This document shows, piece by piece, positions 1-64,000 of a DNA stretch of 64,000 nucleotides (its first letter is position 1; the number at the start of each line of letters is the position of its first letter). Below the pieces are notes generated by a model, which worked only from the letters and a program-made list of their open reading frames with translations, was not told the origin of the DNA and did no database searches. Source of the DNA: Octopus sinensis (taxonomy: Eukaryota); assembly GCF_006345805.1 (NCBI RefSeq), contig NC_042999.1, positions 74,958,001 through 75,022,000 on the forward strand. The letters run 5' to 3'. Made by a program: the position numbers and the translations under genes.

Positions 1-91
1 AAAATCCACTATGCATGCAAGACTCCAGGAGCTCCAGCAAAACCTGTGACAAAGAGAAATAATGATGATGATGATGATGACGATGATGATT

Positions 92-1218
92 TGAAGAAGA
101 AAAGGAAGTTGCTGACTAGATATGGGATACTCCACCCAAGAAGTGACACAGACAGACTGTATGTACCAAAAAAAAAAGGGGGAAGAGGACTTATAGGATG
201 TGAACACAGCATTAGAGCAGAAGAAAACAAGATAGCATGGTATGTAAAAAATGTCACAGAACTGCTATTATTGGAAGTAAGACGGTCAGGCTTGTGCAGG
301 ATGGAAGATTGCAAAGATAAAGCACTACACAAGCACTTGAGAATGAATGAAACTGAAAATAGGTAAATAAAGAAAAGAATGCATGGACAATTTCATAGGG
401 ATTTTGAAGACAAAACAGACAAAGAAATAAAGATGACTATGAATGACTAAAAGTAATTTAAAACCAGAAACAGAGGTTCTAATATGTGCTTCCCAAGAGC
501 AAGCATTAAGAACCAATTACATCACATACAGAATAGACAACACATCAGAAAGTGATAAGTGCAGAATTTGTGGACAAAATAGTGAAACCCTATGGCATAT
601 TACCAGTCAATGTATGCTACTAGCCCAGAAGGAATATAAAAGACATCATGACAACATAGCAAGGATTGTCCATCGGACACTTTGCAATGAGTATGTACTT
701 GACAGAGCAAAAAGGTGGTAAAAGCATAAACCTGAAGGCATAATCGAAAATGATAACGCAAAGAGCCTACGGGATTTTATGATTCAATGTGACCATGAGA
801 TAGAGAATAGGAAACCAGACATAGGCTTAATTGAGAAAGAAAGCAAACGATGTTGGATCATAAATATAGCATGCCCAGCTGACAACAGGGTGTGCAATAA
901 GGAAGAAAGAAAAGTCGCTAGATATGACAGGTTAGCTTGGGGGGTGGGAGCTAAGCAGTTGAGGTCACTGAAAAAAGTGGTAGAAGTACTAATAATTGTC
1001 TGAGCCCTGGGAACAGTGAGTAAAAATCTTGAGAAGTTATATGGAACAAATAGGGGCTGTAATAAGGGTGGAGCACTTACAGAAAATAGCACTGCTTGGA
1101 ACCACTTGAATACTCCAGATGGTGCTCGAAATTTAAGGGGTGTCACTTTAGTTCCCTGGTAGTGAACAGCTGACACTGTAGTACATCTCCAGCATTAGAA
1201 GCTGTGCAAAGACATTAA

Positions 1219-1250
<32 letters not shown>
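92..1250 (+). mobile_element. R4/Dong-clade non-LTR retrotransposon, family A, 5'-truncated and decayed
   Basis: Fragments HPRSDTDRLYVPKKKGGRGL, LKPETEVLICASQEQALRTN, CCHC knuckle CRICG..ETLWHITSQC, KPDI (restriction-like endonuclease); (TAA)n tail at 1221-1250; homologous to 44420-45532. Confidence 0.85.
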
Positions 1251-1254
1251 TCTC

Positions 1255-1700
1255 TCTAACTTAGGCATAAGGCCAGCAATTTTTGAGGGAATGGAGTAAA
1301 TCACTTATATCAACTCTAATACTTGACTAGTACTAATTTTATCAACCTGAAAAGATGAAAAGCAATGTGAACCTAAGTGAAATCTGAATTTGGACTGTAA
1401 AATAAAGCTGGAAGTAATACTACTAAAATTTTTATCCGACATGCTAACCATTCTGACAGCACACAAACTCAATAACAACAACAACAATAGTAATCCCTCC
1501 CACTATAGGAACAAGGCCAGAATTTTAGTCAGAGGGGGATAGTCAATTACATCAACCTCAGTACTCAACTGGTACTTACTTTGACCTCAAAAGGATGAAA
1601 GGCAAAGTCAGCCTCGACAGCATTTGAACTCAGAATGTAAAAGCAGACCAAAGGCCACTTAGCATTTTGCTCAGCATGCTAATGATTCTGATGAGGTGCC
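1255..1700 (-). mobile_element. Two adjacent degenerate copies of SINE family C (Nin-domain-like)
   Basis: Reverse complements of the core gtcgactttgcctttcatcctttc..gataaa..agtaccag, seen near-intact at 62930-63165. Confidence 0.7.
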
Positions 1701-1729
1701 AGTGTTTAGACTGTGGGTGTTTCCAGCTT

Positions 1730-2375
1730 GTTTTTTTGTCAGGTAGGGAGATGAAATAGGGAGTCAGTGATGATGAGTTCACGTCCAGTGCAAAGGTCCA
1801 GGAGGAGCTGGTGATTGGCATCGCATTTCCCAATGCTGTGATGGCCAAGAATGCCATTCCACAAACAATGGTCACTGCTGACTCTGCCATTAAAATCCCC
1901 CAAGAGGATGAGCTTGTCGTGCATGGGGACTGTCTGGGTGATGTAGTCCAGCAGGCTGTAGAACAAAGCCTTGATGTTTTCAGATGTGAGGGTAGGGGCA
2001 TACACAGAGATCAGCGTAAGGAATCTGTCCAGAATGAGTGGGATCCGAACAGTCATCAGGCGCTCATTGACGGCAGTTGGGATGAGTCTGTGTTGGTCCA
2101 TGAATTGAGTTTTGATGGCAAGGCCAACTCCATGGATGCGTGGTTCATTAAGATTTTTCCTCCTCCAGAAGATGGTGCAGTGAAAACCAGCTTCTGTGAT
2201 GCGGCCTTCTCCAGGAAGCCTAGTCTCACTCAAGGCTTCCACATTGATGCTGAAGAGGGCAAGTTCCTTGCAGGCGAGGACTGTATGTCGCTCTGGTCAA
2301 TTAATGTCACTCTTGTCCTGGAGAGTGTGGATGTTCCAGGCCCCGAAGATGAGAGGTTGTGAAACAGAGGATTTA
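1730..2375 (-). mobile_element. RTE/BovB-like LINE fragment: apurinic (APE) endonuclease only
   Basis: ORF 1739-2242: ALSETRL, HGVGLAI, ERLMTVRIPL, ISVYAPT, LILLGDFNGRV. Confidence 0.85.
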
Positions 2376-2406
2376 GTAGAGGCCTTGTATCTATAGTAGA
2401 AAAGTT

Positions 2407-2444
2407 TATTATTATTATTATTATCATTATTATTATTATTATTA

Positions 2445-2479
<35 letters not shown>

Positions 2480-2594
2480 GTTAATGTAATGTTGTCGTCA
2501 TCATTATTATTATTATAATTATTAATTATTATTATTATTATTATTATTGCTATTGTCATCGTTGTCCTCATTGTCATTATTATTATAATTATTA

Positions 2595-2637
<43 letters not shown>
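2407..2637 (+). repeat. (ATT)n microsatellite
   Basis: Direct reading. Confidence 0.95.
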
Positions 2638-2638
<1 letters not shown>

Positions 2639-3509
2639 GGCAGTAAACTGGTAGAATCATTGCAATGGTGGATAAAAATGCAATGATGTCCTTGGGGAGA
2701 CCATGGGCATCAACAAAAATGAACTGGGTAGTCTATTCCATAGGACTTCCAGTTGGGTACTGCTACAGATAATTTTCAGATGTATTTGGCCTGGCAGTGC
2801 TATTGGGGTGGTGCTACTGGTTTGAGATAAACTCTACAGGCATGGATGTTCTGTCATTCAGGCTTGTCTGAGATGCTTGCAGAGCGACACAAAACTGTTC
2901 AGCCTGCACTTGTTTAGTGTTTGGGCATTGCTGACTTGTGGAGTTATATTGAACAGCTACTGTCCACATGTTGGATGGATTCATCTGTTGGTCAAATCCA
3001 TAGTAATGATTGCCCCACCACTCTCATTTAATTAGGCAGGCAAGGCAATTTTCCTATGCCTGTTGGCTGTGGTGAAAGAGGTTGTCTGGTGGATGAGGCT
3101 GAAAGGAATGAGGACAGAGACATCCCTCTTTGGTAAATCCCTCATTATCTAAAGCGAGTGTGGAGAGGGAGGTGCTGTCCTCAAGTGGATTTATCATAAC
3201 TGGGTGAAAATTGCAAAAATAACAAGAGTGGATGACAATGCTCTAAGTATAAACATGTGAGTAGGAGGAAAAGAGTTGGAGGGATCACTTGCCCTTGATA
3301 TTCATGGAGATCTTGGATAGTGGTGTTCCTCAATTATACTTAGAGGTCTCCTGTGTCAGAAGGATTCCATCACTATAGCATTTTCCCCCCCTTAGTGTCA
3401 TATACTATGTAGACTTTTCTTTTAATGTATACTTATCCTTTTTTATCATTCCATTATATGTTTGTCTTTGGATTGTCACCCTCATCCTTTATCCTAGTGG
3501 TAAATAAAA

Positions 3510-4410
3510 GAAATTATTATTATTATTATTATTATTCTATGTTTGACTTTTGCTTTATGTCTGTATAAGTTGGCTCCAAGTCTCACCCAGAGACCTCAAG
3601 AGACAACAGGTTGGAAGTTCATGTTGTTGTTATGCCTAGTGTGCCATATATTTGATTTTTTTTTGTGTTGTACTAGTGAATGTCTAATACATAAAATAAA
3701 AAAATAAAGTTTGTTTTAAACCTTGGGATTACATTGAGAGTATTTTGTGTAGGATATGAGCAGTTCCCATGAGCACTATCTTTTGAATTTCTGCCATTTT
3801 GGGTTTTCCTGGTATCTGAGTTAGGTAGCAATCAGCCCCTTTCGCTATCATTCCCAGGGCACCTATGACAACAGGTATTGTTTTAGTCTTCAGCTTCCAC
3901 ATTTTGCTGATTTCTATTTCAAGATCTTTATATTTGCTCAGTTTTTGGTAGATCTTGACAGATACGTTTATATCGATTGGGACAGTCATATCAATGAGGA
4001 GGCATGTTCTTTGTCTGAAGTCTTTCAATATGATGTCTGGCCTATTTGCATCTATCTTCCTGTCAGTTTGAATGGTGAAGTTCCAGAGGAGTGAGATGTG
4101 GTCATTTTCAAGCACTGGAGGTGGATTGTGTTCCCACCAGTTTTTTTCATTGGGAAAATCCAGGTTTTTGCAAATTACCCAGTGAATATATTGTGCAGCT
4201 CTATCATGCCTGTTGAGGTACTCTGTAGGCGCTAGAAGACTGCATTTTGAGACAACATGATCAATGGTTTTATTTTGTTGTCGGCATACACAACATGTTG
4301 AGCTACTGCCGTTCTTTAATATGTTGGCCTGGTAGTTTCTTGTTGGTAGGCATTGATCTTGAGCTGCTATGATAAACCCTTCTGTTTCAGATTTAAGCCA
4401 GAGGCCATTA
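3510..4410 (-). mobile_element. R4/Dong-clade element family B, 5'-truncated (CCHC + RLE endonuclease C-terminus)
   Basis: ORF 3729-4544 after the microsatellite part: LKSETEGFIIAAQDQCLPTRNY, CCVCRQQNKTIDHVVSKC, NRPDII, LIDMTVP, AEIQKIVLMGTAHIL; (AAT)n tail on its own strand at ~3510-3535. Confidence 0.9.
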
Positions 4411-4522
4411 GCCATCATCATCATCATCATCATCATCATCGTCATCATCAACACCACAACCACCACCACCACCACCACCACCACCACCACCACCATCATT
4501 ATCATCAACACCACCACCACCA
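4411..4522 (+). repeat. (CAT)n/(CAC)n compound microsatellite
   Basis: Direct reading; explains the poly-His and poly-Val/Met ORFs. Confidence 0.95.
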
Positions 4523-4812
4523 CCACTGTGTGACATCTTGGCAAGAGTTTCCTACAATAACCTCAGGCCAACCAATGCCTTGTAAGTGGATTTGGTAGAT
4601 GAAAACTGAAAGAAGCCTGCCAATATACATACGTACATACATGATGATATATATAAAATAATATAAATGATATATATATATATATGCATATATACTTACG
4701 TATATATACACACATCTATACATATATATTTATATATATATGAAATTATATAAATAATATATATATATATATGCATGTATGCTTACATATATTTACACAC
4801 ATCTATACATCT

Positions 4813-4845
<33 letters not shown>

Positions 4846-5129
4846 TGCATCATCATATGCATACAGGAACAAAGACTAATAACAGCAAAAAAAAAAGATT
4901 TTCTCAGTTATAAATCATTGGCTAAAATACAGGTTTCAGGATATATTGCAATTTGTATGAGTCACCAGTAAAAATCCCAGTGTTGTGATGAATGCATAAA
5001 GAAACCAGTCTCAGTGCTGGGAGTGCTTCTTTTCTTTCTTTCTTATTTTCTCTCAATGCTATAATAAATTTTATAACCACCAAAACAAACTGTGGAAATC
5101 AGTAAGTCTAAACACAAGACAATTACAAA

Positions 5130-5480
5130 AGCTCCGGCGTCTGGCGACGGACTTGGTAAACACCCACAAGGTTATCAACCACCTCACCAACAACAACACT
5201 GAACACCTTTTTGATCTCCATGTGTCTAACACACGTGGACATGCCTACAAAGTCAGAAAACAGCACAGCTCCCATGACTTTCGGAAACATTTTTTCACGC
5301 TCAGGGTTGCTGAAGCGTGGAATAAACTGCCTGCATCAGTTGTTGACTGCCATGACACTGCATCCTTTAAGGCCCTCATGCTTCCCGAAATCCGTCGAAC
5401 TACACCTGATTATATATACACTTTAGATGAGTTGTAGTGCACCTGAGCACTGTACACAATTATTATTATTATTATTATTA
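5130..5480 (+). mobile_element. CR1/L2-type LINE 3' end
   Basis: TRGHAYKVRKQHSSHDFRKHFFTLRVAEAWNKLPASVV..FK is the CR1-type C-terminal motif; (ATT)n tail at ~5459-5480. Confidence 0.8.
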
Positions 5481-5511
5481 TAAAGTAATACAAAGAAAAT
5501 AGTGATATGTG

Positions 5512-5670
5512 TCCGTGACTGTGTGGTAAGAAGCTTGCTTCCCAACCACATAGTTCCAGGTTCAGACCCACTGTGTGACATCTTGGCAAGAGTTTCCTCC
5601 AATAACCTCAGGCCAACCAATGCCTTGTAAGTGGATTTGGTAGATGAAAACTGAAAGAAGCCTGCCAATA
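5512..5670 (+). mobile_element. SINE family A head (tRNA-like), degenerate
   Basis: gtgtggtaagaagcttgcttcccaaccaca..ggttcag..ccactg..cttggcaag..gaaactgaaagaagcc, matching 6668-6830. Confidence 0.75.
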
Positions 5671-5758
5671 TACATACGTACATACATGATGATATATATA
5701 AAATAATATAAATGATATATATATATGCATATATACTTACGTATATATACACACATCT

Positions 5759-5789
<31 letters not shown>

Positions 5790-5823
5790 TGAAATTATAT
5801 AAATAATATATATATATATGCAT

Positions 5824-6157
5824 CGCATGGCTCAGTGGTTAGAGTGTCGAGCTTACGATCGTGAGGTTGTGAGCTCGAATCAAGGACCAGGCTGCGTGTT
5901 GTGTTCTTGAGCAAGACACTTTATTTCACGTTGCTCCAGTTCACTCAGCTGTTGAAATGAGTTGCGACGTCACTGGTGCCAAGCTGTATCGACCTTTGTC
6001 TTTCCCTTGGATAACACTGGTGGCGTGGAGAGGGGAGGCCGGGATGCATGGGCGACTACTGGTCTTCCATAAAACAAACTTGCCCAGACTTGTGCCTCAG
6101 AGGGTAACTCTCTAGGTGCAAACCCATGGTCACTCATGACCGAAGGGGGTCTTTTAC
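5824..6157 (+). mobile_element. SINE family B (tRNA-derived head, CORE-like centre)
   Basis: A-box TGGCTCAGTGG, B-box-like GCTCGAATC, centre gtgttcttgagcaagacactt; inserted in a (TA)n tract. Confidence 0.75.
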
Positions 6158-6206
6158 TTACATATATGTACACACATCTATACATACATACATATATATA
6201 TATATG

Positions 6207-6306
<100 letters not shown>

Positions 6307-6667
6307 TGCATATGTGGGCACAGGACGTCCTGAAATGTGTACAACAAACAGGAAGGACTGCTAAGCCTAAACAAGGAATGGTATCGAACGTGTAAATCAA
6401 GCTTGGACAAGAGAGAGACAAGAACATGTCTTCCTTGTTCCTGCTACAATGGAGAGAAAGAAAGAAACACAAGTTAGGAGAAAGAAAGATGGGTGATGGT
6501 CATGTGGGAGCTATGTGAGCAAGAGAGGGAGAGTGACAGAGTAATAGGATAGAACAGTGGGAGAAGAGGAGGTAAAAGAATAAAAGTGAATGTTACGCAT
6601 CCTCTTCCTAGTAAGTTTTATCTATATCTATCTATCTATCTATATATATATATATATATAAATATAG

Positions 6668-7050
6668 GCACAGGAGTGGCTGTGTGGTAAGTAGCTTGCT
6701 TACCAACCACATGGTTCCAGGTTCAGTCCCATTGCGTGGCACCTTGGGCAAGTGTCTTTTACTATAGCCTCGGGCCGACCAAAGCCTTGTGAGTGGATTT
6801 GGTAGACGGAAACTGAAAGAAGCCCGTTGTATATATGTATATATATATGTATGTGTGCGTGTGTGTTTGTGTGTCTGTGTTTGTCCCCCTAGTATTGCTT
6901 GACAACCGATGCTGGTGTGTTTATGTCCCCGTCACTTAGGGGTTCGGCAAAAGAGACCGATAGAATAAGTTCCGGGTCGAGTTGCTCGATTAAAGGTGGT
7001 GCTCTAGCATGGCCGCAGTCAAATGACTGAAACAAGTGAAAGAGTAAATA
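6668..7050 (+). mobile_element. SINE family A, bipartite (tRNA-like head + internal (TA)/(TG)n + 3' module)
   Basis: ggagtggctgtgtggtaagtagcttgc head and gaccgatagaataag...gtcaaatgactgaaacaagt tail; other copies at 35625-36040, 37270-37740 and 62760-63400. Confidence 0.85.
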
Positions 7051-7062
7051 TATATATACATA

Positions 7063-7114
<52 letters not shown>

Positions 7115-8021
7115 TGATTGATTAATTCTAGTTTCAGCTCATGAGCTGTGGCCATGCTGGGGCACCGCCATTTATATATATATATATAACACAAATACAC
7201 ATGCAAATATTACATTTCTAAGAATCCATTAAAAATCAGCCCCAATCACAGCTATAACCCATAAAGTGCCAACTTTAAGTCATACAACACCTCACTACTC
7301 ATTCATATTCTCCCTTCTTCTTCTTCTTCTTCTCCCCCCCCCCTCTACTTCCCTACCTTATTACTAATACTTTTTAGTATAACACCTACACAAACCTTTC
7401 AATAGAAATATTTTCATGAGTTGAACAGCAGGAACTGCTAGCCACCAGTGACGAATGACAATCAAGGCAATCCCAAATTCTTCCTCCCCTTCTCCCCTCC
7501 TCCTCCTCCTTCTTAAACCCACAAGAGCTATGCACATTTGTTTGTTTATGCCAATGTTAGTTTCCATAAGATTATGCAATGTTATGCAATTCTCAACTTG
7601 TCCAGCAAGCCATCAGTGACATGTTGATTAATCAACAAGTGAAATTTTTGATAAGAATTGCCAACATTTAAGAAATATAAAGTGGATGAGAATATAATTT
7701 GTCAATCATGTGGTAGGATAGCAGAATGAGGTTGTAAATTAACTAATATTTGAAGGCATTTCTATTCTGAAGATGTTATTAGTTGAAGCGACATGATTAA
7801 TAAGTTCTATCATTATTTATTCACTTACTTAATCCATCTTGATAAAAGTTTTTCCAGAAATTATTGCAGAATATTAGAATATTAAAATGAATTCATGGAG
7901 GTTCAGCTAATTATAATTCAAGGAAAATAATTGAAAGAAAACTGCAGCTTAGCAAAGGTCTCTGTGAAAATTCAGAAGGGACAGAGAGAAGAAAAAAAGA
8001 AACGAGAAAAAGAAATAATTA

Positions 8022-8359
8022 TGCATACATACATACATACATACATACATACATACATACATACATACACACACACACATACATACATACATACATACAA
8101 ATATACATACATACATACATATATACATGCATACATACATACATGCATACATACATACATGCATGCATACATGCATGCATGCATGCATACATACATACAT
8201 ACATACATACATACATACATTCATGCATGCATGCATGCATACATACATACCTGCATGCATACATACATACATACATACATACATACATACATACATACAT
8301 ACATACATACATACATAATACATACATACATACATACATGCATGCATGCATGCATGCAT

Positions 8360-8430
<71 letters not shown>

Positions 8431-8445
8431 TACATACATACATGA
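8022..8445 (+). repeat. (CATA)n/(CATG)n/(CA)n compound microsatellite
   Basis: Direct reading; source of the HTYI/MYVC ORFs. Confidence 0.95.
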
Positions 8446-8765
8446 TATGTAACACACTGTCTAAACACCAATCTTGAGAAATTAGGCTTCTCAAAACCAG
8501 AAAGGAGAAAGCTGATTCGAAGATTACAAACCCAATCCATCACTGGAAGTAAAAAAATCTGTAAAACTTTCCAGAAGTTTATCTTTTAAGCATATATGAA
8601 CATATCTAGATATGCAAATATATGCATGAGAATACATACATAAAACAAAACACAAATCTGCATGTATACATATATACATATAAAAATAAAATTGAATAAT
8701 GACATACATACAAACATACATACACATGCACTCCCCACACATACACACATACACATGCATACACA

Positions 8766-9690
8766 TCATCATCATCATCATCGCTTAACATCCACTTTCC
8801 ATGCTGGCATGGATTAGGTTTGACTGGAACTGGTAAACTGGAGAGCTGCACAGGTTCCAGTCTGATTTGGCATAGTTTCTATGGGTGGATGCCCTTCCTA
8901 ATGCCAACCACTCCAAGTGTGTGATGGGTACTTTTCATGTGCCACTAATATAGGTGGCATTTACATGACACTGGCAACGATCACAATTATGATTTTATGG
9001 GTACCATTTACATAACATCAGCAACAGCCATGAATACTATTTCACTTGGCTTCATGAGCACAGCATATCACCAAATCAAGCGCAGCATATCACCAAAGGC
9101 TTTGGCCACTGGTCATTGCCTCTGTGAGGCCCAACATTAGAAGATCACGCTTCACCACCACATCCCATGTCTTCCTGGGTCTACCTCTTCTATAGCTTCC
9201 CTCAACAGTGAGAGATTGGCACTTCCTTACACAGCTGTCCTTGTCCACATGCATCACATGACTATATCAGTTCATCCATCTTTCTTACACATTACATCTG
9301 ATGCCTCTCATGCTCAGTTTTTCTCTCAAGAGATTTATGCTCTGTTGCACATGCACACTAACATTGCACATCATGTGAAGCATGCTAGCTTCATTTCTTT
9401 CAAGCCTTCATATGTCCTCTGTAGTCATGCAGGCATCATACAGTCTGCCTTTCATTCTGAGGGGGAGGCCCTTGGTTACCAATAGAGTTAGAAGCTCTCT
9501 GAACTTTGCCCAGCCTATTCTTATTCTAGTAGCTACACTCTCAGAGCATCCACCTCCACTGCTGACTTGGTCACTTTGATAATGGAAGCTATCAACTACT
9601 TCTAGGTATCTCCCATGGCATTTGATGGGGTCTATTTTCTGTACATTTCTAGTGTTTAAATTACCTGTACATCTGTCACACACAAAGGCT
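8766..9690 (-). mobile_element. Older 5'-truncated copy of the RTE-type LINE at 45611-48374
   Basis: LEVVDSFHY..DQVSSGGGCSESVATRIRIGWAKFRELL..KGRLYDAC; shared 3' UTR (ggatgcccttcctaa) and (GAT)n tail. Confidence 0.85.
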
Positions 9691-9747
9691 TTTTTCCCTA
9701 TTGACCCTCCTCTGATATTGCTGCACCTCTAATGTATCCATTGTTTT

Positions 9748-9813
<66 letters not shown>

Positions 9814-9886
9814 GTACAAGTAAGCGCATAAATGCAAACCAAGGTAGAAAAAATAGGACTCAAATACTCAAGGTAGAGTAATGTGC

Positions 9887-10136
<250 letters not shown>

Positions 10137-10178
10137 AGACAGACAGAGGCAGAGAGAGAGACAGACAGACAGAGGCAG

Positions 10179-10213
<35 letters not shown>

Positions 10214-11149
10214 CATATATCTTCATGTGCCATAACTACAGGTATCATGAATCTTCATGAACCTTCTTGCCCTTCTATCCCACACATAATGTACCTTGTT
10301 ATTGACTCACCCTTTCTGAAACCAGTTATAACCTAATAAATGAGGATTTGCCCCTTATGTATCTTCTTCACAATTCTTCCTTTTGCCCTTTGTTCTGAGT
10401 TCCTATCTTGGTCTCTATAAATTAGTATCTATGTTTAAATATTAAACTTGATTTGATTCATATAAATCACAGTGTTTATTATATATCTATTGTCTTCTAC
10501 ATTTTCCTTAAAACACAAAACCAGAAGTTACAGAATATATAGAATATTTAAAAACCTTTTAATCAATCTTTAGCACATTTAATTTAACTAAAACCTGTTG
10601 GCTATTATACCACATGCCAACATAATCACACATACAGATGCACACACATACACAGAGATAAACGCATACATACATACATACACGCAATAAACACAACTTA
10701 CATTTGTTTAGAGTTGTTCATTGAGTATCATGATTATCATCTTGTGTGTCATTTGTAAATCTTTTGATGACTGTAGATCTTAATGCACAGCTTTTGTTGC
10801 AGAATGAACATGGAAATATCTGCTTCCAACCAGATATTTCTACAATGGTATGAATGCCTTTTTTCTCACTTTTTATACTGTTTCTGAGTCTGTTTTTACT
10901 TTATATGCCTTAAGTCCATCTCATACAATGTGACCACTAAAGTGAGACGCATGGAGTGATGTCTTCAGTTTTTAAAAGAGTAGCAATGCTTGAAATGCAA
11001 AATCCTGATATGTCAGGAAAAAGAAAAGGCCACAGCATGTCAGATGATTTTTGCCCTGTATTCTGACCAATCATATGACAGTTGTAGTTGTGTGATCACA
11101 TGATTTTAATGGAAATTTCCATGCAGTTTTCTGCTAAAGTATGGTTAAG

Positions 11150-11650
11150 AATTGTAAAAGTGTAAAAGAGACAGTGTAGTGTGTTATTAACAGATGACCA
11201 TTCATTCATAAGTTGTAACAACTTTTAAAACAATGATCTGTAGATCTTCTGAAGTCTGAACTATTAAAACCAAGTTATCAGCTTACTGATGCTCAATAAT
11301 CTATTGAAATCTAAAGTTAGTGATGGTCTGAAATCTTCTGTAATTGAAATCGTTCTCATAAAAGCAAAAGTGACTCCTACTTCCTTGGCCTTTCTTCTGT
11401 GTAACAGAATGGTCGTACATGAAACCATACAGAAACCAGAAGGCAACATTGCTAAATTCTTGTTTTTATACTGAATGGTTCAGATGTTTGCTCCCAACTA
11501 CCCACGACATATACACTAAAGGAAATAGTGGAAGAAGTTCATGAATTTGAACTGGTAACCAAACTCACAGGAGTTTTCCCCAGAGAAATTCCCAGTTTAT
11601 AGTGTCAAAAGTCTTTAGATTGTGGGTTGGTCCTTATAATGTCATTGGTA
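11150..11650 (-). mobile_element. Decayed RTE/BovB-like RT remnant
   Basis: Manual translation gives FNYRRFQTIT and EHQ*ADNLVLIVQTSEDLQ, resembling the FNLRRLQA and YADD..L..S..DLQ motifs. Confidence 0.5.
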
Positions 11651-14404
11651 TTTAAGTAGAAGGTCATGTTCATAGACAAAAATGACCACATTAAAGAATG
11701 TGTTTCCATACATTTATATTAAACATTTTGTGTATTATACATGTATAAGGCATATTCATATTATAATGAAGTATATTGCTGCAAGGATGTAATACTTTAA
11801 GATTTACAATCTGTAAGATAAAAAACTGTTCAAGTTAAATCTGGTAGGTTACATGTATCCATTGCTATTAAATGAAATAAAAGACAATAAACCCCTTAAG
11901 TTGAAAGAATGCTGGGTGCATGTATGTTGACATTAAAACACAAGGCTAATGTACTTTAGTCAAACTTGCATTTTCAATATATGTTATGTACTGACTAGAA
12001 GAAAGAGATGAGAGCAAATCTTCTGGAACAAAATGATGAGGTTGGTTCTGGTGTGGGGTTCAAATTTCCTGATTTTATAACCCAGCACAAGGCTTTCAAC
12101 AACCTTCAAATCACAATGTGGCAGGCAGATTACATCACTTTTCCTTAATGTTTGCTGCCATTGACAATACATAGAAGCAGATGCTGATTGACCAGAAATG
12201 TTTACATTGGCATTTGGTTCTTTCAAAGAGTCAGTCATGCCGTTTATACTGATATAAGGTTGTGGCTCTTAACTGGAAATCCAAGTGAAGTTGTTTAAGT
12301 GGAGGTAGGGTCTTGTTACAAGCATATCCACATATGAAATGAATTGGTCTTGATGTTGAATTTTGTATTTCCTCTAGATAATGTTCCTTATTTTTGACTT
12401 TTCAGAAGCTGCTTGGGATCACTAATTTAGTTTTTTTCCCTCTCATATTGATTGGACTAATCACTTGACCAAAACTCTGGAGAGGACCTTCTGGTAAAGA
12501 CAGAAGTGATATAACTTTACTGATATAGCAAAGAAATTTGCTTCCCTTGCTTTTGTAGAAGTTGATGAAAATAGCACTCTTTGTTTGATCTGAAGATGAA
12601 GCAATCTTGTGCAGATGTAACCACCCACCTTCAATATCTTTAGTGAAATGTTATTCATTTCAGGCACAAACATACACACATAAATATAACATTTTATAGA
12701 TCTCAGCATCAGAAACTAGCAAACTAGCTGCCTTTTTTACAGGAGGAATGGCAATATCTAAAACATTCCATAGTGTCAGAGATTGGTAGAGAAAAGAACA
12801 GAGAAATCACATTCCATAGGTTGTAACAGTAGGAAGTTGTGTACCTAGATTTCTAATTATCTCAGCTAAGATTGGAGACTTATTTCAAATACTTCCAATG
12901 GACTCCCAAATACAAACGATGGTGTTAAACCAAACAATAAATAAACTCTACCACACAAGAATAAATACTCTTATTTAACCAATTCCACTCACAAGGTTGG
13001 ATCAACGTAAAAGTTTATTGTACACTGTTCAGATTGCTGAGCAGTAAGATTGAACCTGGAGTAACTAGGATGAAACACAAAATACTTAAGCACATAACTA
13101 TGTCTGAGCTCACAATTGTTAGATAACATACCACATACTCGGATATGCATCTGAATACAGCATGTACAGTCACACAGACAAAAGACATAGAAATATCCAG
13201 AGCATCATACACACTTATGTATACATACAGGGATTCATACACATACACAAATATTTGAGCCCCACACCCAATGATGATAATGATATACAAGAATATACTT
13301 ATACACACACAACAAAAACATCATTCATTTATCCAATTCCAAATATTCACACAGATCCTGTTATTCATTCACACAAAACAATACAAACATACCTATACAG
13401 TCATACAAATCAAAAGCTACAAAAGCATGAGGAAATACAAAACTCTTTTTGAAATAAAGCTTTCTTATTGGCTGTGTTAAACATAATTTAGTCAGTGTTA
13501 CATGTAAGAAGTAACTAGTCATTTGAAGATCATCAACAAGGTATGACATACTAAATTTTTACTTATCAAAACTAATGATATATTCTTGTAATTTCTTATT
13601 TTATGGTTTACTAGCAATGCATCCCAGTGTTACCTGGGTGTTATGGCCTACAGCCACATTGTATTATTTATTCTTTTCTTATGGGCAGAATCAGTACACG
13701 AGGACTCTGATGCAAACAACTCATCTTTATAAACATGTTTCTCGGTCATTTTCTGATGAACAATGCTGCAGTTTCTGTCTACCAAATTCACTCACAATAG
13801 TTCTATGGTTGGCATAGAACTATAGTAGGAAACACTTGCCCAAGGTACCAGGCAGAGTGAACGAACATGGAACCATGTGGTTTGAAAGAAAACTTCTCAA
13901 CCACTAAGTCATTCTTGCACCTATTATGTGTGTGTGTTTACATTTATTGTTAAATCGAATATTGTGTCTCACTATGCCTCAAAGTTAGCAATTTATCAAG
14001 CAGAGATCTATAAAATATATGCCAGATTGAAATACGTATTGATGTCAGTAAGATCAATTAAATTTATGAAGGTAATACCCCATCAAGGCAACAGTTGAAA
14101 GACTAAACCCTGTAAAATAATGTTTAAAGACTTAATGGCTTCAAATTTAAGGTAATGGATTACTAACCACAAGATAATGAGTTCAAAACTTCATATGAAA
14201 CTTCCACTCTATATATACATCTCTATATGTACATCTCAGTTTACTTGACTTCCAACAATTAACAAATATAATTTGAAGTTGAAAGGTTAGTAGTTAGAAA
14301 GCTGTCTATATTTAAAATTATTATGTAAAATATTCTGAGAAAAAGTATTTTCTCACCACAGCTAAACACACACACACACACACAGAGACTCTGTTTCATT
14401 ATAT

Positions 14405-14830
14405 ACTAGAAATGCATCCTGGCGTTGCCCGTGTGTTATGACCTATAAGCACATGGTATTATTTGTTCCTTTCTTATGGGTAGTCAGCACAGCAGATATA
14501 TAGTGAACTGGATTACTGGCATAATGGAAGTTATTGTTTGTTTAAAAAGTGAACTGGGGAGGGTACAATTTGCATGGGTTTGCATGAAAGTGCTTTCTGT
14601 TCTTAAGACTGGTCACAAACTATGTATTGTTTCATCATATAAAAGGGAGTTAATACGATTTTGCCCAGAAATCATGTTTTCAAAATTTGAATTTTCCCTC
14701 GACCCCAATTTGTAACTTTTTGTGATTTTTTTTTTATCCACATAGAAAAATATAGAAATCTATCTTTCTATTTCTGCCTGTGTTTGAATTACTATGTGTG
14801 TATATGTATATTTACTCGCATATATATATC
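14405..14830 (+). mobile_element. Possible non-autonomous Helitron-like element; related 5' end at 13612-13690
   Basis: Starts actagaaatgcatcctggcgttgcccg (CTAG plus GC-rich subterminal motif); a similar ~80-bp start recurs at 13612. Classification is tentative. Confidence 0.3.
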
Positions 14831-14865
14831 TTATAACAATAATAATAATAATAATAATAATTATA

Positions 14866-15540
14866 ATTTGGATTTGCCCCATGAAAAAAACTGGTGGGAA
14901 CACAATCCACCTCCAGTGCTTGAAATGACCACATCTCACTCCACTGGAACTTCACCATTCAAACTGACAGGAAGATAGATGCAAATAGGCCAGACATCAT
15001 ATTGAAAGACTTCAGACAAAGAACATGCCTCCTCATTGATATGACTGTCCCAATCGATATAAACGTATCTGTCAAGACCTACCAAAAACTGAGCAAATAT
15101 AAAGATCTTGAAATAGAAATCAGCAAAATGTGGAAGCTGAAGACTAAAACAATACCTGTTATCATAGGTGCCCTGGGAATGATAGCGAAAGGGACTGATT
15201 GTTACCTAACTCAGATACCAGGAAACCCCAAAATGGCAGAAATTCAAAAGATAGTGCTCATGGGAACTGCTCATATCCTACGCAAAATACTCTCTATGTA
15301 ATCCCAAGGTTTAAAACAAACTTTTTTATTTTTATTTTTTATTTATTTTTAAAAAAATTTATTTTTATGTATTAGACATTCACTAGTACAACACCAAAAA
15401 AATACCAAAAAAAAAAAACCCCAAATATATGGCACAGAACTTCCAACCTGTTGTCTCTTGAGGTCTCTGGGTGAGACTTGGAGCCAACTTGTACAGACAT
15501 AAAGCAAAAGTCAAACATAGAATAATAATGATAATAATAA
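14866..15540 (+). mobile_element. R4/Dong-clade element family B, 5'-truncated
   Basis: ORF 15002-15301 nearly identical to the 3729-4030 copy; same 3' UTR; (AAT)n on both sides. Confidence 0.9.
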
Positions 15541-15549
15541 TGCAGTATT

Positions 15550-16116
15550 GCCCTGATGCAGTACCAGACAGTGGCTCTCATGGCTTCTGATCTTAACTGA
15601 TTGGAAATGTTATCATGTACATTATTTTGTTTTGATATAAAAGATGGGCTACAGCAAATATTCTGCTCAATACCACAGATTTACTAGTCAGTTGTTTGAC
15701 CGTAACCAGTTGACCATGTCCCTTTGTGGCTGACAATATGTGCATCTCTGATCATGAACAGAAGTAGTGGGGGGCATCATAGCCATGTGTTGAAAGGAAT
15801 TCTTGGAGGTTTGGCTAATTCACCTTTGGAAACATGGGTAGTTCATTCAACATCCTTAAACTATCCTTATTCAGGGACCTTTTGTGCAGGATGGGCTACT
15901 CGACCAGAAAAAAATCTTAACTGGGCCCCACCTGCAAGGTCATGCACTGTTTATCATGATATGAGATCACCATGTCGCGTACATATGGTTGTGATGCATG
16001 TGCCTGGTGTACCCTTATCAGACGGGTAGTCATGAAGAGTATACTGGGCTTCATATATTTTACCCCAGTGTCACTTTGATGGCATGCACTGCTCTCTCAC
16101 TGAATAATAATAATAA
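15550..16116 (+). mobile_element. Uncharacterised ~550-bp non-coding AAT-tailed interspersed element (copy 1)
   Basis: Collinear with 48713-49246 from gcc(c/t)tgatgcagtacc to ctgctctctcact(g/c)aataataa. Confidence 0.75.
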
Positions 16117-16119
16117 TTG

Positions 16120-18390
16120 AATGCTGGATCAGGAGTGTAGCCAGCAGAAGGGGGTTCTGACAACGAATGAAAGCAAAATGGAATGAGATAGGACTTTCGA
16201 AAATGCAAGAAGGGACTACACAATCAATTTTATGTAGCCACAATACACGTTGTTGGTAAATACAGGTGCGATTTGTTTATGAAAGGAAAATATTTGATAG
16301 CTGAAAAGAACGAAGAGATTGATACTGTAGGCTGCAGGTAGTAAGCCTGCTACGCATGCAAAACTCCAGGGGCTCCAACAAAACCTGTGATAAAGAGATG
16401 ATGATAATAATGATAATAATAAACAATACGGAGAACGCAATGCGATTGCAATAGATATTTTATTGGTTTGAACAATATTTCGACAGCTTGACTGTCTTTG
16501 TCGGGTACAAAATGAAAAGTGATACATAGAAATTTAAAATTGTAGAAATTCAAATTCAAAAATTCGAACGAAGGCAACCTGCATTCTCACGTTGACAGAA
16601 TGACATCATCAGTCTTCAATTTTCAAGTTTACAAAAAGAAAAAGAAAGAAAGAAAAGGAAAAAATATTTAATCAAACAGTTTTGTGTAAGCATAATGAAA
16701 TTCCCCGGTCATTTTGTTCATCCCTTCAGTGTATGAAGTTAACAACTCACAAACATATTTCTCCTCATGTGTTTTGAGTATTGAAAGTATAGCAGATTCA
16801 GAATATTTTCTGAGAATATACATTTTCAAGTCTTTTTCAAAATTGCTGCCATTTGTTGTAAAATGTTTGGCAAGTTCTGTCGAACTACTGTTGTTGTGCT
16901 CGACGTCATATCTGTGCCTATTGACTCTTTTGTTAAATTTTTCTATTGTACAACAAACATAAATCAAGTTGTGCTTGATGCATTCTGCTGTGTACACCAA
17001 ATGGGAATTTCTACACATCCCGCCTTCTGTGTAGATCATAACATTTCTGTTTTGATTCCTGATGGAAGTGACTTGATTCATTGATGCACAATGAATAGGG
17101 CTTACCTCCCTTGCAGTTGTTTTTCAAAGTACGTGCAGAAACTCTAATGTTAGTTTTCTTGGAGTCAGAAGTAGAGGTTAACAATTTTCTTATATTTTTA
17201 TTCCGTCTAAAGGTTACAATAAACGTCTGAGGAAATGTTTGCTTGAAACGAGGAAATTTTTCCACAGCATTCTAATAACTTTCATGAAACACTTTTGAAA
17301 TGCCAGTGTAATTTTGGTGCCAGTTAATCACTAGAGGTATTCTGTCACATATTGTACGTTGCTAAAATTATGTGTGAAAGTTTGATTTTCCTTAATAATC
17401 TTAGCTGTCATTTGCAATTTCCTTTAAGCATGGTTCACTGTAACAGTGCTTGACATAATGGTGTACAAAAGCACTTGCATGCTTCCAGTAATCCACTATA
17501 TCAGTACAAATCCATTTTATCCTCAAAAATTAGGATTTCTGATTTTACCGAATTATATGATGTGGATGATTGGAGGTAAATGTAGGATGATGTGGGTTTG
17601 CTAAAAAACTGTCACTATCTTGCCTCCAGAAAACTTAACTTTTGTGTTCAAAAATTCAACGCTGGTTCTTGAAAAATTAGATGTAAATTTTATGTTGGAC
17701 TTAAAGCCATAGTTTTTAGCATAACAGTCACGGAAATGCAAGAAGTCAAATAAGCTATCCTGTAAGCCTTCCCAGACTAAAAAGAAGCCATCTATGAACT
17801 GTAACCAGAGTATTGGTGCATGACCATGTAAGGATTTGAATGTCTCCAGTAACTGTGTCTCGAACTTCGTCATGAATACATTAGCAAAATTAACTACCGT
17901 GGAGGTACCCATGGTGCAGCCCCTCGAGTGGTAAAATTTTTGTTCAAACTTCATTATGTTACTTTGTAACACAAACCTCAATAGCCTACAGAGAAAATTA
18001 GATGGAATACTTTTGTTTGACCGTTTTTCGAAGGCATTCATGCTTGCTTCTACTCCTTCATCGTGGTCAATATTGGGATATAAAGAAAAAACATCCATGA
18101 TTACCAAAAAGCAGTTTTCGACATTTCTCCTGTGCTTAAAAATTGACTCTCTTGAGAGTGAAATGAAGGAAACGAAGGACAGACTTCAAAAGATCTTTTT
18201 GTATTTCATACAATTTCCCAGGGTCCTGCTATTGCATAATTATTTGATAGTTATTAAATGAAGTCACAATTTACAGATGCTTACATTTTTTTTATTTTCA
18301 TCGCTTTGAAACTGCATCCTGTTTACTGACAAAATTCCATGCTGCATCATTTTTATGTTTTCTGTGAAGTTTTTATGGGTCCAGTTAGTT
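16120..18390 (-). mobile_element. Penelope-like retroelement (RT + GIY-YIG endonuclease), 5'-truncated and decayed
   Basis: ORF 17601-18107: MDVFSLYPNI, GCTMG, LWLQFIDGFF (PLE RT). ORF 16668-17081: HLVYTAEC..IYV..T..FNKRVNRH..EEKY..L..GMN (GIY-YIG). Confidence 0.85.
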
Positions 18391-18508
18391 ATTATTATTA
18401 TTACTAAAGCTATGAGCTGGCGGAATGGTTAGTGGGTCAAACAAAATGCTTAGGTGCATTTCATCCCTACGTTCTGACTTCGAAATCTACCAAGCTCAAC
18501 TTTACTGT

Positions 18509-18920
18509 TGTAACAGGATCTGTGTCAATTCACTGAAAGGGTGTCGATCCGATCCAGCCACATACAATTTAGTAAGACATAACAGACGAAGTCCGGTTAT
18601 AGGTGAGACAGCAGTTTGTTTATTAATTGCGATGGCGTACGTGTATCTGATGGGAGAACGACAGCCTCTGATGTACAGCTTCTTCTTGTTCGTTTGTTGA
18701 AGTTGTTCGATGTCGTTCGCGGCTAAGTCGGTGAGGTTATCAGAGTCCTCGAAATGCACGTCTGTTCGCGTTGGCCGTCAGCCCAGAGAGAATGATTTGA
18801 GTTTAGCGGGCCTAAGGGATCGTTTCCCGCACATGCGCATGGGGAAGACTTCCGGTGGCCACCCGGAAGTAGTCCCATTCTGCGCATGCGCGCTGAACCC
18901 TACACAGTAGCATCACTACA
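18509..18920 (-). repeat. 3' LTR (412 bp)
   Basis: 7 substitutions versus 23345-23756 by manual comparison (~98%); AATAAA on the minus strand at 18619-18624. Confidence 0.95.
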
Positions 18921-18932
18921 AGGCTCCCCCTC
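18921..18932 (-). promoter_or_regulatory. Polypurine tract
   Basis: Minus strand GAGGGGGAGCCT abuts the 3' LTR. Confidence 0.8.
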
Positions 18933-19054
18933 GAGTGCGAAAGTACGACAACAAGAAAATTTGTGGTGGTGCTGCAGAAAAACAGATGGCTTGCCGATCC
19001 CCCAGATGACTTGGTACATAATATCATACAAAACAAGAAAAATTTGAAAGAAAG

Positions 19055-22000
19055 TTAAATATAGATTGTCTTTGAAAGTTTCTTGGGCCAATGCACTGTT
19101 CTGCCCGATCGTGTAACATACGGTGTGCTCGGGGCACCCGTTGACGGCGAGGGTGGTGTTGTAGGAGCCGGTGAAGGCAAAGGCGTCTGTGCAGGTGAAG
19201 GTGTTTGTGCAGGTGAAGGTGTTGTTAAAGGTGCATAGGTGGGTGTGTCAAGGTTGTCATCAAAAGATGAAGACGTCTCAAAATACGCTTTTTTTAATCG
19301 GTCCACGGAAACGGTCTCCGAACGACCATTTATCTCAATAGGGAACACCTTTGGTGTGCGAGAAAGCACACAGAAAGGTCCTTTATAGGGAGAAACAAGT
19401 GGGCCCTTGACAGAGTCGTCCCGAACAAAAACATGCGACCAAGTGTCCATATCCGGTGGAATGGTGGAGATTGCTTCTTGGGAACCATGGGTGGAAGGTT
19501 CGAAAAATATGCACGCAGTCTGGTGACATAGGTCGCCGGATCATGGGGCTGGGAAGTGTCTGGCACCAACATCGTACCAGGCAATGCCAGTGTGGTACCA
19601 TACAGCAGCTCTGCAGCAGAAAACCCCAGGTCTGCCTTGACAGCAGTCCGACAGCCGAGAAGCACAATGGGCAGAAATTCAATCCAGGACTGTGGGTCTG
19701 AAGAGGCACGAAGAGCGGCCTTGAGCTGTTTATGGAACCGCTCAACTAATCTATTAGACGCTGGATGGTAGCTTGTAGTGTGGATATGGTGTACACCTAA
19801 AATTCGCGACAATTCGCGAAATAGCGAGGCTTCAAACTGACGTCCACGATCAGTTGTCAATCGGGACGGGACTCCGAAACGAGAAATCCAGTTTGAAACG
19901 AAAGCTCGCGCAACAGTCTCAGCAGAAATGTCTGCTATCGGAATGGCTTCTGGCCAGCGGGAAAAGCGATCGACACAAGTTAACAGATAAGAGAACCCGC
20001 GACTCACAGGCCATGGTCCAACCAGATCGATGTGGACATGGCAGAAACGGGCCTCCGTGGGGGGAAATTGTCCAAGCGGGGCACGAACGTGCCGTTGAAT
20101 TTTTGACCGTTGACACTTGGAGCAGGTGCGTGTCCAAGAAGTAATAGTGCGACGCATATTCGGTCAGAAAAACCGAGCAGTGATTAGTTTAAGGGTGGCA
20201 GCGATTCCAGGATGTGATAAGGAGTGCAGTGCTTCAAACACTGAGCGTTGATGGTTCTCAGGCACGAGTGGCCTGGGAGAACCAGTGGAAGTATCACAAA
20301 GAATGGTGCCTTCGGCTGACGGAAGCGGAAGGTAGGAAAACTGGCAACAGGAGAACTTGGGAGAAGTTAGGTCTAACGACGCCAAAGGTGGCTACTCCTG
20401 CGAGATGGCAGCTAAGTCGATAGCAGCAGGAGACGAAAGGGCGCAAACTGGAAGGCGAGAGAGAGCGTCAGCAGGAACGTTCTCTTTTCCAGGTATGTGT
20501 CGAATGTTACTAGTGAATTGAGAGATAAAATCCAGGTGCTGGAAAACACGAGGTGAGTGTTTGCCCGTTTTTGAACACAGGGCAAACGTAAGGGGCTTGT
20601 GATCCGTATAGATCACAAAATCTCGCCCTTCAAGCTGATGGTGGAAATGACGAACCGATAGATAGATCGCTAGGAGCTCACGATCAAAGGTACTGTATCG
20701 TCGTTCAGCTGGTTGCAGTTGACGGGAAAAGAAAGCCAGAGGTCGAATATGATCATCCACTGTGTGTTGTAACACAGCGCCAATCGCAGTGTCCGATGCG
20801 TCTACAGTCAAAGAGAGAGAAGCACCAGGAACTGGATGTGCAAGCAAAGAAACAGAAGCCAGCTCCTTCTTAATGGACTCAAAGGCTGTCACTGCCTCAA
20901 CAGAGAGGGTGACTTGACTGTCCTTTCTAGGAGTATTCTTTAATAGCCTGGTGAGAGGTAATAGCTTATCTGCACAACCGGGAATAAAACGTCTGTAGAA
21001 ATTGATCATCCCTAGATAATGCCTGAGCTGGCGCAAGGAAGTGGGGGGTGCGATGCGTTGAATGGCATCGACTTTTGACGAGAGAGGGCTGATTCCACTC
21101 GAATCAATATGATGGCCCAGAAAATCTAGGGAAGAGCGTCCGAAAACACACTTGTCGGGATTTATACGTATACTATAAGCGCGAAGACGCTGAAAAAGCT
21201 GAGAAAGGTGCTGGAGATGATTTTCACGTGTGTCGCTCGCAATGAGTATATCATCGACATAGGCAAACACAAAATCAAGACCGTGGACAACCTCATCAAT
21301 GAAACGCTGGAAAGTGCTAGTAGCATTCCGCAAACCGAAACTCATATACAGAAACTCAAAACACCCAAAGGGGGTAGTGATCGCCGTTTTCGGAACGTCG
21401 GCTGGGTTGACCGGTATTTGGTGGTACGTGCATATAAGGTCGACCTTCGAAAAAATGGTACAACCATGGAGATTTCTAATCGGATATCTGTCGGCTATTG
21501 TTACGGCATTGAGGCGTCGATAGTCTCCAACCGGGCGAAAATCAGACTCGCCCTTTCGCACCAAATGAAGGGAAGATGCCCATGGGCTGGTGGAGGGGCG
21601 TATAAGGCCAAGTTGAAGCATGTGCTCAAACTCGGCCCTAGCCGTTTTTAGTCGGTCAGGTGCAAGGCGCCGTGGGCGCGAAAATACAGGCGGCCCAGTG
21701 GTGGTGATAAAATGGAGGGTCGAGTGGGTAGGCTTTTCCGGTTTAAAGGCAATGTCCACTAGCTCCGGAAATGAAACCAAAAGAGAGTGAAAAGGGTCTC
21801 CAGAGGTGGAAACAAAGAATGTCGGGCTAAGGACCGCATTGGTGGAACTCCCAGTCGGTGTAGAGAGCGACGTCGTGCTATCAAGAAGCCTCCGACGCCT
21901 GACATCCACCAATAGATTAAACCTATCCAGGAAATCAGCGCCGAGAATAGGATGCGGAATGTCAGCGATGACGAAAACCCATTGAAAATCTCGACGAAGG

Positions 22001-22245
22001 TTGATGTCGAGGCGCAGCGAAATCTGACCGTAAGTGGTTATGGGAGACGAGTCAATAGCATGCAAGACAATTGAAGAGCGCTTGGGCTTGTCTGCAGCCA
22101 GACGAAGGGGTCAGATGCTGCAACAAGAGCCGGTGTCCACCATGAAAAATTTCTTCGACACCAGATCTTTTACAAAGAATGCACGATTTTTGGGAAACGA
22201 AATGGAAGAAGGTGACGTGCTCACCTCCTCCGGATTTAGTTTTCC
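19055..22245 (-). pseudogene. pol: Gypsy pol: protease, RT, RNase H, integrase with GPY/F module; disrupted
   Basis: VDTGS, YRRLN, FGLRNA..TFQR, YVDDIL, TVDASD, YTDH, ADALSR, H..SHPG, DLVGP, TDRG, ERFH, YKGPF. In-frame stops at 22111-13 (TGA), 20392-94 (TAG) and 20164-66 (TGA); frameshift near 19460; short in-frame deletion in RT (RYPIRNLHG). Confidence 0.93.
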
Positions 22246-22970
22246 GAGGGCTTGAAAGTGCACGGCTGGGTACACCGATCTGTCTTTTCGGCATACTTTG
22301 AATGGTACCAGCACCAGCCGGAACGAGAAACAGAGTCACTCCGACTACGGGAAATAGAGCTACTGCGACTACGACTGCGAGGTTGGCGCCCGATCGCACG
22401 GCACAGATCATCGATTCTCTGCGTAAGCGCATCGATCTTCTCGGCTAGTTTATCGTTCGTCGGAGGTGGCTCTGTACATGCGTACAGGGCCCGCGAGGGA
22501 GATGGTCGCGAAAACTCTAACACTTTGTCGGCCATCGTGGCGATCTGGTCCACAGACACAGACTCCGGTGCCGTGGCCAACACCGTCTGCACGTGGGCAG
22601 GCAGCCTGGAAAAAAATATTTTTCGTAAGAGCGGCGCGTCCGCTGCGTTGCCGCTGAGCTCCCTTAGATGGCGCAGGAACTGGGATGGAGTTCTGTCCCC
22701 CAACTGCTCGTCGGCCATCAGTTCATTGAACTGACTTTCCTCCGACCGCGTGTTGCGGCGGAGGATTTCTGCCTTTACTGAAGCATATGTGGCGTCAGGG
22801 TGGGGACTCATAATGAGATCCCTGACCGATGTGGCGAGCCGGGAGGGCAAACTTGAATACAGCAGATGTAACTGCTGTTGTGGAGGAATGGTATGCGCGG
22901 CAAAATGGGATTCCACCTGGGCAAGCCACAGCCCCGCATCCCCCGTGAATGAAGGCAAACCTGAAGCCAT
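22236..22970 (-). CDS. gag: Gypsy gag with CHCC (Cx2Hx9Cx3C) zinc knuckle
   Basis: MASGLPSFTGDAGLWLAQVE..LGDRTPSQFLRHLR..CWYHSKYAEKTDRCTQPC; uninterrupted frame. Confidence 0.92.
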   Translation of the reverse strand: MASGLPSFTGDAGLWLAQVESHFAAHTIPPQQQLHLLYSSLPSRLATSVRDLIMSPHPDATYASVKAEILRRNTRSEESQFNELMADEQLGDRTPSQFLRHLRELSGNAADAPLLRKIFFSRLPAHVQTVLATAPESVSVDQIATMADKVLEFSRPSPSRALYACTEPPPTNDKLAEKIDALTQRIDDLCRAIGRQPRSRSRSSSISRSRSDSVSRSGWCWYHSKYAEKTDRCTQPCTFKPSEN

Positions 22971-23332
22971 GCTTTTGTCGGAAGGATCGTCTGTCAGAAA
23001 GGGGCAGAAGGTATGATCGAGAAATGGAGAGAGAACACGTGGAACCGACAAAGCAAATCAAAATGGTGTTTTGTGTACTGGTGTGTGTACCTCGTGGGTA
23101 GTAAAAAATAAGTGTGTGTGTGCACAAAGGAAAACAAGGTACAGAAAAGAAAAAAAAAATGTGTGTGTGTTTTCTTTTTTTTTTTTATAGTGTACTGAGT
23201 GCGATGGATAAGCTTTTTGTTTGTACCCACCACGCCGTTCTGAAAGGAAAAGAAAAAATGAAAAATGAATGTTCAGTGCTCTATCTGGCAAAACCTGTTC
23301 GCTGCGTCTTCTGTTCTTTTTTTTTTCAACTT

Positions 23333-23342
23333 GGGGTCACCA
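23333..23342 (-). promoter_or_regulatory. Primer-binding site complementary to the tRNA-Trp 3' end
   Basis: Minus strand TGGTGACCCC, 2 nt after the 5' LTR; eukaryotic tRNA-Trp ends GGGGUCACCA. Confidence 0.85.
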
Positions 23343-23344
23343 AT

Positions 23345-23756
23345 TGTAACAGGATCTGTATCAATTCACTGAAAGGGTGTCGATCCGATCCAGTCACATA
23401 CAATTTAGTAAGACATAACAGACGAAGTCCGGTTATAGGTGAGACAGCAGTTTGTTTATTAATTGCGATGGCGTATGTGTATCTGATGGGAGAACGACAG
23501 CCTCTGATGTACAGCTTCTTCTTGTTCGTTTGTTGAAGTTGTTCGATGTCGTTCGCGGCTAAGTCGGTGAGGTAATCAGAGTCCACGAAATGCACGTCTG
23601 TTCGCATTGGCCGTCAGCCCAGAGAGAATGATTTGAGTTTAGCGGGCCTAAGGGATCGTTTCCCGCACATGCGCATGGGGAAGACTTCTGGTGGCCACCC
23701 GGAAGTAGTCCCATTCTGCGCATGCGCGCTGAACCCTACACAGTAGCATCACTACA
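23345..23756 (-). repeat. 5' LTR (412 bp)
   Basis: Direct repeat of 18509-18920. Confidence 0.95.
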
Positions 23757-24499
23757 CTGTCATCCTTTCTCGGTCCATATAATAACGTACAAGTTAAGTA
23801 CTGAAATTGATTTAAGCGACTTCCTCCTCCATTTCCTCCTAAGATTGCCGGTCTTCTTGCAAAATTAGAAAGAATTATTATAAGTAGCAAGCTGGCTGCC
23901 TCATTACTGCATTGAAAAAAAATACTTTGTAGCATTTCTTCTTGCTCTTTACACTGAGTTCAAATACTGCCGAGATCAACTTTGTCTTTCATCCTTTCGG
24001 AGTTAATAAAATAAAGTACCAGTTTAATACTGGAGTCTATGTAATTAACCTCAAAATTTCTGGGTTAAACCTCGTGCCAATAGTTGAAATAATGGTTTCA
24101 AATTTTGACCTCTGGGCCAGTAAGTGGATAACAATGAGCTTAGGCTTCAATAGGTATATATTTTTTTTATCTACCCATAAGGATAAAAGGCAAAACCAAC
24201 CTCACCGGAATGTGAACTCAGAACGTAAGGATGGACTAAATACCACAAAACATTTCGCCCGGTGTGCTAACGATTCTGCTTGCTTACCACCTTGAAATGA
24301 TAATTATAATTATAAGTTTTTTCTAAGTTGGCGAGTAAGAAGAACTGTTACTGCACTGAATAAAATCCTTAGTAGTATTTCATTCGTCTTTACATTCTGA
24401 AATTAAATGTCACCAAGGTCGACTTTGCTTTTCATCCTTCTGTGGATGGTGAAATACCAGTTACTTGTAAGTAACTGGGACTGATGTAATCGACTTACT

Positions 24500-25790
24500 G
24501 CTAGAACTGCTAGACTTGTGCGAAACTTTGAAACCATTATTTCAACTATAAGCACTAATCCATTATCGTTTCTACTGTGGAAAACAAATGGTTACATGCT
24601 AGGATTTTCAACTGCTAGAAATATCAATGTAACTCATAATTTCTTTGTAGACGACATGAAGATTTATGCCAAAAAACAACTGGAATTAATAACATTTTCA
24701 GCAGATATAGGCATAGAATTTAGCCAAAAGAAATGTTCATATTTGGTTATAAAACGAGAAAAGTCAGTGCTCCAAACCCAAAACCTGTGCATCAATGGTC
24801 TTTTTATCTCCCCCATTCCACACAAAGAATGTTACAAGTACCTAGGCATATACAAAAATGTATCATATGAAGCCACTGTGAATAAAGATAGAATGACCCA
24901 AGAATATTACACCAAACTTAGCAGTCGGAACTCTCCTCTTACAAACAACAAAACAATGTCCCATAATGCATTTCCAATACCAGTGATGATCCCAACATTT
25001 GGGATATTTGATTGGTTTGTACAGGAAATCCACTCCATAGATATCAAAACCCGCAAAATTGTGACAACAACTGGGAACTTCCATAGAAAGAGTGATGTTG
25101 ACAGGCTCTACCTAAGAAGAAATGAAGGTGGTAGAGGCCTGAAATAAATGCAGATGGCCTTCGAATGCTGTATGGTATCACTCAGGCAGCACCTGCTAAA
25201 CAACAGCAGCAAAAATAAATATATAAATGCAGTGCTGAAAAGTGAAGTGAGCAACATTGTATGAGTTGGCAGTAAGCTCCTCAAGAAGCATTCTCTTCCC
25301 GATGATCTCCTATACAGCTCCAAATCAGTTAGGCTCTCTTACCTCAGAGAAGACCTGAATGGAAAGCAGTCAGCATGCAAAAATAAAAAAAGACTAAGCA
25401 TGGGCATGTTGCCTGGAAGCTTGAAGAAGACAGCAGAATTGACATGAAATGCAGCCTTTCTTGGACACAAGACCACTACATCACACCACACTTTGAAGGC
25501 TATGCATTTGCAATCCAGGAACAGGAGATTGCCACAAAGTACCTAGTGAACAAGAGAGACAGTGACGTTCTTGTAATCCCAAGATGCAACACATGTGTAG
25601 GCTGCCATGTTTCTGTGGAAAATATTATGTCCTAAAGACATTACATCCTAAAATGTCATCAAGGTACTACCTTCCTATGTAGCATGATGTTGTTGCTAAA
25701 ACAATTTACAATGCCATCTGCAGAAAAGTCTGTCCTGAAATAAACTTAGAAAATCCCTGTTATGGAAGGCATTCATAAACACCAACTGCA
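24500..25790 (+). mobile_element. R4/Dong-clade element family C, decayed RT C-half
   Basis: THNFFVDDMKIYAK, YKYLGI, IDIKTRK, SDVDRLYLRRNEGGRGL, FAIQEQEIATKY. Confidence 0.85.
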
Positions 25791-28700
25791 TAGAAGAGAC
25801 TATACATACATAAATGTGTGTGTGTGTGTGGGGGGGGGGGAGGTCTGTGTGTGTGTACAGTGATAGATTCGAGGGTTTTGCATATTTAGGAGTTAATTTT
25901 CTTAATTTCACCAGAGTATAAATACCAATAATGTTGATACTTAAAAAAAAAAAAAAAGAAAAATCCAGTTCAAATAAAAAGCACGGTTAAGCAATGCATT
26001 GTAATCCACACTAATTTGTGAAAAAAGGTATTGCCCCTCAGATGCCTATTTTTTTGCTAGTTTTGTTTTAGCTTTTTGGTTGATTTGAGTGTTGGCAGTG
26101 TTGATAGTGCTGAATAGCTCTTTTGTGAATTTTCTTTCTCTTTTCTTTACTGTCTTACTAGAAGTGTCGTGTTGCCATGCATTCCAACAATTAACACAGT
26201 GACTCTTGTTTTCTTTCATCAGTTTGGTGTTGTGTTTGGTTTCTCTGTTATACTGTAGTAGCCAGTTTTGACTAAGTTAATAGAAGTACACAATCTCTTA
26301 TACGAAACCTTGCTAAGCATGTTTAGGAATTTGGAATTTTTCAGATTTGGGGAATGGTAGTACAGTCTATTCATATCCTAAGTCTTAGTTTCCAGAAATA
26401 GCTAAGTTGGTACCTCAACTTTAAAAAAAAATTCTGATTAGCACGTCTTGATCATAGGTTGATCTTAGGTTTTGAAGATACCATCACAATGTATTGACAG
26501 GCCTATTCTAGTAGAAAACGGAGACATTTTTACCAAATTACTATAGTTGCAAGAAAACTACCACTAGTTAGCTTAAGATAATGTTATTTTATACATTAAA
26601 CAAGACACCTATGTACCAAATGCCTTGCAAAAGTATGTAAACCCAGCCTAGTAAATGTATTGTACAGCATTGCTAATTTGTGTGATGAATATTCACTTTC
26701 AGTGAGATTAAAAAATCTTCAAGTAATATAGTTAATTTTTTTAATAGTAAACTGTTAAATGAAATGTGATAAAGATAGACCATACAATTACCAGTGTATT
26801 ATTTTTTTTTGATCTCTAATTAAAACATTTTCAAAGATTTTCAGTTTTTGGAATTATGGATAAGACTTGTGTGCCTGTAGTGTCTTTTCTGGTGCCAGAA
26901 AGTATTATTATTCTGAGTTTGTACTATTTTTATATCAATCATTTTGTTTTTCAGTTCAGTGTCACTAAATATTTTTCTGTTTAAATAGTATCACAGTTAT
27001 TATTTTTGAAGATTAATTTAATCATAGATTTCATTTCAGATCAGTATGGAGTCCATTTCTCATTTCATTTGAAATTTCTTTATTTCTGTTGATATTCCAT
27101 CAGATGTTAAATTTAATTGTAATTCAGACATTTTTCAAAATGAATTCACACTGTTACCTACAAGAACTAACTTTTAATTGGATTTGTTGCCTAATGGTTT
27201 ATTTCCCCACTGCACTTTTTGCATTTCCCCGAAACATTTATATAAATGTTTGCCAGTTTACTAACTGTTTATATAATATTCATATATTTCTCCCTGAAGT
27301 CACAAATATACTGACAAACACATTGCATTCTTTTAAAATGAGAATAGGTTAAGTTTTTATTGTTTAAAGAAAGAAGTAAGCTATAAGAAAGCATTACTAT
27401 GAGAGAGAAAAACTCACAAAAACTGTCAAGCAACAAGTGGAACATCTAAAATTAGGCACAAAGAACACATACACTCTTTAATTGTATATTAAACAAACGT
27501 GTATCTGTCTGTCTATCTAGCTGTTATATGTATGTGAGTATGTGTGTGTGTATGTGTTGTGGGCTATCTATGTACATGTTTGTCCATCGAAGCAACGAGG
27601 ACCATTTAGTCATTCTACAGGGGTGAATTATGCATGATTTCTGCTGATTTGTGTAGTGACTGATTACAATGAAGAAGTGTTGTGCACCATCAGCCTCACC
27701 CTTCTATCTGTGACCATCTTCAATCCTGCAGTACGGCCAGGTCAAGAGGACTGCAAATGTGTAGGTGTCCAAGATGTCTTTTTCCTATTGCTCTCTGCAC
27801 TCCACAGTGCTAGCAAGCATATTAACCAATTGCTGACATACTGACAGGTGCTTGTACTCCAGGTCAGAGAAGAGCTGGAAACAATAGTGGCTAAGAGGTG
27901 GTTCCACACTCCTCGACATTCCTAAAATTTTGAACCAAATGCAGGGCTCGCTATATATAACACATCTATATACAACTATCTATATATAACTATCAATATA
28001 TAGCTATCTATATATAATACATAATGCAGACATGGTATCAGAATAGAATATTTTTGGAGATAGAAGATGAAACAATATTACATCAATACATACATACATA
28101 CATACATACATACATACATACATACATACATACATACATACATACATACTTATATATATATGCATAAATATGTCTGTGTGAGCGTGTATGTTTGTGTACA
28201 CATGTGCATGTATGCCTACACATACAAACATAGGCACACACACACACACACACATTTAAGTACTATTGTAGTATGTTTATATATATGCAGGTATTATTAG
28301 TACTACTTGTGATATTATTCAATGATTGGTGACTAAATTGATTTGTTAGGCTAGGAGACTGTTGATAATAGTCTTCAGTCTTAAAAAGAGGACCTGCACA
28401 GCAGGGATGAACTTTTTGTAAGCCAATGGCCATCCATGACTCTATTGGTTTGCATGGAAAGTCTCATGGAAAGAAGAGCTTATCTCAAAGCAACTATTAC
28501 CTGGTATTAAAGCTTGTCTCTTTGGTTGTTTTACTGTAATTCTCCTCTTCTTGACTGCTACTTATTCTTTAACTTGTCCACTCCTTGCTGTCCAATCTAT
28601 TCTCAAAAACAAATAATTTTGTCCCACCCCGCTACTTTCTTTCCACAATATATGCATTACATCTGAGTTTTTACCACTTTGTCACAGTTATTTCTCTTTG

Positions 28701-30536
28701 TGGATTCTCAGATCCTTATCATTCTCTGGAGGATCTATCAAATTCTCTGGATCTTTTACTGAATTACAAATAGGAGGGGAGGAGTACTATTCAGAATAAA
28801 TACTGGTTTTGAGAAATTGGAAAGAGAAAGAGTAAGAAGAAAGTATTGTAGAAGGTATAAAAGGAGAGAGAAAAAAGAAAACATGAAGCCATAAAAGTAA
28901 GTATTTTTGCTAGGCAAAGAGAAGTACAATGTGAAAGGAAAATACGAAGTATGTGACAAAATAAGGGTGGAAAATAAAGGAAAAAAAAAGGTATGAAGAT
29001 ATTGTAAAATATTGTAAAAAGAGAGGTGTATAGAAAACAAGATAAAGAAAGGCAGAAGGAGAGAGCAAAGAAACAGAAAGAAAATGGAAAGGATGCCTGA
29101 TATTCTGCAAAGAAGAGTTGTAAATCTATTTTTTTGCTTGCTGTTCTCTCTCCCTTTTACAATGGCAGTGTGTTTAACACATTCGGATCATTGGTGTACG
29201 GCATTCTGGGACACCATGTTTCAACATGTTTTTTCTTGTCAGTCATAAGTAGCCAGAACTTTGAGCATGAACTAAGCCACTGGCTTTGTTTATACTTTCA
29301 GTGAACAAATTATTTGCTGATTGGTGTTTATATCTGCCAACTGGTAAAAATAAATCACTGTGTACTGTGTGAATTGAGTTCTTGGACATATTTATTCTTA
29401 GCAATTCTCACCAGGTTCAGACTCAAAATATGATGGTTACTGTAGTATTCATTAGAGGAGAATAATTTTGTGCTCCATTCTCTGTCCCTTTATGGGAAGG
29501 AACAGGATGAAATTTTGGGCTTGTCCTCATTTCAGTGATACAGCTGTATTATTGTTTTAGTGCATCATGGAGACAATATCCAAGACACGATTATGCCACC
29601 AGGAATACTCTACACGAGATGACTCACATCCTGGCAGAATAGCTCCAAAGAATTTAAAACCTAACACCGATTATATTAAGCAGAATTGAGGATAAAAGTA
29701 TATACTTACCTCTCAAAATGACTCTCAGCCTGTTGGTTTCATATCCTATAGCATATTCCATGATAGCTTCCTATGTACAACTGCCTTCCATGCTGTTCCA
29801 TCATATTGATTTCCTCTCAACCTTAAGTTACAGTGACCAGAAAGTTTCCTACAATGGAAGGTATTTCCTTCTTTTACAGAGATGCATAAGCTAAGACTAG
29901 GAGTCTCTCACCAGCTGTTGGGAGGCCGTTGAATCTACTGAGTTCATATGCCCTTTGACAGGTTTTGTTTTCATCCTGCAAGATACCTCTTCCACCCAAA
30001 AGGCCAACAAAAAGCCACTTTCCTTACCAAGCAGATATGGTAGTGTTACTGATTTAGTCACCTACGATCCAACTATGACAGGTTGTACTAGGTTAAATGT
30101 TAAGTGCCTGATGTATATACATACATACACACATAGTATAAGCACAATTTTTTAATAGTTATGTATTTGAAGGAATATACCATATATACACCATCAAATG
30201 GCCTGTTTCGCTAGAAATGCCAAAAATAATAGTTGATGACCAATATTATTTTTACTCAGGCAAAAATGGAAGGCAACTCCATTCACATTTCATTGTTATT
30301 GAAACTCTTCAGCTAAGTGGAAAATCCCTTTACTTGCACACATTACGATTGCCATCAACAACTGCATCCATCCCATCAGAAGTAGCAGCAGCAGCACCTT
30401 TCTCATCATCATCATCATATCTTGAACCTCATCTGAGATACCCTTACTTTGAAGAGTACTAACACATTTACAACTAACCTGCAAAGTAAGTGTTTTATCA
30501 ATGATATGTCAAAAATTATTATTTGTTTCTTTACAG

Positions 30537-30630
30537 ATGATGAAGATAAAGATATATCCTTGTCAGTCCTGTCATACCTATCTAATATTATTAATATTTG
30601 CAGCTTTAACTATATCTGGACATGCTCAAT
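30537..30630 (+). CDS. Exon 1: signal peptide MMKIKIYPCQSCHTYLILLIFAALTISGHAQ
   Basis: Hydrophobic core LILLIFAALTI with a G-H-A cleavage-like motif. Acceptor tttacag directly precedes the ATG; donor GTAAGT at 30631 (phase 1); in-frame upstream TGA at 30450-30452. Confidence 0.75.
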
Positions 30631-33600
30631 GTAAGTATAGATATTATACGTACAATACTTTTGTATTCAATAATGACTCATGCAAGATTACATATTTCTT
30701 ATTTAGTGAGCATTAGCATTGTTTGTTCATTTATACAAAAATATATACATACATATATAATACTTACATATACACACACACACACGCGCGCGCACACACA
30801 CACGCGCGCGCACACACACATATATAATTATTAAGGAATAATACTTCCGAGTACACAGGAAAAAGATATTCAAATTAGATGTATTAAAATGAACATCTCA
30901 CAATGTTTAATTCGTATATATAAAAGTAATTTTTGAGACAGAACCACCTTCAACTCAATCAACACTGAAAGATTTTATACCCGACCACTCCATAAAATGT
31001 TAAAAATTAAATCTTATACTAACTATATCTATTCTGAATCCTGTATTTTCCGTTTATAAGACTACACGTGTTTCATGAAAGTACGTCGGTATTGATTAGA
31101 TACAAGGTATCTAGTTTCAATACTTACTCAGGTCGACATACTCCCAATCTTCAGGTCTGGATTCCTCAACATATTTCACTATCCCTAACTCTTATATACT
31201 TCCATGATACTCTATATCTTCAATATAATCTTACTTAACATGTGCAAATGAATAGAAATACAAATAATAAATAAAAATAACTGAATATCAAAAATTTAAG
31301 GAGTAAAAATTTAAGGAGTAAAAATTTAAGGAATAAAAATTTAAGGAGTAAAAATTTAAGGAGTAAAAATTTAAGGAATATAAACTCAAGGAATAAACAT
31401 TTAAGGAAAAAAATTTAAAGAGAAAAAAATACGTGTAAAAATTACGATTAAAGGTTCCGAATAACGAATAAAGAATTGCGAATAAACAAATACGAAATAA
31501 AAATGAAATAATAATGAAACAACGATGAAATAATAATGTATTAAAAATAAGGACGAAAATAAACAAATGTTAACTTATCTTTTCTTTCCTCGGTGAAAAT
31601 TAGACAAAGCTACATCTTGCAAATCAGGTAAAATCTGCGTTTGATAATACCTATAGATAGGAGGTACCACAAATAAATGTCGGAAAGTCCTACTGGTGTT
31701 TCTATTCCTTTATATAGTACTGTCAGGGGAACAAGCCCCTTTTATCGTTTTTTAATTTATTCAATCCATGTATTATTGCAAACAACCAATCTAGAAAGTT
31801 ACTTCTTTAGACTCACAATTCGAATATTTTCCATCCCGTGTGCCTCCACTTGTTCTGTTTAGTCCATCATAGAAAGAATGGACTAAACAGAACAGGAAGA
31901 GACACACAAGACAGAAGAGTTGGTGAAGAGACCACAGCTATGTGACAAAAGACTTTCAGACAATAGACATAAGATAAAATAAAAACTATAACAAATGAGT
32001 GAAGAATGAATATATCGTAGGTGTGTTTATTTGGCAAAAGAAAGAATAAAAATGACAGTCCAGAAATATAACAATATATACACACACATATATACGTATG
32101 ATATTCACACACACACCCACCCACACACATGCGCGTGCACGCATGCACACATATGACTTATTCTTTTCTTCTTTCAAAGATGATGGAGATATTGCCTTGG
32201 ATTTCAGTGGCTTAGCTAAAATTTATTTTCGTGGTAAATGGACAGCTATTTGTGCGTCAAAAGGTTTTACAATTCAATCACGAGTGTTGTGTCGGAGTTT
32301 TGGTCAAAAGTAAGTAATACAATATTTCTTTACATATAGAATATGATGATAGATACATTTATCTAGTATTGAAAGATAATAACTGTAATTAAGCAGTCCC
32401 TTCAGGGTTAATATCATGATATTCAGTGTGCTAGACCAGTCATACATCATATACCTTTTCACCCACCCCTACAATGTGTGTCTTCTTCTCCTTGTCCTAC
32501 AATGAACTCCCACTATCCCATCTCCATCAATGAGCTCTCTCTTTTTCCTGCCCTAAATTAAGTGCTACTTCTCCCAGTCCTATTATGAATGCCCCTTCCC
32601 TCAGCATACATTGTGTGCCTTCTTTAACAATTTTCTCTCTAAATTCCTTTGGCCACCACCCTCTTCTTCTTATAGGGATAAATGAGTTGAAAGTTATATT
32701 CAACTTCTACACAAAAATATCTATGGCTTTATAATCAAGTATATCACAGCATAAATCTGTTATCTGCCAAATTTTAAATTCTTCATGCCAAATCCTTTGA
32801 CACATTGTAAGAGTACATAACGCTCTCGCCTTCCCAGCCCTACACCAACCCTGTTCTACACCCTCTTCTGTTCAAGAAGTGAAACTACCTGCACCCTTTA
32901 ATACACTATATTTTTTAGTGTACTCATAGCCAACTCTCATCCCACTAATAGCACCACCAAGCATGATTTCTGCAACTCTAACAAGCCACTCATCTACTCA
33001 TAATTTCCTTAGAGATCACCATGACAAAAGCTTTCCCCAGGTCAATGAAAGTCAAGTACAATGGTTTACTTTTGGCCACTTCTCCTGTGACTACCTCACT
33101 AGGAAGATGGCATCTATGGTACTCTTCCCAGACACAAAATCAAACCGTACCTCATCTAGTTTAATTTTATTCCTAATCAATTGAGCTATACCTCTTTCTG
33201 TAACTTTCATGACCTAGTCTGGCAGTTTGATACTTCTGTAGTTGTTTCTATCAAAGGCAACATCTTTACCCTTGCAGCAGCTATGATGCTATTATGCTAG
33301 TCTTTGGGAATGACACCTTCCTGGGAAACCTGATTAACTATAGGAGTGGTTAGGCCAAATCCTACTCTGCCAGATATTTTAAGCATCTCAGCAGTGATTC
33401 CTGATGGTCCAGAAACTTATCTAGTCTCTATATTTTTAATTGCTTTATGTATCATATTACTGTTAGCTCTGATGGTTGGTCCCTCAGTTGGTTCTATTTC
33501 AAAGACTCATTTTCCCATGCATTCTCCATATTTGGCAAGGTTTCATAGTGCTATTCCCATACATCTTTCTTCTCTGAATCACTAAATGCAACCATAGCAT

Positions 33601-35435
33601 TATCCATTTGCACATATTTCTCACCAGCAACATTTCTAATCTATCTGATCCACTGTTTAGCAATTCAGAACAGCTCACTGGGTGGTTTCATGTGAAATCA
33701 TATATCCTCTAAACAGAAGGTATGATTAAACAACCATTATACATGGTTGACTGGAAAATATAGCCAAGGTTCTTTTGACCTGAAGATGAAATATTAACAT
33801 GTTGCTAGGCTTTCAACTAGAATGAAAATCTGAGGAAAATATCCAGAGGTGAGAAATGTATAAGGGAAATGCAAAGATTTTCAGAGTTAAATCCTTGGTA
33901 AACTTGAGCAATTACATGGAAGTCAAAAATATTGCAACTTAAAATGATCTCTGCTCACAGATATGGGATTGAGGGAGAAGAAAAGAAAGTGAGAAAAAAG
34001 AATGAAAGGGAGAGGGCTATATAGAGACATGAAGAGAAGTAGCAATTTGGGAAAATACAGGCAAAAGGAGATTACGGAATAGATTTAAAAATGAAAAACT
34101 ATAAAAGTAGGAAGTTTAGAAATGTTATGAGGAAATAAAACCTATGAAAGGAAAATTCCAATCAGCTATGTGTATATATATATAAACACACACACACATG
34201 CAGGAAAAGTTCATAGTCCGACTAAGAAGGAGTAATGCTAGAGCTATGAAATCTTGCAATTTCAACATCCTTATTAATAACTGCATTGTTTCTTTCCAAA
34301 TAAACTGACACCTGACTGTTCAAAGAAAACTTCAAAAATAGCTAGCAGCAACTTCTCTTGAAAATGAATAAAATTTGGCATTGTGGTGTTATCAAGTACC
34401 AGCAAAAAAAAAAGGGTTTAGCCCTTAAAAAGCATTCATGCTGACATGGTTGGTACATTAGGGGATGATGCTCCAGCTTTATCAATAGTGCATAAATGGG
34501 TAGCTGGATTTAAGAGGAGAAATATCACCTGAAGTCTAAATGTCCTGCAGCTGCCACCACTGATAAAAAAAATTGATTGTGTTCACCATATGCTGATGGA
34601 TGATAGGTAACTGACTATAAATCAAATGGCTAATGCTATTAACATATCCTGTGAGAGAGTTGAGAATATTCTGCATAATGACTTTAGCATGATGAAGGTT
34701 TCTGCTTTGTAGGTGTCACATATTCTGACACCTGATCAAAAGTGCACCAGACTGAGCACTTCACAGGAAAACCTGACATTGTTTGACACAAATCCAGCTG
34801 ATTTCCTTGAATGTTTCCTAAGCCAGGATGTATGTTGGATCTGTCACTTTGAGCCAGAGACAAAGGGACAATCTATGCATTGGAAACACCACTCCTCATC
34901 TATTCCAAAGAAGGCCAAGATTATTTCAACTGCAGGAACGTTAATGGGGTCAGGTTTTTTGGGGGGATAAAAAAGGCATTGTGTTTATTGACTGTCTTCA
35001 AAAGGGACATGTCATCAATGGAGAGTACTATGTCAGCTTGTTGAAGCAGCTACAAAAGGCTATCAAGGGCAAATGCCCAAGAAAATTAACGAAAGGGGTC
35101 TTATTTCATCAGGACAATGCTCCAGCACACAAGTCCTTGCATTCAATGGCTTTGAACTGGTTGATCATTCTCCTTATTCTCCTGATTTGGTCTCATTTGT
35201 TCCCAACATAAAAAAACATTCAACTGGGAACCAATATCACAGTAATGATGATATCATATCTGCTGTTGATGACTTTTGGGGCAACAGGATGAAAGCTTCT
35301 TCACAAAGGGTTCTAACACTGCAGTGTTTGGATGATAAGGGACATTATGTTAAAAAATAAACTGCATTTGGTGACATTTCATGAGATTATCTTGATCAGT
35401 CTATGAACATTTCAGCCAATCTCTGAGTGTGTACT

Positions 35436-35466
<31 letters not shown>

Positions 35467-37439
35467 GCACACGCATGCGCGCGTGCATGAACATGTGTGT
35501 TAGTCTATACACACACACATGTCCAATCCATACAACCTTGGAAAAAGAGATATTAAATTAAATGCGGATAATATATAAAAATATGTAGATATGCATATGT
35601 ATATACTTATGTACACACACAGGCATAGGAGTGGCTGTGTGGTAAGTAGCTTGCCTACCAATCACATGGTTCCGGGTTCAGTCCCACTGTGTGGCACCTT
35701 GGGCAAGTGTCTTCTACTATAGCCTCGGGCCGACCAAAGCCATGTGAGTGGATTAGGCAGATGGAAACTGAAGGAAGCCTGTCGTATATATGTATATATA
35801 TATGTATGTATGTATGTGTGTGTATATATTTGTGTCTGTGTTTGTCCCTCAACATCGCTTGACAACCGATGCTGGTGTGTTTACATCCCCGTAACTTAGC
35901 AGTTCGGCAATAGAGACCGATAGAATAAGTACTAGGCTTACAAAGAATAAGTCCTGGGGTCGATTTGCTCGACTAAAAAGGTGGTGCTCCAGCATAGCTA
36001 CAGTCAAATGACTGAAACAAGTAAAAGAGTAAAGAGTAAAAGAGAGATGTGTGCACTTACTCACAGATGCATGCACAGCACACTAAGAGAATCATGCACG
36101 CACACAAACACTCACAATATACAGGGTGCTCAGGCAAAAATTTGACGAAATTTGCATAAAAGGAAGAGAAAACATAATATCACATCCAAAAATAAAAATA
36201 TTTTAAAACAAAATATCGATTAGATTATGGCTGGGAGATAGCAGTTTACTTAAAGTATCCACACTTAGCATCCACTGTGGCCTCAAGATGGCTTTGAAAC
36301 CTGATGTATGCATTCCTCACTATGTCCCTGGGAAGGTTTTTGAATACCTCCTTGATCTTGGACTCCAGCTTGACTTAGGCAGTGCATTTGTGTTTTTCTC
36401 AACTTTGCTCTATGCATAGTATTCTGTGGAATCACAATTGGAAGAATTAGGAGGTTAGACACTGAGTGTTGTGAAGTTGCAGAAATTCTCTGACAACAAC
36501 TTCTGATACTTTCAAAAGGTATGACAAGGTGCCAAATCCTGCTGCCACACATATGACCTTCCAGCAGCAATCTTTTACTATCAGGGTTTGACCATCATCT
36601 CCAGCACTTTCATGAAGCCATTTGAATTGAGCCTTAGTGCCTGTCCAAAGATGTAAAGTGGTATGATGTCACCCTCACTAGAGACACACCCAAAGACCAT
36701 TATAGTTTGGGGGAACTTGGTTTTCATGATGTCTATGTTACATCTTACAATGTTCACAGAACATAGAGAAGCAGTCATGATGTTGGTATTTTGATATCCA
36801 GTGTGAATCATTATGATACAGATAACTCTATTCCAATATTTTGATGGCTTCTAGTCCTCCATGTCAGCTAGCTTTTTCTCAATTCCAACTTTAATATTTG
36901 TGTTCTTCAATGGCATTGACTGTTCACCAATAAATCAAGCTGTTTCTAATAAAAGGAGACATAAAAATCATCAAATTTAGCCAGATCACCTTGTATACAC
37001 ATATAGGTGTATGTGATGAGGGAGGTGTATTACACAGCAGTCAAGTTCCTCTGAAATTTAGAAAATTGATACATGAATTAACTTACTAATTCAGAAACAA
37101 AAAGCAATTTTTTGATCGAATCTTTGCAAGATAAAAGACAACTTGTGACTAAGCAAAAACAACAATAATAATAACTATTTTCACATTTGAAAATAGCATT
37201 ATGATGTTTGGTAATGCATCATCATGTAGACTGCAACAAAGAAATGCATCCAAACATTATACTAATATGTAGGAGTGGCTGTGTGGTAAGTAGCTTGCTT
37301 ATGAATCACATGGTTTTGGGTTCAGACCCGCTGCATGGCACCTTGGGCAAGTGTCTTCTTCTATAGCCTCGGGCCAGCCAAAGCCATGTGAGTGGATTTG
37401 GTAGACAGAAATGGAAAGAAGCCCATCATATATATGTAC

Positions 37440-37488
<49 letters not shown>

Positions 37489-40400
37489 TGTGTGTGTATG
37501 CATGTGTGTGTGTGCATGTATGTTTGCGTGTCTGTGTTTGTCCCCCAACATCACTTGGCAACCGATGTTGGTGTTTTTATGTTACCGTAACTTAGCGGTT
37601 TGGCAAAAGACACCTATAGAATAAGTACTAGGCTTACAAAGAATAAGTTCTGGGGTCAATTTGCTCAACGAAAGGCGGTGCTCCATCATGGCTGCAGTCA
37701 AATGACTGAAACAAGTAAAAGAGTAAAAAGTAAAGGAGAGAGTAAAACTGAAATATATTCTTTTTGTATTCAATTTTCAGATTTTCAACTTATTTATTAG
37801 ATAGTTCAAATTTACCAATCTCAGTCGGTGATTTAACATGCAGAGGTGATGAAAACTCACTAGCAGCTTGCAATTATAATTTTGGTTCAACTAAGAGTTG
37901 TTCATATAGCAAGCTTTATGTTCGGTGCCAGGAAGACTGTAAGTACTAATATTTACTTCACTAAGATATCAATGTGTGTTATCTATCAAATAATCCTTAT
38001 ATTCTTTGCAAATCACAAGAAATTGTGTGGCTGATATTCCTTGGTAGTAAGCAGGGTACTGTTCTATTACAGTTAGCATTTATTACTTGAGTAATTGAAT
38101 TAAACACAGTAAGCCAACATACTCAATGATGTTTATTCTTGCATTTGTGAGTTAGACCTATTTCCAATAATTATTTTCTGTTATAAAGCATGGTCAGATG
38201 AGAAGGGAGGCAGTTGTGGTTTTTGCATGCCAATACAGACTGGTGAGACTGATATGGCCAATGCTCATCCTGAAAATCAGTAGGTCAGTAATATAGGTGG
38301 AAAGAAATCAAGGAGTATGAATGCTTGTGACAAAATGAGCTCTGCTGAAGGAACCCAAGAACCAGGTAGTGTATTAGACTTGTCTCTCTTAACCATGGCA
38401 CAGTACTGAGAGGATTTGTTAGATATATACTACTGAAAAACCATAGTGATTACTATTTTGGGAAATATCTGGTTATTGGCTTTAAGACCAAAATCAAATT
38501 CATCACCTTATTGATATGTTAATACATGTTAATGATGGAAATAATAATATATCATGTAATTAAGGAAAAATTGTATTTATTGATTGCTAGTTATGTGTTT
38601 AGATTATATAATTATTGTTACTGTTTTATCTATTAATAATTCCAATGAGATTAACAAGGTCAATTTAGTATCTTATCAGTATATGCTGGATTTTAGTGCC
38701 AGTATAATACAGTTGTTAATTCCTTTGAGCACCTCCTTCAGTTAACTAACATAACATTTACTAGATGAATTAGATACTTTCATGTATTTGTTCATAAAAT
38801 TCATTGAAACTACATTATTTTCAATTTCATGTTCCAGTAACTAAAGCATTTTGCCCATTTGATAACGACATTTGTGGAATGGTTAATGAAGGCACAGCAG
38901 CTTATAAATGGCAACGTGTTCATCCCTATACATCCAGACTGCCAGGACAATCAATACCCAAAAGTGATCACACGACTGAAAGTTATAAAGGTAATTAATC
39001 TCAGTTTCTTTGATCATCATCATCATCCTCATTTAATGTCTGTTGTTCATGCTGGCATGGGTTGGACTGTTTGACCAGGGCTGGTAAGCTGGAAAACTAC
39101 ACCAGACTCCAATCTGATTTGGCCTGGTTTTCTAAAGCTGGACACCCTTCCTAACACCAACCACTCTGAAAGCATAATGGGTGCTTTTATGTGCCACCAA
39201 CACGGGTACCATTTGCGTGACACCCATATTTGCCATGACTGCAATTTTACTCAGTTTCATGGGTCTTCTCAAGATGACATAATGCCAAAGGTCTCAGTCA
39301 TTGCTTCTGTGAGGTCCAACACTCAAAAGGAAATCAGCCACTTTGCCTCCATGATAAAACAATCATAGAGTAAAAAAAGAATCTGTATTTTGTGCTGTTG
39401 TTCTGCTTTTCTTTGAATCCTTAACACCAAATTTTAATTAGTATCTAATGATCTTTGATGATTGAACCTGAAACCTTTATTTTACTGCTTGGGCCCATTG
39501 TTCTTGCAACTGTTCTTTTGCTCTGAAGGTTAAATGTGTAGTTATCTTAAATACTTAAGAATTAGGCTTAATAAATACAGACATATTGGATAATGAATTT
39601 TTACCTACTTGTTGAGGCAAGTGAAATCAAAATCGAATCAAATTCAATGGCTGGCACCCGTGCCAGTGGAGAGCTAAGAGCACCATCTGAGCATGATCAT
39701 TGCCAGAGCAGCTGACTGGCTTCCATGCCGGTGGCATGTAAAAAGCACCATTCAAGCGTGATCGTTACCAGCGTCATCTTACTGGTATTTGTGCTGGTGG
39801 CACATGAAAAAACATTTTAGCGAGGTTGTTGCCAGTGCTGCTGGACTGGCTCCTGAGCAGGTGGCATGTAAAAAACACCATTTGAGCGTGGCCGTTGCCA
39901 GTACTGCCAGACTGGCCCTCATGCAGGTGGCATATAAAAGTACCCACTACACTCTTGGAGTGCTTGGCGTTAGGAAGGGCATCCAGCTGTAGAAACTCTG
40001 CCAGATCAGATTGGAGCCTGGTGCAGCCACCTGGTTCACCAGTCCTCAGTCAAATCGTCCAACCCATGCTAGCATGGAAATCGGACGTTAAACGATGATG
40101 ATGATGCTCTGAAAAAAAAAACACGAAAAGAAAAAAGCAGATGGGTTGTTCATGGCTACAAATGCCTTTGATCATAGATCTACTAGATTAGAGTTGATAT
40201 GAGACTAAACAACAATAAAAAAATGACTCATTAAAAAGGATGACAGATAGCAGAAATATTGTTGATGAGCTCAATAGAAACAAACTCAAACATAAACTTT
40301 TCTCTTTTGTATAATAATTTTGTATGAAGAAGAGGGAGGTCTGTGACTGAAGCTTTCCAGAACCCCTAGTAGTAGTAGTAGTAGTAGTAGAAGTGGTGGT

Positions 40401-41451
40401 GACAGGAGGAGGAGGAGGATAGTAGAACTATTAACAACCCATTTTTATTACTGATTAATAATTAAATTTCAAAGATATTTAACAATAAATTATTAGTTTA
40501 TATTTTTGAAACCCAGTTATTATTCACCTATTTTATATGTAGGACACAAATTAAATTAAAATCATATGAAGTTTGTTGATAATATTATACTAAACTTTAA
40601 GGCAGTGAGCTGACAAAATTGTCATATCAGGCAAAATGCTTAGAGGCATTTTGTCCATCTTTATGTTCTGAGTTCAAATTTCACCAAGGTTGAATTTGCC
40701 TTTCATCTTTTAGGGGTTGATAAAATAAGTGCCTGCTGAGCATGGGGTGGTGGGATTGGTGATGTAATTGAGTAATCATCTTACCCACTTCTCTGAAATA
40801 GCTGGCCTTGTGCCAAAGTTTGAAACCGGCATTATACTAAGATCTGCCACATTATATTCTCAAAAAGTAATTTTTTTTTATTATATCATTTTTACATGTT
40901 ATTGAATGCTGTATATTTGCTTTTTCAGGAAAATATATGCTTGCTTCTGCAACTGGTTTCCCTGGACAAAAAACAACTTTGAGAACAAAACCCACCAGTG
41001 GAAATGTTGGGAGTATCAGTTTCTACTATCACATGTTTGGAAGTGACATGGGAAGCCTAAATGTCTATATTCAAAGTCATAATTCTAGAAAAAAATCTAT
41101 TGGATCTATATCAGGCAATCAAGGCATTGGATGGAAATATCTGTGTCTTCCCGTGAATGAGGGATATAGGTAAGAAGATTTTGCTTTCAATAACTTTTAC
41201 TGGTTCATGATTGATTTTTCTGGCAATGTTGATGCCAAAGTTAGTTTGCGCAGCTTATTTGCTTTGACAGACCAACAGAAGCCACATAATAATGATGCAA
41301 CTTCATACCTCTCACCTTGTATACAATAAAAATATAACACACTTCTAATCTCCCATGAAATAATGATTTAACAATTCACCTCTGATCTCTTTTTATAATG
41401 ATGATACAAAAAACACCTCTAACCTACCTTGTTATATAAATAATAATAATA

Positions 41452-41523
<72 letters not shown>

Positions 41524-41729
41524 TGCCAGGACTTTTGAGTGTATATAACATACAAAAAAATAGCACTGCTAAGCACTGCACACATCCTCCATAAATCACT
41601 TTCAGTACAGTGAAAATAAAAGCACCACAACAAACCCAAGGCACACAGAGCTGTGCTTAGTAGTGCAGTGAAAGCACATGATAAAAATAAGACTACTGAA
41701 TAACAATAATGATAATAATGATGATGATG

Positions 41730-41793
<64 letters not shown>

Positions 41794-42269
41794 TAATAAT
41801 AATAATAATTTTGAACACACAAACCATCATCTTAAAAACAAAATAAATAAAACCCTTTAATATCTACGACTACTGTGTGAATACTTATCATTTTCTTTCT
41901 CCCTGAGTATTCAAAAACATAAACATCATCCTCCTTTTTATTCTAAGAACACTACCATTTTTCTCTGTTCGGTCATACAAAAGAACATATTTAGTTAACC
42001 TTAGGAATTTACTATCTACAACTTGTTTTCTTTTCTTTTTGACTCTCCCTCAGTATTCAAAAATATAAACATTCTTTTCATTGCAAAAATCCTACTGTAT
42101 TCTCCAACTGGGCAGAAAAAACAAACATCTCAATAAAACTTAAAAACTTCAATATATTACCCAAATACGAAAACACACCTTTATTGCAACAACATAATTG
42201 AATTCAGAAATTCAAAAACTCAACGACATCAGTGTATATGTGTGTGTGTGTGTGTACATACGTGTGTGG

Positions 42270-42353
<84 letters not shown>

Positions 42354-45300
42354 TATTATTATTATTATTATGATTATTATTATTATTATTATTGTTTTTC
42401 CAACCAGTAATTACAAATAGATCAGGGTGAATTGCTTCTTTTCAAGGCAGCTCTCAGTGGTTAGTGGCCTCTAGTAGTAGTAAACACATTTAAACCTCTG
42501 CTGACCCAAAGGGTTCGAAAATTCCTTTGATTCTATGGCTGACCTCCCCACCACCCAAATCTATTTGTAGACCTGTAGAATATGATCTATTTAACATACT
42601 GCTACCCAACTAGTTCCTCAAACAATGGTAGTGGTGGTGATGGTGATAACAATAAAGATAAAAATAAAAATAATATGCTACAGCTGCTAAAGCTAAATAC
42701 TACTAATACTACTATAATAATACTACAACTACTACTATTATGATAGCCCAGGAATCTGAGGTCCAACTACCACCCTTACCACTACCCCTACCCCTACTAC
42801 TGTTGCTGCTACTACACCTAAAAACAATAATATCAGTGATATCAGTGATAATAATAATACTAATAATAATGAAAGGAAACGGGTGGAGCCTCCTCATGGG
42901 CAGATTAATGATACATCTAGTGATGGTGTCACAATAAAAACACTGGTAATCATGCAACCTAATAATCACTTCCTCAGATGAGTGACAATGAAAAAACGAA
43001 ATATTGTGAATAACGGTGGAATGAAACTGAAACCAATGATTGTGACAGTGGTACAGAGTAATAAGAGAAAACTGTTGGTTCACAGAAGTGGAGCTAGAAG
43101 CTTTCAAGAGATAAGTCATGGAAAATAGCAGCAGAGATAACAATTAAAATACTGTTCTTACTAATAAGTGAAATTCCATAGCACAGGAAAGGAGCAGTGG
43201 TAATTTACTTGATGAGAGACATGTAGAAGATCTAAAAGAAGACAATAAAACTAATGGCGACATGACAGACGAACAAAAGGCAATCTATGACAGAATAAAG
43301 TAAAGACTACAGGAGAACGATAGCAATATTATTTGCAACCTTTAAAAGGTTGATCGATGGAAATTGAACCAAGAAGCGAAAAATGTCAATGAAATTCTCA
43401 AATACATCAGAACAAACAACATCACAGAAACAAATAATTTGATCAAGGCAGCAAGTATTGTTGTAGCAGAAAACATGGTTGTTGATATCAAGAAATAGAA
43501 ACATTATGGAAGTGACAAAAGAAAATATCCATGGTGGAAAAGAAGAATCTAGGCAGGGTTAAAATGCTCTCGAAGGAAATCTCTGTGTTAGACCAAAAGT
43601 GAAAGGATAGCTTAAAAACAAACAAAAATACAGGGTACTGAAAAGAATGTCTAATATTAAAAGAAAGGGCCCAAAAGTAGTAATGGAGGAACTGAAACAG
43701 CACCTCGTTGCAAAGAAAGCAAAGTTGGTAAGATACAACCAAAGAATGAAGGGTTACCACCAAAATAGGTTACAGAGTAGATTAGAAGAGATTCAATAAA
43801 GAAATAAATGGAGAGTGTACAGAGTGTTGATACCAGATAACATTGAAAGTCAAAGGTTTTGGAGTGACATCTGGAGCAAAGAAAGAACAAGAAGGATGCT
43901 GAATGGTTGCAAGAACTGAAACAAACAGTAGTCTGTCCGAAACAGGCAGAACTAGTCATTTCAAATAGGGAAGTGAAGGAAATCAGCAAAAAAATGAGCA
44001 ATTGGAAGGCCCCAGGACTAGATGATGTTCAAAGCTACTAAATCAAAAGATTTGGGGAATGTCGTGCACGAATAGCTGTGCAACCCAACACCTTGTTAAA
44101 TGCCGACCAAGCAACACTAGAGTGGTTGACATTGGGTAGGACAGTGCTGTGCCTGAAAAACATCGAAAAAGGCAATATGGTAGACAATTACAGTCCGATA
44201 TCCTGTTTGCCACTTATGTACGAACATCAGGAGTCAATGTGCGAACAGAGTCAGTGTACGAACATCAGGAAAAAATGGAGTACTTATGCAGACTGAGACT
44301 GATCTTTAAGTTGAAATTAAATAGACGGAATAAAATCGAAGTTAGCAACACCTGGGCGGTTTCACTCCTTAGATATGGAGGAGGGATAATTGCATGGACA
44401 GTAGGTGAACAAACAGCTTAGATAGAAAGACAAGGAAGTTGCTAACTATATATGGGTCATTCCACCCCAAAATTGACACAGACAGACTGTATATACCAAG
44501 AAAAAGAGGTGTAAGAAGACTTATTGGATGCGAACACAGCATTAGAGCAGAAAACAACATAGCATGGTATGTAAAAAATGCCACAGAACCACTATTATTA
44601 GAAGTAAGAAGGTCAGGCTTGTGTAGGATGAAAGATTGCAAAGATAAAGCATTATACAAGAAATTGAAAAGAAATGAAACTGAAAATAGGTGAGTAAAGA
44701 AAAGAATGCATGGTCAATTTCATAGGGATGTTGAAGATAAGACAGACAGAGAAAAAAGATGGCTGTGGATGACTAAAAGTGATTTAAAACTGGAAACAGA
44801 GGTTCTAATCTGTGGTGCCCAAGAGCAAGCACTAAGAACAAACTACATAAAATACAGAGTAGACAACACAGCAGAAAGTGATAAGTGCAGAATCTGTGGA
44901 CAAAACGGTGAAACTGTATGGCATATTACCAGCCAGTGTATGCCACTAGACCAGAAGGAATATAAGAGACACCACGACAATATAGCCAGGCTTGTCCATT
45001 TGACACTTTGCAATAAGTATGGTCTTGGCAGGGCAAAAAATTGGTACAACCACAAACCTGAAGTCATCATCAAAAATGAAAATGCAAAGATCCTATGGGA
45101 TTTTATGATTCAGTGCAACCATGAGATAGAGAATAGGAAACCGGACATAGTCTTAATTGAGAAAGAAAACAAACTATCCTGGATCATAGATATAGCATGC
45201 CCAGTTGACAACAAGGTATGTGATAAGGAAGAAAGAAAAGTGGAGAGATATGACAGGTTAGCTTGGGAGGTTAAGCAGTTGAGGTCAAGGAAAAAAGTAG

Positions 45301-45569
45301 CAGTATTACCAGTAATTGTTGGAGCCCTGGGAACAGTGAGAAAAAATCTCGAGAAGTATTTGGAACAAATAGAGGCTGCAATAAAGGTGGAGCACTTGCA
45401 GAAAACAGCACTGCTTGGAACCACTCGAATAGTCTGGAAGATGCTCAAAAAATAAGAGGTGTTACCTTAGTTCACTGGTAGTGAACAGCTGACACCATAG
45501 TACATGTCCAGCGTTAGAAGCTGTGCAAAGACAATAATAATAATGACAATGATAATAATAATAATGATG

Positions 45570-45610
<41 letters not shown>

Positions 45611-48600
45611 CATCATCATCGTCGTTTAACGTCCGTTCTCCATGCTAGCATGGGTTGGACGGTTCGACCGGGGTTCTGGGAAGCCAGAAGGCTGCACCAG
45701 GCTCCAGTCTAATTTGGCAATGTTTCTACAGCTGGATGCCCTTCCTAACGCCAACCACTCCGTGAGTGTAGTGGGTGCTTTTTACGTGCCACCTGCACAG
45801 GTGCCAGGCGGGGCTGGCAACGGCCACGGTCAGATTGGTGTATTTTATGTGCCACCGGCACGGAAGCCAGTCGAGGCGGTGCTGGCATCGGCCACGAGTC
45901 GGATAGTGCTTTTTACGTACCACCAGACCAGGGATCCTGGCTGGTTCAATTCGATTTCGATTTCGCTTGCCCCAACATGTCTTCACAAGCAAAGGGGGTT
46001 GGCAAGGGTGCCTGTCGTACGGTCACATTGGAGTATTCTACGTGCCACGGCCACGAGTCGGATAGTGCTTTACGTACCACCAGACCAGGGATCCTGGCTG
46101 GTTCAATTCGATTTCGATTTCGCTTGCCCCAACATGTCTTCACAAGCAAAGGGGGTTGGCTTGGGTGCCTGTCGTACGGTCGCATTGGAGTATTTTACGT
46201 GCCACGGCCCCGAGTCGGATAGTGCTTTTTACGTACCACCAGGCCAGGGATCCTGGCTGGTTCAATTCGGTTTCGATTTCGCTTGCCCCAACATGTCTTC
46301 GCAGGCATGGGGAGTTGGGATGGGTGTCTGTCGTCGGATGAGGTTCTATATCGACTTCGCTTGCCTCAACCGGTCTTTGTGTCCAAGGGAGGAAAGGCAT
46401 TCATAAGTGGGCTGGGCTCACTTGTCCTGCCTGGTCTTCTCACGTACAGAATATTTCCAAAGGTCTCGGTCTCTGGTCATTTCCTCAGTGAGGCCTAAAG
46501 TTCGAAGGTCGTGCTTCACCACCTCGTCCCAGGTTTTCCTGGGTCTACCTCTTCCACGGGTTCCCTCAACTGCTAGGGATTGGCACTTTCTCACACACCT
46601 ATCTTCATCCATTCTCGCCACATGACCATACCAGCGCAATCGTCTCTCTTGCACACCACAACTGATGCTTCTTAGGTACAACATTTCTCTCAAGGTGCTA
46701 ACGCTCTGTCGAGTATGTACACTGACATTACACATCCATCGGAGCATACTGGCTTCATTCCTCACGAGCTTACGCATGTCCTCAGCAGTCACAGCCCATG
46801 TTTCGCTGCCATGTAGCATGGCTGTTCGTACACACGCATCATACAGTCTGCCTTTTACTCTGAGCGAGAGGCCTTTAGTCACCAGCAGAGGTAAGAGCTC
46901 CCTAAACTTTGCCCAGGCTATTCTTATTCTAGCAGTTACACTTTCAGCGCACCCCCCCCACTACTGACTTGGTCACCTAGATAACGGAAGCTATCAACTA
47001 CTTCTAGTTTTTCCCCCTGGAAAGTGACGGAAGTTGTTTTCTGCAGATTTTCGGAGGTTAATGCTCCCGAGCATCTGCCACATACAAAAACTATCTTCCC
47101 AGTTAGCCTACCTTTGACATTGCTGCACCTCTTATGTGTCCATAGCTTACACTGGGTACATCTTATAGAGTTTCTACCTACACCTTTTCTACAGATCGAG
47201 CAGGGCCATCTTCCTGAAGATATTTGTGGATTGTCTACCTTTCTACTTATTAGAACTTTGGTTTTAGCTAGGTTGACTCTAAGGCCCCTTGATTCTAAAC
47301 CCTCCTTCCACACCTGGAACTTCTCCTCCAGTTCTGATAGTGACTCAGCAATAAGAGCAAGGTCGTCAGCGTAGAGGAGCTCCCAGGGACAGCCTGTCTT
47401 GAATTCCTCCGTAATTGCCTGGAGTACTATGATAAATAGGAGGGGGCTGAGTACTGAACCCTGGTGGACCCCAACCTCTACTTTGAATTCTTCTGTGTAC
47501 ATGTTGCCAACCCTAACCTTACTTACGGCATCTCTGTACATGGCTTGCACAGTCCTCACCAGCCATTCATCTATCCCTAGTTTCCTCATTGACCACCAGA
47601 TAAGGGATCGGGGGACCCTATCAAAAGCTTTCTCCATGTCAACGAAAGCCAGGTACAGGGGCTTATCTTTGGCTAGGTATTTCTCCTGCAGCTGCCTTAC
47701 CAGGAATATAGCATCAGTGGTACTTTTTCCTGGCACGAACCCAAACTGCATCTCATCTAAACTAACTCTCTCTCTAATTAGTTGGGCTATGACCCTCTCC
47801 GTAACCTTCATTACTTGATCCAACAGCTTGATACCTCTGTAATTATTTGTATCTAGGGCATCACCTTTACCTTTGTAGAAGTTGACTAGTATGCTGCTGC
47901 ACCAGTCATTGGGTATGACTCCTTCGTGTATCACCTGGTTGACTATACGGGTGACTAGGTTATAGCCGACACTGCCAGATATTTTGAGCATCTCTGCAGT
48001 AATTCCTGATGGGCCTGGGGCTTTCCCTGTCTTCATGCTTCTAATTGCCTTAGCTACCACGGAACTATCAACTCGGATAGCTGGTCCCTCTGTAGGGTCA
48101 ACATTCGGCAGACTCTCTTTATCCCATTCATTTTCCTCATTCAGTAACCTTTCATAGTGGCGTCTCCAAGCTTCTCTCTTTGCATCCTCACTTAGCGCAA
48201 GTGAACCATCCTCCATGCGAACACATTTCTCTCCTACCACATCACGATTCTCTCTCACACACTGTCTTGCAACACGAAATACCTCAAGTCTTTCATCCTC
48301 ACGGCGCAGGACATTGGCAAATTTTCTCTTATCTGCTTCCCCTCTGGCTAGATAGACCTGTCTCCTAGCTTCCCAATAATAATAACCTGCAAGAAGTGCA
48401 AAAGATTGTCTTAACTGGTACACCTGTAAGAAGTGCAAAAGATTGTCTTAACTGGTACATCACACGTATTGAGAAGAGCATTGTCGATGTGAGAACTGTT
48501 GCTGCTCATGTATTTTAATTTAACTTAAAAAAAAAAAAAAAATGAACGAACGAACTACTGAGTTTGGTTTAATGGCCTACCAATGTATACTATGAGTTTC

Positions 48601-49464
48601 TTTGCCCTAGGAGTCGGGAAGACACTCGGCAAGAAATGGAAGCAAATTTGAAAGAAGAAAAAAAAGCAATAATAATAATAATAGTAATAACAACAATAAT
48701 AATAATGATAATGCCTTGATGCAGTACCAGGCTCTGGCTTTCAACGCTTCTGATCATAACTGATTGAAAGTATTATCATGTGCATGTTTTGTCTTGATAT
48801 AAAAGATGGGCTACAGTAAATATTCAAATATTGTGCTCAATATTGACTTTAACCAGGAGAGCATGTCCCTTTGTGGCTGACAATATGTGCATTTTTGATC
48901 ACGGGCAGAAGTAGTAGGGGAGCATCATAGTCATGTGTTGAGAGTAATTGTTTGGGGTTTGAATAATTCGCCTCTGGAAACGTATGCTTTGTTTAACAGA
49001 CTTCGACAGCCCTCATTCAGTGACTCTTTTAGTGGGATGGGCTACTTGACTCCTGAGAGAATTCTAACTGGGCCCCAACTGCAAAGTCATGCACAATTTA
49101 TCTTGATATGAGATCACCATGTCATGTACATATGGTTGTGATGCATGTGCCTAGAGTACTCTTATCAGATGTGTATATTGAGCTTCGTATATTTTACCCC
49201 AGTATCACTTTGATGGTATGCTCTGCTCTCTCACTCAATAATAATATTAATTTCATATTTTACCACAAGAGCAGCAATTTTGTGGTTGAACGTGTCAATT
49301 ACAGTTACCCCAGTGTTCAGCTAGTACTTAATTTATTAACCCCGAAAGAATAAAGGGTAAAGTCAACCTCAGCAGAATTTGAACTGAGAATGTAGAAATG
49401 GGTGAAATATCATTAAGCCTTTTATCCAGCATGCATACAATTCTGCCAGCTTGTTGCCTTAATA

Positions 49465-49525
<61 letters not shown>

Positions 49526-49628
49526 CTTAAGGAAAGTATTATCTGTCTGAGGCCCTCGTGACTTGACAGATAACTAAAGACTCCAGTGCATTTTTACCTA
49601 CACTGTATGATGAAGGAATAATAATGAT

Positions 49629-49683
<55 letters not shown>

Positions 49684-49927
49684 GTAATAATAATAATAAT
49701 AATGATGATAATAACGATAATAATAATGATTGTAGTTTCAAATTTTGGCACAGACAGTTTTTGAGGTGAGGGGGAAGCCAATTACATCAACCCCAGAACT
49801 TGACTGGTACTTATTTTATTGATCCTCAAAAGAGACCTTTGTAGAATTTAAGCCCAAAACATAGAAAAGTATGAATTGCCTCTAAGCATTTTATCCAGTG
49901 TGCTGACAGTTTCACCAGCACACTGCC

Positions 49928-50004
<77 letters not shown>

Positions 50005-50846
50005 CCTTTCTATTAAAGGTACAAAGCCTGACTTAATAATAATAATGGTTTCAAATATTGGCACAAGGCCAGCGATTCTGGTGGAAGGGGTAATTTGGTT
50101 ACATTAACCCCAGTGCCTAAATAGTACCTATTTTATTGACTCCAAAAGAATGAAAGACCAAGTTAACCTTGGTGGAATTTGCTTAATAATATTAATAATG
50201 TATGTATGGTTGTTTCTTGGCTCCAAGAAAGATGATTCTGCAGTTTATTGCTGAACAACCTGCACAGATGATTTGTTTATAGTGATCAAATGTTTGTGCT
50301 GCATATCAGCTCACTCCATCCATCAAATTGACATTACCTGCACAGCTGCATGGTGTGCCACACATCAGATGTTGAAGTAATCAAAGAACAGAATGAGATG
50401 AAATGTTTTGCTCAAGAACACAACACGCCTAGTCCAGTAACTGAACCCACAATCTTATAATCATGAGTGAGGAACTGAACCCACAGTCTTATAATCACAA
50501 TACACCTGGCCAGGAACTGAACCCATAATCTTATAACCACTTGGCAATGTGCTCTCACAATATTAATTATTTCAAATTTTGGCATAAGGCCAGCAAGTCT
50601 GGGGGAAGAGGGTAAGTTGATTACATCAACCTCAGTGCTCAACTGGTACTTAATTTATCAACCCCAGTATTCAACTGTTGCTTAATTTATTGACCCCAGA
50701 AGATTGAAAGGCAAAGTTGGCCTTAGCAGAATTTGATCTCAGAATGTAAAAATGGGACAAAATGTTGCTTAGCATTTTGCTTTGCATGCTAATGATTCTA
50801 CCTGCTCACCACCTTCCTCACAATAACAATAATAATGATAATAATG

Positions 50847-50907
<61 letters not shown>

Positions 50908-53900
50908 GGGTTTCGAATTTTGCCACAAGGGCAGCAATTTGGGAGGAGAGGATGAGTCGATTACATCAAACCCCTCTCCAGTGTTCAACTGGTACTAATT
51001 TTATCAACCCCGAAGGGATGAAAGGCAAAGTCAACCTCAGTGGAACGCACGCACACACACACTTACACACATACATAAACAAATATGTATGTAAACATTT
51101 ATGCACATACAACACACAAACACTATAGACTGCATCAAAAAAAGAAAAAAATTAAATTAATGAAACAATATTTCCCCACTTGATTGTTGAGCAATCATCA
51201 ATGTAATGTTTCTGGTTAAAGCTACTTTTCAGAACATTTCTAACATAATAGAAATTGTCCAAAGTGTTCTTCTTTTTCAAGAAGTGATTTACCTGACATA
51301 TCATGCTGGTTGACTTATTGCATAGAATTTCCTTCATTTGTTTGAATATTTAAGTGTTTTCTCCATTTGTGGTTGAGATAATTAAATTTAAATACCACAT
51401 TAATGCTTTCATCATTATTGCAACTATAAATTTGAAGTTACAGTGAGAAGAAAAGAATCCTACCCAGGATTTTTTATGAACGGAGATAACACTGAAGGCT
51501 AAATTTCAGTCTTGTTTTTCATTTTGTTAACTCTAAGAAACTAGGATGTTTGTAAACATGATCAATTTATCATTAGCCAAATTTGACTTTAAAATCTTTA
51601 TAAGTAAAAAACAATATGTGATATATTTATTTAATGTTTTGTTAATTGTTTAGTAATACAGAAAGTAAGATTTGTTGAAATATCCCCTGTTGCAGTTATG
51701 TCCCTAACTATATACGTTTGTAATTTTAATGTATTTTAGAATATAGAAATATCAGAAATAGAAGAAATAGTGCTTTCCATCAATTTCTTTTGCTATTAAA
51801 TCTTTTCTTTTTATTTATTTATATTAAAGGAATCATGAAATCATATTTGAAGCTATCCAAGGAAATGGTTTTGACAGTGATATTGCCCTTGATGATGTCA
51901 CCTTATCAGAAAATAGCTGTTCAAGTAAGGGCAAAATATACCATAACATATTATAACATATCAGCAATTAGCTTTAGTAATTATGTTTAGGTGAGCATGT
52001 ACGCTTACATGCATATCTACTGCCTGTGTGTGAAAGAGAGGGAAGGAGTGTGTGTGTAAAATGTGTGTGTGTGTGTGTACATGTACACAAGTTTACTCCA
52101 TTCCAATTAGATTTATATTTTTGATGTCAACATTCACCTTACTCAGTAACAGTATAAGAAGAATAATGAAATGAAATGAAAGCTTGAACAATGTTCTCAT
52201 CAACTTCCTCTCTCTATGTTTTCAAATATAAAATTTCATAGATTATTTTACTGACATATATTGTATCCTACACACTGGTTTGTAAGTGTTTGGAAATTAT
52301 GGCTTGTTTCAAGATATCTTTCCTGAGTTTGCTGGATCGATGCCAGACATACGTACACCATACAGTATTCTATACAAGCCAATGAGAGAGCCACTATGTG
52401 GTCACTGGACTAACTACAAACAGCAACCAAATCTCTTTCAAATCACATTCTCCTGTCTAGAGAAAAAATGGTCATACTGGATAATGTGGTGCTATGTATT
52501 CCTAAATAATATGAGATGGTCATAGTTGGAATGTTTTTGGTCATAGATCTGCTTGATTCAGGCTGGCTTGGGGACTAAACAACAACAGCACCATAGAGTA
52601 AGATGCATATATGAAATGTTGCATGCACTACACATCTGCATGTTCTGTACCAAAGCTTGAAACTGGGAAATTTAGTGTTGTCAATGCAAGAACAGAAATC
52701 ATTTACTTAAATAAACAAATTTAGTCAATATGTATTACAATTGAATATACCAAACATTCAGTAATTTGCTCTGATTATTGTTGCATGAATCAGAGTTATA
52801 TTACCTCTTCACTAGTAATTAGTTTTTTTCTTGATATATGCATATGAGAAATAACATTTTGCTCACTGTTTTGCTTTGGTTAAAGGTGTATTTGTGGTCC
52901 TCTGAAAATATGCAGTGATAACTCCAGTATGAAATGAACAAAGTGTTTGATAGACTCAAACAACTTTGAAATTCTAGATTTGTATTATATCGTTTAGAGA
53001 TAAACTCAAAGTGGTTCCCAGCACTTTGAGGCAACACTCAAACCTTTAGCCATTAACTCTGTACAAAACAAATAAAAGCAGCCAGCAGTGAACTGCAAAT
53101 TCATTTAACTGCCCACTGTGTCCAGTGTCATTATAGTATGTCTCTGGTAACTGGATGAATTAACCAACCTTACAATCCTTTGGCTATAATTGTTTAAGAA
53201 AGGAACTATTTTTGTAAAATAGTGTGAAAAAATGTGCTTTAGAATATGAGTTATAGATTTGTTGAACACTTACTTGGAAATAATTAAATTCTTTAATCAA
53301 TTATTTTGCATTAACAGATCACTGGAATGCAAGTTGTGATTTTGAGAGTGGCACTTGTGGTTATGATATTGAAAACATGAATGATATACGCAGAGGTTGG
53401 AGACTTAGCCCAAATAATACAAATGGAATTTCTTCTCGTTCTGGTAATTGTTTTTGTTTATTTTATTATTGTTTCAAGTAAAATGATTTAAAATATTGAC
53501 ATTTCAAATAATATTAAAGGTAAAAAGGCATTTTATTTCTGTAACTACAAGTAACTTTTGGCTTCACCTAGCAGTGCAACATTGTAAGTATATAAGTTGT
53601 AAGTATTACAAGCACAGCACATATGTATGCCTCAGTCAAAACCCATCAGTTCATTGAGTGGGCCATATTTGTTATATGTGTGATGGGTATCTGCTGAAAA
53701 TAAGCATTATAATGAAATGACACTCATACCTGACAAGTATAATCACATGAGAACTCTACAAATGCTGTATTTATTCCATCTATCTGCAACCAGAGTTCAA
53801 ATGCTAAGAAGATCAACTTTATCTTTCATTCATTTGCAATCAGTTATGTTCCAGTTCAGTTCTGAGGTCACCTTCTCTCTCTCTCTCTTTCTCCCCCTCA

Positions 53901-56900
53901 CTCACTTTCTCTCTACTTATCACAGGTTTGTATCTGTTATTGAAAGATGTTGCCTTGTCACATCTCTCACTCTGGTTCAGTCTGAACATTGTATTAAGGG
54001 TAGACATGTTAGTGGAATACTCAACTGGTTACACATTTATACATTCAGCTCAATTGTCAAAAAGTCACCATTTTCTATGAGCAATAACTCCATAACTTCA
54101 GCTTTAAACAAGATATATGGGGAAACTGTAATTTTAGAAAACAATAATTTGATACTGGAAATGAAGATCACTAGAAGTTTTATATCAAATATATTACAAC
54201 ACATACACTTCAGTGTGATATTAAAACAATCCATCTACATCAGTTAGCTAAAGTCCTTAATCATTTTCTTTAAATATGATGAGAGCAACTGCTATAGACT
54301 TGATCACCGTGGTAAATAAAACTGAAGCATAACAATCCATCTTCTTTAAAAGATTTGAAATTCATTTTTCTAATCAAAAGACTGCAATAGAATTTTATTT
54401 AATATTTGTAATGACTAATCTCCCTATAAATAACAATAGATAATTTGTACAGCTACTACATATCTTGGATGTAATAGAACTTTTAATGCTCCCATGGACA
54501 GAATTTGTACTTTCATTTCTTCCCATCTGCTGTTAACATGTTGAGCACTTTCATAACTGTTGGTAGTTGTACTCATAGAATGGAATTTTATGGGCCATAA
54601 ATGTAGATATTGTCATGCTGTGAGTTATCTAACCTGAAAGCTGGCTTTGACAGTTAAGGTTAGAAAAGACGAGCAGCTCCCTATATTTCTATAATAATTA
54701 AAACTAATAGAGAGAGGAAACCTATTTTATACTCCCAATTTAATTAAGCTTATCTGAAATATTATCTTAATTTATATATTCATTTTATTTTATCATGATC
54801 AACAACCTGTCTTCACCTGATCTTAATTCACTAACTTTTAGTCTCATTCCAACCAACTTTTTTTTAAGTTCAGTAATCTAAAGACTTAGCAAAATGCCTG
54901 TAAAACTTCCTTTTTGTATTCTTCTTGTCCCATTACCATGAGCACAATACCACATGTAAATACACCTCCTGTCATTCCGAATCAATAAAATCACTGCCCT
55001 GCCAATGTCTCTTTCATCATTCTCAAACAGTACATTCTAAATTCATCTCTTAATCTCCTTAAAAATTTTTTAGATCTTTCACTCTCTCTAAACAGGAATC
55101 TGTCTTGATCTTTGGAAACATACTACAGTGACTCTCATGTCCAAGATATATAATCTCTCTGATCTTGTGAAGTAATAGCTTTTTACTCTAACTTCCAACA
55201 TTTCAAGAATTTGAACACATTTGTTAATAACCAGCTTCTCCAACATCAGTACAGCTTACATAATTCTATAGTTAACTATCTCTTTGATGTCATTTACTCT
55301 TGGGAAACTTAATGAAAACAATGTCATTACATTTGACATCAACAAGACATTTGAATGTCTGGTATGGAAATCTGGCTAAAATATCCAAATAAGGCTCTCT
55401 TCTCTCGGATTAGAAGACTCTTCTCAGACAATTTTCTTTCTCATTTACTCTCTTCTCTCTTGTATAATATACTCTTCTCAAACTATTCAGCTTTCTGCAA
55501 ATCACAGATGATCATTCCTAACACTAACACATCACAAACATAACACAAACTGTATCCCAAAGACTAGACATTCTCTTTAGAAACAAAAAATTACTCAGTT
55601 CTGAACATCTCAACAAAGCTCAAATAAGACCCACAATGTTAAATATCTACCATACATGGAAGGCACTACTGTTACACACAATTATTCAATCAATGACATT
55701 CAGTTGAAAGATGCAGTTTTTTCACTCTAGCTTTTCTGCCACTACTATAAAAGTCTCTGCTCTTCAAAACTAGCATGTTATTTATGAACTCAACTTACAT
55801 CCATGCATCTTATTCCTTCTCTCAACACTCAGTAATGAGAGAACAGATGAATGTATCTTACTTCTCTGACTGCACCGACCACTTTGCCCAGTTCTGCCTC
55901 CCTACCAAAATTATATGATACATTCGTACATTGTTATTTTTACATTTATCATAAAATAAAATTTATCTTAGTTTTAAACAATCAAAATAAATATAAAGAA
56001 TCCTTTAGCTAAAGTGTTTTTCTTTTTTGAGGCCTATATGAGGTCATCTTTAATGAAATGATAAAAAATTCATGATTATGAATGTTTAAGCTGCTTGATT
56101 TCTATACTATAAATTCCATTGCAATTATTATGTTATATTCTTGCACTGAATAGTATATTTTTTTTTAAAGGAAAATATTACATCACAGTCAGAAATGAGA
56201 ATTAACTCAGAACTCAGTATCCTCCCTAATTTATTCAAGCAAAAAGTCAAATATTTAAATATATATATATATATATATATATGAATAATTGGCTTAAATA
56301 AATAAAATGCAATTGGTATTATTTGATGATATTTCTCTTTTATTTATATTATATCCATATTATTAAAAAAACAACATCCTTCTTTTTGCACCATCCTTTC
56401 AACAAATAACTCCTGATGATTTCTTTAACAAATGCTCACCCATATAAACAGTTTGGAAAATTGTCATCAGATGGAGTATATATACCCATCCTCATCCATT
56501 GTTTCACATCGTCAGTGCAATGCTGCCACAAGCTCCCATGCTTATACTTACCAAAAGTATTATGAAGCAGGCAAATATATTCAGAGTATGTTAATTTCTG
56601 CTTATGTATAGTACTTAATGAGCTGAAAGAATTGCCTTCTTGGTTCAGGATATATGCTTCAGTCTTGTGGGTCTCCACGATATCCACAACATATGGCACT
56701 TGTTCTGCAACTTGAAGAGGGTACTTTTCATCATTGCTCAGTATTTAACAGACATGTCTCACCTTTCTTCACAGCCACTAACAAGAACAATGTCTTTACT
56801 ACACGCATCAACTACTACATGAATATGAAACAGGCCGAAAATTAGTAACAGCAATCGTATAGCATCCAGGGCTACTTAGTGTGATGATGGTAGAGATCGT

Positions 56901-59900
56901 CATCCATAAGAACTTGCTCTGCAAGGTGGAATGATCCTTTCAGCACAACTCCCTTGCCATTTTTTATGATAATGCATTTGCCATTTGGTCTATAAGGACT
57001 TACTGTAATATATTTCTCTAAACCATAAAAGTGTAATGGAGAGATACAATTGAATTAAATCAATGCCAGGAGATGAAAAACTAAGTATGCTATGATATCA
57101 TTTGAATTTGGAACATAATAAAATACTGCAGAATATTCAACTCTGTTAATTAGAAGTGAATGAGGGGAATCTAATTAGTTGAGCATTGGCCAGATAATAG
57201 TTAAACTTATGTTATTATAGATATTTTTCTAACTTATAAAAAAAATTTTTGTCTACTTAAATATTACTCAATTTATAATTTATTTGAATCTTAGCAAATA
57301 ACATACATTAGCATTAAATATTAAAGGAAATAATCAAAACCTCTTTGACTGTTTTACAGCTAACTACCTGCTATTTACTTCACGTTACAATTCAGAGATA
57401 AGACACTCTATAAAGTCACCTATGATTGATATTCCAAATGAAAGGATGAAACTTGAATTTCTCTATTATATGCCTGGGACTAAAGCTCAAGAACTACAAG
57501 TAAGATTTGTGGAAGATGAACTTAAACCATGGTTTTATAAAACACCATATTTCTGGCAAGATTCTGGAGACCATGGAACTGAGTGGCAATATGGTTGCAT
57601 GGATTTACCAAGTACACGTGGAAGAATTGTATTCACTGGTATTGCTGAAAATAGCTATTCAACCTTGGGTCTTGATGATTTAGTTATTGATAAAGGCAAC
57701 TGTCGAAGTAAGTAGAATTGTTTTACTCTCTTTGCAAGTGTTGAATGGGTTTTTTGGCTTTGCTTTCTTAAAGTGTTTTAATTCTGTTTCATCTCTTTTA
57801 TGAGAAACTTTATTTCTTATATTTTAATTAAATTAGATTACTTTTAGTTTTGTTTTTTAATCTTCATCTACTTTCACAGTTGGAAAGTCTTTGATTACAG
57901 ATCTGGTCATTTTATATTAAAACTGTTCTGTAATTTGAAAAAGTATAAAATATTAGTTGAATAAACGCAGAAAACTATGTGCATGTTATCTTTTCACCGT
58001 TTTTCTGATGGAAGCAGAATGTCAACTACCTTCCCTTTTACTATGTAAGTGTTACATAACAACACAAGATTATATATATCATAGGTATTGTGAATTGACA
58101 GAAACTTAATCTAATCATATAAGTATTTACTAGCATCTGTCAAGTGTTTGTAGAGAATGAATACATGATTAAGTTTATAATCTTTTGTACATTTCCCACT
58201 ACGTCCATGTGTTAGTATCATGTGACAGAATATTTTGCACCTAAACATGTTCACTCAACTGTGTCAGCCTTCTTTTTGGCTTTGTTAAATAAAGATTATG
58301 ACATTCTTGCATTTTCCGTGGTTATTAGTAATGCAAGTGAACTAAAATAACTATAAAAGCTATATCCAAAATCAGGATGCAGTTCTAGCTCATGAATAGT
58401 AGATTAAACAAAGAATATATTGAGTAAAACAAAAAACAAACCAACCAAAAATGATGAGATAAATGAGATGTCTCATATAAAAGGCAGCATTTCAATATTT
58501 ATTAAATATTTAAAAGTAGTGATGGTGGAGTGGCAGCAGCAGCAGTGATGGTGATTGTAGTTGTCTGCAAATATTTAATATGTACAGATAGATTTCCTAT
58601 CCAATTTCACTTAAATTGATGTTTCTGTTGCTTAGCTCTTAGTTAGGCTTAGCCAATTAGACTTATGATTAAGATGTTCAAGTGCCAGCAATTCCAATGT
58701 TTATTAAGACATAGTGTATGCAGAACACCATTATTCAAAATGTCTATTTTTGAAGATCAATAGTGTACTATTCTGGCAGGATGAGCAACCAAGTAGAGGA
58801 TCTCTCATTAGTTCACAATTGTTCTCTCTGATGTTGATTTTGTCTTTATCCTTTCAGTATCATTAAAATAAGTGCCAGTCAGATACTGGAGTCGATCTAA
58901 TAAATAGTCCTAGCTCCAGAATTTGTTGCCTTCTCCCTAAATTAAAAACTTTAGTTTTGTTATTTGAACAACTAACACCTTCATTTCATTTTGAGAACAT
59001 GTATCTCTTTAACATCACAATTGTCATATGTACCATTTATTTGTTTGGGGCTCTTTGATATAAATACATGATACTGTTTTTTCAAACACACAGCAAGAAA
59101 ATTTTAAGGAAGGAACTGTAATGTTTTTGAAAAATATTGCACATTGTTTCCTTATCATCATCGTTGTTACTGTTTTCATTGTCATCATGGCTGTTGTTGT
59201 TGGCAGCGGTGGTGGCAGCAGCGGCAGCAGTGATGGCAGTGGGATCATCATCATCATCGTCATCATCATCATCATCGTCATCATCATCATCATTATCATC
59301 ATCATCATCATCATCATCATTTAACATCTAATTTTTTCTACTGGCATAGGTTGGATGGTTTGACAGGAGCTGGTAAGTCAGAAGACAGTGCCAAGCTCTG
59401 TCTAATTTAACATGGCCTCTGTTGCTGGATGTCTCTGTTGCTGAATATATGGGGTGCATTTTATGTGGTACCAACAGCAGTGAGGTCACCAAATAACTTA
59501 TAAGACAAAACCCTACAAATGAGAGGAGAATAGTATCGAAGGAGGTGGCTTTGTGCCAGGAGATGAAAGTATGAACAAGAGGACAGAAATAGGTGTCTTG
59601 CAGTCAAGGAGATACATGGCTACATCAGTAGAACCAGCAGGAGAGAGATAGAGGAAAAAGTAGATGGTGCAGGTGTAATGCAGGGTGGGGTTGAACTCTC
59701 AAGTTACTAGAAGGTAAAGTGAAACTTAGGTTTACTGACATGCATATACACTGAACTCCAAAAGAAACACAAGACGTGAAATATGTTTTAATTTCATTAT
59801 GTCAGAGATAAATTTTGATAAATCTGATAAAGTCACTTTCTTGGATGTACTTTGAACACAGTCTAAGGGTCGTTGTCATGTGTTCTTGTAATGGGTGGAT

Positions 59901-62900
59901 CCAGCACATTGAGATTGTAGGGCGTCACATGTTCATTACTATGTATGCCCTCCCTGGCTGTTCAAAATGGCCATATACCATTAATCAGCAAACAGGGAAT
60001 CTCAATTTTGCAGCAGGTAATACTGGAAATGGATACTTTGTGTGAATATTTCTTGATGAGTATTCAACAAGCCAAGCCTAATAGAGTGTTTAAGTATTCT
60101 GGCTTGCTTAGCTATACAGAGCATACAGTGCCCACTCCTGTTGATGTAGAGATCTGGCAGTTCTAAGATCTTCCACTTGATATTATATGGGGTACCTTGA
60201 TCTTTGAGGTGACACACATGGCTAGAGATGTGAGGAAGTATCTTTCTGTGACCCTGAAGGATGACTGGTGGTTGTACAAGCATCCCTTCAAAGCTGCACT
60301 GGTTGATCTTATGTATTTACAGGCTTAGGTGTTGGCTGTGTTCACATTACCGGTGCATCTCTGGTTGGCTCTGGCCTTGGGGATGTTGTTGTCATTGGAT
60401 GGGCCAGCATGGTTTTCAGGCCCTAGGAAACACTTAAGAGTCCTCTCCAACTTGTGTCATCTTATATATCATTATTTTAAACAATATAGAATATGTTGTA
60501 TAATTTTCCTACTTAAAATTGTCTGAGTTACATTATATAATTGAAACACAACAGTAGCTTGAAACACAACTGAAGAAACTACAATTAAAAATCTACTTTC
60601 AGTTCTCTATTAATTTTATTCATATTTCATATGTGTGATCTTGTTCTTATGTTAGAAATCCATTTTACAAGAGTCATGTTTTTCTCTGCATCATTCATCC
60701 CCTCATCAACTCACCATACATTATCCTCAGAAAAGATAATTTTAAAGAAATTTACATGGAGAAATGAAATAAAGAAAAACAATCAATTTACTTATTTTAT
60801 TCATTGAATTCATATATGCAATTTAAAGAAAAATAAGTTTTTTGGTCAAACTTTATTTTTCCTCACAAACCACTGGAAAAAACTAACCATGACCACTCTC
60901 AAATACCACATTAGGCTGTGTGATCAAACGAAAAATGATAAAGATGTAGAGACTGGAAGAAGAAAGAGAAATGTAATGCAATTAGAAACCAATTTACTAA
61001 AATTTTTTGTTTGTAAAACAGTTAATTTTTCTGTTTCCCTATTTCAAATTATTGAATGTACTCATTTTATCATTAAGATGGGTAAGCTATTTTATGAAAA
61101 TCTTCAGTCAATAAAACAGTCAATATTTGTTGTTATAAGCAACTGTGAAATTAGAAAAAGAAGGTATGGAAATATTCCTAGTCATGAATAAAAATAATTC
61201 ATTAAAATTTATCCTTTATGGTTTTGAGTATGTATGAGGAAGATTTAGTGAAGATAGTGCATGGAAATGTTATGTTAATATTGTGGACAAAATAATTTAA
61301 AAAAAAATTCTTTGTCATTCCTCGTTTGCTGCAAATGATACTAACATATGCAATTCATCATCATCACCATCGTCATTGTTTAATGTCTGCTTTCCATGCT
61401 GGCATGGGTTGGACGGTTTGGCTGAGGACAGTCAAGCCAATAGGCTGCACCAGGCTCCAATCTGATCTGATGAGGTTTCTACAGCTGGATGCCGTTCCTA
61501 ACACCAACCCCTCCGAGAGTGCAATGGGTACTTTTTACATGCCACTGGCATGGGAGCCAGTCAGCAGGCACTAGCATCGACCACATTCGGATGGTGTATT
61601 TTACATGCCACCAGCATGGGAGCCAGTCAGGGGGCATTGGCATTGACTATGTTTGCATGGCGCTTTTTATGTTCCACTGGCACAGGAGCCAGTCAGGTGG
61701 CACTAGTATTAACCCATGTCTGAATAGTGCTAATTACATGCCACCAGCACAGGTGCCAGTCAGGTGGCACTAGCCAATACATGTATTTAAAAATAGGAAA
61801 GTTTCATATAGTTACTCTAGCTGCAGGACAAGTAGCTGAGCACTCCACAGATGTGTACTCTGCATGACACAGAATGTGACAAGGCTAGCCCTTTCAACTA
61901 CAGGTACAACTCATTTTTGCCAGCTGGATGAACTGGAGCAATGTAAAATAAAGTGTCTCACTCAAGAATACAATGCACCACCAAGAAAATTGAACTCATG
62001 ACTTTATTTCATGAGCCAATTACCCTAACCATTAAGTCACAGACCTTCTACCTACTAGAAACAGCTGCCAATTCTCCTGAAAATCATTTAGAAAGACTAT
62101 CTCTATGATATAAATGTAGCCTTGACTTAGAACATTGTTTTTAGAAAAGTTATTTATGGAAAAGTCAATTCAAGTTATTTTGTATAATATGGAATAAAAT
62201 ATGTTGTAGAATGTGAAATAAATTATCTTTAAGATAAAAGTTTCAGTTATATAATATTTAAAAAAATTACTTTGCAAAGACAAATGAAATTTCAATAATT
62301 CCAGTTAAACAGTATCTAATGTAGCATCTATTTTTATGAAAATGAAAATAAAGGTAAAGTTAATGAGTTGCAAATTCTGGAAATTGTAGTCGATCAACAT
62401 CAATGGAAATTGTAGCTGTGATACTAGTACTGGTGGCACGTAAGAGAACCATCCGAACGTGGCCATTGCCAGCGCTGCCCCGACTGGCTTCTGTGCCAGT
62501 GGCACGTAAAAAGCACCATCCAATCGTGGCCGTTTGCCAGCCTCGTCTGGCACCTGTGCAGGTGGCACGTAAAGAGCACCCACTACACTCACGGAGTGGT
62601 TGGCATTAGAAAGGGCATCCAGCTGTAGAAACACTGCCAGATCAGACTGGGCCTGGCGCAGCCTTCTGGCTTCCCAGACCCCAGTTGAACCGTCCAACCC
62701 ATGCTAGCATGGAAAATGGACGTTAAACGATGATGATGATGATGATGATATAGTAAATATAGGTGCAGGAGTGGCTGTGTGGTAAGTAGCTTGTTCTCGG
62801 TTCAGTCCCACTGCATGGCACCTTGGGCAAGTATCTTCTACTATAGCCTTAGGCTGACAAAAACCTTGTGAGAGAATTTGATATACGGAAACTGAAAGAA

Positions 62901-63178
62901 GCCCGTCATACATATATATATATATATATGTGTTTCTTTATTGCCCACAAGGGGCTAAACATAGAGGGGACAAACAAGGACAGACAAACGGATTAAGTCG
63001 ATTACATCGACCCCAGTGCGTAACTGGTACTTAATTTATCGACCCCGAAAGGATGAAAGGCAAAGTCGACCTTGGCGGAATTTGAACTCAGAATGCAACA
63101 ACAGACGCAATACCGCTAAGCATTTCGCCCGGTGTGCTAATGTTTCTGCCAGCTCGCCGCCTTATATATATACATATG

Positions 63179-63211
<33 letters not shown>

Positions 63212-63878
63212 CTGTGTTTGTTCCCCCCAACATCGCTTGACAGTCGGTGCTGGTGTGTTTACATCCCTGTAACTTAGTGGTTCAGCAAAAAAGACCGATA
63301 GAATAAGTACTAGGCTTACAAAGAATAAGTCCTGGGGTCGATTTGCTTGACTAAAGGTGGTGCTCCAGCATGGCTGCAGTCAAATGACTGAAACAAGTAA
63401 AAGACAGAGTAGGATTTTAAATGGGCATACAAGCAGCAAAATCAGTACAGCAAAAGATTAACACTCTTATAGTGTTTATTTACATCTCTCTTCATTTCAG
63501 TTCAAATTACATCTGGTAAAAAATCATATTTCCTCTCTCTGGTGTCAAGAAAAAGAGTACCATTCTAACATTTAAATTTGTAACCTACCAATGATGTTTA
63601 CATTATTTACATTTGACGGATATTTGTTTTCATCTTGTTTGTTGTTAACACAATGTTTTGGCTGATATACCCTCCAGCTTTCATCATACGAATGTTATTG
63701 TTATTGTTTTATATTTTAGCTGGGATCGCAAATCATGTATGCACGTTTAATAATCCACTGCTCTGTCAATATGAAATTAGTTGTATGAACCCTCAGGAAT
63801 ATATATGGAGGACGGGGAAGGGAGCAACTCCATCAAGTGAAACTGGGCCTAGCACTGATTATTCAAAAAAAACCAATG
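30537..63878 (+). CDS. Multi-exon gene for a secreted or cell-surface protein: signal peptide + SRCR + at least 3 MAM domains (3' end beyond window). Exons 30537-30630, 32180-32309, 37781-37938, 38838-38990, 40929-41169, 51830-51924, 53318-53443, 57360-57707, 63720-63878
   Basis: Nine segments, each bounded by AG/GT, join in one open frame with intron phases 1,2,1,1,2,1,1,1 (1504 nt, ~501 codons). Translation shows SRCR motifs (GKWTAIC, VLCRSFG, LTCRGDENSLAAC) and MAM motifs (CxF..CG, W.R, DHT, F-Y-YHMFG, GNQG..W, DIALDDV). Confidence 0.9.
31290..31400 (+). repeat. 15-bp minisatellite (AAAATTTAAGGAGTA)n, ~6 near-perfect plus degenerate units
   Basis: Direct reading; explains the YSLNF-repeat ORF. 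Confidence 0.9.
32180..32309 (+). CDS. Exon 2: SRCR domain N-half (DGDIALDFSGLAKIYFRGKWTAICASKGFTIQSRVLCRSFGQ)
   Basis: Polypyrimidine tract plus AG at 32178-79; donor GTAAGT at 32310; matches the SRCR G-x-W-x-x-(V/I)-C and V-x-C-R-x-x-G motifs. Confidence 0.85.
32950..33430 (-). mobile_element. Old RT remnant of the RTE-type family (intron 2)
   Basis: Aligns by eye to 47560-47900 (aaaagctttc, gcatc..tggtact.ttccc). Confidence 0.65.
34203..35416 (+). mobile_element. Mariner-type DNA transposon, decayed
   Basis: Fragments WICHFEPETKGQSMHWKH, INGEYY, VLFHQDNAPAH, HSPYSPDL; imperfect TIRs at ~34203-34228 and ~35389-35416. Confidence 0.85.
35625..36040 (+). mobile_element. SINE family A copy
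   Basis: Same bipartite structure as 6668-7050. Confidence 0.85.
36122..36993 (-). mobile_element. Tc1/mariner (maT-like) transposon, internally deleted
   Basis: TIRs cagggtgctcaggcaaaa versus revcomp caaggtgatctggctaaa, each flanked by TA (36120-21 and 36994-95); KTKFPQTIMVFGCVSSEGD and YVWQQDLAPCHT. Confidence 0.85.
37270..37740 (+). mobile_element. SINE family A copy ending ~40 nt upstream of exon 3
   Basis: Same bipartite structure. Confidence 0.85.
37781..37938 (+). CDS. Exon 3: SRCR domain C-half (FSTYLLDSSNLPISVGDLTCRGDENSLAACNYNFGSTKSCSYSKLYVRCQED)
   Basis: ttttcag acceptor; phase 2 matches exon 2; GTAAGT donor at 37939; four SRCR cysteines including C-x-G-x-E-x-S-L-x-x-C. Confidence 0.88.
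38838..38990 (+). CDS. Exon 4: MAM1 N-terminus (TKAFCPFDNDICGMVNEGTAAYKWQRV...PKSDHTTESYK)
   Basis: ttccag acceptor, GTAATT donor; C-x-F...C-G, W-x-R and DHT motifs typical of MAM. Confidence 0.88.
39012..40107. mobile_element. Two 3'-end fragments of the RTE-type family in opposite orientation (39012-39350 minus; 39640-40107 plus)
   Basis: Share catgctagcatgg, ggatgcccttcctaacgcc and the (GAT)n tail with 45611-45900. Confidence 0.8.
40929..41169 (+). CDS. Exon 5: MAM1 core (KYMLASATG...SISFYYHMFGSDMGSLNVYI...GNQGIGWKYLCLPVNEGY)
   Basis: tttttcag acceptor, GTAAG donor at 41170; FYYHMFG..MG.L.V and GNQG..W are MAM hallmarks. Confidence 0.92.
43200..45610 (+). mobile_element. R4/Dong-clade family A, long copy with RT core deleted; may extend 5' to ~42850
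   Basis: PWWKRRI, EELKQHLVAK, FWSDIW, WKAPGLD, NYSPISCL, then a jump to the thumb region; intact ORF 44706-45455 (CCHC + KPDI..IDIACP RLE); (AAT)n tail 45533-45610. Confidence 0.9.
45611..48374 (-). mobile_element. Young RTE-type LINE, 5'-truncated (no APE), RT with inserted PHD finger, tandem-repeat 3' UTR, (GAT)n tail
   Basis: ORFs 46936-48374 and 46418-46935: NYRGIKLL, QFGFVPGKSTTDAIF, FVDMEKAFDRV, GVHQGSVLSPLLF, LYADDL, then CSIC..CTQC..H..C..CGRC. Confidence 0.95.
48386..48712 (+). mobile_element. Very short 5'-truncated R4/Dong-clade element, family D
   Basis: LQEVQKIVLTGTSHVLRRALSM* is homologous to the family B C-terminus; distinct 3' UTR; (AAT)n on both sides. Confidence 0.8.
48713..49246 (+). 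mobile_element. Uncharacterised AAT-tailed element (copy 2)
   Basis: Collinear with 15550-16116. Confidence 0.75.
49260..51045 (-). mobile_element. Cluster of about five SINE family C copies interleaved with (AAT)n arrays
   Basis: Copies at ~49260-49460, 49735-49930, 50050-50185, 50570-50815 and 50910-51045, all minus strand. Confidence 0.8.
51830..51924 (+). CDS. Exon 6: MAM1 C-terminus (NHEIIFEAIQGNGFDSDIALDDVTLSENSCS)
   Basis: Not in the correct frame in the ORF track; found by searching for the DIALDD motif. Phase 2 in and phase 1 out fit both neighbours; GTAAG donor at 51925. Confidence 0.88.
53318..53443 (+). CDS. Exon 7: MAM2 N-terminus (HWNASCDFESGTCGYDIENMNDIRRGWRLSPNNTNGISSRS)
   Basis: ttaacag acceptor, GTAATT donor; the CDFE..TCGY..W motif. 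Confidence 0.85.
54950..55800 (+). mobile_element. Highly decayed LINE RT remnant (CR1/jockey-like)
   Basis: HQY..., ..FDINKTFECLVW resembles the D..KAFD.VW RT motif. Confidence 0.35.
56430..56900 (-). mobile_element. Possible decayed Penelope RT remnant
   Basis: ICLLHNTF..LWQHCTDDV..MG..TPS..PNCLY resembles the PLE L..N.F..Y.Q..G.AMG..SP..ANLY motif. Confidence 0.35.
57360..57707 (+). CDS. Exon 8: MAM2 remainder (NYLLFTSRY...KLEFLYYMPG...GDHGTEWQYGCMDLP...GLDDLVIDKGNCR)
   Basis: ttttacag acceptor, GTAAGT donor at 57708; LEFLYYM, G..G.EW and LDDL..C motifs. Confidence 0.9.
59980..60500 (-). mobile_element. Penelope-type GIY-YIG C-terminal remnant
   Basis: YNIKWKILE..Y..SGHCMLC..RIL..LLN..EI..H..LL.N matches the PLE C-terminal CxxC motif. 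Confidence 0.6.
61355..61775 (-). mobile_element. RTE-type 3'-end fragment with a 66-bp tandem module
   Basis: (CAT)n then ggttggacgg..cagctggatg; units start at ~61537, 61603, 61669 and 61736. Confidence 0.8.
62420..62750 (+). mobile_element. RTE-type 3'-end fragment
   Basis: gggcatccagctgtagaaac..catgctagcatggaaaatggacgttaaacgatgatg. Confidence 0.85.
62760..63400 (+). mobile_element. SINE family A with a near-intact SINE family C (62930-63165, minus) nested in its internal microsatellite
   Basis: A head 62760-62912, (TA)n, C copy, (TA)(TG)n, A tail 63210-63400. Confidence 0.85.
63720..63878 (+). CDS. Exon 9: MAM3 N-terminus (GIANHVCTFNNPLLCQYEISCMNPQEYIWRTGKGATPSSETGPSTDYSKKTN)
   Basis: ttttag acceptor, GTAAGT donor at 63879; CTF...C, W...G.TPS..TGP..D motif typical of MAM. 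Confidence 0.88.
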
Positions 63879-63914
63879 GTAAGTTTAATTTATTTTGTTT
63901 TACTTTGCACACTT

Positions 63915-63962
<48 letters not shown>

Positions 63963-64000
63963 TATGCATGTAGCATGTATGTATATGGATACGGGAACTG

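What the first reader, a model, noticed from the sequence alone, without database searches (positions are those of the whole stretch)
30537..63878. Hidden SRCR-(MAM)n secreted protein gene, largely invisible to the ORF track
Seen: nine phase-compatible exons give signal peptide, one 6-Cys SRCR (lacking C1 and C4, split over two exons) and MAM1-MAM2-MAM3, with no LDLa modules between MAMs. Established: 6-Cys two-exon SRCRs are group A; SRCRs mediate pattern recognition and adhesion, and MAMs mediate adhesion and oligomerisation. I cannot assign it to a named gene (not MALRD1-like in architecture, and no protease domain so far). Inference: a lineage-specific extracellular recognition or matrix protein (mucus, skin, sucker, egg coat or immunity), possibly one of a family.
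Basis: partly seen in the sequence, partly recalled or inferred. Interest (0 to 1): 0.75.

Follow-up and report, generated by a model that had tools for sequence, protein, structure and literature searches.

The report
Front end of octopus mosaic-protease-family gene
The nine exons are real and encode the secreted SRCR-plus-MAM front end of an octopus gene, but complete relatives of this gene carry on into a trypsin-like protease, so it is most likely the cut-off start of a large secreted protease (one relative is found in octopus skin mucus) rather than a new kind of recognition protein.

Summary
Nine + strand exons (30537-63878), all with AG/GT signals, splice into a 501-codon open frame: signal peptide, one six-cysteine SRCR, MAM1, MAM2 and the start of MAM3. 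Pfam scores both domains above their cut-offs. All nine junctions match, in position and phase, the RefSeq gene of an Octopus bimaculoides paralogue. dN/dS against that paralogue is 0.56 (0.43-0.73).

The gene runs off the window. Its full-length octopod relatives (Argonauta 1995 aa, O. bimaculoides 1293 aa, O. sinensis 1392 aa) share the same N-terminus. They continue into more MAMs, LDLa modules, further SRCRs and a C-terminal trypsin-like protease, closest to enteropeptidase. "No LDLa, no protease" is therefore probably a window-edge effect.

The window gene groups (100% bootstrap) with O. bimaculoides XP_052822574 and a 1987-aa O. vulgaris protein found by mass spectrometry in skin mucus, each about 70% identical. 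So the family and mucus guesses are supported at family level.

The N-terminal SRCR has lost five of six residues of the conserved cation/ligand site, which argues against classical SRCR recognition.

Verdict: an ordinary new member of an automatically annotated, functionally uncharacterised family. Whether this copy keeps the protease end cannot be seen here.

The parts
30537..30630 (+). Exon 1: start codon and signal peptide (MMKIKIYPCQSCHTYLILLIFAALTISGHAQ), donor phase 1. An alternative in-frame ATG lies at 30501.
   Evidence: Hydrophobic core at residues 14-26 (Kyte-Doolittle up to 3.13) followed by G-H-A|Q. The N-terminus is homologous to the annotated N-termini of P0186, P0189 and P0041. 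The junction matches the P0186 gene. The upstream ATG is seen.
32180..32309 (+). Exon 2: first half of the SRCR (to ...CRSFGQ), donor phase 2.
   Evidence: Pfam SRCR. 130 nt, the same length, column and phase as exon 2 of the P0186 gene.
37781..37938 (+). Exon 3: second half of the SRCR (C5-C8), donor phase 1.
38838..38990 (+). Exon 4: MAM1, first part (FCPFDNDICG...SDHTTESYK).
   Evidence: Pfam MAM residues 133-290; tblastn with P0001 74.6% identity; junctions conserved.
40929..41169 (+). Exon 5: MAM1, middle part, donor phase 2.
   Evidence: tblastn with P0001 75.6% identity, E 5e-36; junction conserved.
51830..51924 (+). Exon 6: MAM1, last part (…FEAIQGNGFDSDIALDDVTLSENSCS).
   Evidence: 95 nt as in the P0186 gene; 96.9% identical to O. 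vulgaris A0AA36ANS5.
53318..53443 (+). Exon 7: MAM2, first part.
57360..57707 (+). Exon 8: MAM2, main part.
   Evidence: tblastn with P0001 E 1e-49; local MAM HMM residues 296-451; junction conserved.
63720..63878 (+). Exon 9: linker and first ~47 residues of MAM3. It ends at a GTAAGT donor (phase 1) 122 nt before the window ends, so the gene continues beyond the window.
   Evidence: 159 nt as in the P0186 gene, where the next exon follows 214 bp later; local MAM HMM positions 2-43.

Best explanation
The window holds the first nine coding exons of an octopod gene from a small, fast-evolving family of very large secreted mosaic proteins. Complete members read: signal peptide, one degenerate six-Cys SRCR, four to eight MAM domains (the later ones separated by LDLa modules), then LDLa-SRCR-LDLa-LDLa-SRCR and a C-terminal trypsin-like serine protease. 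The protease end is closest to the LDLa-SRCR-protease block of enteropeptidase. The gene is cut by the window edge after the first exon of MAM3. Most likely the full product is an enteropeptidase-like protease of up to ~2000 aa, secreted into epithelial mucus. In that model the SRCR-MAM array seen here is the non-catalytic 'heavy chain' that oligomerises the protein or tethers it to mucus or substrates, and the distal domain does the cleavage. Shown: the exon model, the domains, family membership, the architecture of relatives, and the presence of a close relative in skin mucus. Inferred: secretion of this copy, its missing 3' half, its tissue, and any catalytic activity.
For: Exon model and open frame. 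Pfam SRCR and MAM above cut-off. All nine junctions identical in column and phase to the P0186 gene in L001. dN/dS 0.56, bootstrap 0.43-0.73, never >=1. Colinear relatives with the same N-terminus carry LDLa and Trypsin: P0041 Argonauta 1995 aa, P0045/P0186 O. bimaculoides, P0189 O. sinensis, P0057. The window gene forms a 100%-bootstrap clade with P0001 and O. vulgaris A0AA36ANS5. A0AA36ANS5 is 1987 aa, was identified by 13 unique peptides in skin mucus, is listed under SRCR, ConA-like and LDL-receptor-like InterPro classes, and has a peptide (FDYDMWR) matching the late MAM that follows the LDLa modules in protease-bearing relatives (PMC11431876, PMC10138644). Enteropeptidase is the top solved-structure match for the C-terminal block (7wqx_A, E 8e-49) and among the top matches for MAM1. 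No transmembrane-grade hydrophobic stretch apart from the signal peptide.
Against: The 3' half of this particular gene is outside the window, so LDLa and protease exons are not seen. One of the two closest relatives, P0001, is annotated as only SRCR-MAMx4 (832 aa), so protease-less copies may exist. A trypsin domain in the 1987-aa O. vulgaris protein is inferred from size and colinearity, not observed; peptidase S1 is not among the listed InterPro terms. No expression or peptide evidence exists for this copy: the one mucus peptide covering a diagnostic position (SIGSISGNQGTGWK) differs from the window sequence (…GIGWK). Family proteases are atypical (R|HGHN or R|YGQK instead of R|IVGG at the activation site; one member lacks the catalytic His and Ser), so 'protease' may not always mean active enzyme.
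Confidence: 0.68

Rival explanations
1. One reading: a stand-alone secreted SRCR-(MAM)n protein with no LDLa and no protease, acting as an adhesion, recognition or matrix component. It would be a paralogue that lost, or never uses, the catalytic 3' half.
For: Nothing but SP, SRCR and MAM is visible in the window. The O. bimaculoides relative P0001 is modelled as SRCR-MAMx4, 832 aa, with no LDLa or trypsin. MAM-only secreted proteins such as MAMDC2 exist and hit at 31-35% identity.
Against: P0001 ends with 13 unrelated residues (CKIQNIFILNSNS) immediately after the position where Argonauta P0041 continues into the next domain, as expected of a model that reads into an intron. Every other complete relative has the protease end. 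The other closest relative is 1987 aa with LDLa. The SRCR lacks the canonical ligand site.
Confidence: 0.22
2. A decaying or truncated duplicate (pseudogene or gene fragment) in a tandem family. The 5' exons are still intact, but the copy is no longer expressed as a full protein.
For: The family is duplicated and evolves fast, and identity to relatives is mosaic, suggesting recombination between copies. The introns are full of transposons. There is no expression evidence for this copy, and no product of it was seen in the protein searches.
Against: 501 codons without a stop or frameshift, all 17 splice signals canonical, all cysteines conserved, and dN/dS significantly below 1. The protein searches appear to list only proteins up to ~1.7x the query length, so the absence of a long product means little.
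Confidence: 0.08
3. An orthologue of vertebrate MALRD1/MALRD2, as the automated names of its relatives suggest.
For: [quoted passage not shown] Later MAMs of full-length relatives are separated by LDLa modules.
Against: No LDLa between MAM1, MAM2 and MAM3. An N-terminal SRCR and a C-terminal trypsin domain are present in relatives and no TM segment was found. 'MALRD'-named proteins outside octopods match at only 24-29% identity, and over MAM repeats alone.
Confidence: 0.02

Closest known systems
Octopod SRCR-MAM-LDLa-trypsin family: O. bimaculoides LOC106867184 (XP_014767469, P0186) and XP_052822574 (P0001); O. sinensis P0189; O. vulgaris OCTVUL_1B003028 / A0AA36ANS5 (O. sinensis LOC115209054, A0A6P7S478); Argonauta hians GAB1606841 (P0041)
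   Same: Same signal peptide, the same degenerate six-Cys SRCR, and MAM1-MAM3 colinear. Identity is 71% (P0001, A0AA36ANS5), 50-56% (P0186, P0189) and 42% (Argonauta). Intron positions and phases are identical to the P0186 gene.
   Different: It is a distinct copy: its identity to the nearest members (~70%) is below the 85.6% seen between O. bimaculoides and O. sinensis orthologues in this family. Its 3' half is unseen. These relatives carry only automated names and none has been studied functionally.
Enteropeptidase (TMPRSS15)
   Same: It is a characterised protease that combines MAM, LDLa, SRCR and a trypsin domain. It is the best solved-structure match to the family's LDLa-SRCR-protease block (7wqx_A, E 8e-49) and a top match to the window's MAM1 (E 4e-13). 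The non-catalytic heavy chain plus catalytic light chain logic is the working model here.
   Different: Enteropeptidase is a type II membrane protein with SEA and CUB domains and a single MAM. This family has a cleavable signal peptide, an N-terminal SRCR, four to eight MAMs, no SEA or CUB detected, and a non-canonical activation-site sequence.
MALRD1 / MALRD2 (source of the automated names)
   Same: Many MAM domains; in full-length relatives the later MAMs alternate with LDLa modules.
   Different: No LDLa between the first three MAMs. SRCR at the N-terminus, a trypsin domain at the C-terminus of relatives, and no TM segment. Only 24-29% identity.
MAMDC2 (secreted protein made of MAM repeats; architecture from general knowledge)
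   Same: A secreted protein built of consecutive MAM domains. Fish MAMDC2a hits at 31-35% identity over about a third of the model.
   Different: No SRCR, and no LDLa or protease end. The similarity is at the level of a single MAM domain.
Pattern-recognition SRCR proteins (DMBT1/SALSA, MARCO, CD163, Mac-2BP)
   Same: SRCR fold with the six core cysteines; the group A pattern as in MARCO and Mac-2BP.
   Different: Five of the six residues of the dual cation-binding ligand site (D1019, D1020, D1058, N1081, E1086 of SALSA SRCR8) are replaced (A, S, G, S, gap). D1019A or D1020A alone abolish SALSA ligand binding (PMC7043408).

Membership tests
SRCR domain, group A type | ~100-residue domain matching the SRCR profile above the curated threshold | tested here: met
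   PF00530 40.1 bits against a cut-off of 26.1, residues 40-125; solved SRCRs hit down to E 2e-16.
SRCR domain, group A type | Six cysteines (C2, C3, C5-C8), lacking C1 and C4 of group B | tested here: met
   Six Cys in conserved columns. The C1 position is Phe and the C4 position is Gln. Definition from PMC10855680.
SRCR domain, group A type | Domain encoded by more than one exon (established knowledge: group A split, group B single exon) | tested here: met
   Phase-2 intron after ...SFGQ (32309|37781), conserved in the P0186 gene.
SRCR canonical cation-dependent ligand binding (mechanism, not fold) | Acidic cluster equivalent to SALSA D1019, D1020, D1058, D1059, N1081, E1086 | tested here: not met
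   The window has A, S, G, D, S, gap. All close octopod relatives have also lost it, while family member P0057 keeps all six (PMC7043408).
MAM domain proteins | MAM profile matches above the curated threshold | tested here: met
   PF00629 165.7 bits against a cut-off of 26.4. Local HMM: 132-293, 296-451 and 455-501 (partial).
MALRD1/2 | LDLa module between successive MAM domains | tested here: not met
   No PF00057 hit. No LDLa-like motif in six frames of the window. MAM1-2-3 abut directly, as in P0001 and P0186.
MALRD1/2 | C-terminal EGF-like region and transmembrane anchor (from general knowledge) | not testable with these tools
   The 3' end is outside the window. Full-length relatives end in a trypsin domain with no TM-grade stretch.
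Octopod SRCR-MAM-LDLa-trypsin mosaic protease family | Homologous signal peptide, SRCR and MAM1-3, colinear with members | tested here: met
   42-72% identity over the whole region; clade with P0001 and A0AA36ANS5 in 100% of 300 bootstraps.
Octopod SRCR-MAM-LDLa-trypsin mosaic protease family | Shared intron positions and phases | tested here: met
   9 of 9 junctions fall in the same alignment column and phase as the P0186 gene in L001; three exon lengths are identical.
Octopod SRCR-MAM-LDLa-trypsin mosaic protease family | C-terminal LDLa-SRCR-trypsin block with a His/Asp/Ser triad | not testable with these tools
   It lies beyond position 64000. Present in P0041, P0186 and P0189; the triad is broken in P0057.
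Enteropeptidase / type II transmembrane serine proteases | N-terminal signal anchor followed by a SEA domain | tested here: not met
   The N-terminus is a short cleavable-type signal peptide followed directly by SRCR. No SEA or CUB in the Pfam scans of the model or relatives.

The most novel reading that the evidence does not exclude
This copy and O. bimaculoides P0001 might be protease-less SRCR-MAM-only derivatives of the mosaic-protease family. They would be secreted into mucus as non-catalytic binders or decoys. The exon-by-exon mosaic of identity (47% to 97% against the O. vulgaris relative) might then be the trace of gene conversion and diversifying selection in a tandem host-defence cluster specific to octopods.
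Probability: 0.2. Interest if true: 0.45.

Novelty: new member of a known kind. Interest (0 to 1): 0.25.

Why it matters
The value is modest. It adds a copy to a lineage-restricted, rapidly evolving family of giant secreted SRCR-MAM-LDLa-trypsin proteins. One member is a quantifiable component of Octopus vulgaris skin mucus, and its level differs between aquarium-maintained and senescent animals. It shows that the automated names 'MALRD1/2-like' are misleading, because these proteins are enteropeptidase-like mosaic proteases. It also illustrates how a window edge can turn the heavy chain of a protease into an apparent 'recognition protein'. No long-standing question is opened by this single partial gene.

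Tried and rejected
- The word-indexed homologue searches returned only proteins up to ~850 aa for a 501-aa query, and up to ~1540 aa for a 909-aa query. I infer a length limit. I therefore dropped my early conclusion that no closer protein exists and that the gene is unannotated.
- MALRD1 orthology was rejected on architecture and identity.
- DMBT1-like Lingula proteins (SRCR+MAM+chitin-binding+C-lectin) are a different architecture.
- I tried to name the source organism by exact look-up of two intact transposon ORFs. Nothing was on record.
- Genomic context of P0189 and P0045 is not indexed because they are shorter isoforms. The P0001 locus is too long for DNA to be returned.
- Tissue expression of the O. 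bimaculoides paralogue from the SRCR survey: only the ID list is held (Obi001), not the values.
- Literature searches for SRCR+MAM in cephalopods, or for this family in the Argonauta eggcase work, found nothing.
- The first bootstrap routine gave nonsensical supports and was replaced by direct split counting.
- Structure prediction was not run. The spliced model is not admissible, and the Pfam and PDB sequence matches already settle the folds.
- tRNA origin of the SINE-like repeats: none detected.
Full report
WHAT IS IN THE SEQUENCE. The window is AT-rich (GC about 0.31-0.39) and repeat-laden, with two GC-rich islands that are transposons. Stop-to-stop frames on the + strand between 30.4 and 64.0 kb contain nine pieces with SRCR- or MAM-like sequence. 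Each has a pyrimidine-rich AG acceptor and a GTAAG/GTAAT donor in a compatible phase. Spliced as 30537-30630, 32180-32309, 37781-37938, 38838-38990, 40929-41169, 51830-51924, 53318-53443, 57360-57707 and 63720-63878, they give 1504 nt and a 501-codon frame with no stop.

Pfam scores MAM at 165.7 bits (cut-off 26.4) and SRCR at 40.1 bits (cut-off 26.1), and finds no LDLa or protease domain. A local MAM profile places MAM1 at residues 132-293, MAM2 at 296-451 and the first ~47 residues of MAM3 at 455-501. The N-terminus has a hydrophobic core (residues 14-26, Kyte-Doolittle up to 3.13) followed by G-H-A|Q, and there is no other TM-grade stretch. A regular-expression scan of all six frames finds no LDLa-like motif anywhere in the window. 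No repeat overlaps an exon, and there is no second copy of the gene in the window.

INDEPENDENT SUPPORT FOR THE EXON MODEL. The model aligns end to end, across all eight internal junctions, with O. bimaculoides XP_052822574 (P0001; 69% identity, E 1e-260). tblastn with P0001 finds only these nine blocks, in order.

I recovered the genomic locus of a more distant O. bimaculoides paralogue, LOC106867184 (P0186; locus L001, CM046603.1), and mapped its exons exactly. All nine junctions of the window model fall in the same alignment column and the same phase (1,2,1,1,2,1,1,1,1) as in that RefSeq gene, and three exons have identical lengths of 130, 95 and 159 nt.

Nei-Gojobori dN/dS between the two coding sequences over 490 codons is 0.56 (dN 0.34, dS 0.61). 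The bootstrap 95% interval is 0.43-0.73, with no replicate at or above 1. The exons are therefore real coding sequence under purifying but relaxed constraint.

Three small corrections apply. MAM3 is only begun in the window. An in-frame ATG at 30501 is an alternative start: the O. vulgaris relative is annotated from the equivalent Met, while P0186, P0189 and P0041 start like 30537. Seven of the nine exons are in fact partly visible in the ATG-ORF list.

WHAT THE GENE BELONGS TO. The exhaustive representative search with P0001 found 4629 relatives, almost all generic MAM-repeat proteins. A few align colinearly from the SRCR onward:
- Argonauta hians GAB1606841 (P0041, 1995 aa);
- a transcript-derived protein, P0057 (1974 aa);
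- O. bimaculoides LOC106867184 (P0045/P0186, 1245/1293 aa).

A search with the Argonauta C-terminal half added O. sinensis P0189 (1392 aa). Pfam and local profiles show that all of them continue, after the SRCR-MAM array, into LDLa modules (some between the later MAMs), one or two further SRCRs and a C-terminal trypsin domain. Argonauta and the O. bimaculoides and O. sinensis proteins keep the His and Ser catalytic motifs. P0057 has LTHPKC and VDDGGP, so it is a pseudoprotease.

The best solved-structure match for the LDLa-SRCR-protease block is enteropeptidase (7wqx_A, E 8e-49, aligned over all three modules). The enteropeptidase heavy-chain MAM is also among the best matches for the window's MAM1. 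The next-best full-length database hits to that block are matriptase and TMPRSS7 at 28-30% identity. The family is thus a secreted, enteropeptidase-like mosaic protease with a much expanded SRCR-MAM front end. Its RefSeq and UniProt names ('MALRD1/2-like') are automated.

WHERE THE WINDOW GENE SITS. Over the region the window covers, identities are:
- 71% to P0001;
- 71-72% to O. vulgaris A0AA36ANS5;
- 56% to P0186 and 50% to P0189;
- 42% to Argonauta;
- 31% to P0057.

The window gene, P0001 and A0AA36ANS5 form a clade in 100% of 300 bootstrap replicates, and the clade is unresolved inside. The O. bimaculoides-O. sinensis orthologue pair in this family is 85.6% identical, so ~70% indicates separate paralogous lineages rather than simple orthologues. 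Identity to the O. vulgaris protein is strikingly mosaic: 96.9% in exon 6 and 91.5% in exon 8, but 47% in exon 3 and 51% in exon 7. I cannot explain this without DNA from that species; gene conversion between tandem copies is the obvious candidate. The source species of the window was not identified. The near-identical exons point to the O. vulgaris/O. sinensis lineage.

EVIDENCE FROM THE LITERATURE. Two O. vulgaris skin-mucus proteomes list proteins with this automated name (PMC10138644, PMC11431876). Searching their supplements for peptides predicted from the model led to OctVul6B003028P1 (UniProt A0AA36ANS5, gene OCTVUL_1B003028). It is a 'Master Protein' of 1987 aa and 224.9 kDa, identified by 13 unique peptides. 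The ~400 residues stored in the supplement show the same SP-SRCR-MAM1-MAM2 layout.

Its O. sinensis counterpart, A0A6P7S478, is listed under the InterPro classes SRCR, ConA-like and LDL-receptor-like, and was 2.8-fold higher in aquarium-maintained than in senescent animals. A de novo transcript ORF of 1989 aa matches it. One of its peptides, GCPGPFDCDFQNGICK, is identical to the MAM3/MAM4 junction of P0001. Another, FDYDMWR, matches the FDVDxWR segment of the late MAM that follows LDLa modules in the protease-bearing relatives.

The mucus peptide SIGSISGNQGTGWK differs from the window's SIGSISGNQGIGWK, so the window gene itself is not what was detected.

The gene leaves the window 122 nt after exon 9. 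In the P0186 gene the next exon lies 214 bp after the equivalent donor. All complete relatives, and by size and LDLa content the closest O. vulgaris relative, carry the LDLa-SRCR-protease end.

The only short relative, P0001 (832 aa), ends after ...HNETCK with 13 unrelated residues, right where Argonauta continues with ...NGTCK-LGLTHRVC. That is what a gene model running into an intron looks like. 'No LDLa between MAMs' is true for MAM1-3 in every member but not for the later MAMs. I therefore rate it about two to one that this copy is also the front end of a protease of up to ~2000 aa, and about one in five that it is a genuinely protease-less derivative.

HOW IT PROBABLY WORKS. Shown: a secretion-type N-terminus, an SRCR fold and consecutive MAM domains. 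Inferred by analogy with enteropeptidase: the SRCR-MAM array is a non-catalytic heavy chain that positions or oligomerises the protein in the extracellular or mucus layer, and the distal trypsin domain performs limited proteolysis.

The SRCR is unlikely to recognise ligands in the classical way. SALSA/DMBT1 SRCR8 uses a dual cation site (D1019, D1020, D1058, D1059, N1081, E1086), and D1019A or D1020A abolish all ligand binding (PMC7043408). At those six positions the window has A, S, G, D, S and a gap. All close octopod relatives have also lost the cluster, while P0057 keeps it. The six cysteines are invariant, so the fold is kept, probably as a structural or protein-protein module.

The family proteases are themselves unusual. 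They have R|HGHN or R|YGQK instead of R|IVGG at the activation site, and Gly193 is replaced by Val in the Octopus members (numbering from general knowledge of chymotrypsin-fold proteases). Catalytic competence needs to be tested.

NOVELTY AND VERDICT. This is a real gene and the domain reading is correct. It is a further member of a family already present in public annotation, under misleading automated names, and without functional study. I could not establish whether this particular copy is annotated, because the homologue search tool appears to return only proteins up to about 1.7 times the query length. Interest is low to moderate. The useful outcomes are the corrected family identity (enteropeptidase-like mosaic protease, not MALRD1), the link to skin mucus, the degenerate SRCR, and the warning about the window edge.

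Noticed in passing
window 18508-23756 (minus strand): A young LTR retrotransposon about 7 kb upstream of the gene. It has 413-bp direct repeats (18508-18920 and 23344-23756) at 98.3% identity. These flank open gag-like (DUF7041, 22239-23057), RT+RNaseH (20395-22110) and integrase (19333-20163) frames. GC is 0.46-0.50 against ~0.35 background.
   Followed up: partly
window 46421-48447 (minus strand), inside intron 5: A non-LTR retroelement with an open 503-codon frame carrying RVT_1 and a PHD finger, plus an adjoining 180-codon open frame. It forms a GC-rich island (0.487). The exact product is not on record in public assemblies.
   Followed up: partly
window 44694-45452 (+), 3732-4562 (-), 14924-15298 (+); also 97-1251 vs 44427-45571: A repeated ~250-codon open frame with no Pfam match, present in at least three copies. 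Window 97-1251 and 44427-45571 are 86% identical in DNA. It is probably the 3' ORF of a retroelement family.
   Followed up: partly
window 34945-35208 (+), intron 2: A frameshifted remnant of a mariner-type DNA transposon: Pfam Transposase_1, 38.3 bits against a cut-off of 24.
   Followed up: yes
window ~8750-8985, 39010-39220, 39710-40106, 45603-46334, 61344-61773, 62419-62749: A SINE-like interspersed repeat of 180-400 bp, 72-88% identical between copies, in both orientations and mostly in introns of the gene. No tRNA-like sequence was detected by ARAGORN.
   Followed up: partly
window 30486-30536: Immediately 5' of the ATG at 30537 lies a 51-nt interval bounded by AAAG|GTAAGT and TTTACAG|. 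It contains the alternative in-frame ATG at 30501. So either the start codon or a tiny 5' intron or acceptor is ambiguous.
   Followed up: partly
exons 3, 6, 7, 8 (window 37781-37938, 51830-51924, 53318-53443, 57360-57707) versus O. vulgaris A0AA36ANS5: Exon-by-exon mosaic identity to the O. vulgaris relative: 47% and 51% in exons 3 and 7, but 97% and 92% in exons 6 and 8. This suggests gene conversion between paralogues or exon-specific diversifying selection.
   Followed up: partly
relatives P0057 (residues 1787-1792, 1918-1923), P0041 (around 1770-1948), P0186 (around 1056-1246): Within the family, one member has lost the catalytic His and Ser (LTHPKC, VDDGGP). The Argonauta and Octopus members have R|HGHN or R|YGQK where trypsin-like zymogens have R|IVGG. 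The Octopus members have VDSGGP instead of GDSGGP.
   Followed up: partly
O. bimaculoides CM046603.1 (168 Mb): L001 and the P0001 locus: At least three family loci or isoforms (P0001, P0045/P0186, P0210) lie on the same O. bimaculoides chromosome. The P0001 gene model spans ~106 kb for only 832 codons.
   Followed up: no
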